From positions 7,062,576 through 7,126,575 of the forward strand of contig CATNEN010000024.1 of the NCBI GenBank assembly GCA_950097015.1: a DNA stretch of 64,000 nt, in the 5' to 3' direction. This document shows, in pieces, positions 1 through 64,000 of the stretch. The notes under the pieces were generated by a model, which searched no databases, had not been told where the DNA came from, and saw only the letters and a list, made by a program, of their open reading frames with translations. The translations under genes and the position numbers were made by a program. The DNA comes from Macrostomum hystrix. Lineage: Eukaryota; Animalia; Platyhelminthes. The first letter of the stretch is position 1. Each line of letters opens with the position of its first letter.

Positions 1-591
1 TGAATGTACAAGTGTACACTGATGACTCATTAATCTGCTAGCATTGAATCTCTGTCCGTGAATGTACAAGTGTACACTGATGACTCATCAATCTGCTAGC
101 ATTGAATCTCTCCCCGTGAATGTACAAGTGTACACTGATGACTCATCAATCTGCTAGCATTGAATCTCTGTCCGTGAATGTACAAGTGTACACTGATGAC
201 TCATCAATCTGCTAGCATTGAATCTCTGTCCGTGAATGTACAAGTGTACACGGATGACTCATCAATCTGCTAGCATTGAATCTCTCCCCGTGAATGTACA
301 AGTGTACACTGATGACTCATCAATCTGCTAGCATTGAATCTCTGTCCGTGAATATACAAGTGTACACGGATGACTCATCAATCTGCTAGCATTGAATCTC
401 TCCCCGTGAATGTACAAGTGTACACTGATGACTCATCAATCTGCTAGCATTGAATCTCTGTCCGTGAATGTACAAGTGTACACTGATGACTTATCAACCT
501 GCTAGCATTGCATCTCTCCCCGTGAATGTACAAGTGTACACTGATGACTCATCAATCTGCTAGCATTAAATCTCTGTCCGTGAATGTACAC
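1..591. repeat. 58-bp tandem repeat, 10 full copies plus a partial (probably continues left of the window)
   Basis: Unit tgaatgtacaagtgtacactgatgactcatcaatctgctagcattgaatctctgtccg recurs at 1, 59, 117 ... 523. Confidence 0.97.
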
Positions 592-1041
592 TCATGTCTC
601 ATGGCTAATGTCGAAACCATTGTCAACAAATTTGCTTTGATGAATCAGTGAAGTAAAGTTTTAGTTAACGTTAATATCAGTTTCACAACGAAAAATAAGA
701 AAGAATGATATAATTGTCGGTGGTTATGCAAAAGCAAACGAGACAAATGCACGACAAATATTTGACGAAAAGCTTTTACGATTAATCGCTTTAGCGACGA
801 AAAATTTTTTTCTTGAAATACAATTTTAACGTTTCGCTACGACATGATAAGCATTGAGTGTATAACAAGCTGCAGAAACTAGAAACTGACAGAGATAAAC
901 ATGTTTGTTATAATATACGAGCCATATCAGTTCCACTTTCCAACACAAAAATAGCATCGAATGACCAACAAACTCATCTTTAAACTGAAAAAGAAAATTT
1001 AAAACAGACTTGCAATTTTCTCTTAAAAACCCTCTTGAAGG

Positions 1042-4000
1042 TCACTGCGGCAACGTCTTCAGGACGTTGTGCACCTCCTCAGCGATAGCCGATACAACGA
1101 ACTCAAACTGGTCCTGTTATGAATGAAGTGAAAGGTTTACAGTAACATGCCTGCTGTGCTGAGTGAGGATTGCTGTGCTGAATGAGGATTGCTGTGCTGA
1201 ATGAGGATTGCTGTGCTGAATGAGGATTGCTGTGCTGAATGAGGATTGCAGTGCTGAATGAGGATTGCTGTGCCGAATGAGGATTGCTGTGCTGAGTGAG
1301 GATTGCTGTGCTGAATGAGGATTGCTGTGCTGAATGAGGATTGCAGTGCTGAATGAGGGAGGTTACAGTACTGAATGAGGGAGGTTGCAGTACTGAATGA
1401 GGGAGGTTGCAGTACTGAATGAGGGAGATTGTAGTACTCAATGAGGAGATTGTAGTACTGAATGAGGGAGATTGCAGTACTGAATGAGGGAGATTGCAGT
1501 ACTGAATGAGGGAGATTGCAGTACTGAATTAGGAGGTTGCAGTACTGAATGAGGAGATTGTAGTACTGAATGAGGGAGATTGCAGTACTGAATGAGGAGG
1601 TTGTAGTACTGAATGAGGGAGGTTGCAGTACTGAATGAGGGAGGTTGCAGTACTAAATGAGGGAGGTTGCAGTACTGAATGAGGGAGGTTGCAGTACTAA
1701 ATGAGGGAGATTGCAGTACTGAATGAGGGAGGTTGCAGTACTGAATGAGGGAGGTTGCAGTACTGAATGAGGGAGATTGCAGTACTGAATAAGGAGGTTG
1801 CAGTGCTGAATGAGGAGGTTGTAGTACTGAATGAGGAGGTTGTAGTACTGAATGAGGAGGTTGTAGTACTGAATTAGGAGGTGGCAGTACTGAATGAGGG
1901 AGATTGCAGTACTGAATGAGGGAGATTGCAGTACTGAATGAGGGAGATTGCAGTACTGAATGAGGGAGATTGCAGTACTGAATGAGGGAGATTGCAGTAC
2001 TGAATGAGGGAGATTGCAGTACTGAATTAGGAGGTTGCAGTACTGAATGAGGAGATTGCAGTACTGAATGAGGGAGATTGCAGTACTGAATGAGGAGGTT
2101 GCAGTGCTGAATGAGGAGATTGTAGTACTGAATGAGGGAGGTTGTAGTACTGAATGAGGAGGTTGTAGTACTGAATGAGGAGGTTGTAGTACTGAATGAG
2201 GGAGGTTGTACTACTGATTGTGAGTGTAAATGTCTTAAAGTACTTCGCAGGCTCACCCGAGTCTTCACCAGTCCAGGCCTTTGATCCCGCAGGTGTTCGA
2301 GGCTGGCGGCCAGGTCGATCTCCTTGACGCCCTTGGCGATGCGGGCGAGTGCAAGGTCCAGCAGGCAGTAGGTGCCTGAACGGCCGCAGCCGTCGCTGCA
2401 GTGAATCACCAGAGGCGAGGTGCGGCCTTTGAAGGACTTGTTCACCTTGCTGCGGGTGTGACAGGCGGTGGATGAGTCTATCAGCGAAAAAATATAATAA
2501 TGAAAAAATAGAGTTAAAAATGTGAATATTACAGTAACCATGGATCAACTGGGATAAACCTGAGTCATCCGGGGATAAACCTGGGTCAACTAGGATAAAC
2601 CTGGGTCAACTAGGATAAACCTGGGTCAACTGGGATAAACCAGGATCAACTAGGATAAACCTGGATCAACTGGGATAAACCTGGGTCATCCGGGGATAAA
2701 CCTGGGTCAACTAGGATAAACCTGGGTCAAATAGGATAACCCTGGGTCAACTGGATTAAACCAGGATCAACTAGGATAAAACTGGGCCAACTAGGATAAA
2801 CCTGGGTCAACTAGGATAAACCTGGGTCATCCGGGGATAAACCTGGGTCATCCGGTGATAAACCTGGGTCAACTGGGATAAACCTGGGTCAACTAGGATA
2901 ACTGGGTCAACTGGGATAAACCTGGGTCATCCGGGGATAAACCTGGATCAACTGGGATAAACCTGGGTCAACTAGGATAAACCTGGGTCAACTGGAATAA
3001 ACCTGGGTCATCCGGGGATGAACCTGGGTCAGCCATCTCACCGACGGAAGTCCAGCAGAGCCTTGGCACTGCGCGGCAGGCCGGCCTCCTCCCAGGTGAG
3101 GAAGTGAAACATGGTGACGGTGCGCGCCTCGCCACTGTCCAAATTCTTCAGGTAGAAGTTGCGCACCAGAAAGTCTTCGAACCAGACGTGCTCGGAAACC
3201 AGGTGGACCTGGGTTGTAGCAAACAAGGGAAATCTGTGAACAGGGGATATCTGTGAACAGCGAAATCTGTGAACGGGGGAAATCTGTGAACGGGGGACAT
3301 CTATGAACAGGGGAAATCTGTGAGCAGGGGAAATCTGTGAACAAGGGACATTTATGAACAGGGGAAATCTGTGAACAAGGGAAATCTGTGAACATGGGAA
3401 ATCTGTGAGCAGGGGAAATCTGTGAACAAGGGACATTTATGAAGAGGGGAAATCTGTGAACAGATGAAATCTGTGAACAAGGGAAATCTGTGAACGGGGG
3501 AAATCTGTGAACGGGGGAAATCTGTGAACAGGGGAAATCAGTGCACAGGGGAAATCTGTGAACAAGGGAAATCTGTGAACAAGGGAAATCTGTGAACGGG
3601 GAACATCTGTGAACAGGGGAAATCTGTGAGCAGGGAAAATCTGTGAACAAGGGAAATCTGTGAACAAGGGAAATCTGTGAACGGGGGACATCTGTGAACA
3701 AGGGAAATCTGTGAACAAGGGAAATCTGTGAACAAGGGAAATCTGTGAACAAGGGAAATCTTTGAACAAGGGAAATCTGTGAACAAGGGAAATCTGTGAA
3801 CAAGGGAAATCTGTGAACAGGGGAAATCTGTGAACAAGGGAAATCTGTGAACGGGGGAAATCTGTGAACAAGGGAGATCTGTGAACAGGGAGATCTGTGA
3901 ACAAGGGACATCTGTGAACAAGGGAAATCTGTGAAAAAGGGAGATCTGTGAACAAGGGACATCTGTGAACAGGGGAAATCTGTGAAAGGAGGAGTATATA

Positions 4001-7000
4001 AAATATTGAATCCTGTAGCACATAATCTAATAAAGCGGTGTTGAATCGCACCTCAAACCTGTTGAACAGCTTGGAGCCCTCAGCCGGCCAGTACATGACG
4101 CTCTGTTCATTAGCGCCAACACTGGCCAGGTTCACGATCGTCACGGAGCAGCACTCCCACAGCATCTGCCAGAAGTCGGCAGCTGTTGAATCCGTGGGTC
4201 CCTGGGCCAGGATGTAGGCCTTAACCCTCGGGTCGGAGTCGTAGATGTAGCTGGCGTTGATGTAGTCTCCGCCAGTTGCGTTCAGTTCGCGCTTCAGTAT
4301 CACCCGTGAATGGTCGTCTGCGCCCGAAAATGACAATAGAAGCCTTTTTAAGAGCTACTGACAGTAGTTAAGGAAGATTACCAACCTAATTCTTGCATTC
4401 TTGGGTTAGCAAGAAAAATTAAACAATTAGTTGTCGCTATGCTCACAGACCCAGTGTAGTTAACCAAATTGAAAATCACAGATTATACGAGTAAAAATGA
4501 CCCTAAAAACGTTTCACTCACACGGCAGAAGGTCCTGGAATCGATTCTTGGCCGCATTCTCCGGGGTAGCGCCAGCGATAGATGAGCTCTGTTCGGCCTC
4601 GTATGAGCACAGATCGGCCCATTCCTGCTCAAGCTTCTCCTTGCTACTCAGATAGTTCTCCATGTAACTCTGGGTTCGGCGGTGTGTGGGATCTCGTCTG
4701 TTCATGTGTGGGATCTCGTCTGTTCATGTGTGGGATCTCGTCTGTTCATGTGTGGGATCTCGTTTGTTCATGTGTGGGATATTGTCTGTTCATGTGTGGG
4801 ATCCCGTCTGTTCATGTGTGGGATCTCGTCTGTTCATGTGTGGGATCTCGTCTGTTCATGTGTGGGATCTCGTCTGTTCATGTGTGGGATCTCGTTTGTT
4901 CATGTGTGGGATATTGTCTGTTCATGTGTGGGATCCCGTCTGTTCATGTGTGGGATCTCGTCTGTTCATGTGTGGGATCTCGTCTGTTCATGTGTGGGAT
5001 CTCGTCTGTTCATGGGTGGGATCTCTTCTGTTCATGTGTGGGATATCGTCTGTTCATGTGTGGGATCTCGACTGTTCATGTGTGGGATCTTGACTGTTCA
5101 TGTGTGGGATCTCGTCTGTTCATGTGTGGGATCTCGTCTGTTCATGGGTGGGATCTCTTCTGTTCATGTGTGGGATATCGTCTGTTCATGTGTGGGATCT
5201 CGACTGTTCATGTGTGGGATCTCGTCTGTTCATGTGTGGGATCTCGTCTGTTCATGGGTGGGATCTCTTCTGTTCATGTGTGGGATATCGTCTGTTCATG
5301 TGTGGGATCTCGTCTGTTCATGTGTGGGATATCGTCTGTTCATGTGTGGGATCTTGTCTGTTCATGTGTGGGATCTCGTCTGTTCATGGGTGGGATCTCT
5401 TCTGTTCATGTGTGGGATATCGTCTGTTCATGTGTGGGATCTTGTCTGTTCATGTGTGGGATCTCGTCTGTTCATGGGTGGGATCTCTTCTGTTCATGTG
5501 TGGGATCTTGTCTGTTCATGTGTGGGATCTCGTCTGTTCATGGGTGGGATCTCTTCTGTTCATGTGTGGGATATCGTCTGTTCATGTGTGGGATCTCGTC
5601 TGTTCATGTGTGGGATCTCGTCTGTTCATGTGTGGGATCTCGTCTGTTCATGTGTGGGATCTCGTCTGTTCATGTGTGGGATCCCGTCTGTTCATGTGTG
5701 GGATTTCGTGGGCATTGGTGGGCACAATTGGCAACCAGAGGACTCACCAGAATGAGGTGTCCAGTAGTAATATCCATGTCAGTTGTGATTGGGTCATCAC
5801 TCCTGTTCAATTGTGGAGAAGGTCAATTGATAAGTCTTTGAGAAAAATGTGCGAAAAAGTGTTAATTAAAATAATCAGACACTTCATTAACACTCGTAGA
5901 GAGAAAACAATTATTGAGCAGAAAAAATCATGCGCAAAACACTCTACCTACAAGTAAGCCGAGAATGATATGCGAAGTATTTTTTGTTCTATCAATCAAG
6001 TTAAATTGCACACATAAAAAGAGCCAAATGATTGATTGAAAAATAGCAAAAATTTAATCGAATCAATCAGAGCTGTTTAATTGTTGAATAATCAAATTCC
6101 GAAGCAAACTATGCTTGACCAAAGAGACCTGACATGCAGAATGAACTTCATCCGTTTCTGATCGGCAACTGGCCATGCAGCTGAGTACATTCTCTGCGTG
6201 TCACTGGGTTGACGCGTGACAAGATAGCTTTGTAAACTGATACGTATTTTCCATGACAAATTCTTAGATAGCCATTTAGAAATCGATTATCGGGCAGGTT
6301 AATTGTTACTCGCTACTAGTAACTTACTAGTAACAAAAGTTACTAAATGATACAATATATTAATAAGTAATTAGTAACTGGAATTAAAAACTCGACAATC
6401 CTATTTACTGCTGATCATAAGCAGGGGAACACGGGGGTTGCAGAGCGGTTCAACCCGATTGTCTCTCGCACCAAGGCCGCATTCATCTGGTGCGGAGCCG
6501 CGGAGAGAAGGCTTGGGGGGCTTGTCGTGCAATTAACCGTCCTTGAGGGCCAACCCCCAAGGCAAAGTGAGAGTGTACACTGCCTGAAGATGAGAAAGTC
6601 AGGGCAGATGTACACACCTGTGTGCGCGTGTGCCTGCTTACGGTATCTGTGTGCGAGTGTGCTCAGGAGTCAGCGGTATGGGCAGAATTGCCTCCTCGCT
6701 GGCTGCGGGTCTAGTGTCACCAAATGATGTGCCATTGCCCGCAGCCCTCCTGCAAATATTTCATCGGTATTAATACGATATTAATACGATATTAATAGTA
6801 CGATATACGATATTAATTAATTAATACGTATTATCGGGGGGACGCGGATTTGTAACAGTGGAAATTGTTTTAAGTTGAATCCAAAGGCTGTGTACAGCTG
6901 TTCAGTCCATAGACTGGGAGGGGCTGCCACAACCACTGATATTTCTACCCCAGAAAATAATGAGACCCAATGTACAGCTGGATTAACTGAAGCACTAGCG

Positions 7001-10000
7001 AGTTATGGTTCTGGCACAATAACTAAATTCGTTTTCTTTAGAGGCTGAGACTCGAACTCTAGATGTTTTGGGCCTTCAAATTTAAGCAGCTCACCACGAG
7101 CCAGTTGAACTGTTCGGCGAGCCTCCAGTTGTCTTCTTGGCCGCGGCAGCCGTTGAAGCCAGGTGCTGGGCGGCGGACGCGGACACGGGTTCGCTCCCCA
7201 GACGGCCAGCTCCGACAGAGGCGGCTTTGTCGGCCATCCTCTGTCGCCAGAGGTCCTTGTAGTCGCTGCTGTCGCAAACCCCAGTCGAGGAGGTCATGTC
7301 TCGCAGTTTCTTCTTCGAGGATCGAAATCTTTGCACAATGAACAGCGCGAACAGAGCCAAGATCATCACCATGACGAGTCCGCAGACCAGCAGGGTAGTG
7401 GTCACCCGGCTGTGCTCACTCCAGCTGGAGCTCAGCTCTGAGGCAGACATTCGGCTTTGCTGCGGAAACCAGCCCAGCTCTGTTAAATACTCACCTGCGC
7501 ACTCAGTGTCCATCCTTATAGCACTGGACACGATCTTCTATATACCTCTTCAAGTCAGTGCCATTCTCTCAGCCAGTCAGTGCCATTCTCTCAGCCAGTC
7601 AGTGCCATTCTCTCAGCCAGTCATTGCCATTCTCTCAGCCAGTCATTGCCATTCTCTCAGCTAGTCATTGCCATTCTCTCAGCCAGTCATTGCCATTCTC
7701 TCAGCCAGTCATTGCCATTCTCTCAGCTAGTCATTGCCATTCTCTCAGCTAGTCATTGCCATTCTCTCAGCTAGTCATTGCCATTCTCTCAGCCAGTCAG
7801 TGCCATTCTCTCAGCCAGTCAGTGCCATTCTCTCAGCCAGTCAGTGCCATTCTCTCAGCCAGTCAGTGCCATTCTCTCAGCCAGTCATTGCCATTCTCTC
7901 AGCCAGTCATTGCCATTCTCTCAGCTAGTCATTGCCATTCTCTCAGCCAGTCAGTGCCATTCTCTCAGCCAGTCAGTGCCATTCTCTCAGCCAGTCAGTG
8001 CCATTCTCTCAGCTAGTCATTGCCATTCTCTCAGCTAGTCATTGCCATTCTCTCAGCCAGTCATTGCCATTCTCTCAGCCAGTCAGTGCCATTCTCTTAG
8101 CCAATCAGTGCCATTCTCTCAGCTAATAATTGCCATTCTCTCAGCCAAACATTGTCATTCTCTCTCAGCCAATCAGTATCATTCTTTCTCAGCCAATCAG
8201 TATCTTTCTCTCTCAGCCAATCAGTATCTTTCTCTCTCAGCCAATCAGTATCTTTCTCTCTCAGCCAATCAGTGTCATTCTCTCTCAGCTAATCAGTCTA
8301 CACTTCGTACATCCCAAAGTAGTTAGAAATTGTGAATGGCGATCACCTGTCTGCCAAAGCCGTATCTGGTCCAGCCGAAGCTGGCACCCGTAGTTGTCAA
8401 GCTGAACTTCAGGTTGTCTGAAATATGAAATTCGGTCATTTGGAATTACGCGTATATATAGTTTCTGAACTTTTAAAACCTAGGAATAAAAGCTCAGTAT
8501 TGTCATCTCAACTTTGATACAACCGTGGGATCTACAATTTGATGGCTCTTTTCGCAAAAACCATTATCTCAGTTCACACCCTCATTATCTCAGTTCACAC
8601 CCTCATTATCTCAGTTCACACCCTCATTATCTCAGTTCACACCCTCATTATCGCAGTTCACACCCTCATTATCGCAGTTCACACCCTCATTATCGCAGTT
8701 CACACCCTCATTATCGCAGTTCACACACTCATTGTCTCAGTTCACACCCTCATTATCTCCGTTCACACCCTCATTATCTCCGTTCACACCCTCATTATCA
8801 CAGTTCACACCCTCCTAAAATGAGCGGGTAACAAAATCTCAGAAAAGTGCATTGCTCAGCTCACCAAGCAGCTTGCCCACATCAGCAGGTGAGGCACTGC
8901 TGACCAAGCGGAAAAGGCCCTCATTCGCTTCGGGATTAATTCTGGAAAAAAACAGCGCGCTTGCAGCTTCCAGTGCGTATGCGAAGCAGGACAAATCATG
9001 CCAAACCTGAAGTGCTTCTCAAGAAGACGTCTGCCAGCTCTATTGTTGACCTCGGATACAAATTTGTCCAACAGTGATTCGCTAAGCCTGTATTGGACAC
9101 AGATGCATTGGATCCAGTTAGAACAGAGTGTGGGATCCAGTTAGAACAGGGTGTGGGATCCGGTTAGAACAGGGTGTGGGATTTAGTTAGAACAGGGTGT
9201 GGGATCCAGCTGGAACAGGGTGTGGGATTTAGTTAGAACAGGGTGTGGGATCCAGTTAGAACAGGGTGTGGGATCCAGTTAGAACAGGGTGTAGGATCCA
9301 GTTAGAACAGGGTGTAGGATCCAGTTAGAACAGGGTGTGGGATCCAGTTAGAACAGGGTGTAGGATCCAGTTAGAACAGGGTGTGGGATCCAGTTAGAAC
9401 AGGGTGTGGGATCCAGTTAGAACAGGGTGTAGGATCCAGTTAGAACAGGGTGTAGGATCCAGTTAGAACAGGGTGTGGGATCCAGTTAGAACAGGGTGTA
9501 GGATCCAGTTAGAACAGGGTGTGGGATCCAGTTAGAACAGGGTGTGGGATCCAGTTAGAACAGGGTGTAGGATCCAGTTAGAACAGGGTGTGGGATCCAG
9601 TTAGAACAGGGTGTGGGATCCAGTTAGAACAGGGTGTGGGATCCAGTTAGAACAGGGTGTGGGATCCAGTTAGAACAGGGTGTGGGATCCAGTTAGAACA
9701 GGGTGTAGGATCCAGTTAGAACAGGGTGTGGGATCCAGTTAGAACAGGGTGTGGGATCAGAACTCACTCGGGTGTGCTGAACTGTATCCAGAGGTAGCGG
9801 CCATCCACAAATGCGGCAGAGTGTGTTCCTCTCTTGTCAGGCGCATTCTCAACTGTCTGTGATGACGTCACTGGAGCGCCAGTCATCGCGGACTCCTTTG
9901 ATCTCGCCGCCGCGAACCGCTGTGTGACCTCGTGGGCGCCAGAACGCTGCGCGGTGGTTTCAAAATCCTCGGTCAGCACAGCCCTGATTGCGTCAGCTAA

Positions 10001-10338
10001 GGCGGAGGACTTCTGCTGGCCTTAAATAAACATTTCCGACACTGGTTAAACCTCATTTAGAACCTCAGACAAAACCTCATACCAAGCCTTCTATAGATTC
10101 TAAAACCATGAACTTTCTGAAGTCCTGATGCAACCTCGACATTAACCCATAGAACATCAGAACCTCCCATACAACACAAGAACGTCCCGTACAACATAAG
10201 AATCTCCTATAGATATTTGCGTGATTGCTTTTCCTGCAATGGGATTCGGGACTCCGGGACTAGACGGAGTGGAAAATGGGATTACTAGGCATGTACGCTC
10301 GTAGGACTAAACGTGACGGCAAAAGAACTGATTGTGTT

Positions 10339-10411
<73 letters not shown>

Positions 10412-13400
10412 GGATAGATAGATAGATAGACAGATAGATAGATAGACAGATAGATAGATAGATAGATGGATAGATAGCACCAGCCAACCACGCAGTGCTT
10501 CCGGCATCAGCAGCACTCAGCACCACCCAGAAAAGGCCTTCGCAGGACCATTCCCATCTGAGTTTAGGACAGCACTTTGCACTCAACTGTCAGCAACTCC
10601 AGTGTGACACGCGCAAACAGCCGAAATGGATGCCGCATTCTTGCAGCTATTTAAATCGAGGCTTCCCACGCATTGCAATACATTTTAGTCCAGACTTCAG
10701 CCCACAGCGAGACAGTTCTCAGACTAGCAAACAAAGCATTTCAGCTCTCGCTGCTCTGCTCTGTTTGTCTTAGTTAGATTCTGAAATTCTTGAAATCCAT
10801 CAGCTGTTCTTAGCATTATCCACTTTCTACTGCTCAACTTGTGTCACTTACGATTCACCCAGTCGTGATCCACCCAGTTATGACCCACCCAGTCGTGATC
10901 CACCCAGTTATGACCCACCCAGTCGTGATCCACCCAGTCGTGATCCACCCAGTCGTGATCCACCCAGTCGTGATCCACCCAGTTATGACCCACCCAGTCG
11001 TGATCCACCCAGTTATGACCCACCCAGTCGTGATCCACCCTGTTATAACCCACCTAGTCGTGATCCACCCAGTTATGACCCACCCAGTCGTGACCCACCC
11101 AGTCGTGACCCACCCAGTCGTGACCCACCCATTTATGACCCACCCAGTCGTGACCCACCCAGTTATGACCCACCCAGTCGTGACCCACCCAGTTATGACC
11201 CACCCAGTCGTGATCCACCCAGTCGTGATCCACCCAGTCGTGACCCACCCAGTCGTGATCCACCCAGTCGTGATCCACCCAGTCGTGATCCACCCAGTCG
11301 TGATCCACCCAGTTATGACCCACCCAGTCGTGATCCACCCAGTCGTGACCTACCAAGTTATGACCCACCCAGTCGTGATCCACCCAGTCGTGACCCACCC
11401 AGTCGTGATCCACCCAGTCGTGATCCACCCAGTCGTGATCCACCCAGTCGTGACCCACCCAGTCGTGACCCACCCAGTCGTGACCCACCCAGTCGTGATC
11501 CATCCATTTATGACCCACCCAGTCGTGACCCACCCAGTTATGACCCACCCAGTCGTGACCCACCCAGTCGTGACCCACCCAGTTATGACCCACCCAGTCG
11601 TGACCCACCCAGTCGTGATCCACCCAGTTATGACCCACCCAGTCGTGATCCACCCAGTTATGACCCACCCAGTCGTGATCCACCCAGTTATGACCCACCC
11701 AGTCGTGATCCACCCAGTTATGACCCACCCAGTCGTGACCCACCCAGTCGTGACCCACCCAGTTATGACCCACCCAGTCGTGACCCACCCAGTCGTGATC
11801 CACCCAGTTATGACCCACCCAGTCGTGATCCACCCAGTCGTGACCCACCCAGTCGTGATCCACCCAGTCGTGATCCACCCAGTCGTGATCCACCCAGTCG
11901 TGATCCACCCAGTTATGACCCACCCAGTCGTGACCCACCCAGTCGTGATCCACCCAGTCGTGATCCACCCAGTCGTGATCCACCCAGTTATGACCCACCC
12001 AGTTATGACCCACCCAGTTATGACCCACCCAGTTATGACCCACCCAGTCGTGATCCACCCAGTTATGACCCACCCAGTCGTAATCCACCCAGTTATGACC
12101 CACCCAGTCGTAATCCACCCAGTTATGACCCACCCAGTCGTGATCCACCCAGTTATGACCCACCCAGTCGTGATCCACCCAGTTATGACCCACCCAGTTA
12201 TGACCCACCCAGTTATGACCCACCCAGTCGTGATCCACCCAACCTACTACTCAGTTAGGACCCACTGACAGCAGTATAAAGATGAAATATTTCAGGCCAA
12301 CAATTCGTTCGTCTCTGTCACCCCAAATCCTCAATTCCCAAATGGGGAATGGCTAGACTGTCAAGCTTTCATACTCAACCCACATCCAAGCAATGTCGCC
12401 CTGCCACACTCAAATCCGGACATGTCAGGATAAATTAAAAGCATAAAGACATGGCAAGGAAAAATAAGAGGCGGAGAGGGCAGAGATATTGGATAGCCGA
12501 GAAAGAAAATATGTACTTTTAGTCAGCTAGATATACAAGTTTGTATATTCAGAGATAAACAGGACTCAAGGCCGAGGCTGCTGCTGACACAAGAGTTAAA
12601 ATATTCGCTGGTCGCTGGTAATTCAAACATGCGCCGTTAAGACAAAGGGGATTAAAATCCCTGAGGATTAATCTTTTAGCCAGGTAGGAGCGAGCACAAT
12701 TTTTTTCCTCCTCACCTCGACTATGCGACGCGTGATAGAGAATTTGAGTGCCCCTTAATTAATTTGCTCCACCTGCCGGACTGATGGGGGGACCAGCTGC
12801 ACAGGGTCGGTTAGTTGGGCAGTAGTTGAGGATCTTGAGTAGTTGCTCAACCCGGGTGCTCGTACAATGTGCCACCTGGCACCTATATTCACTAGTGCCT
12901 GTCCACTGCACCGTGGCTCACTGGTCAACTAGTTGCCATAGCAACGGTGCAATAAAAAGTGAACGGACATTCCCCTTACACACACAGGATGCACACCTGC
13001 ACTGAATGTTAGGGGTCTTGGATTCGGCTCTGATAGCAGTTACTTGAACTACTAAGTAAACTTAGGGGCAAATATACGAAATTATTCAGCATCAGTCACA
13101 TTAAGTAACCCCAAAATTGGGGGCTGCGTTTTGCTAGTCTAACTGAAATCGACAAGCTGACAGGTTTCCGCAAGGGCTTGAAGAACAGCGAAAGCCCCTT
13201 AAATGAGAAATAAGCACCTCCTAAAACTAATTAATCTCGGAATCCGCGGACCACCTTTGACCACTTGCCCGATTTAATTTTGCAATTCCCAGACTAGAAA
13301 ATTCACCCAGTCCACTAACCAGCTCCTCTGTTGACGTCATCGTCCAAAGTCAAGCCGTCGAATCTGGAATCACTGTCGACAACTCGTGCCCGCTTGCCCT

Positions 13401-16400
13401 CGTGACCAAGTAGACCATCACCGGAGTGTAGCTGCGGCTGTTCAATATGCCGGCCCTCGGTTGCGAATTCATTACACACTCCAAGATCCGTAGACATCTC
13501 CATGCTGTTGTGTGAGGGCGTTGGGTGGCCTGGATTCCTTCAGTGACTTACCCACTGCCCCCCTCCAAAACCTGTTCCTTCAGTGACTTACCCACTGCTC
13601 CCCTCCACACCTGTTCCTTCAGTGACTTACCCACTGCCCCCTTCCACACCTGTTCCTTCAGTGACTTACCCACTGCCCTACTCCACACCTGTTCCTTCAG
13701 TAGCTAACCCACTGCCCTACTCCACACCTGTTCCTTCAGTGACTTACCCACTGCTCCCCTCCACACCTGTTACTTCAGTAACTAACCCACTGCCCTACTC
13801 CACACCTGTTACTTCAGTAGCTAACCCACTGCCCTACTCCACACCTGTTACTTCAGTAACTTACCCACTGCCCCCTCCACACCTGTTCCTTCAGTGACTT
13901 ACCCACTGCCCCCCTCCACACCTGTTCCTTCAGTGACTTACCCACTGCCCCCCTCCACACCTGTTCCTTCAGTGACTTACCCACTGCCCCCCTCCAAAAC
14001 CTGTTCCTTCAGTGACTTACCCACTGCTCCCCTCCACACCTGTTCCTTCAGTGACTTACCCACTGCCCTACTCCACACCTGTTCCTTCAGTAGCTAACCC
14101 ACTGCCCTACTCCACACCTGTTCCTTCAGTGACTTACCCACTGCTCCCCTCCACACCTGTTACTTCAGTGACTTACCCACTGCCCCCCTCCAAAACCTGT
14201 TCCTTCAGTGACTTACCCACTGCTCCCCTCCACACCTGTTCCTTCAGTGACTTACCCACTGCCCCCTTCCACACCTGTTCCTTCAGTGACTTACCCACTG
14301 CCCTACTCCACACCTGTTCCTTCAGTAGCTAACCCACTGCCCTACTCCACACCTGTTCCTTCAGTGACTTACCCACTGCTCCCCTCCACACCTGTTACTT
14401 CAGTAACTAACCCACTGCCCTACTCCACACCTGTTACTTCAGTAGCTAACCCACTGCCCTACTCCACACCTGTTACTTCAGTAACTTACCCACTGCCCCC
14501 TCCACACCTGTTCCTTCAGTGACTTACCCACTGCCCCCCTCCACACCTGTTCCTTCAGTGACTTACCCACTGCTCCCCTCCACACCTGTTCCTTCAGTGA
14601 CTTACCCACTGCCCCCTTCCACACCTGTTCCTTCAGTGACTTACCCACTGCCCCCTTCCACACCTGTTCCTTCAGTGACTTACCCACTGCCCCCCTCCAA
14701 AACCTGTTCCTTCAGTGACTTACCCACTGCTCCCCTCCACACCTGTTCCTTCAGTGACTTACCCACTGCCCCCTTCCACACCTGTTCCTTCAGTGACTTA
14801 CCCACTGCTCCCCTCCACACCTGTTCCTTCAGTGACTTACCCACTGCCCCCTTCCACACCTGTTCCTTCAGTGACTTACCCACTGCCCTACTCCACACCT
14901 GTTCCTTCAGTAGCTAACCCACTGCCCTACTCCACACCTGTTCCTTCAGTGACTTACCCACTGCCCTACTCCACACCTGTTCCTTCAGTAGCTAACCCAC
15001 TGCCCTACTCCACACCTGTTCCTTCAGTGACTTACCCACTGCCCTACTCCACACCTGTTCCTTCAGTAGCTAACCCACTGCCCTACTCCACACCTGTTCC
15101 TTCAGTGACTTACCCACTGCCCTACTCCACACCTGTTCCTTCAGTAGCTAACCCACTGCCCTACTCCACACCTGTTCCTTCAGTGACTTACCCACTGCCC
15201 TACTCCACACCTGTTCCTTCAGTAGCTAACCCACTGCCCTACTCCACACCTGTTCCTTCAGTGACTTACCCACTGCCCTACTCCACACCTGTTCCTTCAG
15301 TAGCTAACCCACTGCCCTACTCCACACCTGTTCCTTCAGTAGCTAACCCACTGCCCTACTCCACACCTGTTCCTTCAGTAGCTAACCCACTGCCCTACTC
15401 CACACCTGTTACTTCAGTAGCTAACCCACTGCCCTACTCCACACCTGTTCCTTCAGTGACTTACCCACTGCTCCCCTCCACACCTGTTACTTCAGTAACT
15501 AACCCACTGCCCTACTCCACACCTGTTACTTCAGTAGCTAACCCACTGCCCTACTCCACACCTGTTACTTCAGTAACTTACCCACTGCCCCCTTCAACAC
15601 CTGTTCCTTCAGTGACTTACCCACTGCCCCCCTCCACACCTGTTCCTTCAGTGACTTACCCACTGCTCCCCTCCACACCTGTTACTTCAGTAACTAACCC
15701 ACTGCCCTACTCCACACCTGTTACTTCAGTAGCTAACCCACTGCCCTACTCCACACCTGTTCCTTCAGTAACTTACCCACTGCCCCCTTCAACACCTGTT
15801 CCTTCAGTGACTTACCCACTTCCCCACTCCACACCTGTTCCTTCAGTGACTTACCCACTGCCCCCCTCCACACCTGTTCCTTCAGTGACTTACCCACTGC
15901 TCCCCTCCACACCTGTTCCTTCAGTGACTTACCCACTGCCCTACTCCACACCTGTTCCTTCAGTAGCTAACCCACTGCCCTACTCCACACCTGTTCCTTC
16001 AGTGACTTACCCACTGCTCCCCTCCACACCTGTTACTTCAGTAACTAACCCACTGCCCTACTCCACACCTGTTACTTCAGTAGCTAACCCACTGCCCTAC
16101 TCCACACCTGTTACTTCAGTAACTTACCCACTGCCCCCTCCACACCTGTTCCTTCAGTGACTTACCCACTGCCCCCCTCCACACCTGTTCCTTCAGTGAC
16201 TTACCCACTGCCCCCCTCCACACCTGTTCCTTCAGTGACTTACCCACTGCCCCCCTCCACACCTGTTCCTTCAGTGACTTACCCACTGCCCCCCTCCACA
16301 CCTGTTCCTTCAGTGACTTACCCACTGCCCCCCTCCACACCTGTTCCTTCAGTGACTTACCCACTGCCCCCCTCCACACCTGTTCCTTCAGTGACTTACC

Positions 16401-17482
16401 CACTGCTCCCCTCCACACCTGTTCCTTTAGTGACTTACCCACTGCTCCCCTCCACACCTGTTCCTTCAGTGACTTACCCACTGCTCCCCTCCACACCTGT
16501 TCCTTCAGTAACTTACCCACTGCCCTTCTCCACACCTGTTCCTTCAGAAACTAACCCACTGCCCTACTCCACACCTGTTCCTTCAGAAACTAACCCACTG
16601 CCCCTAGTTGCCTTTCTGTTCCTTGATGGTTAGGTAATTGTCGAATTACAACTGAGCAGATTTTTCAGGAAAGAAGGCCAAAAATCTGACCTGCTGCTGA
16701 CCAAAGCTGCACGAACGCAGCACTGAGTGAACAGGTCGTGCCAGGTATAGTTCTGCTCAACTAAGCTGCGCATGATAAGTTTGAGCTCTCTGAGAAGCTG
16801 CCTAGGAATGCGATACTTAAAGTACACATTGTCAGCATAGGCAGCAATGCAGGTGCCAAACAAGTCATCTGAAATTTGAATGTCACTAAGTATCATAGTT
16901 AATAAAAAATTGTAAATAAATAGGTGGGTCTGGGTGGGTAATAATAGGCTGTGTGGGTCATGACTGGGTGGGTCAGGGCTTAAACTGCTTCCAAATAGTT
17001 TTGTCCCCACAAGTGGTGATATATTGATATATATATTATATTTTATTATATTATATAATTAAATCACAAAATTTGGGAAGAAAGTATATATTAGAAATAA
17101 TTTTTGCTTAGTGAAGCAAAAATAAAAAACTTGGTTTAAATTACCATCAAGACATTGTTCAAATGGGGCACATACTCCTTTGTCGAAAAGACATCCTGTA
17201 AAATTAATTAAAAGGGATATTTATGTAGTTTAAATAATATGTATTGCACTCACATAAAACAGATTAGCCTGCATTAATGCAAAAAAGCAACTTACCAATA
17301 TTTTGATTTTCAATAACATTGAGTTGGGATGCAAAAGCTTTGTTAGAAATTTCTTTGCTTTCTTGAGCCACTCTGTCATATTCTAGTAGCTGTGCCTGAC
17401 AGGATAGAAAACTCACAGAAAATATGAAAAAAATGCAGGCTAAGAGTAATTTGACATGGCGAGAATATGTATTTATTCTCAT
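1042..17482 (-). CDS. PTPRN: IA-2/PTPRN-family receptor-type tyrosine pseudophosphatase (dense-core vesicle protein), 15 exons, 782 aa
   Basis: Exons (minus): 17296-17482, 17145-17195, 16691-16868, 13320-13504, 9768-10020, 9007-9087, 8865-8941, 8347-8417, 7095-7459, 5748-5802, 4522-4669, 4052-4317, 3042-3208, 2257-2449, 1042-1113. All introns are GT-AG, phases chain, total 2349 nt. The protein has a signal peptide, the RESP18-like [24 protein letters not shown]...[10 protein letters not shown], a KR site before the juxtamembrane ectodomain, a TM helix ([23 protein letters not shown]), [27 protein letters not shown], a PTP domain with [10 protein letters not shown], and C-terminus [12 protein letters not shown], matching IA-2 EEVNAILKALPQ as recalled. 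Confidence 0.95.
1150..2215. repeat. Minisatellite in PTPRN intron 14 (19-bp unit grading into 21/22-bp unit)
   Basis: gaggattgctgtgctgaat, then gagggagattgcagtactgaat repeats. Confidence 0.95.
2540..3035. repeat. 20/21-bp minisatellite in PTPRN intron 13
   Basis: ctgggtcaactaggataaac / ctgggtcatccggggataaac units. Confidence 0.95.
3222..3990. repeat. 17/18-bp minisatellite in PTPRN intron 12
   Basis: aagggaaatctgtgaac units. Confidence 0.95.
4682..5710. repeat. 22-bp minisatellite in PTPRN intron 10
   Basis: atctcgtctgttcatgtgtggg units. Confidence 0.96.
6420..6835 (+). mobile_element. Unclassified dispersed repeat (second, shorter copy at ~25416-25615)
   Basis: Block agggccaacc...gagagtgtacactgcctga.gatgagaaa.tcagg.cagatgtacacacctgtgtg... 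is shared with 25416-25560; both copies end in AT-rich simple-repeat tails. Confidence 0.6.
6880..7015 (-). mobile_element. Fragment of the CORE-type SINE family, inverted (related fragments at ~33440-33580 minus and ~25730-25820 plus)
   Basis: The reverse complement contains gcttcagttaatccagctgta...cccagtctatggactgaacagctgtacacagcc, matching the SINE body at 44785-44890. Confidence 0.6.
7553..8300. repeat. 22-bp minisatellite in PTPRN intron 8
   Basis: gccattctctcagccagtca(g/t)t units, degenerating near 8100-8300. Confidence 0.95.
8570..8815. repeat. 21-bp minisatellite in PTPRN intron 7
   Basis: ctcattatctcagttcacacc units. Confidence 0.95.
9108..9760. repeat. 23-bp minisatellite in PTPRN intron 5
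   Basis: ggatccagttagaacagggtgt(g/a) units. Confidence 0.96.
10340..10477. repeat. (GATA)n microsatellite in PTPRN intron 4
   Basis: gatagatagata run with a few variant units. Confidence 0.97.
10856..12242. repeat. 15-bp minisatellite in PTPRN intron 4 (~92 units)
   Basis: cacccagtcgtgatc / cacccagttatgacc units. Confidence 0.97.
13530..16605. repeat. 38/39-bp minisatellite in PTPRN intron 3 with higher-order duplication
   Basis: ctccacacctgttccttcagtgacttacccactgccccc and agtagctaaccc variants; identical 104-aa ORFs at 13583 and 14208 give a 625-bp higher-order period. Confidence 0.97.
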
Positions 17483-18302
17483 TTTGTAACAAATTGTCTA
17501 GACTGACTCCGTTTGCAGACCTTTTGACAACTTTTTAAATAATTTACACAGACTTAAGGAAGAATTTAATCGAGAACTTTAGTGCGAAATCTTGACACTA
17601 TTTTTTATGCTAGATTGAAATACTGAGGTATTTTTCTTATTAACTTAACTAATTCCTTTATAAATGGAAACAACCATTACTCTTCACCAATGTAGTAGCT
17701 TAGTTTGGATTCACGATAAATAAAAATTATTGACATGCAGGCTTAATTTACTTATCGCGTAATTTTGAATGAGCGCGCTAGTTTATCTTATCTACCAGTG
17801 CTTACTCCAATAAGTAAAGTTAACAGGCTTGCAAGAAATAAAAATATTTATTTATTTTTGCGTAATAACATATAGATTTAAAATGAAATAGTTTTTTTTC
17901 TTTTTTAGCAAGCTACTTCTTTGTTAATCTCAAACAAAACCGTCATCAATGCGATTGTTTCTAAAAGCACTGCTGAACCCAAATATAGTTAGGATTTTAA
18001 ATATAGTTTTCGTTGTTTAATCTGTTCTGAAACTAACTCAGAATGCTGTGAACTTGCAAAACAGGCTGTTTTTCGAGAACGTAGAAGTGAGAAGGATTGT
18101 GTTCTGCAAATAATGCGGATGCCGATGCTACCAATTACGGCAGAGTAGCTGTACCGCAGAACACTAGGGTAATTATGACTGATGAAAAAAACGTCATATT
18201 GTAGTAAACTGAAATCATTCGAAATATTTTGTTATACATTTGGTATTTATTTGTATATGGTTGCTTGCTTAAATGGCTTGTATTGATTGCATATGGCTGT
18301 AC

Positions 18303-18617
18303 CAGCGTGCGTGCCTAACGCGGCCTTCTGTCCTGCTGACTCAGCGGCGCCTGCGGCTGGCCGGGCATGTCATCCGGGCCGAAGCCTACTGCCCAGAGCC
18401 GCTGCAGGATGTCCTGCTGTGGACCTCGCAGGGACCGCGCGGGCGCGGCCAGGGACGATCAGCCCGCGATGTCGACCGTCTTTTTGAAGACGCGCGAGCA
18501 CCCAGCCAGACGGCCGGTGTGAAGCATGTTAGAGACCTGGCTCTGAAACGCGCGATTTGACGTTCCCCCTCTTGGCCACTTCTGTGGTCGGCGTGGGGCG
18601 TAACTATTATTATTATT
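18303..18617 (+). mobile_element. 5'-truncated RTE-type non-LTR retrotransposon 3' end
   Basis: Encodes RRLRLAGHVIR...RAI*, has a (TAT)n tail and a 12-bp TSD atatggctgtac (18291-18302 / 18618-18629); near-identical to 44340-44670. Confidence 0.85.
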
Positions 18618-20000
18618 ATATGGCTGTACAAGTTCATAGAAAATGCGCACTGATTAAAAAATTGTTTAAAAACTGTTAAGTCCTTAAATTTTGCGGAAAA
18701 ACGATTGACGATGATACGTTTTTTTGCTCTCATAATTTTTTGATTAAATTTTCAGGCGTTTAAGTTTTCGCAAGAATGTATAGGACCGTTATAGTTGCGA
18801 GAAATTAATTAGGCGATTTTTTTTATTAGCTTTAAATAAAAATCGTAGCGATCGTCGTTGTTACATAACGAACATTAATAAACAGTTATTATATTTTCAC
18901 TAACTTTATATGTAAATTTATTGCATTTGGATTATATTATTATTTCGTTATAAGCTGTCTCTTGGATTTGTCAAGTTTTTTGTTTACCGAAATATGGAGG
19001 ACATGTCATTTTTCATGTGAATGACAGTTTAATGTCAGTTAGATGTCAGTGCCTTTAAACTAGCACTGTGGATTTCACGATTCTATGGATAGTTTAATAA
19101 ATAAGGTTTGAAGTTTGACAGCTGCCTCGTTATGCAAGTGATGCTTTGACAATAGAAACAGCACGATGCCAATCGCCAAGCTCAATACACACTATCTTCA
19201 GGGAATGGATTGGTTCTTTGTTGCTGGGCTGTCAAAATGGGAGTCAATGTGGTTTTTCATCTGCTAAGCCTAATTGTCACATTTTTCTGACAATCTCTTT
19301 ATTGAGTGGCAATTATTTGGCAGATTTTCTAATTAGCTATAATGTGGCAGGATGTAGTGAATAGACGGTTGCCGAGCGATGATATTTCTAGCATTGCTAT
19401 CTGTCCTCTTTTGTTAAAGTACACGTATTGTACCTACTCTTGTAGAATGATAATAAAATAAACTAGCAAGCAGTCACCTTTGAAGGCAAACGCTGTCTGC
19501 AAACGTATGGAAATTAAGCCAAGGCAGAAAAAATACAGCTACCCCGGTACTAACTATATACAGCTGTATAATATTCAACAAACACAAAGTCCCCCTAGCA
19601 TTGCCAGGATCATGCAATTCTTTTTTGGGGTGAGTCAGGGACACGTACGCACTGACGTTTGAGCACTGGGCGGATATAGTAATCCGCATAAAATATGGTT
19701 TCAGACAGTGTCATAGTTGTCTAGCTTTGACTCAGCAACTGCACTCGCGTGCAAAGGCCCTCGATTACTAACGTGCAGAAGAGCAGTCATGGCTGCAATG
19801 CTGGCTAAGAAAATCAATGCATTTTCAGCTAAGAAGTCGTTCTGATCAAGTTAAATAAAATGAGTTGGAAAAAGTATTTGCGAGACAGCCAAACGCGCTT
19901 AATATAGCAGTTGCATGAGGCAATAATACGAGGGCAAGCTAAATTCGATGTTTATAAATGTTGAGTATCATACAGGTAAATTTAATTGCGTGTAAAAAAA

Positions 20001-22799
20001 CTATTTTCTTAAAAAACCGGAAACCTGTACATGATCTTGCAGTCGGCGAGCATTGTTCTGCGCCCCGGATTCAGCGTGATAGTTGCCAATGAATGAGCCC
20101 TCCTCACCATACTCACCTGAAAGTTAGTAAACCAAGGAAGCAACTAAGTACTTTTAGACATTCTTGACGGGTTTCAGACATTCGAGGAACTCACGATAGT
20201 CGATCACATCCACGGCGCACTGAGCAGAACTCTCGCTAGAGAGGCCGCTGACCGGAGAGAGCCTGTGTCCAGGCTGGTCAGGCTCCCAGACTCCGTCCAG
20301 CCTGTCGGGCTGCCGATATTCGCTGAACACCTCGGCGCGCGCCTCCGCCTGCGGATCATAGCCCCACCGGAGCTCTTGTTTGGCCACCTGGTAGGTTCGC
20401 CCAACCTGCCTGGTTGCCACGCGGATGCCGACTGCCAAGCCTGCCAGCAGCAGCAGCGTGAGGACGACCGCAGCGACGACCTGCGCGCTTGCGCCTGCCA
20501 GATTCTGCTGTGAAGCTGCCTCCGGTGGCTGCCGAATGGACACCGTAAGGTTCTTCAGCTGGCCTGTGATGTCGAAATCGGTCGAATAGAAACAGCGGGT
20601 ATCCCGGAGACAGTCCTGAGCCAGCATCCGACTGCCAGACAGCGACTGTGGCTTCTGAATCTGCAGGCTGCCCATAGCGGCTAAGGATCTGTACCGCAGG
20701 TTGAACACGGGGGTAAGACTGCGACCTTGAGTCAGCTGCGATCTGCAGGATGGCTGTATCCAGAGGACCACGCGGCCTCGATCGTTGTCAGTCTCCAGTG
20801 CGCAGCTGACGTTATCTCGGAACAGAGCCGAGCTAGGCAGCAGTGTTCTGGAGTCCAGTCTGAGGGAGACTAGGATTTCGACGCCGATCTTAGTCAGGAA
20901 GTTGGAGAACTGATCACTCAGACGGAATTCAAATCTCGTGCCGTTGCTTAAGTCGCATCGCTTGGAGTTGCAGTCGCTGTCGTCTTTGACTACAAAGTCT
21001 TCCATCGTAGGCCTCGGAATGAATACAATTTCACTTCCCTGACTTCCGACAGAGTAATCAGATGCACCGAGCAGCTGCGACTCTGTTGAATTAACTGAAG
21101 CCGTACATTCAAAGCGGTGACTAAAGTTTGTTCCAAGCACGGGATGCGAAGGTGGAACTCGGGTTATATTAATTGACAAGCTTCTCGAATAACTGACGGC
21201 TAATGTGGTCAGGTGCATCCAGTTGTCTATGGCGGAAGCCTGCTGACGAAATTCCTTATCAGACAATGCGACCCAGTTGGATTTATCCCCACTAGCGAGT
21301 AGCATGTAAAACACCGGTGTGATAGTTACGGAATTCAGTCCTGAGAATGTCACTGTACAGTTATAAGCCATAGATTCGCCTTCTATGGCGTACACTCTGT
21401 GAGGCAGCAGACCTGAAGTGGCAGATTCCAAGACGGAAGCCTGTGGAAAGCGGGGCATCGAGATTACTGCGACTTCAAACTCGAAAAACTTTGACCCGGC
21501 CTCGCATCTGTAGATGCCATTGTGCACATCAGACACAGATGACGTGAATTCGATCATGTTACCAGTTCTGAATATTCGCAAATCATCCACAAGACTCCAC
21601 TCGTCCAGATGAGCTGGGATAAGCGGCTTTCCGTCGCGATAAAATCGATAGACCTCGCTTTTATCGCTGCAAATGATTGGGCACACAAGGGCGGTGTTGT
21701 CCATGCCCGACATCACAGTCACCTTTCTCTGAAGATTTGGCACGACCTCGCATTCGCGAGATGCCGCAGTGCCATTGCAGCCCCGGTAAAAAACTTCTTC
21801 TAGGGGAATACGCACCCTGACCGGACCCGTGCTCACGTAGGGCTCAGAGTCGCCCGTCACCGATGCGATGGTGCAGATGCCGATGGAAAACTGAGGCATG
21901 CATTCTTCATAGAACAGCTTCACTTCCCTGCTGAGACCGCAGCTTGAGAACCACAGCTTGCCGTCTCTCAGATTTAGGTGCAACAGTTTGGCGCGGTTTC
22001 TGTGCATTGAGTCCATCTTTGAATGGTAATTAACAAAGAGAATCGAATTGCTGAGCTGATAAGTAATGCACGACGAAGAATCAAAGTACAGAATCATTCC
22101 CAGGTTAAGCTTCGCTTTCAGAAACTCCGGCGCTGACTCAATAGCTGCAACAATCTCATGTCTTAAAAAGTCGACTCTAGCAAAGCTATCATCATACGAG
22201 TAGCGAGTAATATTAGTGGCGAAGCTAACAGCACTGTCAGTGAGAAATCCTGGCGTGAAGCTGCGCCCAGAAGCAGACGATGACACCGCCGTCACCGGGT
22301 CCAGGTTCCAGATCCGCAGAGGCTTGGACTCCAGCCGGCCAGTGGAAAACTTCACTCTAACTAGCAGCTCCAGGCTCTCAGTGATGGCGTCCTTCTGTGA
22401 CAGTTCTGACTGGCCGATGTGCAGGCTGAAATCCTCAGCTTCCTTTAAGCTCGATGAGATTATGAATGGCAGGCTGCCTGCACAGCGCACCGCCGTCTCA
22501 GAAGCCGCAGTGCCAACCGAGCCCAGATCCACAACACCCGCTAATGCTGACTTCGGACACCGGAAGCTGAGCAGCCTTCTTAGACCGAGGCCTGTGTCTC
22601 CGGCAATGCGAAGCCTCAGTCCAATCTTCGTGCCCTTCCTGAGCACAGCGATCGCGCCCGAGTCACCGACCTCCCAGACTTCGTCCCAATTTAGGAGTAG
22701 CTTGGCAGACCCACTGCAGTTGAAGTACGGAGCCTGAGACCAGTTCACCGCCAGATGGACCGTGCTCAGCAGCAGCATGAGCAGAAACTGGTAGTGCAT
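20001..22799 (-). CDS. Paralogue A: type I membrane protein, two Ig domains, L1/neuroglian-like cytoplasmic tail with FIGNY motif; predicted join(20195-22799, 20001-20116), 906 aa
   Basis: Signal peptide; Ig motifs LVCPIIC..YRFYR..HNGIYRCEAG and EGESMAYNCTV..FECTASV; TM VVAAVVLTLLLLAGLAVGI. Donor TATC|gtgagt at 20195/20194 and acceptor ctaactttcag| at 20117/20116 (78-bp intron) give VIDYREYGEEGSFIGNY in frame. A further donor CAG|gtttcc near 20024 may add another exon. Confidence 0.85.
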
Positions 22800-24001
22800 G
22801 GTGCAGGTCTGACAATCGATCCATAACGATAATGGGAGGAATTAGCTTTCTAATAAAATATAATTTAGTCAAATTAGTCTAAAATTAAAAAAAATTTAAG
22901 GAACGGAAATATCACCACTAATAATTTTTGTAGTAGCATTAATTATATAAAGTGGTTTTGACTAAGGCCTTGACAACGATCAATAATTAATCTAAATGAT
23001 TTCTGTAAAGTTTTCCAGCAATCAAGTCAACACAAGGACAAAATGACTCACATTTATTTTCTTCTAGAAGGCTTCGTCTTGATATTAAGAACAAATGTGA
23101 TTATAAAAAAGAAAAAATAAAAAAGAAATAAAGAGACTATAAAAATTTCCCACTGCCGACTTTGCTGTGGAAACTACGTTTATTGAGAAGAGTTTTAAAT
23201 AGTTAAACTTTTTAGCCGCTAAGATTAAAACAAAAATAGGTGATCAGCCTTCAACTCTGAACCTGCAATTCTTTAAACTTGTTCTTAAATAAAAAAAAAT
23301 ATTTTTTCGTCTTCTAAAATTATAATCGTGATTTTGAGTTAAATTTGATTAAAAAAATAACTACCTACAATCCTATATCACACTGCGTTGAATAAAGTAT
23401 ACGCGTAATAAAGAGTTATGCATAATTCCCCGATGCTAAATTTCATATGTGATTAGTAGAATATTTAAATTGTGCTTCTATTTTTATGTGAACGAATATA
23501 ATTTCATAACGTTATGCAACTTCATCTGTCCTCATTTGTATCAGTTTTGGTAAACAAGATTGGTAAACTAGATTTATTTTCAATTCTGACCGTAAAATCA
23601 TATACGTATTCGTATTCTTAATTTGATAATCGCACACAAGACTTCATATTTCTTCAGCAATCTTCACTTGTTATAGATCCTTTAAATAAAGCGACTTTTA
23701 AGCGGTTCGTGCTCTGGTATCTTTTTGCTAAACAGAGTTGCAACAACTGCAGCGGAAGGCACAAGAATTTATAACATTACACTATAGTAGGAATAATTGT
23801 CTCCCTATCAGGGGTTTAAAATCGGAACAACGCGATACAAAAGAATCCTTATCTTTATTTCGATCGAAGGGAGAACCTGATAAAATATGTGCATTTATTA
23901 TAAACAAACGAACAGCATGTGGCAAGGGGACTTAATTAGAAATATGCGTTTGCTGAGCACAGTTAAAATATCCATACAAGCTCATAACAGGTTAAGCCGC
24001 A

Positions 24002-24316
24002 ATGCTCATGACAATTGATCTACTACTTCTGGTCGCTCAGCTGGCACCGCAACTCGGGGCAACAGCAGCAGCCTGTCCGAACAGAGATTACATCCCGGTG
24101 TGCGGCGCAGACGGCTTAACGCATCCGAGTCGTTGCTGGGCGGAGTCGGCCGGCGTACCGGTGGTCAGCGAGGGCGTCTGTCCGGGCTCGGAGCGTCGCT
24201 GCACGCGCCAGCTGGCCCCGGTGTGCGGTGCCAACGGCTTTGTCTATCCGAACGTGTGCATTGCAGAGGCAGACCAGGTGCGAGTGCTGCGAGACGGATT
24301 TTGCGACGAATTTTAA
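24002..24316 (+). CDS. Secreted two-domain Kazal-type protease inhibitor (4 Cys per domain), 104 aa
   Basis: Hydrophobic leader, then CPNRDYIPVCGADGLTHPSRC...GVC and CTRQLAPVCGANGFVYPNVC...GFC; intronless GC-rich ORF in AT-rich flanks. Confidence 0.88.
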   Translation: MLMTIDLLLLVAQLAPQLGATAAACPNRDYIPVCGADGLTHPSRCWAESAGVPVVSEGVCPGSERRCTRQLAPVCGANGFVYPNVCIAEADQVRVLRDGFCDEF

Positions 24317-26391
24317 TCATTTACAAATAACAAACCCTAAGCGTTATTTGTTTGCATTGCATGAGAAAGACAATATAAATGAGCGAATTGTTTTGCCAAA
24401 TAATCTACGAGATATTTGAGTATAGTAGATATTATCGAGACTTTTACGTAGTGTTTCAAATTGTATTGTTTAAATTGATGGATTTTGATTGTCAAGTTTT
24501 CAATTCCATTCGAATAGTGTGGAAGCAGCGGTTTCGCGTTTAACTCGCAATTTAGTCCCTGAGCTCGATTCCGCGGCATTAATTTGGAGCGCTGCCGCGG
24601 AGCGAAGGTTTAGTGGCTTGTCGTGCAATTTACGAGTACGCCCTCAACAGTTGGACTATGTGAGAGATACAATTCAGACTACTGTCAACAGTAGAAAAGC
24701 AAAGACTTGGCTGCAAAATTCTCACATAACACAAAAAATATCGCCATAAAAATGGCAAGGCTAAAAGAGACTTCTGTGCACACTAAGAGTGGTGGCTATG
24801 GCTGACTGAAGGCAAACAAGCCAGAAACCGGTCTCGGTCTGCCAGCGCGAGGTTCGTTCCCCACTTTTAGTGTGCTACAGACTACCAAGCCCTTTTGCCG
24901 CCCGTTTTTATACCAAGGGGGGTTTTGACAGCGCCTGAATGCTAACAGCGTTGGGTGGTGACTGATTGGTTGACAGACTAGGCGATGGTATCCTGTGGTT
25001 GAGCTTCGCCTATTAGGCTTGATCCGTGAAATAGGAGAAGTTTGTGTCAGGTTGTGTATGGTGGCCTAGTTACACCTGTTGTTGCTCTGTAAGGTTCAGC
25101 AGTTCGTCTATATAAAGGTGGGTGACCACCGAAGAAGGAGATAATGCAGGCACATTTGGGTGACATTCTGATGAATTTTGAAGGCCTGGCAAGGCCGCAC
25201 TGAGGTGCAGTGCTAATTCGTGTATACTAGCGCTTATGGGAAAAATCTGACCTTTGGCCCTAACCATTAAATATCTCGACGTTCTGAAGAGCTGGCGACT
25301 TGATTATTGTTTAAGAAGATGCGCAATTAAAAGTTGGCCCGTGTTCTTGAGTTTCGTGTGATTGCGTTGCCCCATTCGGGTGCAGCAGAAAAATTGTCTT
25401 TGTGCTCTTGTGTTAAGGGCCAACCTCCTGGGCACAGTGAGAGTGTACACTGCCTGACGATGAGAAAATCAGGACAGATGTACACACCTGTGTGAGTGTG
25501 TGCCTGCTTACAGTATCTGTGTGCGAGTGTGCTCAGTAGTCAGTGAATGGGCAGAGCTGCCTGATCCAAATGATTCGCGAGTGCCCTCAACCCGTCTGCC
25601 AATATTATTATTATAATAGCCCAGATCGGGCCAACTGTAAGTGGCACAGCCGCAGCTATTGCAAGGAACTATGTACACTACGAAACAATGTGTGTATGTA
25701 CTTGAGCAACACTTTTAATTACCAATTGATTCAGTTCACTCAGCTGCGAAATTGGTACTAGCATCAGCTGGGGTAGAAATTAAAGCTATAGTGTCATGGC
25801 GTCCTCCCAGTCCAAAAGGGGGCAGAGCTTCAGAAATATTAGAAATAGTTTTTAGTTTTGACAAGAACTTTATATGCAGCCTCTAAAAATGACATTATTC
25901 ATCTATACTCCATGACTCGACTGGTTGTTTTGCAAAGTGAAAGCGGCTGGAATATTTTTACACATTCGTGGACACATTTTTTGACAAGATGAACGTTGCA
26001 AATGCTACACCAAGTTATTAGGAGTCTACAGTAAAACAAAATTTGACGCTTCGATTTCATTCCTAGACGAGGCATACTTCGCAATCTGGTCTGTAGGCTT
26101 TGGCTGCGGCATAGTAACCTTGTTGTGTGAGCTAAAACCTGTTCACAATCGCATCTGAAGATATTTATCAGGCTATTTAAACTGCGATGCCAACTTTAAG
26201 ACGCATTTTCTGCGACTTTTTTCTATGAACTCAGAGGCAGTCTTATCGAAGAAGATTTTCTAAACTAGCTTACTTACTATATTGCTTGCTTGCGGACTTA
26301 TGTTCGCATAGCAGTTATTATAACTGTTTTATGCAGTTAGTTATCCGGGCGTGCAGTGGATTTCCAAATTTGGAGTGATACATAGAATATA

Positions 26392-28010
26392 TAGCATTTT
26401 GCGAGCTATTGCAGACTACGAGCAAGCAATTTAATCCCAGAGAGCAAAAACACACGCATTTCGAGCCTCGATGCTAACTGTCTATGGTAAAAAGTGTATC
26501 AAACCGGCAGGCAATTTAATCCATCGAGCACTCATTTAGGCACTGAAGCCCACAAACAGCGCTGTCTATGATGTTCCTCTCTCCGTTTTTCATCATGTCA
26601 GACGAAAGTGACCAAGCCAGCACCATTTTTGAAGACATCGACGGAATCGCTGCCGAAGATGACGGAGCGCCACCTGTGCAATATGCAAAGATTAGCGACG
26701 AAAAGCATAAATTGATAATCGACGCAATCGACAGAGGCGATAACAACAGAAGCATTGCGCGCTGGCTAAATGTAAAGGCCAAGACCGTTGCTAGCATTCG
26801 AAGACGGTACGAAATTACTGGCCGCAGTGAACGGCTGCGACGTGGCGGTGACCATTCGTCGAAGATGGCATTGGAACATGTCCAGGCGCTGCTGATAGCA
26901 CTGGACCAGAATTCTCTCTTGACTTTGAAAGAGATGCAGCGTATTTTACTGGATCAGTTTCCTGGAGTGCAAGTGAGTGAAGCAACCGTGAGTCATTCTC
27001 TGGACAAGCAGCTGATTACGTCAAAGTGCCTCGGTCGCGATCCTGATGTCCCGGAAACAATAAAAAATCCAGCCAACATAGCGCGCAGGCAAGAATTCGC
27101 ACAGTGGTTGACAGGCCTACCGATGGATTGCCGGCTGGTGTATGTGGACGAAACGGGATTCAACATTTGGACCTGTCGGTCATTTGGACGGAGCAGACGA
27201 GGTCAGCGAGTTCGCCGAGTTCTACACACACAGCGAGGTGTGCAAGTAAATGTAATTCAAGCTACTTCTTTTGACATGGGCCTGGTCAATCATAAAAACC
27301 ACAGCAATGGAATCATCTATGGGCAGTGGTACATCGTGATGGACGGACCCCGGTTCCACAATGCGGCCAGAATTCCGGCCCAGTTCGCGACAAACTGGCA
27401 CATCGTGGTTTTGCCTCCCTATTCACTATTCTTGAATCCTGTAGAATGCGCGCATTCATGCCTGAAGGCAGCCATCAAGAGGGAGTTGGCCCGACCAGCT
27501 GTGCAACTGGAACTGGACACTCCGCCTCCGGAAACTACGCTACGTGACTGGCGTGTCCTGGTGCTGTAGAGACTTTCCGAGGAAGCGACGGCAGAGATCA
27601 CACTTGTGAAGTGCGGCGGCTGGTTCAGGCAGATGCTGCACTATGTTCCGCGCTGCATCGCTGGGGAGGTGATTATGTAACTTTCTGAAGTCTGAACTTA
27701 TCTAAAAACCTTTCTGTGTGTTTCTTTCTATGCTGCAAGGTTTCGTTAAGTGAATTTGTTAACTTCTACTGTATCTTGTTCTTATTTTATCACATGGAGC
27801 TTCCAGGTTGATTCGGTTGGAGGCATGCATCAAATAAATTGAAATACTGAGCGCGATAGTGCTTAAATGAGTGCTCGATGGATTAAATTGCCTGCCGGTT
27901 TGATACACTTTTTACCATAGACAGTTAGCATCGAGGCTCGAAATGCGTGTGTTTTTGCTCTCTGGGATTAAATTGCTTGCTCGTAGTCTGCAATAGCTCG
28001 CAAAATGCTA
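26392..28010 (+). mobile_element. Tc1/mariner-IS630 DNA transposon with ~153-bp TIRs and TA TSD
   Basis: TIRs at 26392-26544 and 27858-28010 (one mismatch seen); TA at 26390-26391 and 28011-28012. Confidence 0.93.
26568..27569 (+). CDS. Tc1/IS630-type DDE transposase, probably defective
   Basis: HTH region, YVDETGF, VMDGPRFH, LPPYSLFLNPVE. TAG at 27567-27569 is followed by 36 more in-frame codons to TAA, and the first-to-second Asp spacing looks short. Confidence 0.85.
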   Translation: MMFLSPFFIMSDESDQASTIFEDIDGIAAEDDGAPPVQYAKISDEKHKLIIDAIDRGDNNRSIARWLNVKAKTVASIRRRYEITGRSERLRRGGDHSSKMALEHVQALLIALDQNSLLTLKEMQRILLDQFPGVQVSEATVSHSLDKQLITSKCLGRDPDVPETIKNPANIARRQEFAQWLTGLPMDCRLVYVDETGFNIWTCRSFGRSRRGQRVRRVLHTQRGVQVNVIQATSFDMGLVNHKNHSNGIIYGQWYIVMDGPRFHNAARIPAQFATNWHIVVLPPYSLFLNPVECAHSCLKAAIKRELARPAVQLELDTPPPETTLRDWRVLVL

Positions 28011-29380
28011 TAGTAGAGTAAGTAGACCTCATCTTCACTTAGCGCCATTGTCTCATATTGAAGGGATATTATGGTTGCACGCCTTGAAAATCTAAGCCCA
28101 TGAATTACTTTATCTGTCTTGCCAAGCTGACCATAATTTGGGCCATAGACATGTGGAGCGTGCACCAATGAAGCGTATTGTGACACGCTTCAACTGTCTA
28201 TGGGTAAGAGGTCCCCAAGGTCATTCAATCCCAGTGGAGAATGGCTATGATTGCACCAATGTATTTGACAGAGAGCGCGCACTCTTTGGCATTCTCTACA
28301 ATATCGTTTTAATCATGATCGCTTTCATAACTTGCGCAAATGGTCTTGTCCATAGACTACAGCCGCGCCCTAGGCGCCCTCTACAAAATATCATTGGCTG
28401 ACTTGTCTATGGTTCAGATAGAATATAATCTATGGTGGCCATCGATTTCAGACAGCCAAAGCGCCTGACACTGAATCGCGCCATCGGACCTCTTTTTGCT
28501 TTGGGGTTGCTCAGCTTTTTCTTGTTGTTGTTTCTGTGTTGCCGTAGCATTGCAAATCACTACAAAAGGCCATGCACCCAGAAGTTTACCATTCGACTAC
28601 CGACCACCAATTGACGTTGGTCAGAGCCTTCTCAGATTATGAGATTAGTGAGTTTTGAAAATAAATTTGTCTATGGCCCCTTTTCCTCGTCATCAGGACG
28701 ATGGCTACTTACACCGGAAATCGTAAAAGAAAACATTCTCAAAGAACCATTCTCAATCCAAAGCTTCGTTCGTTACGCTCATTACATGTATTTTAGATTG
28801 CAAAGAAATCGAATTGTAGAATTAAATTTTATAAATTTTCTATAATTTCCTCGGCGTATATCTAGATGCATTTTATAAGGCATTGCAGCATAAAATTGTA
28901 ACTAAGCAGACTATGCAAGAATCCAGAAAATTGACAAAAAAGATTTAAGCATTTTAGGAACAGGTACAATAAGTGTGACAATGTGAGGATTGATTTAGGC
29001 TAAATATTAGGCGATTAAAAATTAAATAAATTTTGCTACTAAAATATAACATTTTTTTCGCAGCCAGAAAACTTTCATGCGAAAAAGTTTGGCATTTATT
29101 GTACTCATGAATAGTAGGAGCAGGGCACAACAAAACGTTTCGCTAATCTAAAAAATATTTCAAAGACTGTTAGCCGTCTAAGCTTGATCGATTCTCGTCT
29201 TGGTTATATAACATTATAAATTAATTGACTGCAGGCGTTGTCAGTGAATCCGACTCGAGAATTTTAATCAGGTACATTTCATAGATGTACGGTGCACCGA
29301 TGCCAATAAGGTCCTTACGACAGTTCAGAATAGTCCTTACTGCTGACGGAAACAATCGAGACATTCAGCACCTGCTTGTT

Positions 29381-31930
29381 TCATGCAACAACTAGCGCTG
29401 GGGCGTCCTCGACATCGGCTGCGCCAGCCCTGATGTAATCCTTGAAGGCCTCCTCCCTGGCCTCGGCTCTGGGGTTATGACCAACGCGGAGCTCATTCTC
29501 CTCAACTAGGTAGGCGCGCTCCAGAGACCTAGTCATTATGTACACAGCTACCAAGGCTACCAGTACAGCGACCGCTGCTGCGATGGCGACACCAGCGATT
29601 GTCCCCATGGCTAAGCCAGTTTCCTTCGAGGGCAGTGGCACAACCAGGAAGTTCAGTCCCACCCTGAGGAAGTCGAGACCGCTGGCCAAATCAAACTCAG
29701 TCGAGTAGAAGCAAAACGGGTCAGACCGGCAGTCCATAGTGCCAGCGGCAATGCTTGGAATACCGTAAGCTGACTTATTGTGCTGGAGATTACTCATCAC
29801 TTTGCTGTTCGGGTAACTCAGCTTGAACACGGCTGTCAGATTCTTCCGTTTCTGCAGCTCGTCTAGCACACTCTGGCTCGATATTGGCCGTATTAGATAA
29901 GATAAAGTTGCGCTCTTTGTATCGAAATGGAACATGGACGCATAATCAACAAACAGAGGCTTGACGTCGGTAAGAAGTAGGTCATCCAGCATAAAGTAGG
30001 CAGAAATCTCGACGCCCAAATCCCTCAAGTAGGCGGCAGTGTCTTTGGATAGAGAGAATTTAAAGTTGGCGCCATTAATTACGCCACAGTTCTGAACGGA
30101 GCAGTTATTGTTCGGATTGATGACGAAGCTCTCTCGTGTTAAACGCTTTAAAAATATGACGTCGGTGCCAGTTTGAGTTCGATATTCCGACATGCCTACT
30201 AGCGCAGATTCGACCGAATCAACAGACGCATTGCACACAAACCGGTGGCTGAAGTTTGTGTGCAGTGATGGATTCACTGGCGGCACGCGGACCACATTCA
30301 CTGATAAAGTTTTTTGGGGCCCAGCAGTTGTTGTTGTAATACTCATCCACTTGTCGGTAGCTAATAACTTCTGACGAAATTCTTCGCTGGTAAGACCAGC
30401 CCAGTTAGTCCGACTACCACTCGGCAAGTGCATGTAGAACATGGGAGACACTGTCACAGAGCTCAGTCCCCCGAATCTAGCCGTGCAGTTATAGATCAAT
30501 GACTCGCCCTCCATCGCGAACACTTTTTCAGGCAGCAGACCGGAAGCCGCAGAGCCTGAGCTGCTTCCGCTCATGGAAGACGCATTCGTGGTAAATTGCG
30601 GCATTGAAATTACTGTCACATTAAACTGGAACGACTTTGAACCAGCTTCACACCTGTAGGGGCCCGAGTGCTCATCTGATACGGAAGTGGTAAACTCTAT
30701 AATATTGCCAGTTTTGTACACCCGAATACCTTTGATCAGAGTCCATTCTTCGGAAGCGAGCAATAAGTTGTCGCCTCGAAAGAATCGGTACGCCTGGCTC
30801 TTGTCGTCGCAGAGAATGGGACAGACAAGCGCAGTGGTGTCCATGCCTGATATGATAGTCACATTGCCATTGGCATTTCTTGCCACTTCACAGCGTCTCA
30901 AATGCATAGAGTATGCAGGGTATTTAACATGGTTAACCGGAAAACGTTCATCAACAGCCTGAATACTATCATAGGGCTCGGACTTTCCGGAGAGTGACAT
31001 GAGGGTGCAGATGCCTATTGTGCTTTGCGGTTTCGCTTTATTGTAGAGCAAAGCAATTTCGTGCTTCAGTCCGGAGGCAGAAAATTCAAAATAGCCACTT
31101 TCTATGTCTAGATGCATCAGCTTCTGCAGATTCTGAAGGCGGAAGTCAAACTTCGAATAGTAGCTTACAAACAGAATGGCCTCGCCAGGCGGGCTGTACA
31201 GACAGGAGCCGGCATTGAAATACAATTTGGCGCCCATTGTGATTTTGCTTTTAAAAAACCGAGGTGACGATTTAACAATCTGCGAAACCGTAGGCTCAAT
31301 AAAGAGAACCGATGGAAACGGACCGTCTTGTGAATAGTTCAGCTTCGTCATTAGTTCAATAGCAGCCGCGGTGAGAAATTTTCTTTGCAAGGCGCCTATC
31401 GAACCAGCATTGAATAAACTCAAGGGATCTAGGTTGTACAGAAAAAGAGGATTTGACTGAATCGAGCCGCCAGCCCATTCAACGCGCACCCTCAGCTTCA
31501 CATTCCTATTGGCCACTTCGTCGTATTGAATAGACGAAACGCCCATTTTTAGCTCGAATTTGCCCTCGACTGTGACACTCGACTGTACGGTAAACGGAAT
31601 AGAACCTGGGCACCGAACCACGGACGAACCAGTGAGCTGTGTGCTCAAATCAACCTCTTCAGACCGTCCGTCAAGCGGGCACTCGTACATTAGAATCGTT
31701 TTCAGATGGCTACCGACGACACCGCTTACTGACACATTGATATAGATGATCTTGTCCTTGGTCAGTATAGAAAGCACGCTGGACGATCCGGCTTCCCAGG
31801 TGTCGCTCCAGAACAGAAGCACCTTGTGGTTAGGAGAGAAGTCGAAGCGAGGCATCCGCTGGGCCGCGACGCCGATGATGCAGCCGCTGCCAAGGCCGAT
31901 TAGCAGAGCCAATAGCACAGAGGACCTCAT
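29381..31930 (-). CDS. Paralogue B: single-exon type I membrane Ig protein, 849 aa, short L1-like tail
   Basis: Intact ORF colinear with A: MPRF..W.AG, NLDP, SGMDTTALVCPILC, HSGPYRCEAG, CFYSTEFD, TM, then RAYLVEENELRVGHNPRAEAREEAFKDY. Confidence 0.9.
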   Translation of the reverse strand: MRSSVLLALLIGLGSGCIIGVAAQRMPRFDFSPNHKVLLFWSDTWEAGSSSVLSILTKDKIIYINVSVSGVVGSHLKTILMYECPLDGRSEEVDLSTQLTGSSVVRCPGSIPFTVQSSVTVEGKFELKMGVSSIQYDEVANRNVKLRVRVEWAGGSIQSNPLFLYNLDPLSLFNAGSIGALQRKFLTAAAIELMTKLNYSQDGPFPSVLFIEPTVSQIVKSSPRFFKSKITMGAKLYFNAGSCLYSPPGEAILFVSYYSKFDFRLQNLQKLMHLDIESGYFEFSASGLKHEIALLYNKAKPQSTIGICTLMSLSGKSEPYDSIQAVDERFPVNHVKYPAYSMHLRRCEVARNANGNVTIISGMDTTALVCPILCDDKSQAYRFFRGDNLLLASEEWTLIKGIRVYKTGNIIEFTTSVSDEHSGPYRCEAGSKSFQFNVTVISMPQFTTNASSMSGSSSGSAASGLLPEKVFAMEGESLIYNCTARFGGLSSVTVSPMFYMHLPSGSRTNWAGLTSEEFRQKLLATDKWMSITTTTAGPQKTLSVNVVRVPPVNPSLHTNFSHRFVCNASVDSVESALVGMSEYRTQTGTDVIFLKRLTRESFVINPNNNCSVQNCGVINGANFKFSLSKDTAAYLRDLGVEISAYFMLDDLLLTDVKPLFVDYASMFHFDTKSATLSYLIRPISSQSVLDELQKRKNLTAVFKLSYPNSKVMSNLQHNKSAYGIPSIAAGTMDCRSDPFCFYSTEFDLASGLDFLRVGLNFLVVPLPSKETGLAMGTIAGVAIAAAVAVLVALVAVYIMTRSLERAYLVEENELRVGHNPRAEAREEAFKDYIRAGAADVEDAPALVVA

Positions 31931-34019
31931 AGCCTTAGTTCAAGATTGGGTGAGGTTTTTTATTGCAAATGACTCCTGTGCACTTTACAGGTTCATTGTT
32001 ATAAACACCTCGAATGGTTAGCAAAAAATATAAAAGAATATAAAATGAATTCCTTGCTGCTAGTGTGACTCCATCGCTATACATTCTATAGCAAATAGTT
32101 GTGCCACAACACAAAGTATAAGTGAACAGAACTAAATAGTGAACAAAAAATATGAAAATTTTTACTCACAGGAAGACTAGTGTAGACTTTTTTGAAGAAA
32201 TAAGGATAGAATGTCTGACTTATATTTTGACTTCGTCTTTTAACTTAAGATATTTTTTATTTGCTCGTATTCAGCGCTCGACTTTTGAAGTCAGTTATAA
32301 AAAGTGGTCTTTCTGGGTCGTGTCTTTCAGTTTTTTTTCCAAGCAATTAGCATTATTCCTTAAACTTGTTGTTTTACAAATACAAAATAGAAATAAAAAT
32401 GCAACAGATTTTTTCATGGTACTGCATTCTTAATACCTTTTGTTCTAATTTCATCGAGTAAAACTAAAACCGGAAAATTCGTAATACGTTCGCTAGAGAC
32501 AAGCAATGTTTGTAATTTTCATGGCTTTTGTAATGCATCCTAAGTTGGCCGGTCCAACGACCTTATAGCCAAAACAATAGTGGCCCTTGATATCAACATC
32601 GCTTTGAACATTAACACATTGAAGGCTCAGCAGCCCCGATTAGATATTGCGTCACAGATGGCCGGAAACCAGTACTGCAGGTGCGAATAGAAATGTGGTG
32701 TATTTACCTCCTAATTTTTTCAGAGTCAATACAAGGAACACACTAGGAGTAGAAGGACGGGAAACACCTAGCTCACCTAGGCAGCATGTGGAGGAGCACC
32801 CGGTTATGTGAGAAATGTCTATGGAAGAATCTGTGTGATCAGAAATGGCCATGCACATCTCCCTGAGTCAGCTCTGTTGAGAGAAATCAGGTAATCAAAA
32901 AACTTTTCGGTTAATTATAGGCATAGCGGAATGGGCTCATGCTCTCGGTTGAGCCATTTCTCTATAGCTAAGGTGATCTCCCGCTGGCAGCTCTCAGGGT
33001 TGACACCATCCTTGGGTAGTTTGATCCACGAAATCATTGCCGAGGATCTTGTTGTGACCTGATCTGTTAAGTGCCACTAGGGTTTGCACGATTTTGAATC
33101 ATTTTGACACCATTTTAGATGAGATTTTAGCGGCAGTCAGGGCCTAATGACGGCTTGGCTTTCGGAGTAATCATATTGGCCTAGTCATTGTATAACCTAC
33201 GAGTACTAGCATTAAGACCAACTTAGCAGGAGTGAAGCTTTGTAAAATTCGTTGGAGCAACACGTTAGGTAAGTTAGCTCGAATATAAAAAGAGCTGTAG
33301 ATCTGATTTCAACAAAAGCGATCAACATTTTATTGTAAAATGTGAAAATTTCTAATCTCAGTATTTTTCGTATTTTCGAGGCGAAAGGCGGCTCCTAAAC
33401 ATTTTGAATAGGAAATACACCTATAGCTCAGTTGGGCCAAATGTGCAGCCAATTGCACAGCCGCAGCAACTGCGCGGGCCCTAAAAAGGCTGCGCACAGC
33501 TGTTCAGTCTGTGGACTGGGGAGGCCGCGAAACCCACCCTAGTTAATGCTGAGACCCAATATGCAGCTGGCAGACTGCATAGCAGAGTTTCAGAGTTTAG
33601 CGACTTCCTGAAGGACACTGATTACTCGTATAAAAGTTTAGGAATCTGAAAGGAATAAATTAAAAACGTCACAGCGATAGCTACAGGCTGAAATAAGCAC
33701 TGGAGAGAACGAGAGAAGGTTTCGCAGAAGAGAAATAAAATGACGTGCCCTAAGCCCCCGTTTCATTGCAGCGCAACGCCCATCAACAACAGCGGCTACA
33801 CTGAGGGCGACGCCACGGCAGCACGGGAACTTGCAGGACCTGGTTTAGAACCGGACCCGAGGAGAGAGCCGACGGAGTAGAATCGTCACCAGCTGTGCCT
33901 CGGCGAGCTGAGCAGCTTAAATAGGCTCGGAGCTCCTGGCAAGCACTAGGTTGATGTCTGACTCAATTGACATTAATAATTCGTTTCTTGGCCGATCTTT
34001 TTGTGATCATTGCCGTAGC

Positions 34020-35700
34020 AGGACAGAAAGTCAGGTTGGACGTTCAGCTTACCAGGAACATACTTGATGTCGAAGTCGTAGACAAAGAGTCTCTCGCGCC
34101 AGTGTTGAAGTCGAAGAGGCCGCTGGTAGGCTCCTCGCGCTTATAGCAGAGTGGTCAGACTTCCGGCCGTATAGCAGCAGGTGCCAGTGCTCGCAGCTCC
34201 AGACGCAGGCCAGAGCCTCCTTCTCTGTAGCGGAGTGACGGCGCTCGGTGTCAGACAGAGCGTGCGAGGCGAAGGCGACTGGGCGCAGCTGACCGCACTC
34301 GTCGATTTGGGTCAGAGTAGCGTCCAAAGCGACGTCGCTGCTGTCACATGAGACAACTGATCCGTGGCTCAGATCGAAGAACTTTAGGCACGGAGCTGAT
34401 GAGACGAGCCGCTTGACCTCGCTTAATGCAGCCTCGCACTTCTTGTCTCAGTTCCAGAGCGTCTCCTTGCGCAGAAGTACCGTCAGCGGCTCGGCGACGT
34501 GCGAAAGGTTTTTGATGAAGAACTAGAAGAACTTGGCAACGCCGAGAAAAGAAGCGAGCACCGCCGTGTTTGCCGGTGCCTTGATTTTGGCCACGACTCG
34601 GCATGGGACTAAAGCGGCTGGATGTCGGCAGCACTGAATCGATGTCCGACGAATACGATCTCCGGAACCTTAAAGACACACTTCTTGAGGTTGATGGTCA
34701 CTCGGTGCTGCAGCAGTTTGTCCAGGACTCGGAGAACGCGGTTGTAGTGCTCGGCTTCCATTGCCGCGTGTACTGCAATGTCGTACCTTCCAGGATCTTG
34801 CCGACGACTTTCTTGAAGGCCGCTGAAGCTGAGCTGATTCCGAACGGCATTCGCTTGAATCGTTACAGGCCGGATTCGGTATGGAAGCAGGTCAGGTTCT
34901 TGGCCTCGTCGTGCAGCGGCAGTTGCAGTTACGACTGGTTGAGATCAATCCACGAGAACAACTTAGAGTTGGTAAACTTGGTAACTAGGTCGGCGAATGT
35001 CGGAAGTGACATCGAGTCTGGGACAATCGCCTTGTTGACACTGCGCAGGTCGACACAGAGACGAAGCTTCCCATCAGACTTCCTGGCGCAGGTGACATTG
35101 GATTGCCAATCGGGAACGTTGCCGCCAACCCACTCGACGATGCCTTCCTCCTCCCAGCACTGGATCTCTACTCTTGGCGCACTGATTCTACACTCTTGGG
35201 TCAGGGCGAGCGGCAGCCGGCGCAACCGTTGGGCCACCGGCGATCATTGATCCTTACGTCGGCTTTCTTGTACTCGGCTTTCTTGCCCGACAGCGACGAT
35301 GCTCTGCTGGCTGGATCTGTCCTCCTCGACACCTTGAACCTTCTTGCGGCCTGAGGCCGGTGCCGCGGCACTTTTCTTGCACACCTTGGCGAAGTGGTTG
35401 AGCCTGCCGCACTTCGTGCACGCCTTCCCTCGTGTCGCACAGCGCGGATCACTGCCTGTACAGTGGTCTGGCTTGCCGCAGTGCGAGCAGCAGAACTGAA
35501 CCTGCTGACCCGCCTGGCGCTGCTTGGCTGCTGTCTTGCCAGTCAGCGATTTCTCGCTTTGGACCGCCAATTCCACCTGGTCTGCGATCTGGATTGCTCT
35601 ACCCAGCGTGAGTTCTTTCACCAGGAGGAGTCGTTCGCGCACCTTTACTAATTGTGTCGCTTCGCTCCGCCCTTTCCTTGCCCGATGCACGTTCGTTCAT
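34020..35700 (-). mobile_element. Degenerate Ty3/Gypsy (Mag-like) internal fragment: gag zinc knuckles, RT, RNase H
   Basis: CSHCGKPDH...CTKCGRLNHFAKVC; GKLRLCVDLRSVNKAI; MPFGISSASAAF; PVAFASHALSDTERRHSATEKEALACVW; YDFDIKYVPGKLNV. Many frameshifts and stops; no protease or integrase seen. Confidence 0.88.
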
Positions 35701-38481
35701 CACTTTAAGATGTGCGCCGCCTTGCACCACAGAAATGCACGTTTTCGGACCTTGAAGGTTGCCATTTCCAACAGGAAGTATTACCCCCAGGAGAGTATTA
35801 CCCGAAAGGGATTTCTAGCGAATCAACAGCCGGCGTTACGCGGGTGTCTGGGGTGTCCCCCGGATTGGTTTGGCGGGGGTCCTGACGGTGTCCCGGCGGA
35901 TTGGTAGCCATAGGGTCCGGCGGGTGGAGTAGTGGGTTCGAAGCCCCGAGGAGAGGATCACTCGAATAGGGTTTTTATCGTGACGAAACATTATTTGAAC
36001 AAATATATTCAAGAGAGAGCCTTAGGCTCTACATATTGTACGATTATCTCAGCTTGGCTGTATTATCAGTTTTATTCGTTGTGTCCAATCGGCGCTCGCT
36101 GATTGGGTGTAAGCACCCACCCCAGGCCCCACCCCACCGCCTTGAGCTGCGTTGTGTTTTTCAGCCGGTGCCCGTGTACTGCCCAGCCTTGTCGCTTCGC
36201 GCTGCGTAATTTGAAAACTTTTCTTTTTCGTTGCTTCCTTTTTCTTGCTTTAGCCTTTTTGTGTGCATTTTGAATTCTTTCTTCGAAACGTTTTATGTGC
36301 AAATATATTGTATGTGGGCCATAGACGGTGCCCTCCCCTCGTTCGCTTTCTGCTGTGTCGCAACTGTTGTCTGCCTTCGTGCCTGGGAGTGTGGCGTTTA
36401 CATTCCACAAATGAAGACTTAACATTCAACTGGCTTTTCTCCCTTCGAACCCCCTCCGAAGGTCTAACAACGGATTTCGGATTTTGCGACGGATTTCCAA
36501 TATTTTAGTTAGGCATAAGAAAACTGGTATTCAGGGATGCAAGTGTCATGCTGTAATTTGTATTCTTGAATGAACGATGGAAAAATTATTAGATACTATA
36601 TGCTGCGAAAACTGTTTTCAGAGGCCAAAAACAATCGAAAAACTGGTCAGCTCGACTATGCGTCTGCCCCCTTTGCTTATCTGCACAATGGCGCCTTTCA
36701 TTCTGAGCGTGGACGACATCCTACTAACAGTAGTAGCGCTCGCATATATAGAACTTATTTCCAATCGAACCACGTCATGGTGATTTGTGCAGTACAGCCA
36801 AAAGAGGGACAAGGAAGTCCTCGTTCCAAACCAGCACTCACTGGCAATAGTGGTGCACAGCCTGATTGACTGTTTACACGCTTGATTGCTTTGATTGTAT
36901 TGGGAAATTTAAGATCCAAACATTTTGTTTTGTTAGCGCTCATTTGCTGAAATACCTCTATAATTCAGTTTTGCTGTAGCAAAACGTCGTTCTTCAACCC
37001 TCGATTGTAAAATAGTTATCTCTGAATCTCAGAAAATAAGACTCGAAATTTGAAAGGAAGAAAGCAGGATATTTATCTGATCTTTAGCTCCATTGAAAGT
37101 GACTACATTTTTAAAGTAAATTTATTCAAAAATATCTTGTCTATCAGCATGACTTGTTTACACATTGGATATTTACCATTGATATGAAACATGCTTTTAG
37201 ATAGTGAACAGCGATCATATAAACAAGGACCAAGCAGATTTCGTCAAGCTACATTCTTATGAGACAGCGACAATAAACGCATCTGCAGGTATTTTCCTTG
37301 AACCAAGAAATTCCTGGGAATTCAATATACCATTTTACATTTTCTTTTTAAATTCGAGCGCAAATTGGAAGACACTTGCCAATTATATTCAACCAACGCT
37401 TCTACTTTTGTCTATGGTAAAAGCAACGTTTAGGCCCCGACAGAGCCATAGAATTTAAGACGTTGAACAATGAACAAAAGCATGGGGCCAAAGACTGTCA
37501 CTTTTTGTATTAAATGCCTCAGAGTTTAAAATCTGATTGCAATTGCTTGAGTCATTACTTCTCCACGTTCATGGCTTAGACCGTTGACAATAGTCGAAGG
37601 ATTAATTGAATATTGTTGGCCGTGTCCAAAATGTAAGGCTTCGTGTCCTGAATAGCAGTTTCTTATAAAATTAGTAATTGCAACGAATAACAACGTATAA
37701 GCATTGATAGTTCGATCCAAACACAATTTTTTTTCAGTATTGATGCATATCGACCTTGAATATTTATCGGAAGACAACCTCATCGAAAGAATACGTAAAA
37801 CAGAGCTTCTGATCACGACCGCGGAGGTTGTGTTACTATATATCGCGAAACTTTACCAGAGTATCAGAAAGTATTTGAAAACACGACATAAAAATATAAT
37901 GCTTGAGCAATAAAGTTGAGTCTAAAAAAATTAAGAGCAAGGAAAATCGGCTACCAATAGTAGGTGATGTTTTTTCAGCATAAAAAAGCTGATTCACACG
38001 CAACCGCAATATAAAGTGATATCTCCGAGATTAATATTTTGGTTTTCTAAAGTATCGTAGAAATCATGAACCCAGCATTAGGAACTTAGGACACATGCAG
38101 CTGAATAAAAACATTGAACGTCATCTACTTTAAATTGCCATTCATTGGAAGCCATACGGAACGGTGAAACTTTTTATGTCACACACTTTTGTTGACATGC
38201 GAATCACTACTCAGTGCAATGTACGTCCACAGTCGGAAGGTTTCTGTAAGCAAAATTGCAGTACTAAAAACGTGAATCTTTTCTTATACTGCTTCGACTT
38301 CGAAAGAAACTAAACTTTTCGATGAAAAGCACCAGCACCACAAGCAAAGATATTGATTGTTAAGGATACTAAGGCCTTAAAAAGTCCCCCAGTCAGACCA
38401 ATTTAGCAAAAATTGAGATGTACTAAAGTCTCATCGAACTAGAAGCTTATCAAAGTTATCAGAGTTATCAAAGGCTGTGGG

Positions 38482-41037
38482 CTACATTGCAATGTCCCGT
38501 TCACCGACCGGCTCAGCGTATGAGGCCCGCTCCGACTGGCGAACGTACTCCTTGAACTCCTCCTCCATGGCTTCGGCATTCGGATTGTGCCCCTGCTCGA
38601 GCTCCTTCTCCTCCAGGTGGTACGTCTTTGCCGGAGGTCTGTTCGCGAAATATACCACAAGAACCAGTAGCAAAATTATTACTAAAACACAAACGACAAT
38701 CACAACTATCATCATTTTCATGCTGGCGTCGGACAAAGGTGATTCGGGGCTTTTGAAGTCTAGGTTGACAGAAAGGAAGCTCAGACTGCCAGATGTGTCA
38801 AAGTCGGTCGAATAAAAGCACATTGGGTCAGCACGACAGTCCTTTGAACCCAGAGCGACGACCGGAGCTCCATATCGACTCTTCAACATGTTGACGTTGC
38901 CCATGTCAGCTGCATTCTTGTAACGGAAGTTGAACACGGGCGTCAGGCTGCTTCGCTTCTGCAGCTCAGTGCGCACATCTTCTCGAGTGATGGGAAGTAT
39001 TTGGTACGTGATGCTCGTGCCGTTCGACCTGATCACAGAAACAGTTTCGTTCATCAGAATCCTGACGTCAGTGAGCAGGAAGTTGTCAATACGAAGAAAC
39101 AGGTCCACATCGACCCCGATGTAAGATAGGTGTGCAGAGAACTCCGGGCTCAAAGCAAACTGGAATGACGCGCCGTTACCAAGGTTGCACTTTTGAGTCA
39201 CACAGTCATTGCTCGGATTCAGCACAAAGCTGTCCTTCGTTGGACGAGGGACGAACACGACGTCACCACCAGTCTGGGCAGCATAGCTAGACATGCCCAG
39301 CTCCTTGGCATCAGCACTGGGCACACTGGCGTTGCACAAGAATCTGTGAGTAAAGTTCGTGCCGAACGAAGCCTGTTGCGGAGGAACGCTTTCGATTGAA
39401 ACATTCATCAGCTGAAATCCTGATCCCGCTGCTGGATAGCTGATGCCGACGGCTGAGCTTCCACTACGGCTAACACGCAAGTTGAAGGCCGCTAGATTCT
39501 GCTCGGCCCAATTCACGACACCGCCGGAGACGGATGGTAAATAGAATTTCGGATCCAACGACACTGAAGATCTCAGTCCGGAGAAACTCACGCCACAACT
39601 GTAGGACAAGCTCTCACCTTGCATGGCAAATACCTTCGGAGGCAATGTGCCACTATGGCCTCCGATAGTGGTCGCGAATGTCGGCATGGACACGACAGAT
39701 ACGTAGAATGTAAAGCTGACACTTGCAGCCATTTCAGCTGTGCACCTGTACTCACCAGCCTGAATTGACGAGACATCTTTTGAAAACTCGATGATGTTTG
39801 ATGTTTTTGAGATCCGGACACCTTGTGTTCCGAAATCACTCCAGTCGAATGATCTAGATGGTATGAGTAGCTGACCGTTGCGATAAAAAGTAAACACTGT
39901 TGTCGGGTCATCGCAAATGATTGGGCATACCAACTGGGAACTGTCCATTCCAGAGTAGATGGTAACATTTTCTTGAGTTCCACGCACCAACGTGCATGTT
40001 GAGCTCAGACGTTTATCGGGACACGTTGTGTAGGAAAAGTCTGTGCTCGGAATTATACTTCGAACCTCGCTGATCTTTGAGTAGGGCACCACTTCGCCAG
40101 AAAAGGACACGGATAAACATATTGCAATTCGAGAAGGGTTGTTCCACTGACTGTAGGATTGAGCAACCGACTTGTACAACTGGCACCTTGCATACCAAAG
40201 AATGCCAGTGGTTCTATCAAGAAACATTGTCTTCATTCTCTCCATTCCAAAACCCGGAATTTTAGAATCATATGTCGTAAAAAGGAAGCTTCTGTCGTTC
40301 TGGACACTAGAGCAGCCACTCGGGTCAAAGAACAAAATGGCTCCCATATTGAGCTTGTGTCTGAAGAAACTTGGCGCTGATTGCAGAGCACTCACGAGTC
40401 GGTTGTCCAGAAATGTAAAATTGTGAAAGTCACCTGTTCCGAGATTCATCCGAGTCATCAGCTGGATAGACGGCTCAGTGAGAAAATGACGCTGATATCC
40501 TGCTGGTGTTGACGAATCTTGGTGAAAATCGCTGATTGGATCCAAGTTCCAAATAGACAGAGTGTTTGACATGAGAACTCCGCCACCGGCATACTCTACC
40601 CTGGCTGTAATAATCACCTTGGATGAAAACACTTCAGAGAATGGCACTGAAGAAGTCCCCATTCTAAGCTCGAATTCGTCAGTGCTGTTTACGTACCGTA
40701 GTTTCAATGAAAATTTAATATTTTTTAACGTGTAGTCTGTTGTAGAATTGTTCAGTGAGTCTAGCTTAACTGGTTCGTAAGAATGGCTTTGACAATTTAG
40801 GAGCAGAGTGCGTTTGAGTTCGGATCGATTGGCCACACCATCGACTTGCACTTTAAGGAAGATTTTTTCATCTTTTTCATATTTTTTCAGTAGACCAGTC
40901 GAAGTTTGTGTCCCCGCTTCCCAGACATCACCCCAGTTCAGAAGCAGCTTCGATGTCTGAGAATAAACGAACCGAGGCATTTTTCCGGCTGATGCCGTAC
41001 AAGACAGTATCAAAATTAGTACAAAAGCCAGCTCCAT
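38482..41037 (-). CDS. Paralogue C: single-exon type I membrane Ig protein, 851 aa, short L1-like tail
   Basis: Intact ORF colinear with A and B: SGMDSSQLVCPIIC, QAGEYRC, QGESLSYSC, CFYSTDFD, TM MMIVVIVVCVLVIILLLVLVVYF, tail KTYHLEEKELEQGHNPNAEAMEEEFKEY. Confidence 0.9.
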   Translation of the reverse strand: MELAFVLILILSCTASAGKMPRFVYSQTSKLLLNWGDVWEAGTQTSTGLLKKYEKDEKIFLKVQVDGVANRSELKRTLLLNCQSHSYEPVKLDSLNNSTTDYTLKNIKFSLKLRYVNSTDEFELRMGTSSVPFSEVFSSKVIITARVEYAGGGVLMSNTLSIWNLDPISDFHQDSSTPAGYQRHFLTEPSIQLMTRMNLGTGDFHNFTFLDNRLVSALQSAPSFFRHKLNMGAILFFDPSGCSSVQNDRSFLFTTYDSKIPGFGMERMKTMFLDRTTGILWYARCQLYKSVAQSYSQWNNPSRIAICLSVSFSGEVVPYSKISEVRSIIPSTDFSYTTCPDKRLSSTCTLVRGTQENVTIYSGMDSSQLVCPIICDDPTTVFTFYRNGQLLIPSRSFDWSDFGTQGVRISKTSNIIEFSKDVSSIQAGEYRCTAEMAASVSFTFYVSVVSMPTFATTIGGHSGTLPPKVFAMQGESLSYSCGVSFSGLRSSVSLDPKFYLPSVSGGVVNWAEQNLAAFNLRVSRSGSSAVGISYPAAGSGFQLMNVSIESVPPQQASFGTNFTHRFLCNASVPSADAKELGMSSYAAQTGGDVVFVPRPTKDSFVLNPSNDCVTQKCNLGNGASFQFALSPEFSAHLSYIGVDVDLFLRIDNFLLTDVRILMNETVSVIRSNGTSITYQILPITREDVRTELQKRSSLTPVFNFRYKNAADMGNVNMLKSRYGAPVVALGSKDCRADPMCFYSTDFDTSGSLSFLSVNLDFKSPESPLSDASMKMMIVVIVVCVLVIILLLVLVVYFANRPPAKTYHLEEKELEQGHNPNAEAMEEEFKEYVRQSERASYAEPVGERDIAM

Positions 41038-42329
41038 TTACTCACATGCGATCTGGAAAAGTATTGTTTGTTATGCTTTACAAAGGTGTTTATAAGTTTA
41101 CAACAACCTATTAGTAAAGATATAATGCTATTGAGCCTTGCTATTAGCAAGTGGGTTGGGGTCCCAGCTTCAGAAGAGGCACACAAAGAAATGTGTGAAT
41201 GTAATGACAAAATATATATTGTGGATTGTGGATCAGTTTCAAACTAAAGAAATAATCTTTTTGATCAGGATCAGTGCAAAATAAAAAACTTACGAAAATC
41301 CTCGATTTTTAAGTCGGTTCAGCAGAGTCCGAGTAATCAATTGTAGTGCACCTCGAAAAAAACTAATCAATGCTTTATTATTTTTATATACGAGTTGTTC
41401 ACGCGTTATCTATTAGTATCTGAATGTGTAGATAAATGTTAACACTGTTGGAAATGAAATTGTAATCTAATTTGAAGTGTTCTTAATTTAACACTGAGCA
41501 TCACAATTAAAAACTTTCTTGTTTTACTGAAGTCCCATTATGAAAACAAATCCGGAGAAAATGCTCGGTTATTCTATTCAAATTTCGACTTTTAACTGAG
41601 TCTAATTTGAAATGGGGCCGATTTTTGTCACGCAATTTAGTTTTTATTGTTACTTTCAGTGGAAAAAATACATTTCACCAAAATAATTTTGTACCTAATG
41701 GTCGACTATCAACAGCACACTATTTTCGTTGTGAGAAGGTAATTTAGAGCGCTCGCTTCTCCTTACCGACACACCTTCCCCTTTGACTGGCGCAACTTTG
41801 AGACCTTCTCGATTCCGAAGCCAGTCTAGACAACCAAAAATGCATCACTTTGGAATTAGTGATAGGCTAAGGTGCTCAATTGTATCTGGAGGAGTCATCT
41901 GCAAGTCGATGCTGCTCGGTGTGCAGAGCAGTTTCAGCCCTGGTGGTGACATTTCAAAAATGCCAAATTCGAGCAGATTGACACCGCCTGCAGTATAACT
42001 GAGTCCTGCCTGACGAGTCACAAGTTCATGAAAATTGCGATTTTCGCAAAGCAGTTTGATGTGGCATTCGTTCTGCGATCAGCTAGCTCCTCTTCTACAT
42101 GGCACTTACACTCGTAAGAAAGCGCTGTACTTATAGTAATAAACGTTAAGGCCAAGTTCGCGAATATGCCTTGCTGCGTCAGAAAAAAGCATGTCGATGT
42201 AGCGGGTCGACCGTCCCTTTCCGCGCTTTTGCGGTCCCTGTGGAGTCCACAGCAGCAGTCCTGCAGTGGCTCAGGGCAGTGCAGTGGGCTTCAGCTCTGA
42301 TGACGTTCCAAGCCAGCCCTAGGCGCCGC

Positions 42330-42580
42330 TGCCTCAACAGGTCGGAAGGCCGCGTCAGTCGCGCTCACTTGTACAATGAGTTGGTACAATGAGTTTGGTT
42401 GAGTTTGGCGCCCGCCGCAGCCCATGGCCGCATGCGCCACGTTGAGTTGCCCACCAAGCTCACCTCGGTCTGCGTCCATATTTTCGTATTGTGAAATAGC
42501 ATGGTCTCAAAGACCGCCTGGAAAAGCTGCGATCTGCCGCTCTCTGTCAGTGCATCTGAGAATAGCACCGTCCGAACTGA
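42330..42580 (-). mobile_element. Diverged RTE-type LINE fragment, inverted
   Basis: Minus-strand SDALTESGRSQLFQAVFETMLFHNTKIWTQT resembles SEALSNRARSQLFQAVVETALLYNAE at 44150-44225. Confidence 0.65.
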
Positions 42581-42909
42581 TCGAAAGGGGACACAGGCCT
42601 TGGCGCGCACCGTTTTGCCAAAACCGTTTCGCCTTTTTCGCCCATGTCCAGTACTAGTATGCCGAGGTAAATAAACAGGCGGCACCGATCGTTAGCGGGG
42701 TCAGGTAGCCACTGTCGTCTTGAAGCAGAATCTTGGCAGGCCAATCCAGCGTCACAGCACGCGCTAGCATTTTGTATTTTATAGTGCAAGACGACTCGAA
42801 GGAGAAGGGTTACAGAAACACACTTGCAAAGAATACTACAGAGATGACACTGAGAAGATACCAAATGTTCCGAGACCAAAAGTATAGACAAAGTAGATAC
42901 CAAAATTGG

Positions 42910-43260
42910 GCTAGCTTGTCCAGTGTTGGTCTAGCTGGTCCAGTGTTGGTCTAGCTGGTCCAGTGTTCGCCTAGCTGGTCCAGTGTTGGTCTAGGTGGTC
43001 CAGTGCTGGTCTAGGTGGTCCAGTGCTGGTCTAGGTGGTCCAGTGTTGTTCTAGGTGGTCCAGTGCTGGTCTAGGTGGTCCAGTGCTGGTCTAGGTGGTC
43101 CAGTGTTGGTCTAGGTGGTCCAGTGCTGGTCTAGCTGGTCCAGTGTTGGTCTAGGTGGTCCAGTGTTGGTCTAGCTGGTCCAGTGTTGGTCTAGGTGGTC
43201 CAGTGTTCGCCTAGCTGGTCCAGTGTTGGTCTAGCTGGTCCAGTGTTGGTCTAGCTGGTA
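42910..43260. repeat. 20-bp minisatellite (~17 units)
   Basis: ccagtgttggtctag(c/g)tggt units. Confidence 0.95.
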
Positions 43261-43685
43261 AATGATGGTGTTCGCTCCTCTGGCATCTGCCACCCAGCCT
43301 CTGTACATCGGGGCATTTTCGAGTTGCCACAGGCAGGTCATCGGTGGTTGCAGAAAGCTGATGACCCCATCAGCAGGGTTGAGCAAAGAAGCGCGATTCT
43401 TGTGACCAGAGGGAGGGAGATAATAGCTGATAGATAATAGACAACTCACCCACACCCAATCTAAAGCGAAGCGAGTTCAGATTTCATAACAGTAAACATC
43501 AAACAAGACTGTGGGGGTAACACATCCAATCACAAAGGGATGTGTATTTTTTTTATTAAAAACCCTGTTATTGATCGTTTTTTAGAGTAAACAAATATTT
43601 AGCAAAAATTGATGAAATTCTCTACATCAAAGCACAAGTAGAACCCATAGTAACTTTAATTTTCCTATTTTTTTTGTTTTTACAA

Positions 43686-43993
43686 CGGATTGTAGCCTAG
43701 TGGTTAGAGCGTCGGACTCACAACTTGAAGGCCGTGGGTTCGATTCCCGACTCCACTGGAACAAATTGTGTCCATTAGCAAGACACGATACTCTACATTG
43801 CTTCAGTTCACCTAGCTGTCAAGTGGTTACAAGCATTTGCTGGGGTAATTGAGGGTGAGAATGGCGTCCCCCCCCGTCCACGGACTGAACAGCCGTACGC
43901 AGCATTCAGATGCGCCGAGCGATAGCTGCGGCTGTGCTGTCGGCTGCACATCTGGCCCAAGTAGGGCAGGTGTAATCAATTATTATTATTATT
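43686..43993 (+). mobile_element. tRNA-derived CORE-type SINE, copy 1
   Basis: A-box-like TAGCCTAGTGG, B box GGTTCGATTCC, CORE-like block and (TAT)n tail; colinear with 44672-44990. Confidence 0.85.
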
Positions 43994-44091
43994 TCGTTTT
44001 TAGTAAAAACGTAAACAAAATTTTTCTTTGTCGCTGAGAATTAAATATACGAGTTAACATTTGTGAGTTGTAGTATATTTAAGCTCGCGTG

Positions 44092-44670
44092 GGCGACGAC
44101 CTGGCGAGACGGCGCGGCAAGGCCGTTCTGTGCGGGCGGTGCTGCTCTCCGAGGCTCTGTCGAACCGTGCCAGGTCCCAGCTGTTCCAGGCGGTTGTCGA
44201 GACCGCCCTGTTGTACAATGCTGAGGACCTGGACGCTGACCGGGGCGCTCGAGGCGCAGCTCGACGCGGCGAATGCGGCCCTAGTTCGTGCCGCTTTTGG
44301 CGCCCGCCGTGACCCTGGCAGCGAGACAACTGAGTCCCTTTACCAGCGTGCGTGCCTGACGCGGCCTTCTGTCCTGCTGAGTCAGCGGCTCCTGCGGCTG
44401 GCCGGGCATGTCATCCGGGCCGAAGCCTAACTGCCCAGAGCCGCTGCAGGATGTCCTGCTGTGGAACTCGCAGGGACCGCGCAGGCGCGGCCAGGGACGA
44501 TCAGCCCGCTATGTCGACCGTCTTTTTGAAGACGCGCGAGCACCCAGCCAGGCGGCCGGTGTGAAGCATGTTAGAGACCTGGCTCTGATACGCGCGATTT
44601 GACGCTCCCCCTCTTGGCCACTTCTGTGGTCGGCGTGGGGCGTAAATATTACTATTATTATTATTATTAA
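44092..44670 (+). mobile_element. 5'-truncated RTE-type LINE
   Basis: ORF2 C-terminus (...RLAGHVIRAEA...RAI*) and (TAT)n tail; 13-bp direct repeat ttaagctcgcgtg at 44079-44091 and 44991-45003 brackets this LINE plus the following SINE. Confidence 0.88.
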
Positions 44671-44671
44671 T

Positions 44672-44990
44672 GAGGTTGTCGCCTAGTGGTAAGGGCGTCG
44701 GACTCACGACTTGAAGGTCGGGGGTTCGATTCCCGACTCCACTGAAACAATTTGTGTCCTTTAGCAAGACACTTAACTCTGCATTGCTTCAGTTCACCCA
44801 GCTGTTAAATGAGTACCAGCATCAGCTGGGATAATTGAAGGTGGGTGTGGCGTCCCCCCAGTCCATGGACTGAACAGCTGTACGCAGCCTTCAGATGCGC
44901 CGCGCAATAGCTGCGGCTGTGCTGTCGGCTGCACATCTGGCCCGATTGGGGCGGGTGTAATCAATTATTATTATTATATTATTATTATTA
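44672..44990 (+). mobile_element. tRNA-derived CORE-type SINE, copy 2, lying in the RTE tail
   Basis: CGCCTAGTGG, GGTTCGATTCC, CORE-like 44752-44813, (TAT)n tail. Confidence 0.85.
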
Positions 44991-46224
44991 TTAAGCTCGC
45001 GTGTAGATTTCCTTTTGTTTCTTTAACATTATTTACGACTACATACGGTACGGTTTTTGACATGACGGCTTTTTATAACCTGAAATGAGAATCGCATGTG
45101 TTTGGCAGTTAGGCAATCGACGAGGTGGGTTCACAATATTATTAATTTGATTATTTAAAATATATGAACTAATCATCATCCCACTGTTATCTAGACAGTA
45201 TATAGGCCCTGAAGGCGTTAAAGTTAATTTTAGTTACCAAATTTTATGAAATTTAAATTTAAATTTAAATGAAATCGAAATGAAATGAAGTTAATGAAAA
45301 TTAGCTTCTAATTTTTTAGTAAACATTTTCTTTGTGAAAGTTGGTTCTGCATAAGTCCGTAAAAGTTAATCTTGTCCGTTATTGTTACACCCAGTTGTCT
45401 TTAGATTTAATTTAAAATATATACTATACTACAGATACTATACTGTAGGATACTATACTACAGATATCCACTTTATAGATGCGTATCAATAGCAAAAAAC
45501 TGCTTTTCAACTTTCTTGGCTTAGTGTCATCGTAAAATCTTCAGATACGAGTATTTAACATATATGGTATTTTTTGTTATTATATACTATTTAGTACAAT
45601 TACAAATCGATTTCTGAACGTCAATTTGAATATTTCTTTACTGTTAAACATTTGACAAACTGAGTTTAATTGTTTAGTAATTGGAAAAGCATGAAAGAAA
45701 GCAGGGTACTCTTATCAGGTCTTGACTCTTATTAAAATTATTTCTAATTTCTAATTATTTATTACTATGTGATGCTCCCGGTGTGGACCCAGGTGAAATT
45801 AATAACCACAAACACGGCGAATATGTGTGTAGCGGTAGCTCTCAGACAATGACGGTAACAGTAGGCGATGACGATCTCAATGTAGGATTGAATCCCTTCT
45901 TGCACTGCGGCGGGCAACAATTATGAAGTAAGGATAACAGAGGCTGAGATGCCGGTGCCTAAGGCGTGGCGAGATAGGATGGCGGTGCACTTCTGAGACT
46001 AGAAGGCTAGGTGGCGTGGTACAATGGGTTCTGGACACTAAGAAATGCCGGCCGGTAAATAGGGTAAATAGGACTCTCCGACCATTGCAGACGGCGGAAG
46101 GGAGAGCGAGAAGTATCTGTCTGGCTGTCCCCAGCTCGTACAGTAGCGCCGGTCCAGCTCCCCAAAGCTAAAGCGACAAGATCTCTCCTTTCCTTGCTCT
46201 TGTGCAGCGTGCACAAAACAACTA

Positions 46225-47420
46225 GATGCCTGACCAGCAGCTGTCGATCGATGAGACTCTGCTTATGTACAAAGGACGGGTACAGTTAAGCCCAGTACAT
46301 CCCATCCAAGAAGAGCAAGTACGGAATCAAGCTGTATCGCCTATGTGAGGCCAAGTCTGGATTACCTATGGAACTTTGCCGTCCACACGACGCAGGCAGG
46401 AAAATACCAGATTCGTTGCTGGACTACCGCTCATAGACTGCGGAGCACTGTCTTTCAGCGAGCGAGTCGTCGCCGAGCTGTGCCGTGACGTTTTGCACCT
46501 CGGCCAACACATCTTCACCGACAGCTGGTTTACGTCGCATCGACTAGCTCTGTGACTGCTGGCCCGTGACACCATGCTCACCGGCACCGTGCGCTAAGAT
46601 CGTGGATCGGCACCACTGCTGCGAGGCTCTAACCTGCGCTCTACATCATCAGCATTCTCTAGGTGCGGCAGTGTGCTAGCGTGCAAGTTTGTTGACTCCA
46701 AGAGCAGCGCCAAAAGACTGTACCTACTTGACACGGCTGGCACTGCACAATGTCACGATGTTCGCCCTGATGGTCAGCTGCAAGTCAGCATCACCATGTA
46801 GTCGTTACATGGGTGGGTTGGACCACATGGACTCTAGCATGAGTCCCTACATGGTGGAAGTCATTGCGCTGGTTTAACAAGCTGGTCTTCCATATGATTT
46901 GTTATACTAGTCCGCAACGCTTAAATCGTGTACAACTTTCACGGTGGCAGCATGAACTTCCTGCACTTCCTCCGCAAGGCACTGGACATTCCGGTTGCGG
47001 AGACCGGCGTTGCCAAACGCTGAGGTAGCCCTCTGGCTGCAGCAGCGGGGCCAACTGGCTCAGGTAACGGGCCTCCTGCTGCTGGTGGCGGTCCCAGACA
47101 TTCGCCCAGCAAGGCGCACATGGAAGCTAGGACCCCTGATCCGGCCTCGCAAGCGGTGCAGTGTGCAAGAAGCGGACAGTTTTCGTCTGTGCCGCATGTC
47201 CGGGGATGCCAGCCCTGTGCTTAGGCGCGTGCTTCAGGGCCAGGCATTGACGTCTATTCTCTGTTTTTTACTTTGAGAACAGTTTATTATTTTTATGGTG
47301 ACCGTCGGGAACGTCGGTATAAAATCTAACGATGTTGCTCTAGACTTATAATTTGTTTCTGCCATCTCGCCCGGATGGTACCAGAGTGGACAAAAACTGC
47401 CACCCGCCTGGCTTAGGTTA
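46225..47420 (+). mobile_element. Degenerate piggyBac (PGBD4-like) transposase remnant
   Basis: QLSIDETLLMYKGR, QYIPSKKSKYGIKLYRLCEAKSG, HIFTDSWFTS, YMGGLDHMD across frameshifts; candidate right end ...cttagg|ttaa at ~47411-47421. Confidence 0.82.
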
Positions 47421-48466
47421 AGAATGTAATGACGAACCACAAGCTTAATTTCTAGTATGGTAAATGTTTAATTAGAGTTGCCAACAAGAAATATTTTTGA
47501 AAACTTAAATACGGAAAGCTGACAACTTTAATGGTTTCGATTTTTCAGCACACTCGCCTTCGTTTTCTATGAAGAATTAAGAACTGCGATTCTGAAACCC
47601 ATATAAACCGTTATCGTCGCATGAAGTACGAATATTATATTTTACGTATATTGATTTGTTTTCGAAGCACAAAAATAGAAACTGATCATGTAAAGAGTCG
47701 ATTTGAAACTTTACAGACATGTTGAACAACTAAAACATCGAGCAGTAAAACGCATTTTAGTTAAATATTTGCGGTTAGTGAAAATGGTTCAGCAAATCTA
47801 CTATTAATATAATTATTGGAGTTTCATTGCTTAGAAAAACAACACTAAATAGTAAAAAATTGTGCCTTATCAGCTATGCCGGTGAGAAAAAATCAAGGCA
47901 GACAACTAGTAGTTGGTACTAAATTGTGTCAACTGCAATTACAATTGACACTAATATTGCCTCTAGTGTCAATAATCATTAGAGAAAATTAGAAAAAGCT
48001 GTTAATACACACCTTGATAGGCTATGACTGATTAGCTAGGGTACATATAGCTAAATCAACTAAAAAATCATCATGCCAGATCCTCGTACTGTGGCGTGGT
48101 CCAGAAACTTATTGACAGGGAAATATAGATATAAAACAGACAAAGTCCTGCAAAATGACAATAGTCACTTAGCGAGAAACACTTAAGAGAAAACAACAAA
48201 TATTGCACACAAAAACACAAATTAAGTGCCAAATTGTCACAAAAGACAATTGAGATTCCCATACTGCATTAAAAAAGTTGCAAAAATGTTTTTTCAGATT
48301 TTAATAACACGCAGATAAATATATTGTTATTGCCCGCATATAAATTATAAGATTCTAACAACAAGAAGGAAGGCTTCTAACAAATAGTGCAACAGCAAAA
48401 AGGTCTCAAATTCAAAGTCTAGTCCTAAAGGCCAGAAAATTCCTGAAAGCCAACTACTTCACTAAA

Positions 48467-51062
48467 CTACTCACCGTACAAGAAGCTGGCCTTTTCAAAG
48501 GCTGTAGGATGCATTGCAATGTCCCGTTCACCGACCGGCTCAGCGTATGAGGCCCGCTCCGACTGGCGAACGTACTCCTTGAACTCCTCCTCCTTGGCTT
48601 CGGCATTCGGATTGTGCCCCTGCTCGAGCTCCTTCTCCTCCAGGTGGTACGTCTTTGCCGGAGGGTCTGTTCGCGAAATATACCACAAGAACCAGTAGCA
48701 AAATTATTACTAAAACACAAACGACAATCACAACTATCATCATTTTCATGCTGGCGTCGGACAAAGGTGATTCGGGGCTTTTGAAGTCTAGGTTGACAGA
48801 AAGGAAGCTCAGACTGCCAGATGTGTCAAAGTCGGTCGAATAAAAGCACATTGGGTCAGCACGACAGTCCTTTGAACCCAGAGCGACGACCGGAGCTCCA
48901 TATCGACTCTTCAACATGTTGACGTTGCCCATGTCAGCTGCATTCTTGTAACGGAAGTTGAACACGGGCGTCAGGCTGCTTCGCTTCTGCAGCTCAGTGC
49001 GCACATCTTCTCGAGTGATGGGAAGTATTTGGTACGTGATGCTCGTGCCGTTCGACCTGATCACAGAAACAGTTTCATTCATCAGAATCCTGACGTCAGT
49101 GAGCAGGAAGTTGTCAATACGAAGAAACAGGTCCACATCGACCCCGATGTAAGATAGGTGTGCAGAGAACTCCGGGCTCAAAGCAAACTTGAATGACGCG
49201 CCGTTACCAAGGTTGCACTTTTGAGTCACACAGTCATTGCTCGGATTCAGCACAAAGCTGTCCTTCGTTGGACGAGGGACGAACACGACGTCACCACCAG
49301 TCTGGGCTGCATAGCTAGACATGCCCAACTCCTTGGCATCAGCACTGGGCACACTGGCGTTGCACAAGAATCTGTGAGTAAAGTTCGTGCCGAACGAAGC
49401 CTGTTGCGGAGGAACGCTTTCGATTGAAACATTCATCAGCTGAAATCCTGATCCCGCTGCTGGATAGCTTATGCCGACGGCTGAGCTTCCACTACGGCTA
49501 ACACGCAAGTTGAAGGCCGCTAGATTCTGCTCGGCCCAATTCACGACACCGCCAGATACGGATGGCAAATAGAATTTCGGATCCAACGACACTGAAGATC
49601 TCAGTCCGGAGAAACTCACGCCACAACTGTAGGACAAGCTCTCACCTTGCATCGCAAATACCTTCGGAGGCAAGGTGCCACTATGGCCTCCGATAGTGGT
49701 CGCGAATGTCGGCATGGACACGACAGATACGTAGAATGTAAAGCTGACACTTGCAGTCATTCCAGCTGTGCACCTGTACTCACCAGCCTGAATTGACGAG
49801 ACATCTTTTGAAAACTCGATGATGTTTGATGTTCTTGAGATCCGGACACCTTGTGTTCCGAAATCACTCCAGTCGGATGATCTAGGTGGTATGAGTAGCT
49901 GACCGTTGCGATAAAAAGTAAACACTGTTGTCGGGTCATCGCAAATGATTGGGCATACCAACTGGGAACTGTCCATTCCAGAGTAGATGGTAACATTTTC
50001 TTGAGTTCCACGCACCAACGTGCACGTTGAGCTCAGTGGATCGGGGACACGTTGTGTAGGAAAAGTCTGTGCTCGGAATTCTACTTCGAACCTCGCTGAT
50101 CTTTGAGTAGGGCACCACTTCGCCAGAAAAGGACACGGATAAACATATTGCAACATGAGAAGGGTTGACCCTCTGACTGTAGAATTGAGCAACTGACTTG
50201 TACAACTGGCACCTTGCATACCAAAGAATGCCAGTGGTTCTATCAAGAAACATTGTCTTCATTCTCTCTATTCCAAACCCGGAATTTTAGAATCATATGT
50301 CGTAAAAAGGAAGCTTCTGTCGTTCTGGTCACTAGAGCAGCCACTCGGGTCAAAGAACAAAATGGCTCCCATATTGAGCTTGTGTCTGAAGAAACTTGGT
50401 GCTGATTGCAGAGCACTCACGATTCGGTTGTCCAGAAATGTAAAATTGTGAAAGTCACCTGTTCCGAGATTCATCCGAGTCATCAGCTGGATAGACGGCT
50501 CAGTGAGAAAATGACGCTGATATCTGCTGGTGTTGGCGAATCTTGGGGGAAATCGCTGATTGGATCCAGTTCCAAATAGACAGAGTGTTTGACGTGAGTA
50601 CTCCGCCACCGGCATACTCCACCCTGGCTGTAATAATCACCTTGGATGAAAACACACCAGAGAATGGCACTGAAGAAGTCCCCATTCTAAGCTCGAATTC
50701 GTCAGTACTTGTCGACAACGATTTTAAACTAAATCGAATATCATTTGGGATTGTGCAAAAGATCGGTGGAGGTGCTAGTTGTCAAGGAGGCCAGATCAAC
50801 AGAATCTACAGTTGCTTTAGTGGGACAACTGACAAGCAGTGTTCGCTTAAGACCAGAGCCCTCCAGGCACGCCATCAACTCGCACCCTAAGAGTGAGTTT
50901 GCTATCTTTGCTGAGGAGTGCCATGGAGTTTTGCGATCCTGCCTCCCAGACATCACTCCAGACAAGTAGCAACTTTGATGCTTCAGAATACACAAACCGA
51001 GGCATTCGTTCACAATAGACTGACCAAGTCTGGAGACAAATTAACAGCAATAACAGTTTCAT
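48467..51062 (-). pseudogene. Paralogue D: frameshifted copy closely related to C (pseudogene or consensus indel errors)
   Basis: ATG at 51062 with signal peptide MKLLLLLICLQTWSVYC. About 7 frameshifts (~50860, 50760, 50567, 50523, 50276, 50038, 48663). The tail continues ...DIAMHPTAFEKASFLY then G|gtgagt. Confidence 0.82.
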
Positions 51063-54000
51063 CTTTGATTAGCAACTGAAATTTTTTAACAGAACAGTAC
51101 AGATTCTTGAATAAAAACTCAATGTTTAAAATAGAATATAAGTATACTTCATCTGCCAGGTTGTTTGCTTGCTGTTTCCTATTGAACTGTTGGTTTATAC
51201 AAATATCTAGAATAGAAAAATAGTTAGTCTATTGTTTAGAAATGATTGTTAGGTCTTTTTGCTAATTCTAGTACATTATAAAATAAAGTGAGTAACATTC
51301 ATAGTCTACCTAATAAGCTACTTATTGTTATAAAGCCAGCTTTGACCTTACAAATTAGTTAAGTATAGACTAAAGTATAAATTATTGTTTAGAAACAAGG
51401 ATGGTTATACTACAAGGTTTTGTGCTTTTATTAAAGAACAACAAGATCTTGATCTAATTGAAAGAATAGAACAAAACTTTTAATTTGTTTTAACACTATA
51501 TTACATGAGTCACTTGGGTTCATCAGAAGCAGTTCTCTAGTCTAGAGTTCTGCCATAGCTATAGATATAGCCACTGCCAGTTTCAGAATACAGAGACAGA
51601 GTGGTCATACCATAAAGTACTTGTAAGATATGGTTAAGCCTTAGCTCCTATCTTGGCAGTGAAAATTTAGCTTTTTAGTTTGCTCTTATGGATATACATG
51701 CCTTATAGTACAAGATAACAGGCATATAGGAAGCAATAGGACAGGAGGTAAAAGTAATTTATTGAAGTTCATTTAGAATTACCATCCCTTAGGTAGGCAC
51801 TGTAGAATTTAAATATTGGATATATAATAGATAGGCAACACTACAATATGATTTTGGAGATATAGATGTGGATACACTTTTGAATTACATTGAGCAACAT
51901 TTTAGACCCTATTTTTTCAATATATTTTCATTTTATATTTTATATTTTATATTTTCAATTTCACTACAGTCATTTATGCTGTAAGTCCCCTGATTATGAA
52001 TAAGTGAATAAGCCATTGTGCTGAATAACATCCCCTGATTAGAATAAGTGAACAAATAGCTATTTTGGACTTTTCTGGTGTTACATTGCAGCCATTGTGC
52101 TGAATAACATTTTTGCTGTTGACACCAAGATTCATAAATGCTGTGTTATGTTGCATTTCTGAGCTACAATTTTAGATCTTAAGTTGCGTGTCTACAGGTT
52201 TTCTACACTTATTCCTATAATGGTGAGTCACTAAGACTAAGACTAGTACAAAGTAATATGCATGGTGTGGCAATTTTTGTAACGGCATTTTTTGTGTACT
52301 ACTTGACCTTTAAAAAAATGTACCTAGTGTATTCCAGGCTCTCCTGAAAGTGCCCCAGAAATTTCTAGTATACATGACATGATCCTATTTATATTATTGA
52401 ACCAAGATGTCTATTCTAAAATAGTTTTAGTATTAGTCATTAGAAAACAACTTGCAACCTTAGCGTGATTCCTAAAAATTCTTGACTTCAGCTGTCTAGC
52501 AGCCCTAGCTGTCATCTAGCTAGCTACTTTTGTCAAAAGTATTTTAGTAAATTATAATATTTAATACTGTATTACCAGTTAGCCACAAAATATGTAATGC
52601 TGGCGTCCTTATTTTTTATAATTAAAATGCTATTGAATCCATTTTTACTAGGTAGGTACATACAAGTACTATTACCACATGGGCTCTACCTCTAAACAAA
52701 TTTTAGTTTTCATTTTCATGCTACTTTCTGTTCAGTAGAAATATAAACATTTAAATGTATTTTCGTTATCAACATGAAAATTTTTATGTAACTAGAACTT
52801 TTTGTACTATATCTAATGACAGAATACTTAGCAAGCAAGCAAAAAAGCACTCTCAAAAGAGGCATCTGCATGAACTTGCAAACCTTGACTCTGAGGTGTA
52901 GTAGGACCCACTTTTGGCAGACTTACGTGTGTTTGGCAATGTCAAAGTGCCCTGCAAACATTGCATCCAGCTCTTGGATGTCTTCTTGACAGCATATTCA
53001 AGGTTGTCAAGGAGCCTTTAATGCCAGTTATATAGCATTCATGCCCCAATGCATTAGCAAGGCTTGCATAGCAGAGTATAGCCTCTGCTTCATACCATGG
53101 CTAGGGTAATGTATCATCACCAAACAAGAATGTGTTATTTTTTTTAACTTCAAACCTAAGCTACAGATTTTCTATTTAAGATATGATGATAATCAAAAGC
53201 CAAGTTATAAAAAACAGACTTTACATCTTTCTAAAAATTATCTGCTTTTGCTATTTTATCAAATAGAAAAAAGTTATTCCAGGCTTTTTATCTAAAACTG
53301 AACAATGATTTTAGTGTATCTTCAAACCAAACAGAGGAATTTGATGTTTTTGAGTGAGTGGTTTAATCCTATTTTAAGGAGTAAACTATCATTGAATTAT
53401 GTAATTTGAAAGCATTTTTCATGCTCTATAAGTAACTACATTTATGGTCATTTTAATTGGCAAGCAACCAAATACAATCTTTGTCTAAAGTATATACTGA
53501 AAAAAATGTTTGTTAAAAAGTATGCTTTGCAATAAAAATTTCTACTGAAACATCTATATCTTTCTTCCTCTTAATGCCTTTCATTGCCACCTCATGCCTC
53601 AGCTTGTAGATAAATTTTTTCTCCAACTTTCAAATTAGTTGTTCTGGGAAACACAATAGCTTGTTCTGACTTGCATGAGCCCAAGGAAGAAGTCAAAATT
53701 CTGGTTCGGTTTTGAAGATACACTGTTTGGTTGATGATACATTACCCCTATCCTTTGTGGTACCAGAATGCTAATAGCTCTTTCTGATTATATTTTACAT
53801 TGTTCACAATGGCTCATTTAATTATAATCGAAAAAAAAACTTTAGATTACTAGCTAACCTGCTAATAGCTAGGCCTAAATTTGCCTAATTTGGGCTTTGG
53901 AGTTTAGAGTTTAGAATTTGAAGTCTAGTAAGAAAATAACGTAGGCCTATTATTATTAATGTATTAACATATTTAGGCATAACTATAGATTTCACAGTGT

Positions 54001-54575
54001 TGTAATGCTTTATATGTACGACTGATTTAGAATTAAATAAATGAAGCTGTAATTGTAATAAATATATTAGACTCTGTATAAGGAACAAAACATAGTGATA
54101 TGCTATGTATATGTGTAGGCCTATGCCTATACATTTAGCCATCATACGAATTACTAGTACTGAATCAATAATGTTCCAGCTAGGCATTAGTTGAAATATA
54201 TTTAGGCCTACTATTGAAAGAATCCCAAAAAAGAAATGTGTTGCTAAGCTAAAAGGGCTTTACAGCAACTTATAAAGAGTAACCTGGAATAAAAAAACTT
54301 CTTGAGAAAGCCGAACGGTGTGACCTGCTTTTTAAATCTAGGAAGTCGTAATGAAAAGGTTGCACTTAATGCGGAAATGTTATTATAAAACTTGGTCATT
54401 TTAGATCTATGAGATTTTAGATTTCCTGAAGCAATTAAAAGTAAATAGCTAAGAAACTGTTCGAAATTTCCTGAACATTGCAGATTTGTTTAAATCGCCA
54501 CAGAAATACATTAATTTAATTAAATATGTTGTTAAATTGATTTCCATGAATATGATGGTCCTTGAAGCTTGAAGT

Positions 54576-55007
54576 CAGTGCGTATCTAGGGGGGATACGG
54601 GGATCTATCCCCCTATTTTGGCTAACTTATAATGAATGCGAAGGATGGAATTTTTTATTTTTATATTATAAAATATTGCTCTCCTCATCGATGGACGTCA
54701 AATCATCATCACTTAAATACTCGTGTTTTTTTGTTAAGCGAATTAGTGAAGCCAATTACATGATGACGAATGACGATAGATCAGATTCAGATGTATTGGA
54801 TGGGGTTGTAATTGTAATCGAAGTATCAATTCACCTTATAATAATTGACCTGGTGCATGTACTGGCGTCAATGACGTTTTAAACTTTGTTCTTAATTAAT
54901 CATCTGAACTAAAGCACGCGCTTGCTTTTTTGCTGACACAATTAAAAATGATTGTGTTATACTAATAGCATTTATCCACCCATTTCAAGATCCTAGCAAC
55001 GCCACTG
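54576..55007. mobile_element. Non-autonomous hAT-like element (short TIRs)
   Basis: Ends cagtg-cgtatctagg and cctagcaacgccactg are imperfect inverted repeats of the CAGTGGCGTA type; no clear 8-bp TSD. Confidence 0.5.
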
Positions 55008-55087
55008 GTCCGATGAGCGTTACGAGGTAGGTTTAAAATCGGTTCTCACACGGCCTGGCTATATAACGATCTTTATAATGTATATAG

Positions 55088-55326
55088 TATAGGGTCTCGC
55101 AATATGAAATGCGGCGTGAAAAGATGCATACACAAATTTATTATCAAAAGTTCTTAATTTTTACGAGCTATATTTAGCGTGTGGAGGTGCGAGAGCGTGG
55201 CGTGAGTCAAAAAACACCCCCGGCTTAGCGCGCCGGCAGCGCGGTGCACCCACCCCTCGTCTAGGCGGCCGGGGTTTGAGTGTGAATGCACCGCAGACGG
55301 CGCTGCGGGCGGGCTTGACCGCCACA
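55088..55326 (-). mobile_element. 3' LTR of the CsRn1-like Gypsy element
   Basis: Homologous to 62868-63096; starts TGTGGCGG on the minus strand, preceded by purine-rich ggggaagccg (PPT-like). Confidence 0.85.
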
Positions 55327-55358
55327 CGGCTTCCCCGAGCACCGAGCTAGCTAGGCTC

Positions 55359-58300
55359 TGAACGTCGTGGGCGACGTCATGCTGAAGCATCTGTCCGACC
55401 TGGGGCTCCGCTGCCTCCTGAACCTCCTGAACCTACGTACGGTTTCGCTAGCCGCAACCCAGCCGCATCACTTTTTAAAATCACTTGTACCACTTGCAAA
55501 ATCCGTCTTTTCTAATAGATTTTGACTAGATTTAATTGTACCACACGTTGAATTATCATAATATGGCTAAATATGTCACTTTGAAGCCTTCAAATTTCCG
55601 GATTTAAAAAATCGGTGCGGCTGGCATTGGCTGATGATGGCGCCCTCGCTTCTGACTAGATTCTTGTACCGTTTTATATTTATAAAATTTCAGCAAATCC
55701 GCATCTTTTGAGCTCAAAAGTTGATCTGAGCGAGCTTTAATAAGCAAAAAAATCATCGTCTGAAGTTTTAATGAAGTGATTCCCGTAGCAAATGGTCTTC
55801 TCTCTCCAAAAATAGAATACATACGGCCTGTACCACATTTGTACCACCCTCAAGCAATATTTTTATACAACCCTGTGCAAATTAAGCATTTTTTATCAAA
55901 TGTTTGAAAGTTATAGACAAAATCCTTTGTTCACAATCTTCTTCACGTGTGCTGGTCTGAATTTGATCCGGAATTTTGTGATGCTAAGAATAATACGAAT
56001 CGGACTTACTTCCTGTATCTAATTTGGGGTTGTACAAATCCGATAGTAAATAAATATCTTGCAGCATCAAATTATTCTAAAGGCACCACTACTAAAATAT
56101 TGGTTTTAATTCAACTAGCTAAAGCTTGTTGTATAATTTTAAGTTGGTCACGCACTTCCAATTTTCTTTTAGCCAAGCTGCTATTTGCGCGTGACCTAAT
56201 ATTATTCTCTGAGAAGCGGCACATTGTAGATCATTCTGCTGTGACTCTCTGTCCTTTTTAAATAGCCTTGTTAATTTACAGTATCAAAAAGTAACTGCTG
56301 CATGCAATGCCGCTGCAATAGATAATTATGTAAATTAGTATACATAATAGTTTATGCCCATTGTCTCATTAATGCACATACCATGTCTCATAACATAACA
56401 TAAGGCTTCATAATAGATCATGTTTCTCTAGCCTAGTGCCTACATTTGTCTAAGCAATGTTTCAAATATTTTCTACTAGCTAGGGTTATAATATTAATAT
56501 TACAATAATATTATTACATAAATCTATATTATATTATATTATGTTACATTATACTAAATATATGATACTACAATGTAGTTTTTAGGTCTTGCTATAAGTG
56601 TATGTAGCTAACCTAAAAATTTATAAACATGCATGCAATAGTAAATCTTAATTTTATCTAATTAATCGTAATTTCAAGTCTTCAAACTACCATGTGTATA
56701 ATCAAAAACATATATGTGCGTGTTTCCCTTTCACTGTGTCTTTGATTATCAACAGTTTAGGTCACTAATTCATTCTGACTTTGACCTCATACCTCATAGG
56801 GTAGGATGAAATATTTAACTTTTTTTTCCCCTTTGACCTTAGATGGGTTTAAGTTCTGAGCCTCATTGTGAAAGAAAGGAGATATAGGCAAAGTGAGATA
56901 AGCCTATCACAAAATAGCATAGTCCTCCCCAACCAAAAAGCACTTATGGGATCTTGATCGCAGCGTCTCAATGCCACTCTTGAAGAACTGGACCGCCTTC
57001 CGGCAGCATCTCGAATGACCTCCAGGGCCTGCCAAGCCTGGGGCAGCATTGAGCAGCAACATGCCGCGTTCTGCAGCGACATCCTTGATGTCACCCGCAG
57101 CAGGCTCCTCAACCGGGCGTTTGAATACGCCAATCGCCGACAGGAGCCGGACATCAACCCACTGCTTCTGAACGACTATCGGCGTACATTGTATAGCATG
57201 TATAGAGATAGTGTCAAAGAATAAAAATAATTAGACAACTGCTTGGAGCTTAGATAGTTCGAATAAGTTTATTCTTAGCTGAATAGCTGAGACAATGAGC
57301 ATTACACAAATTAAGTTTATTAAATTATTAAATTAATTTTTTTTAAATAATTTTAAAATTATTAAAAAATTTTTTTATTTAATTAAATTATCATTTTTTT
57401 CTTATTACTAATTAGGTAAATGATTTTTATATAGATTATCAATTTCAGCGGCGTTGCATGAAGCCGTAACAATAGAGAGTCACAGCAGAATGATCTACAA
57501 TGTACCGCTTCTCAGAGAATAATATTACGTCACGCGCAAATAGCAGCTTGGCTAAAAGAAAATTGGAAGTGCGTGACCAACTTAAAATTATACAACGAAG
57601 CTTTAGCTAGTTGAATTAAAACAATATTTTAGTAGTGGTGCCTTTAGAATAGTTTGATGCTGCAAGATATTTATTACTATCGGAATTTGTACAACCCCAA
57701 ATTAGATACAGGAAGTAAGTCCGATTCGTATTATCTTAGCATCACAAAATTCCGGATCAAATTCAGACAGCACACGTGAAGAAGATGTGAACAAAGGATT
57801 TTGTCTATAACTTTCAAACCATTTGATAAAAATGCTTAATTTTGCACAGGATTGTATAAAAATATGTGCTTGAGGTGGTACAAATGTGGTACAGGCCGTA
57901 TGTATTCTATTTTGGAGAGAGAAGACCATTTGCTACCGGGAATCACTTCATTAAAACTTCAGACGATGATTTTTTGCTTATTAAAGCTCGCTCAGATCAA
58001 CTTTTGAGCTCAAAAGATGCGGATTTTGCTGCAATTTTATAAATATAAAACGGTACAAGAATCTAGTCAGAAGCGAGGGCGCCAGTCATCAGCCCAATGC
58101 CAGCCGCACCGATTTTTTTAAATCCGGAAATTTGAAGGCTTCAAAAGTGACATATTTAGCAATATTATGATAATTCAACGTGTGGTACAATTAAATCTAG
58201 TCAAAATCTATTAGAAAAGACGGATTTTGCAAGTGGTACAAGTGATTTTAAAAAGTGATGCGGCTGGGTTGCGGCTAGAGACACGTCGGTCTGAACCTCT

Positions 58301-60542
58301 CGTGGAGGACGGGGGAGGTGCCCGCCCCGTGGCGCCTTGCGGAGATCCGCCCGATCCCCAAGTCGGACAAGCCAGCCGGCCTGACATCCAGCTTCCGCCC
58401 TATCAGCCTCCTCAGCTGCCTGGGCAAGCTCGCCGAGAAGATGGTGAACGAGCGGCTGTCCTACATCCTCGAGGCAAGCAACGCCTCCACCCGTCGCAAG
58501 CCGGTTTCCGTCAGGGCCGCTCCACGGAGGAGCACATCGCCGCGGCGGCCCAGTACATCTTCGACGGATTCCAGGCCAAGAAGCCGGCAGCCCGCACCGC
58601 TCTGCTGCTTGCAGACTTCTCCAGAGCCTACGACCGCGTCTGGAAAGCGGCCCTCATCGTTAAGCTCGGTCGGAAGGGGATCCCCACGTGCCTCATCCGC
58701 TGGCTCAAGGGATTTCTCTCCGACAGGAGGGCCTTCGTGCGGTGGGTTGGTGCGGCCTGCAAGCAAACCGTGTTCTCCGAGGGGCTGCCGCAGGGGTCGG
58801 TCCTCGCCCCGATCCTGTGGGTGATCTACATGGACGACCTCTTGGACGGCGCCCCCAAGAATTGCCTCACGCTGGCGTACGCCGACGACAGCAAGGGACC
58901 ACCCCTCGGGAGTGTGAGCGGGCCCTGCAACCGGCGGCCGACTGGCTCGTGCGCTGGTCCCAAACCTGGAAGGTGGACCTGAGCCGCACCAAGTCGGTCG
59001 TCGCGTTCTTCTCGCTCGACCCCCGGGAGGTCAACGGAAAGGTCCAGCCGCGCATCCTCCTCGGCGACACGCCAGCCCCGTTCGAGCTGCACCCGAGGCT
59101 CCTGGGAGTGCACCTCGACTCCCAGCTGACCTTCCGCCACCACGCCAAGCTCCAGCGCCGCGCCCTCCAGCAGCGCACCGGCGTCCTCCGCTGCCTCGCG
59201 GGCCGCGACTGGGGCCAGGACGGCCAGCGCCTCGCCCAGCTCTACCGCACCTACGCGGAGGCGGCCGCGCTCCACGGCGTCTCCACGTGGCTCACCTTCG
59301 CGTCCGACTCCTGCCGGGACGAAGTCGAGATTGCGCATCGATCGGCCGCTCGCGTCATCACTGGCTGCTGCCGCTCGACCTCCATTGGCGCCCTCATGGC
59401 CGAGGCCGACCTCGTGCCCCTGGCGACCAGAGCGGAGGCGGATCGCGCAGCCCTGTTCGAGCGAGCCCTCCGTCACCGTCAACCGACTCCGCTCCGCGCT
59501 GCAGCGGGCAAGACCTCTACGCCCCGCTTGCGCGCTCACGGGGAGCCTGGGGCCTTCCGCAGGAACTGGCGCGACTCGGCGCAGCACCTGAGCGCCGCCG
59601 CCGGCCTGGCCCCCCTCCCCCGGGAGCAGGAGAACCTCCCTCCGCCGCCATGGTCCGACACCAGCCGGGTCACCATCCGCCGCGACCTCCTGACCGCGAC
59701 CTCCCGGGAGGAAGCGCCCCACGTCAGAAAGCAGGCCGCGCTGGAAATGCTGGCGAGCCTCCCGCCCGCCGACCTGGAGCTCTGGACAGACGGTTCAGCC
59801 TCCGGGGCACCCTCAACGGCGGAGCGGGGGCGGTCATCTTCAGCAAGACCGCGCCGCCAGTCCACCTGTCGCAGGCTGCGGGCCGCTACTCTTCCTCCTT
59901 CCGTGCCGAGGAGTCGGCGCTCCGGTTGGGGCTTCAGCACGTCGCCTCCAGGCCGGACCTCGCCTCCCTGAGCGGCCTCCGCTGCCTTACGGACTCGCAG
60001 TCCCTGCTCCGAGCCCTCGAGATGGGACCGTCCAAGTCCTCCTCGCCAGCGTGCCGGAAGATCCACATTGCCGCCCGCTTCCCAATCTGGCTGCAATGGG
60101 TCCCCAGCCACTGTGACCTCCGGCGGAACGATGCTGCGGACGCCACCGCCAAGACCGCGGCCGGCCTCCCCCAGGACGAGACGCCGATCGACTTCGGGTC
60201 AGCCCGGGCCGCCCTCCGCCGGGTCCTCGCCGAGCGCACCCGCGAAGCCTACGCGACCGACCCGCACTGCGCCACCCACCGTCTGGCAACCGCCACCGCC
60301 GCCCCGCGGCCACGCCTAAACCGGGCCGACGCGGTGACCCTCGCCCAGCTGCGCACGGGCCACTCACCGCTCCTGCGCTGGTATCGGTGCACCGGATCAG
60401 CCTGGACACCGCCGCCACCTGCCCCCGCTGCGGGGCCGCCGACGAAGACGTGGCCCACGTCTTCCTGCACTGCCGGGCCCTTGACGACCTTCGGGCCCGC
60501 ATCCTTGGACCAATCCCGTCCCTGGCCGTCCTCTCGACGGAC
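55359..60542 (+). mobile_element. I-group (Ingi/Nimb-like) LINE fragment with RT, RNase H and C-terminal CCHC, split by a foldback insertion
   Basis: MLKHLSDLGLRCLLNL (55380-55434) joins LNLSWRTGEVPAPWRLAEIRPIPK (58291 onward); RPISLLSCLGK, GLPQGSVLAPILW, YADD, WTDGS, TDSQS, WVPSHC, CPRCGAADEDVAHVFLHC. Flanked by ggctc at 55354-55358 and 60543-60547. Confidence 0.9.
55435..58290. mobile_element. Foldback-type DNA element with ~800-bp inverted arms and 8-bp TSD
   Basis: Arms 55448-56250 and 57474-58278 are reverse complements apart from 1-bp indels; TSD ctgaacct at 55427-55434 and 58291-58298; no transposase recognised. Confidence 0.9.
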
Positions 60543-62867
60543 GGCTCCCGTCGATCGGGGATCGCCGGCTTCAGTCTTTCAACGGCCACTTGAGGCGGGA
60601 CACGTTGGACCACAGCTGCGACGTGAACTGGGCACCACGGGCTGAGGTGATGTCGCTGGGCAAGCCGAACCGGGCGATCCAGTGGGCGATGAATGCGGCG
60701 CCGCAGGCTGCAGCGGTGGTGTCGTTCATCGGAATCGCATCCAGCTACCGGGTGAAGCGTCCACGATCGTCTCAGGTGCGTGTAACCCTGCGACGGCGGC
60801 AGAGGTCCCACGAGGTCGACTTGCACATGGGCGAAGCGTTGGTCTGGCACTCGGATGCTGTCCACTGGGGCGGCGACGTGGCGCTGAACCTTGGCGTTCT
60901 GGCAGGCGACGCAAGTCTTGGCCCACTGGTTGACGTCCTTGTTCATTCCGGCCCACGCGAACTTAGCGGCCACGAGGCGCCGTGTGCTGTGAACCGACGG
61001 GTGGGCGAGGCTGTTGATGGCGTCGAACACGGCTCGGCGGAAATCCGGCGGCACCAGTGGGCGCGGTCGGCCAGTGGAGGTAACGCAGAGAAGGCGCGAC
61101 ACCGGGGCTGATCTGCAGCGGCTCGAGATGGAGGCTGGTGTCGGCAAGGGCGGCCGGTCCGCTGCCTGCGCCGCTGCTATCGCCACGAAGTCCACGCCGG
61201 GGAGCAGTCCGGGCTGCACCGATGCGACGCTGCAGCGGGACAGCGCGTCCGTCACCGGGTTGTCCTTGCCCGCCACGTGCTGGATGTCTGTAGTGAACTC
61301 GGACACATAGGCCAGATGCCGCTTTTGCCGCGCCGACCACGGGTCCGACATCTTGGACATGGCTGCCACCAGTGGCCTGTGATCTGTGAATGCGGTGAAG
61401 GTGCGGACTTCTAAAGAGTAGCGGAAGTGCCTTACCGCCAGATACAGGGCGAGCAGCTCACGATCGAACGCGCTGTACTTCTGCTCGGGCGGGCGAAGCT
61501 GCCGGCTGAAGAAGGCGCCGCCAATCCGCTGCTCAAGCGCCGCGCCTACGGCGGTGTCTGAGGCGTCGACGGTGAGGGCGATGGGCGCATCCGGTCGAGG
61601 GTGCGCTAGCATAGCGGCAGCGGCCAGCGCCTGCTTCGCCCCGTCGAAAACGGCTGTCAGTTCGGGTGTCCACCGGACGAGCTTATCCTTGCCGGCCAGG
61701 GCGGCGTGCATGGATGGGGCGCAGCAGCCGGGCGGCCCCCGGCACGAAGCGGTGGTAGAAGTTGACCATTCCGGCGAACTCCTGCAGGCCCTTAATGGTG
61801 GCTGGCGGCGTAAAACGGACGATAGCGTCGACCTTGGCAGGCAGCGGCACGGCGCCGGCAGCGCTGATCTGGTGGCCGAGGAAATCGATCTCCCTGCGGC
61901 CGAACTAACACATGGCCGGGTTGACGATGAGACTGTTGCTGGCCAGGCGCTGGAACAGCGTACGCAGATGTTCCAGGTGGTGCTGTGGGCTGCGGCTGGC
62001 GACCAGGAAGTCGTCGATATAGGCGAATACGAAATCTAAGTCCTTGCAGAAACAGTCGACAAGGCGCTGGAAAGCCTGGGCCGCATTCTTAAGCCCGAAC
62101 GGCATTCGAAGGAACTCGAAGAGGCCGAACGGGGTGATGACGGCGGTCTTAGGCACATCGGCGGCGGCCATCGGCACCTGGTGGTAGCCGCGCACCAAGT
62201 CGATTTTGGAGAAAACCGAGCAGCCGGCCAGGCGCGACGAAAAATCTTGAATGTGCGGCACCGGGTAGCGGTCGGGCACGGTGGCGTCGTTGAGTCGCCT
62301 GAAGTCGCCGCAGGGCCGCCAACTACCAGAGGCTTTAGGCACAATGTGCAGCGGCGAGGACCACGGGCTGTTGGACCGGCGCACGATACCAAGCTGTTCC
62401 AGGAGCCACCGGAACAGCCAGCTTGTCCGGTCGCAGGCGGCGTGGGCGAAAAAAACTCCTCGAAGATGAGGCAAGGCTGATGGTCTCCGAGCAAGGCCAG
62501 CATCTCGTCCATTAGCTCCGAAGGCCGTCGATCACCGAGCCCGGAGAAGCTGAGTAGGCGGCTGGCCCTCTGCTGCCGGGTCAGGCCGAAAGTGCCGAGG
62601 AGACGAGCTTTCAGTGCGTCGTACTTCTCCACTGTCGGCGGTTTCTCCAGCACATCAAAAGGCCGCTCGGCTGTCTGCTAGTCAAGCGCGGCGATGACAT
62701 GGCAATACTTGGTGTTGTCGTCAGTAATGTTTGCAGGGCGAACTGGGCTTCGACCTGTATGAACCACGCCCTGGGCTGGGAGGCCCAAAAGGTGGGCAGT
62801 TTGAGTGCGACGGCTGACTCAGTCATGATAGTAACCTCAGCTACGGCTGGGGCGGTCGGGCTCACCA
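60543..62867 (-). mobile_element. CsRn1-like Ty3/Gypsy internal region (gag, RT, RNase H, partial integrase), internally deleted
   Basis: gag ALKLPTFWASQPRAWFIQVEAQF; RT SPWSSPLHIVPK..YIDD; RNase H TVDASD..DRELLALY; integrase HPSV..CVACQ, VDLVGPLP, VERLKPA; PBS-like TGGTGAGCCCGAC at 62867-62855. The gag C-terminus and protease are missing. Confidence 0.92.
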
Positions 62868-63096
62868 ATTAGCGTCTCGCAAAATGAAATGCGTCGAGAA
62901 TGCTGCATACAAAAATTTATTATCAAAAGTTCTTTTTATATTGAGCGTGGGGATCGGTGCGAGAGCGTGGCGTGAGTCAAAAACATCCCCGGCTTAGCGC
63001 GCCGGCAGGCGCGGTGCACCCACCCCTCGTCTAGGCGGCCGGGGTTTGAGTGTGAATGCACCGCAGACGGCGCTGCGTGCGGGCTTGGCCGCCACA
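62868..63096 (-). mobile_element. 5' LTR of the CsRn1-like Gypsy element
   Basis: Starts TGTGGCGG at 63096, directly upstream of the PBS; homologous to 55088-55326. Confidence 0.87.
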
Positions 63097-64000
63097 ATAT
63101 TATATCACAAAAATACTTTAAGTTCTGTTTTTCCATATTCAGATCATAATTTACAAAAAAAACTCAGCAGAAAACGTATAAAAGTAACAAAATAACCCAT
63201 GTACATACTGTCGCCCCAAAGCAACTTGTCGAACAGTTTCGGCATCAAAGAAGACTAAGCTTGTGAATTTGTTTTGGCTATTCTATTTACGAATAAATAT
63301 ATTTTATGTCATTATTTTTATTGTACGCCCTACAATATTGGTCTATGCACATGTATTTAGCCTCAATTGTATCCCTCGCAACAAAGATGTCCCTGCCTTA
63401 TTAGGACAGCTTATAAAATTTAAAACACTTAGATTCACAAAAAAACAGTTAAGAGATTTATTATTCGACGTAACTTTTAGTCAGTTAAGTGCACAAAAAT
63501 TGAACTCCTAACTTAAATATTTTCACCAAGATTCTTTGCGCTTAGAACCTATAATTCAACTACATATTATATTTACTATGTCTGCGCTAATTAGTGGTTT
63601 TGCTACTGCGTCACTACGCTTATTTGGACACAGCGCCACAACGAGCCAACGAAATTAGCTATTTAGCTGTTAACGAAAAAAGCGCGATGACAAACTAGAA
63701 GACTGCTATGCGCGAGAGGATGGATTGCATCGAGGGTTATAAACATTTTTCATTGAATTTTCTAATTAAAAAGAACACGAAATTTGGTAAATACGGAAAC
63801 ATTTGTGATTTTTATCTCAAATTATATACTTTGTACGCAATGGAGAGAGTCGTTTCAGGACAAAAAACTAAAGGTGAATTCACTTGAAACTTCAGATTGC
63901 AAGTGCAGTCTTATTTCGCAAGCGTAGAATAATATTTGTCTACAATAGAGGGAAGTAATTACGTATATACTCGTATTTTTAATCGAACTCTCGACTCGCT

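Follow-up and report, generated by a model that had tools for sequence, protein, structure and literature searches.

A tandem gene array in Macrostomum hystrix that probably encodes compact L1-type IgCAMs without FnIII domains

Introduction

The cell adhesion molecules of the L1 family, namely L1CAM, neurofascin, NrCAM and CHL1, Drosophila neuroglian and C. elegans LAD-1/SAX-7, have been viewed as keeping, from nematodes to humans, to one fixed plan with six Ig and several FnIII domains, the number of FnIII domains in canonical L1 being three to five. In a 64,000-nt stretch of the Macrostomum hystrix genome (hereafter, the window) a group of paralogous genes encodes membrane proteins having an L1-like cytoplasmic tail and an ectodomain without significant sequence match to L1 proteins. 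Are these products an L1 tail fused to a non-L1 ectodomain, as the original prediction held, or are they an aberrant form of the L1 family itself?

Layout of the array

Four paralogues, designated A to D, were found on the minus strand of the window with their ATGs at 22799, 31930, 41037 and 51062, as had been predicted. Their description as four single-exon genes stands in so far as A, B and C possess uninterrupted ORFs (881, 849 and 851 aa, respectively) but fails for D, which is a frameshifted pseudogene, and for A, whose coding sequence is split over two exons. The intact genes follow each other on the minus strand in the order C, B, A; they are 35–40% identical in pairwise comparison, and each product begins with a hydrophobic leader and ends, after a single TM helix, in a short tail. 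The features of the locus are the following.

20001..20116, minus strand: gene A exon 2 (coding part), stop TAG 20001-20003, coding for ..EYGEEGSFIGNYHAES.., a FIGQY-type ankyrin-binding motif
20117..20194, minus strand: gene A intron, 78 nt, GT..AG, with GTGAGT donor, TACTAAC branch-like site, CAG acceptor and in-frame stops inside
20195..22799, minus strand: gene A exon 1, an ORF coding for signal peptide, five predicted Ig-like domains, TM helix and proximal L1-type tail
22290-22736, minus strand: gene A Ig1, predicted Ig-like domain
21765-22289, minus strand: gene A Ig2, predicted Ig-like domain
21450-21764, minus strand: gene A Ig3, predicted Ig-like domain
21012-21449, minus strand: gene A Ig4, predicted Ig-like domain
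20520-21011, minus strand: gene A Ig5, predicted Ig-like domain
20412-20489, minus strand: gene A TM helix
26568..27569, plus strand: DDE_3 transposase ORF between A and B (Pfam PF13358, E 7.7e-13), outside the L1-type family
29381..31930, minus strand: gene B, 849 aa, architecture as gene A, tail stopping at TGA 29381-29383
38482..41037, minus strand: gene C, 851 aa, architecture as gene A, tail stopping at TAG
48467..51062, minus strand: copy D, pseudogene

By sequence comparison D reads as a decayed duplicate of C: it carries at least five frameshifting indels relative to C, and its body is otherwise 94–100% identical to that gene, the 5′ ~350 nt being different (50–66% identity). The tail ORF of D retains ..ASFLY followed by a GTGAGT donor.

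Splicing and expression of gene A

The genes had been taken to be intronless, which does not apply to A, since an RNA contig (X1) connects position 20116 to 20195 with omission of the 78 nt, the ends of the omitted segment being CT..AC on the plus strand, so that a second coding exon is added and the spliced product is 906 aa long. The RNA contigs span positions 20189-22708 of gene A with a coverage restricted to the gene, and the transcript extends as a 3′ UTR to at least 19932. The M. lignano orthologue of A retains the DYR/GTGAG donor. As for gene B, a fraction of 0.90–0.92 of its sampled words is present in the RNA runs. Both A and B are expressed.

A clustered variable/constant-exon arrangement of the protocadherin/UGT1 type, in which several variable exons upstream would all be spliced to the exon coding for FIGNY, was considered and rejected. 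Exon 2 is joined in RNA to A's donor, 78 nt away, and no loose ends occur at its acceptor, the contigs being few and of low depth; the only good donor past the B tail (TC/GTAAGG) sits after the B stop codon and differs in phase from that of A (C/GTGAGT), and C and D have a motif remnant of their own. Searches by regular expression and by tblastn with the family tails yielded no further FIGQY-type exon in the window.

Nature of the cytoplasmic tail

The motif Y-x-[VL]-x-x-x-E-L-x-x-G-x-[DN]-P-x-A-E-A-x4-F-x-[ED]-Y is common to A, B, C and D. Comparison of the tails with the Pfam Bravo_FIGEY profile (cut-off 23.8 bits) gave a divided answer: taken alone, the window copies remain below the threshold (C 14.3 bits, D 17.3 bits, no match for A exon 1), whereas the full-length Macrostomum lignano homologues P0003, P0005 and P0006, which match the array profile at E 0 to 1e-226 and whose tails terminate in GSFIG[GE]Y, reach 37.4, 56.7 and 60.9 bits. 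The array profile also pulls out, via the tail, proteins having the combination I-set+Bravo_FIGEY. Furthermore, hhalign restricted to the cytoplasmic part aligned the array with the canonical tails with a probability of 97.3% (E 2.6e-11), the single genes giving E 2.2e-9 (A), 6.6e-5 (B) and 1.4e-4 (C), against a best P = 0.039 among the controls, which comprised reversal and 20 shuffles. One tail compared with the PDB sequences returned no relevant match. The transitive Pfam matches and the controlled profile–profile comparison bear out the predicted L1CAM/neuroglian-like tail: the array tails are true L1-family (Bravo_FIGEY) tails.

Fold of the ectodomain

Pfam analysis of the whole proteins yielded weak Ig_2 matches only, no Ig domain other than the third being matched even weakly, and no fn3 match even at E 10. 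The AlphaFold (AF2) model (pLDDT 77, pTM 0.73) contains, between signal peptide and TM, five modified Ig-like β-sandwich domains, as compared to the six Ig domains of canonical L1, with ~10–35 residues separating domain 5 from the TM helix. The two regions of ~340 and ~170 aa originally left without a domain assignment are thus predicted to consist of further Ig-like domains. The N-terminal 326 aa, modelled alone (pLDDT 86), match V/I-set domains and two-Ig tandems. For the N-terminal region, a protein-atlas feature search returned Methyltransf_FA and galectin, which are merely β-sandwich leads with a low score (0.80, at chance level).

The first four domains superpose on the Ig1-4 horseshoe of axonin-1/contactin (362/382 residues, rmsd 5.2 Å), with similar fits to CNTN4, CNTN5, Sidekick and DCC, so that an N-terminal horseshoe is predicted by the model; residues 20-758 align structurally to Ig1-5 of CNTN2 and Sidekick-1. 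Contactin/axonin-1, Sidekick, DSCAM, DCC and hemolin are the best structural matches both for residues 20-595 (Ig1-4 horseshoe) and for residues 20-758 (Ig1-5), yet their sequence identity to the array is only 9–16% and they possess GPI anchors or unrelated tails instead of a Bravo_FIGEY tail. With the L1 CAMs, on the other hand, the array products share the type I membrane topology, the predicted horseshoe, the single TM and a Bravo_FIGEY-type tail with the membrane-proximal Y-x-V-x-x-K-E and F-x-E-Y blocks to which gene A adds, on a separate last exon, the ankyrin-binding-type motif GSFIGNY. They differ from the L1 CAMs in having five Ig-like domains instead of six and no FnIII, a length of ~850–906 instead of ~1200–1300 aa, Ig domains that have drifted until Pfam barely detects one, predicted helical insertions in domains 1 and 2, and a protein encoded nearly entirely by one exon, B and C being also devoid of the FIGQY region.

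Fusion or drift

These data do not support the idea that an L1 tail was fused to an ectodomain from outside the L1 family: five Ig-like domains are predicted, the first four of which form a horseshoe of the L1/contactin type, and therefore no fusion is needed. The corresponding mechanism, i.e., domain shuffling by which the ectodomain of a non-L1 Ig receptor acquired an L1-type module of TM and tail before the chimera was amplified, is nevertheless the alternative that survives best, unlikely as we consider it. Its premises are the lack of a significant ectodomain sequence match to L1 proteins, the occurrence of the horseshoe fold in several non-L1 families, the confinement of almost the whole protein to one exon, a layout compatible with retroposition or shuffling, and the relationship with the trematode L1-tail proteins of ~800–890 aa (Calicophoron daubneyi CAL8068123.1; P0014, P0023, P0029). 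The latter resemble the array products in size, single TM and the NFNEEGSFIGGY motif, and their TM/tail is aligned by hhalign with a probability of 99.5% (E 9.3e-23), but the alignment is limited to this region, the sequence homology of the ectodomains not being significant; a first hhalign against P0013 had suggested homology over columns 353-837, of which larger profiles upheld the TM/tail part alone. The ectodomains are connected only by structure, through a match to an unnamed 890-aa AFDB entry which, together with a 685-aa “Neuroglian”, represents the best AFDB clusters beyond the own family. Shuffling, however, has no donor family that could be found; neurofascin and the contactins are among the top structural matches, “Neuroglian” appears at the level of AFDB clusters, the homology within the family runs unbroken from the ectodomain through the tail, and domain loss combined with fast drift accounts for the data without an extra event.

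Orthologues and the recognition hypothesis

A word-indexed homologue search returned one protein only, whereas an exhaustive profile search retrieved the family, whose full-length members are found by sequence in Macrostomum only. The predicted lineage-specific amplification is supported in that the family is amplified there. To the same family belong uncharacterised M. lignano proteins (A0A267FAG6 / PAA70766.1, A0A1I8GDY1, PAA56014.1, BOX15_Mlig020816g1), which come from the other species and have partial gene models, some of these relatives being automatically named in UniProt “Bravo_FIGEY” or “Neurofascin/L1/NrCAM C-terminal domain-containing protein”. Among the papers searched, none was found to describe the Macrostomum family or its M. 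lignano members.

On the M. lignano contig NIVC01002404.1 the order C-B-A is identical, with 1:1 orthologues (60–67% identity). The direct orthologues of B and C are 60–70% identical, that of B (P0032/P0034) 60–61% and that of C (P0001, a model without the first ~130 residues) 70%, and an unannotated orthologue of A adjoins the other two. By domain, orthologue identity is 44–74%, mostly 57–74%, and fairly even, no domain being hypervariable.

These relationships bear on the proposal that the locus is a fast-evolving recognition family, serving allorecognition or mate/sperm recognition, whose paralogues constitute a specificity code. Although the tandem arrangement, the expansion in one lineage, the concentration of paralogue differences in Ig1, Ig2 and Ig5 (29–43% identity) and the signs of turnover, namely the decayed copy D and the conversion tract that links it to C, would be in keeping with such a code, the intact genes at the locus are only three, their order and 1:1 orthology in M. 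lignano argue against fast-evolving self/non-self genes and the domains have diverged evenly. We therefore regard the self/non-self function originally proposed as very improbable.

Differences between the tails of A, B and C

Among the intact genes only A codes for a FIGQY-type ankyrin-binding motif, the EEGSFIGNY of its exon 2, which aligns to FNEDGSFIG[QN]Y of the canonical tails. The B tail stops before any such motif and is followed by a conserved in-frame tail remnant (29318-29380); as the B lineage of M. lignano is likewise without FIGQY, the short B tail would seem to be old and retained. In C the tail is closed by a TAG, with a 13-nt insertion behind it, right before the degenerate motif SF[LM]Y, which is retained by D and by M. 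lignano. The proximal tail is the part best conserved between orthologues (72–83%).

That B and C are decaying toward pseudogenes, leaving A alone functional, is the least probable alternative: their stops are premature relative to the M. lignano orthologues or D, and D is already dead, but their 849- and 851-aa ORFs remain open, B is well represented in the RNA runs and both the age of its short tail and the conservation of the proximal tail speak against decay.

Function and significance

Overall, the array is an unusual variant of the known L1/neuroglian family rather than a new kind of receptor, and it consists of three intact genes and a decayed D, which probably represent compact L1-type IgCAMs without FnIII, expanded in Macrostomum and differing in their link to ankyrin. 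As to their functions, we infer adhesion, ankyrin binding and a functional split among the paralogues. Each product would be a type I membrane glycoprotein that carries five strongly modified Ig-like domains outside the cell, crosses the membrane by one TM helix and has a cytoplasmic tail of the L1/neuroglian type. Judging from L1, axonin-1 and hemolin, its horseshoe would bind in trans from one cell to another. On clustering, A would engage ankyrin, and with it the spectrin skeleton, via its SFIGNY motif, tyrosine phosphorylation being the probable switch of this link. In B and C the tail appears to be reduced to its conserved membrane-proximal half and these two products, lacking the distal part, would adhere or signal without ankyrin coupling. 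A more daring extension, to which we give little credence, is that the genes of the conserved C-B-A triad have divided up the tasks of a single adhesion system, with three ectodomain specificities of which A alone is wired to ankyrin and spectrin, B and C being uncoupled or competing, i.e., a small lineage-specific adhesion code derived from a miniaturised FnIII-less L1.

If the preferred reading of the array as compact L1-type IgCAMs is correct, a flatworm family has retained the horseshoe and the ankyrin-binding tail while shedding the entire membrane-proximal stalk, and has multiplied afterwards, some members losing the ankyrin motif. This would reveal which parts of L1 are dispensable and would offer natural “tail-truncation” variants for separating adhesion from cytoskeletal coupling, cell-aggregation and ankyrin-recruitment assays having been carried out on neuroglian (PMC2120821). 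For annotation, dozens of Macrostomum genes contain “unknown” stretches of ~340 + 170 aa that would become readable as Ig-like domains.

Organization of the array

The original prediction held that the locus comprises four paralogous, single-exon Ig receptor genes, and same-strand copies were indeed found with their ATGs at 22799, 31930, 41037 and 51062, the last of them (D) being frameshifted rather than intact.

Coding features of the array (window positions)
20154-22799, minus strand: gene A, long ORF, 881 aa
29381-31930, minus strand: gene B, long ORF, 849 aa
38482-41037, minus strand: gene C, long ORF, 851 aa
51062 (ATG) down to 48467, minus strand: copy D, ORF fragments

A, B and C display a full-length pairwise identity of 35-40% and have in common a hydrophobic leader, a single TM helix and a short tail in which the motif originally described recurs in all three cases. 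D has lost single bases near 50569, 50525 and 50278 and two bases near 50044 and has gained one near 48665, which breaks its reading frame; therefore, the array consists of three intact genes and one pseudogene. From ~50720 to 48495 D is 94-100% identical to C (40700-38470), the identity beyond this tract (5' coding ends, upstream regions and 3' flanks) being only 50-66%. The tract, ~2.2 kb long and having abrupt borders, looks as if gene conversion had taken place between one intact gene and a pseudogene belonging to another paralogue lineage.

As to the surroundings, a 333-aa Tc1/mariner-like ORF with DDE_3 transposase and HTH domains lies between A and B (26568-27569, plus strand), and a GC-rich island (58000-62000, 65-68% GC) contains part of a retroelement pol, in which RT-RNase H and integrase zinc-binding domains are present (ORF 59987-61711, minus strand). 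Long tandem repeats of a proline-rich 13-aa unit and its variants (14715-16633, plus strand; ~1.9 kb, strong GC skew) have an extensin/keratin-like low-complexity ORF upstream (10841-12268, plus strand). The minus-strand ORF at 1438-2541, in which the protein-tyrosine-phosphatase catalytic domain (PF00102, E 9.7e-15) is represented by its C-terminal part, probably corresponds to a single exon of a PTP gene.

Splicing and expression of gene A

The final 14 codons of the A ORF represent read-through into an intron, exon 1 ending at 20195 with ..IDY-C followed by a GTGAGT donor.

3' structure of gene A
20117-20194, minus strand: intron, 78 nt, with TACTAAC element and CAG acceptor
20001-20116, minus strand: exon 2, in-frame ..R-EYGEEGSFIGNYHAES.. 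up to TAG

When RNA contigs from four runs were placed against 18401-24000, coverage was confined to 19657-22708, with none on either flank, and a 442-nt contig was found to link 20116 to 20195, exactly the 78 nt being absent, with GT..AG on A's strand. Thus, A is expressed and spliced, yielding a product of 906 aa, and its second coding exon contradicts the premise of an intronless gene.

The possibility that exon 2 is common to B or C was rejected: no loose ends were seen at its acceptor in the RNA contigs, a weak negative given their small number and low depth, so that there is no hint of B or C being spliced into it, and the sole good donor 3' of the B tail is in another phase than that of A and lies behind the B stop. 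In the same RNA runs, 0.90-0.92 of B's sampled words are present.

Nature of the cytoplasmic tail

An exhaustive profile search with an alignment of A, B, C and P0001 (the Macrostomum lignano C orthologue) retrieved six full-length groups of M. lignano proteins (E 0 to 1e-226) and ~20 further proteins matching through the TM/tail region only, including canonical proteins having I-set Ig domains and Bravo_FIGEY, the Pfam model of the L1/neurofascin/NrCAM cytoplasmic tail, at 50-87 bits. On this model, whose cut-off is 23.8 bits, the window tails alone fall short (C 14.3 and D 17.3 bits; nothing for A exons 1 and 2 scanned separately), and three full-length M. lignano groups, whose tails terminate in ..GSFIG[GE]Y, pass with 37.4, 56.7 and 60.9 bits.

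When all sequences were cut after the TM and compared by hhalign, tails of the array type (spliced A together with B, C, D and the M. lignano proteins P0001, P0002 and P0004) matched five canonical tails with a probability of 97.3% and E 2.6e-11, the 87 aligned columns taking in the GSFIG[QN]Y block. Compared individually, A reached 2.2e-9, B 6.6e-5 and C 1.4e-4, and the controls yielded P 0.84 (reversed template) and 0.039 (best of 20 column shuffles). The Pfam scores of the homologues and this controlled comparison show that the array tail is homologous to that of the L1 family, in line with what had been proposed. A's FIGNY motif is independent support, as exon 2 scanned by itself obtained no score with that model.

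Predicted structure of the ectodomain

An AlphaFold2 model of A, built from a 21-sequence family alignment (mean pLDDT 77, pTM 0.73), contains the following elements.

Predicted domains of protein A (AlphaFold2)
about 22-170, 171-345, 346-450, 451-596 and 597-760 aa: beta-sandwich domains
771-796 aa: TM helix

The best Foldseek matches in the PDB are contactin-1/2 Ig1-6, DSCAM, Sidekick, neurofascin-155 Ig1-6, hemolin, CNTN4 and axonin-1 (E 1e-17 to 1e-12), and a shape search of the ESM Atlas likewise gave DSCAM and contactins; AFDB clusters beyond the family itself include an unnamed 890-aa protein (E 3.8e-30, full length) and a 685-aa "Neuroglian" (E 1.5e-23). Modelled separately, the first 326 residues (pLDDT 86, pTM 0.85) match almost exclusively Ig folds, residues 3-150 resembling CAR D1, JAM-A D1 and MPZ at about 3 Å and the domain pair matching Neph1 D1-D2 and hemolin Ig1-2. 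Thus, the two Ig domains originally recognized would be Ig3 and Ig4, and the flanking regions are predicted to be Ig-like too, that of ~340 aa corresponding to Ig1 and Ig2 with helical insertions and that of ~170 aa to Ig5. No fn3 signal was found in the array proteins with Pfam, and there is no space for FnIII ahead of the TM.

Conservation in Macrostomum lignano

In a search of ~1.8 billion representatives, all full-length homologues were from M. lignano.

Orthologues on M. lignano contig NIVC01002404.1 (positions in the fetched locus L002)
3264-5831: C orthologue ORF (P0001, 70% identity)
9950-12622: B orthologue (group P0032/P0034, 60-61% identity)
19973-22622: A orthologue, unannotated (61% identity)

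Their order and strand are the same as in the window; the triad therefore existed before the two species diverged, D being a later duplicate. The public gene model of P0001 (723 aa) is N-terminally truncated, the underlying ORF having 855 aa, and the A orthologue lacks a gene call in the fetched locus. P0007-P0010 are distant M. lignano relatives matching in the N-terminal three to four domains only (E 1e-20 to 1e-43) and devoid of the L1 tail, some of their gene models being fused to unrelated genes (RNA helicase, MPEG1-like).

Among paralogues, divergence is greatest in Ig1, Ig2 and Ig5. Between orthologues, identity is rather uniform along the domains (44-74%, mostly 57-74%) and peaks in the proximal tail (72-83%), a pattern that does not look like that of a hypervariable recognition locus and speaks against the suggested role in self/non-self recognition.

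The A orthologue retains the donor (DYR followed by GTGAG), the fetched DNA ending before exon 2. The ankyrin-binding motif FIGQY is absent from the B lineage in both species: M. lignano B ends ..KDDLELS-stop, and the window B stop occurs 22 codons earlier, a homologous remnant being readable behind the TGA (29318-29383). In the C lineage both M. lignano and D retain a degenerate SF[ML]Y where the exon ends; in C, this site is immediately preceded by a TAG and an insertion of 13 nt (38440-38484), and here too homologous sequence can be read past the stop. Compared with the M. lignano orthologues or D, the stops of B and C thus appear premature, each just ahead of the distal ankyrin-binding half.

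Origin and possible function

The tests covered the window genes, their M. lignano homologues and canonical-tail proteins. Among the papers searched, none dealt with this Macrostomum family, several M. lignano members of which bear automatic UniProt labels (Bravo_FIGEY or Neurofascin/L1/NrCAM C-terminal domain proteins). The novel features of the locus are that the three-gene order is conserved, that RNA confirms the FIGNY exon of A, that a horseshoe is predicted and that B and C have apparently lost the ankyrin motif.

The most economical interpretation is that the family derives from an ancestor of L1 type, having lost Ig domain six together with the FnIII stalk and undergone both strong drift of its Ig sequences and expansion in Macrostomum. 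Less probably, the array proteins are chimeras in which an L1 tail was joined to another horseshoe IgCAM, a fold that contactin, DSCAM, Sidekick and DCC have as well. Trematode L1-tail proteins align significantly with the array in the TM/tail region and nowhere beyond.

Neuroglian recruits ankyrin via a FIGQY-type motif after clustering by trans binding (PMC2120821), and FIGQY phosphorylation has been described with LAD-1 (PMC2196473). If the array proteins work like L1, neuroglian and LAD-1, their horseshoes would bind in trans and so cluster them, whereupon the FIGQY-type motif would recruit ankyrin and the spectrin skeleton; B and C would operate without the ankyrin link.

What the first reader, a model, noticed from the sequence alone, without database searches (positions are those of the whole stretch)
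20001..20195. Hidden EEGSFIGNY exon 3' of the whole array: possible protocadherin-like variable/constant splicing
Seen: a 78-bp GT-AG intron (20117-20194, with CTAAC and tttcag) joins A in phase 1 to an exon the ORF track misses, giving VDVIDYREYGEEGSFIGNYHAES. Established: L1-family tails carry DSxxxY...F(T/N)EDGSFIGQY, the ankyrin-binding motif. Seen: by eye this is the only FIGxY-type exon in the ~1 kb downstream of any of the four paralogues. D has an equally strong phase-1 donor at the analogous position (SFLY G|gtgagt, 48475/48474), which would read SFLYGEYGEEGSFIGNY if joined to this exon. C has a weaker phase-1 candidate (GTC G|gtgaac) upstream of its stop. Inference: large variable exons may splice to one shared constant tail exon, as in clustered protocadherins.
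Basis: partly seen in the sequence, partly recalled or inferred. Interest (0 to 1): 0.85.

Follow-up and report, generated by a model that had tools for sequence, protein, structure and literature searches.

The report
Real FIGNY tail exon, not shared

Summary
On the minus strand, paralogue A's large exon ends at 20195. A 78-bp GT-AG intron (20194-20117) follows. A terminal exon (20116-20001) then reads (R)EYGEEGSFIGNY...FLRK*.

One RNA-like contig (run X2) carries exactly this joint. The same phase-1 intron in front of a FIGxY exon occurs in three other paralogues of this genome. Macrostomum lignano proteins read straight across that point.

By its size and contig count the genome is the published Macrostomum hystrix assembly. 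The family was found only in Macrostomum. It joins an L1-type (Bravo_FIGEY) cytoplasmic tail to an ectodomain that is not L1-like.

The protocadherin-like shared-exon idea is not supported:
- B and C carry in-frame stops before the ancestral donor position, and C has lost the GT.
- Transcript-based M. lignano orthologues of the B and D types end without FIGxY and with different C-termini.
- A lone D-type copy 4 Mb away keeps the same donor-like sequence with no FIGxY exon near it.
- The C30 cluster gives each gene its own FIGxY exon.
- No contig in four runs ends loose at acceptor 20116.

Contigs cannot prove absence, so a D-to-20116 splice stays open at about 5%.

The parts
20195..22799 (-). 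Paralogue A, coding exon 1: signal peptide, about 770-aa ectodomain with one weak Ig domain, TM helix, and an L1-type juxtamembrane tail ending ...CAVDVIDY plus the first base of an Arg codon
   Evidence: ORF 20154-22799. Ig_2 at 20.6 bits, below the cut-off of 27. RNA-like contigs cover 20189-22708. 35-41% identical over nearly full length to M. lignano proteins.
20117..20194 (-). 78-bp phase-1 GT-AG intron (GTGAGT ... TACTAAC ... tttcag). If retained, the ORF ends ...DYREFLECLKPVKNV* at 20154
   Evidence: Sequence. X2 record 2 skips exactly 78 bases, with ends CT..AC on the + strand at cut +6. 0 differences between the C24 and C6 copies.
20001..20116 (-). Terminal coding exon: completes the Arg codon, then EYGEEGSFIGNYHAESGAQNNARRLQDHVQVSGFLRK and the stop (20003-20001)
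   Evidence: Aligns by eye with the terminal exons of L003 (EFGEQGSFIGGY...), L011, L010 and L038. 1 synonymous difference from the C6 copy.
19657..20000 (-). 3' UTR, at least this far
   Evidence: Contigs X2 record 2 (from 19932), X5 record 26 (19908-20115) and X4 record 17 (19657-19823). No depth in 18785-19572.
29381..31930 (-). Paralogue B: full ORF with a tail cut by TGA (29383-29381). It has no FIGxY and no donor before the stop
   Evidence: 60% identical to M. lignano B-type P0016.
29315..29380 (-). B: 21 in-frame codons after the TGA, plus TAA. They read NKQVLNVSIVSVSSKDYSELS*, 15 of 21 identical to the M. lignano B-type end (TKQMLNASIVSVHSKDDLELS), and the final stop is at the same place
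   Evidence: my own count by eye.
38482..41037 (-). Paralogue C: full ORF ending ...GERDIAM with TAG. The ancestral donor further on has decayed (GGTGAG to GATGAG)
48475..51056 (-). Paralogue D (D-type): the tail frame ends ...HPTAFEKASFLY G|GTGAGTAG (donor at 48474). The window copy carries one-base indels; its C6 counterpart L005 has an intact 866-aa open frame (864 aa from its ATG)

Best explanation
The finding is the true last coding exon of one gene, paralogue A.

The gene belongs to a family found only in Macrostomum. Its members are type I membrane proteins with a signal peptide, an ectodomain of about 770 aa with one recognisable Ig domain, a TM helix and an L1/neurofascin-type (Bravo_FIGEY) cytoplasmic tail.

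In this family the last 20-40 codons, which hold the (E/D)GSF(I/L)GxY motif, sit on their own small exon behind a phase-1 intron. In A that intron is 78 bp (20194-20117). Removing it replaces the read-through end ...DYREFLECLKPVKNV* by ...DY-R-EYGEEGSFIGNY....

By analogy with L1 family proteins, this motif would bind ankyrin when its tyrosine is unphosphorylated. That step is inferred, not shown.

The exon serves A alone. The upstream paralogues are whole-gene relatives that lost the FIGxY part. B and C end at stop codons ahead of the old donor. D-type genes (D/L005, L006, L007) keep the old donor position but either stop two codons into it (YGE*) or use an exon I could not recognise, as their M. 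lignano orthologues appear to.

Shown: the sequence, the joint, the homologous introns and the tails of the relatives. Inferred: ankyrin binding, and that no other paralogue uses the exon.
For: Splice and exon:
- Joint 20116|20195 in X2 record 2, with 179 letters on the shorter side and 0 other letters.
- In those runs cover lies on the gene body (19657-22708) and on the repeat at 18297-18619. The flanks 17800-18193, 18785-19572 and 22725-23700 have none. This is RNA-like, although the run kind is not on record.
- Phase-1 introns before the FIGxY exon in L003 (76 nt), L010 (about 170 nt) and L011 (about 630 nt).
- M. lignano P0003 reads DDIDF-K-EFGEQGSFIGGY, exactly as the L003 splice predicts.
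- P0001 and P0002 carry PF13882 at 60.9 and 56.7 bits. L038 exon 3 reaches 36.5 bits, and the L011 and L038 terminal exons 20.5 and 17.5 bits.
- The tail residues Y803, E809, G813, P816, E819, E823, F825 and Y828 of A are invariant across 16 family members.

Private use by A:
- Stops in B and C, and the lost GT in C.
- M. lignano tails: 0 of 5 D-type, 0 of 5 B-type and 0 of 4 P0005-type cluster members have FIGxY, and the three types end differently.
- That annotation was built from RNA-seq (passages of PMC5730564).
- In the C30 cluster three genes each have their own FIGxY/FLGEY exon.
- L007 is a lone D-type gene with the same donor-like end and no FIGxY exon in 10 kb. The only FIGxY pattern hit on its contig is A's exon about 4 Mb away.
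- No loose end at 20116 in 4 of 4 runs.
- Mean intron length in M. hystrix is 692 nt (table passage of PMC10468722). The shared-exon model needs introns of 9-28 kb inside the window.
Against: - The joint is seen in one contig of one run at depth 3.7. The other three runs have no contig across it.
- The run kind is not on record.
- Six bases (GTGAGT) are identical at the donor and just after the acceptor. A template-switch artefact would look the same in a contig.
- A's own tail pieces do not reach Pfam PF13882 when scanned exon by exon.
- For private use, contigs drop rare forms and cannot show absence.
- D, L005 and L006 keep an open frame up to a strong phase-1 GTGAGT. I found no own terminal exon for them in 7-15 kb.
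- X5 record 26 ends at 20115, one base short of the exon edge. I cannot explain this.
Confidence: 0.8

Rival explanations
1. Protocadherin/UGT1A-like locus. The large exons of D-type paralogues (D/L005, L006, perhaps C through GTC G|GTGAAC) each start a transcript that is spliced over the downstream paralogues to acceptor 20116, so that several ectodomains share one FIGNY tail.
For: - All paralogues lie on the same strand, and the only FIGxY exon sits at the 3' end of the array.
- The C6 copy of the array shows the same layout with a fifth member, L006.
- D, L005 and L006 keep an open frame to a phase-1 GTGAGT at the family's ancestral intron position.
- No relic FIGxY exon and no other conserved exon lies downstream of them.
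- The spacers hold transposon remains rather than recognisable host genes.
Against: - B and C stop before any usable donor, and C's GT is lost.
- Transcript-based M. lignano D-type and B-type proteins end differently from each other and without FIGxY. B-type and D-type genes appear to be neighbours there too, judged from consecutive accessions and equal contig lengths.
- L007 has the same end with no FIGxY exon near it.
- C30 genes each own their exon.
- No loose end at 20116 in four runs.
- The model needs introns of 28 kb or more, against a mean of 692 nt.
- ATTAAA lies about 215 nt after the D-type stop and is kept in L006 (read by eye).
Confidence: 0.05
2. There is no real intron. The 78-base skip is a reverse-transcription or assembly artefact between the two GTGAGT copies, and A ends at ...REFLECLKPVKNV*.
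For: A six-base direct repeat flanks the skipped part (both = 6). There is one contig at depth 3.7 in one run. Intron retention cannot be excluded for part of the transcripts.
Against: - Of the seven equivalent cuts, one gives GT-AG, with TACTAAC and a pyrimidine run before the AG.
- The skip puts a conserved family motif in frame.
- Homologous phase-1 introns stand at the same point in three paralogues, and M. lignano proteins read across them.
- The exon shows 1 synonymous change between the two copies.
Confidence: 0.03
3. D-type paralogues are spliced at ...FLY G|GT to a short private terminal exon that has diverged too far to recognise. This would match M. lignano, where D-type proteins continue ESV(G/E)PDQAVAAPENIQVEQTDQV after ...SSFMY.
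For: 3 of 5 M. lignano D-type cluster members continue for 23 residues past the Y, and one other model diverges right there (...SSFMYALIF), as expected at a splice site. The donor is kept in D, L005, L006 and L007.
Against: tblastn with the M. lignano end found nothing credible on the right strand in the window or in the fetched flanks. tblastx and blastn found no conserved exon between the L007/C flanks and the D/L006 flanks within 4 kb. Read through, the frame stops after two codons, so no splice is needed.
Confidence: 0.3

Closest known systems
L1 family cell adhesion molecules (L1CAM, neurofascin, NrCAM, CHL1; Drosophila Neuroglian)
   Same: The cytoplasmic tail is of the Pfam Bravo_FIGEY type. 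It has a juxtamembrane ..TY.V.E.E...G.NP..EA..E.F.EY stretch and a C-terminal (E/D)GSFIGxY. In Neuroglian the FIGQY ankyrin-interacting parts are isoform-specific, so they lie on alternative 3' exons, and tyrosine phosphorylation lowers ankyrin binding (passages of PMC4384726).
   Different: The ectodomain is not the 6 Ig + FnIII array (architecture recalled). Pfam sees one Ig_2 match below its cut-off in 7 of 16 members, and a family profile finds no solved relative at E below 0.1. A's motif is FIGNY, and A's tail pieces alone miss the Pfam cut-off. Ankyrin binding is untested.
Macrostomum lignano 'Bravo_FIGEY domain-containing' and 'Ig-like domain-containing' proteins (e.g. PAA48275.1, A0A1I8GDY1, PAA58181.1, PAA58182.1)
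   Same: Full-length homologues, 35-41% identical to A, with E from 1e-140 to 1e-203. They have the same domain order and the same split into FIGxY-bearing and FIGxY-less subtypes.
   Different: A has no close orthologue among them: its best hits are the L003-type and B-type proteins at 41%. These proteins carry only automatic names. I found no paper on them: 'FIGQY' with 'flatworm' gave 0 papers, and none of the 10 papers listed holds FIGQY.
Clustered protocadherin and UGT1A loci (variable first exons spliced to shared constant exons; recalled, no call)
   Same: Tandem same-strand large exons that each encode signal peptide, ectodomain, TM and the proximal tail, with one small tail exon at the 3' end of the array.
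   Different: Only A's joint is seen. Two of the four large exons stop before any donor. The orthologues' transcripts do not share a C-terminus, and other clusters of the same family give each gene its own tail exon.

Membership tests
L1 family CAM | Cytoplasmic Bravo_FIGEY domain (PF13882) above the curated cut-off of 23.8 bits | tested here: inconclusive
A's exon-1 tail (96 aa) and its exon-2 peptide (37 aa), scanned apart, gave no hit at E up to 10. Relatives pass: P0001 60.9 bits, P0002 56.7 bits, L038 exon 3 36.5 bits. 5 of 16 aligned members match at E up to 0.01.
L1 family CAM | C-terminal FIGQY-type motif preceded by acidic residues and GS | tested here: met
   EEGSFIGNY in the terminal exon.
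L1 family CAM | Ectodomain of six Ig and several FnIII domains (architecture recalled) | tested here: not met
   Only one Ig_2 match, at 20.6 bits against a cut-off of 27, and no fn3. The profile search against solved structures found nothing at E below 0.1.
L1 family CAM | Ankyrin binding through the FIGQY tyrosine | not testable with these tools
   Needs a pull-down or a co-localisation assay.
Macrostomum Ig/Bravo_FIGEY membrane protein family | Full-length sequence homology | tested here: met
   E 3.4e-141 and 7.5e-140. 6 hits at E up to 1e-30 among 1.84 billion representatives.
Macrostomum Ig/Bravo_FIGEY membrane protein family | Phase-1 intron directly before a small FIGxY terminal exon | tested here: met
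   A. L003, L010 and L011. L038 has its FIGGY exon about 1.8 kb after exon 3.
Variable-exon / constant-exon locus (clustered protocadherin, UGT1A type) | Every variable exon ends in an open frame at a donor of the same phase | tested here: not met
   Met for A and D/L005 (phase 1). B has a TGA and no GTRAG before it. C has a TAG and GATGAG in place of GGTGAG.
Variable-exon / constant-exon locus (clustered protocadherin, UGT1A type) | Transcripts joining several variable exons to one acceptor | tested here: inconclusive
   Only the 20195|20116 joint was seen, and no loose end at 20116 in 4 runs. These are contigs at depth 2-6, which cannot show absence.
Variable-exon / constant-exon locus (clustered protocadherin, UGT1A type) | Paralogous products share an identical C-terminus | tested here: not met
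   In M. lignano the B-type, D-type, P0005-type and FIGxY-type proteins end differently, and that annotation is transcript-based. Not tested in M. hystrix itself.

The most novel reading that the evidence does not exclude
In M. hystrix the D-type large exons (D/L005, L006) keep a strong phase-1 donor at the ancestral intron position and have no recognisable terminal exon of their own. They might be spliced over C, B and A to acceptor 20116. That would make a small invertebrate array in which different ectodomains share one ankyrin-binding FIGNY tail, a protocadherin-like design that arose independently in a flatworm.
Probability: 0.05. Interest if true: 0.75.

Novelty: new member of a known kind. 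Interest (0 to 1): 0.27.

Why it matters
An ORF-only view of paralogue A misses its last 38 codons, which are the part most likely to link the protein to the membrane skeleton. The case also shows a family, so far found only in Macrostomum, that carries an L1-type tail on a different ectodomain, and in which paralogues have repeatedly lost the FIGxY end. That gives a natural series for asking what ankyrin coupling adds. As a gene-structure finding it is ordinary: a conserved terminal micro-exon. The exciting reading, a shared constant exon, is not supported.

Tried and rejected
- Own FIGxY exons or relics for B, C, D, L006 and L007. I ran a relaxed six-frame regex on the window and on nine fetched flanks. 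I also ran tblastn with six terminal-exon peptides and blastn with A's intron, exon 2 and UTR. Nothing credible came up: the best peptide hit had E 0.19 in the wrong context, and blastn gave no hit.
- A homologue of the M. lignano D-type end. tblastn with the last 60 residues of P0006 matched only the part before ...SSFMY.
- A conserved exon between the L007/C flanks and the D/L006 flanks. tblastx and blastn with word size 7 over 4 kb found nothing.
- Short transcript-derived proteins of this species. I searched the large protein collection with the last 130 aa of L005 and got no hit at E up to 0.01. That says nothing about expression.
- 'D is a pseudogene.' I rejected this. The window copy differs from L005 by 1 mismatch and 21 one-base gaps, most of them run-length differences.
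- The C14 cluster as a second 'one tail exon per array' case. I rejected this too, because the other C14 copies hold decayed TM/tail exon relics with 3 TGA each.
- The B site AGC A|GTAAGG near 29340. It lies after B's TGA and corresponds to the family's ...SK... codons, not to the family intron.
- The two other genome hits of the motif. One lies in what I read, by eye, as an FHA-like protein (L041). The other is an isolated ...QDGSFIGKY* of unknown context (L040). I did not pursue them.
- A PF13882 scan of the whole genome gave only 3 exon-wise matches, all in this family. So I could not compare with a canonical L1 gene.
- Earlier notes of this scan: two look-ups gave nothing.
- I did not look at supplements of the two genome papers. 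The published M. hystrix annotation may already hold this gene model.
- The naive position-by-position comparison is valid only for about 22965-18790. Outside that range it is out of register.
Full report
WHAT IS THERE

On the minus strand the 881-codon ORF of paralogue A (20154-22799) contains ...GAC TAT C|GTGAGT at 20195/20194. Seventy-eight bases further on, after TACTAAC and tttcag, an exon starts at 20116. In phase 1 it reads (R)EYGEEGSFIGNYHAESGAQNNARRLQDHVQVSGFLRK, and its stop ends at 20001.

A strict six-frame motif search finds this one place in the 64 kb. A relaxed search gives 8 window hits, of which only this one has a tail-like context.

IS THE INTRON REAL

One search for public runs listed 5 runs, none on record as RNA. 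Four of them (X2-X5) come from one study. Each is about 45 million letters of contigs, yet they hold 32-58% of the sampled words of a 3.2-kb gene.

Laid on 17800-23700, their contigs cover 19657-22708 and a repeat at 18297-18619. They leave 17800-18193, 18785-19572 and 22725-23700 empty. That pattern is what transcripts give, not 0.2x genomic DNA. This is my inference.

In X2, record 2 (442 nt, no other letters) lies on 19932-20110 and 20189-20451. The skipped 78 bases have ends CT..AC on the + strand when the cut is moved by 6, which is GT..AG at 20194-20117 on the gene's strand. This is 1 of 4 runs. X3 and X4 have no contig there. X5 has a contig at 19908-20115 that stops one base short of the exon edge, without loose letters, and I cannot explain that.

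Six bases (GTGAGT) are the same at the donor and right after the acceptor, so a template-switch artefact would give the same contig. Four things speak against that: the canonical ends, the branch-point-like TACTAAC, the in-frame motif and the comparative evidence below.

THE FAMILY AND THE ORGANISM

The window's assembly has 220,453,370 bases in 42 contigs. Those are the figures printed for Macrostomum hystrix in a table of PMC10468722 (passages seen).

A finds only Macrostomum lignano proteins. There were two in the word-indexed search. The exhaustive HMMER search of 1.84 billion representatives gave 10 at E up to 0.001.

Relatives P0001 and P0002 carry Pfam Bravo_FIGEY at 60.9 and 56.7 bits and end ...FAEDGSFIGGY... 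and ...FTEDGSFIGEY.... A's own tail pieces, scanned apart, do not reach Pfam. I did not scan a joined tail. Even so, the juxtamembrane residues Y803, E809, G813, P816, E819, E823, F825 and Y828 are invariant in a 16-member alignment.

The ectodomain shows one Ig_2 match below the cut-off and nothing else. The family profile has no solved relative at E below 0.1.

A CONSERVED GENE STRUCTURE

The genome holds many paralogues (42 matches).

In three of them the FIGxY part is a separate exon behind a phase-1 intron:
- L003: DDIDF A|GTAAGA ... cag|AA GAA TTC, 76 nt.
- L010: about 170 nt.
- L011: about 630 nt.

M. lignano P0003 reads DDIDF-K-EFGEQGSFIGGY, just as the L003 splice predicts. A's DVIDY^R-EYGEEGSF lines up with L003's DDIDF^K-EFGEQGSF, so A's intron is the family's intron.

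Genome-wide, the pattern (E/D/Q/H)GSF[ILVM]GxY has 9 hits against 1 in the reversed control. Seven of them lie just downstream of a family exon on the same strand: A, its C6 copy, C14, three in C30, and C38. The shorter pattern alone is not enriched (13 against 15).

THE ARRAY

A, B, C and D all lie on the minus strand. A 496-kb contig, C6, holds the same array again: A' is 99% identical and D's flank is 99.85% identical. C6 has a fifth member, L006. It is probably a leftover haplotig. The paper mentions such contigs, and variants at 21015, 21420, 21943 and 22126 in the contigs match C24/C6 differences.

D in the window looks broken, but it differs from its C6 counterpart L005 (intact 866-aa open frame) by 1 mismatch and 21 one-base gaps, most of them run-length differences. 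I read this as assembly error near the end of contig C24. The window is the last 64 kb of that contig.

The spacers hold a Tc1/mariner-type transposase between inverted repeats, a gag-like zinc knuckle and other repeats. No recognisable host gene is there.

DOES THE ARRAY SHARE THE EXON

For:
- All members are on the same strand, with the single FIGxY exon at the 3' end.
- D/L005 and L006 (and L007 elsewhere) keep an open frame up to ...(F/L)L(Y/F) G|GTGAG, in phase 1, at the family's intron position.
- I found no relic FIGxY exon, no homologue of the M. lignano D-type end and no conserved exon in their flanks.

Against:
- B ends at a TGA with no GTRAG before it. The 21 codons after the TGA still resemble the M. 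lignano B-type end (15 of 21, my count) and stop at the same place, so B's ancestral end was ...ELS*, without FIGxY.
- C ends at a TAG, and its old donor reads GATGAG.
- M. lignano proteins come from a genome-guided, RNA-seq-based transcriptome (passages of PMC5730564). 0 of 5 D-type members, 0 of 5 B-type members and 0 of 4 P0005-type members have FIGxY, and the three types end differently. B-type and D-type genes seem to be neighbours there as well, which I infer from consecutive accessions on contigs of equal length. L005 is 69% identical to P0022 and B is 60% identical to P0016.
- L007 is a D-type gene 4 Mb away on the + strand. It keeps GGTGAGA, but it has no FIGxY exon within 10 kb, and the only FIGxY pattern hit on its contig is A's exon about 4 Mb away.
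- In the C30 cluster each of three genes has its own FIGxY/FLGEY exon.
- The other copies in the C14 cluster carry decayed TM/tail relics with three TGA each, which shows that tails in this family decay after duplication.
- No loose end is listed at 20116 in any of the four runs. The contigs are thin (depth 2-6) and cannot prove absence.
- The model needs introns of 9 to 28 kb or more, where the published mean is 692 nt.

VERDICT

The hidden exon and its intron are real, and they are the ordinary, conserved last exon of paralogue A.

The tail is of the L1 type and the ectodomain is not. The gene should therefore be filed with the Macrostomum Bravo_FIGEY/Ig-like family, not with L1 CAMs.

The most likely function of the exon is to add an ankyrin-binding, tyrosine-regulated motif. 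This is inferred from L1 and Neuroglian work (passages of PMC4384726).

B and C are tail-truncated paralogues. D-type genes either stop two codons past the old donor or use an exon I could not find.

I put the shared-exon reading at about 5%.

LITERATURE

'FIGQY' together with 'flatworm' gave 0 papers. None of the 10 papers listed for the wider flatworm terms holds FIGQY. One search listed general FIGQY/ankyrin papers, and I saw only that listing. I did not look at supplements.

Noticed in passing
window 47300-52340 (paralogue D and flanks) against L005 (C6:201782-207286): 1 mismatch and 21 single-base gaps in 5.5 kb, most of them run-length differences. The last part of contig C24 looks less polished than contig C6, which holds the same array and is probably a leftover haplotig. 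ORF-based calls of 'pseudogene' in this window are unsafe.
   Followed up: yes
window 29315-29383: B's TGA stop is followed by 21 in-frame codons. 15 of the 21 are identical to the M. lignano B-type C-terminus, and the final stop is at the same place. This points to a recent nonsense change or to read-through. Both genome copies (C24 and C6) have it.
   Followed up: partly
G000 contig C14 1.27-1.66 Mb and C1:13.39 Mb (L012-L020, L038): Eight further family copies with intact exons 1 and 2. Only the 3'-most one (L015/L038) has an intact TM/tail exon and a FIGGY exon. Four others carry a decayed TM-exon relic with 3 TGA each, so they were probably copied from an already truncated gene.
   Followed up: partly
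window 18297-18619 and 44338-44661: A 324-bp repeat, 96% identical between the two places, lies 1.4 kb after A's stop and 3.8 kb after D's donor. It has the highest contig depth of the laid stretch (up to about 75), with many variants and loose ends on both sides. It is probably an expressed dispersed repeat, not an exon of these genes.
   Followed up: partly
window 20111-20116 and 20189-20194: The acceptor is directly followed by GTGAGT (tttcag|GTGAGT), the same six bases as at the donor. This is the form of a recursive splice site, and it makes the joint ambiguous by 6 bases. The contig runs on through the exon, so I saw no sign of re-splicing.
   Followed up: partly
window 19908-20115 (run X5, record 26): A contig ends one base short of the exon 2 boundary with no loose letters. 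It could be a graph branch or simply thin cover; I cannot tell which.
   Followed up: no
window 26390-28012: A Tc1/mariner-type element between B and A: a 333-aa ORF with DDE_3 and HTH domains (26568-27569, + strand), flanked by 155-bp inverted repeats that are 99.4% identical.
   Followed up: partly
window 1-16600: A chain of long tandem-repeat arrays (1-590, 1152-2220, 2535-3034, 3222-3993, 4683-5722, 7553-8297, 9110-9758, 10845-12265, 13535-16604). Several of them carry long ORFs, and one has low-complexity extensin-like and keratin-B2-like Pfam matches.
   Followed up: no
window 57474-63100: A GC-rich (65-68%) retroelement remnant with RNase H and integrase domains (59987-61711, minus strand) and an inverted duplicate pair, 55442-56250 and 57474-58284.
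   Followed up: no
G000 whole genome: An exon-wise scan with Pfam PF13882 found only 3 matches, all in this family (two in C30, one in C14). No canonical L1/neuroglian-type gene showed up this way. Either its tail is split over small exons, or this family is the main carrier of the domain in this species.
   Followed up: no
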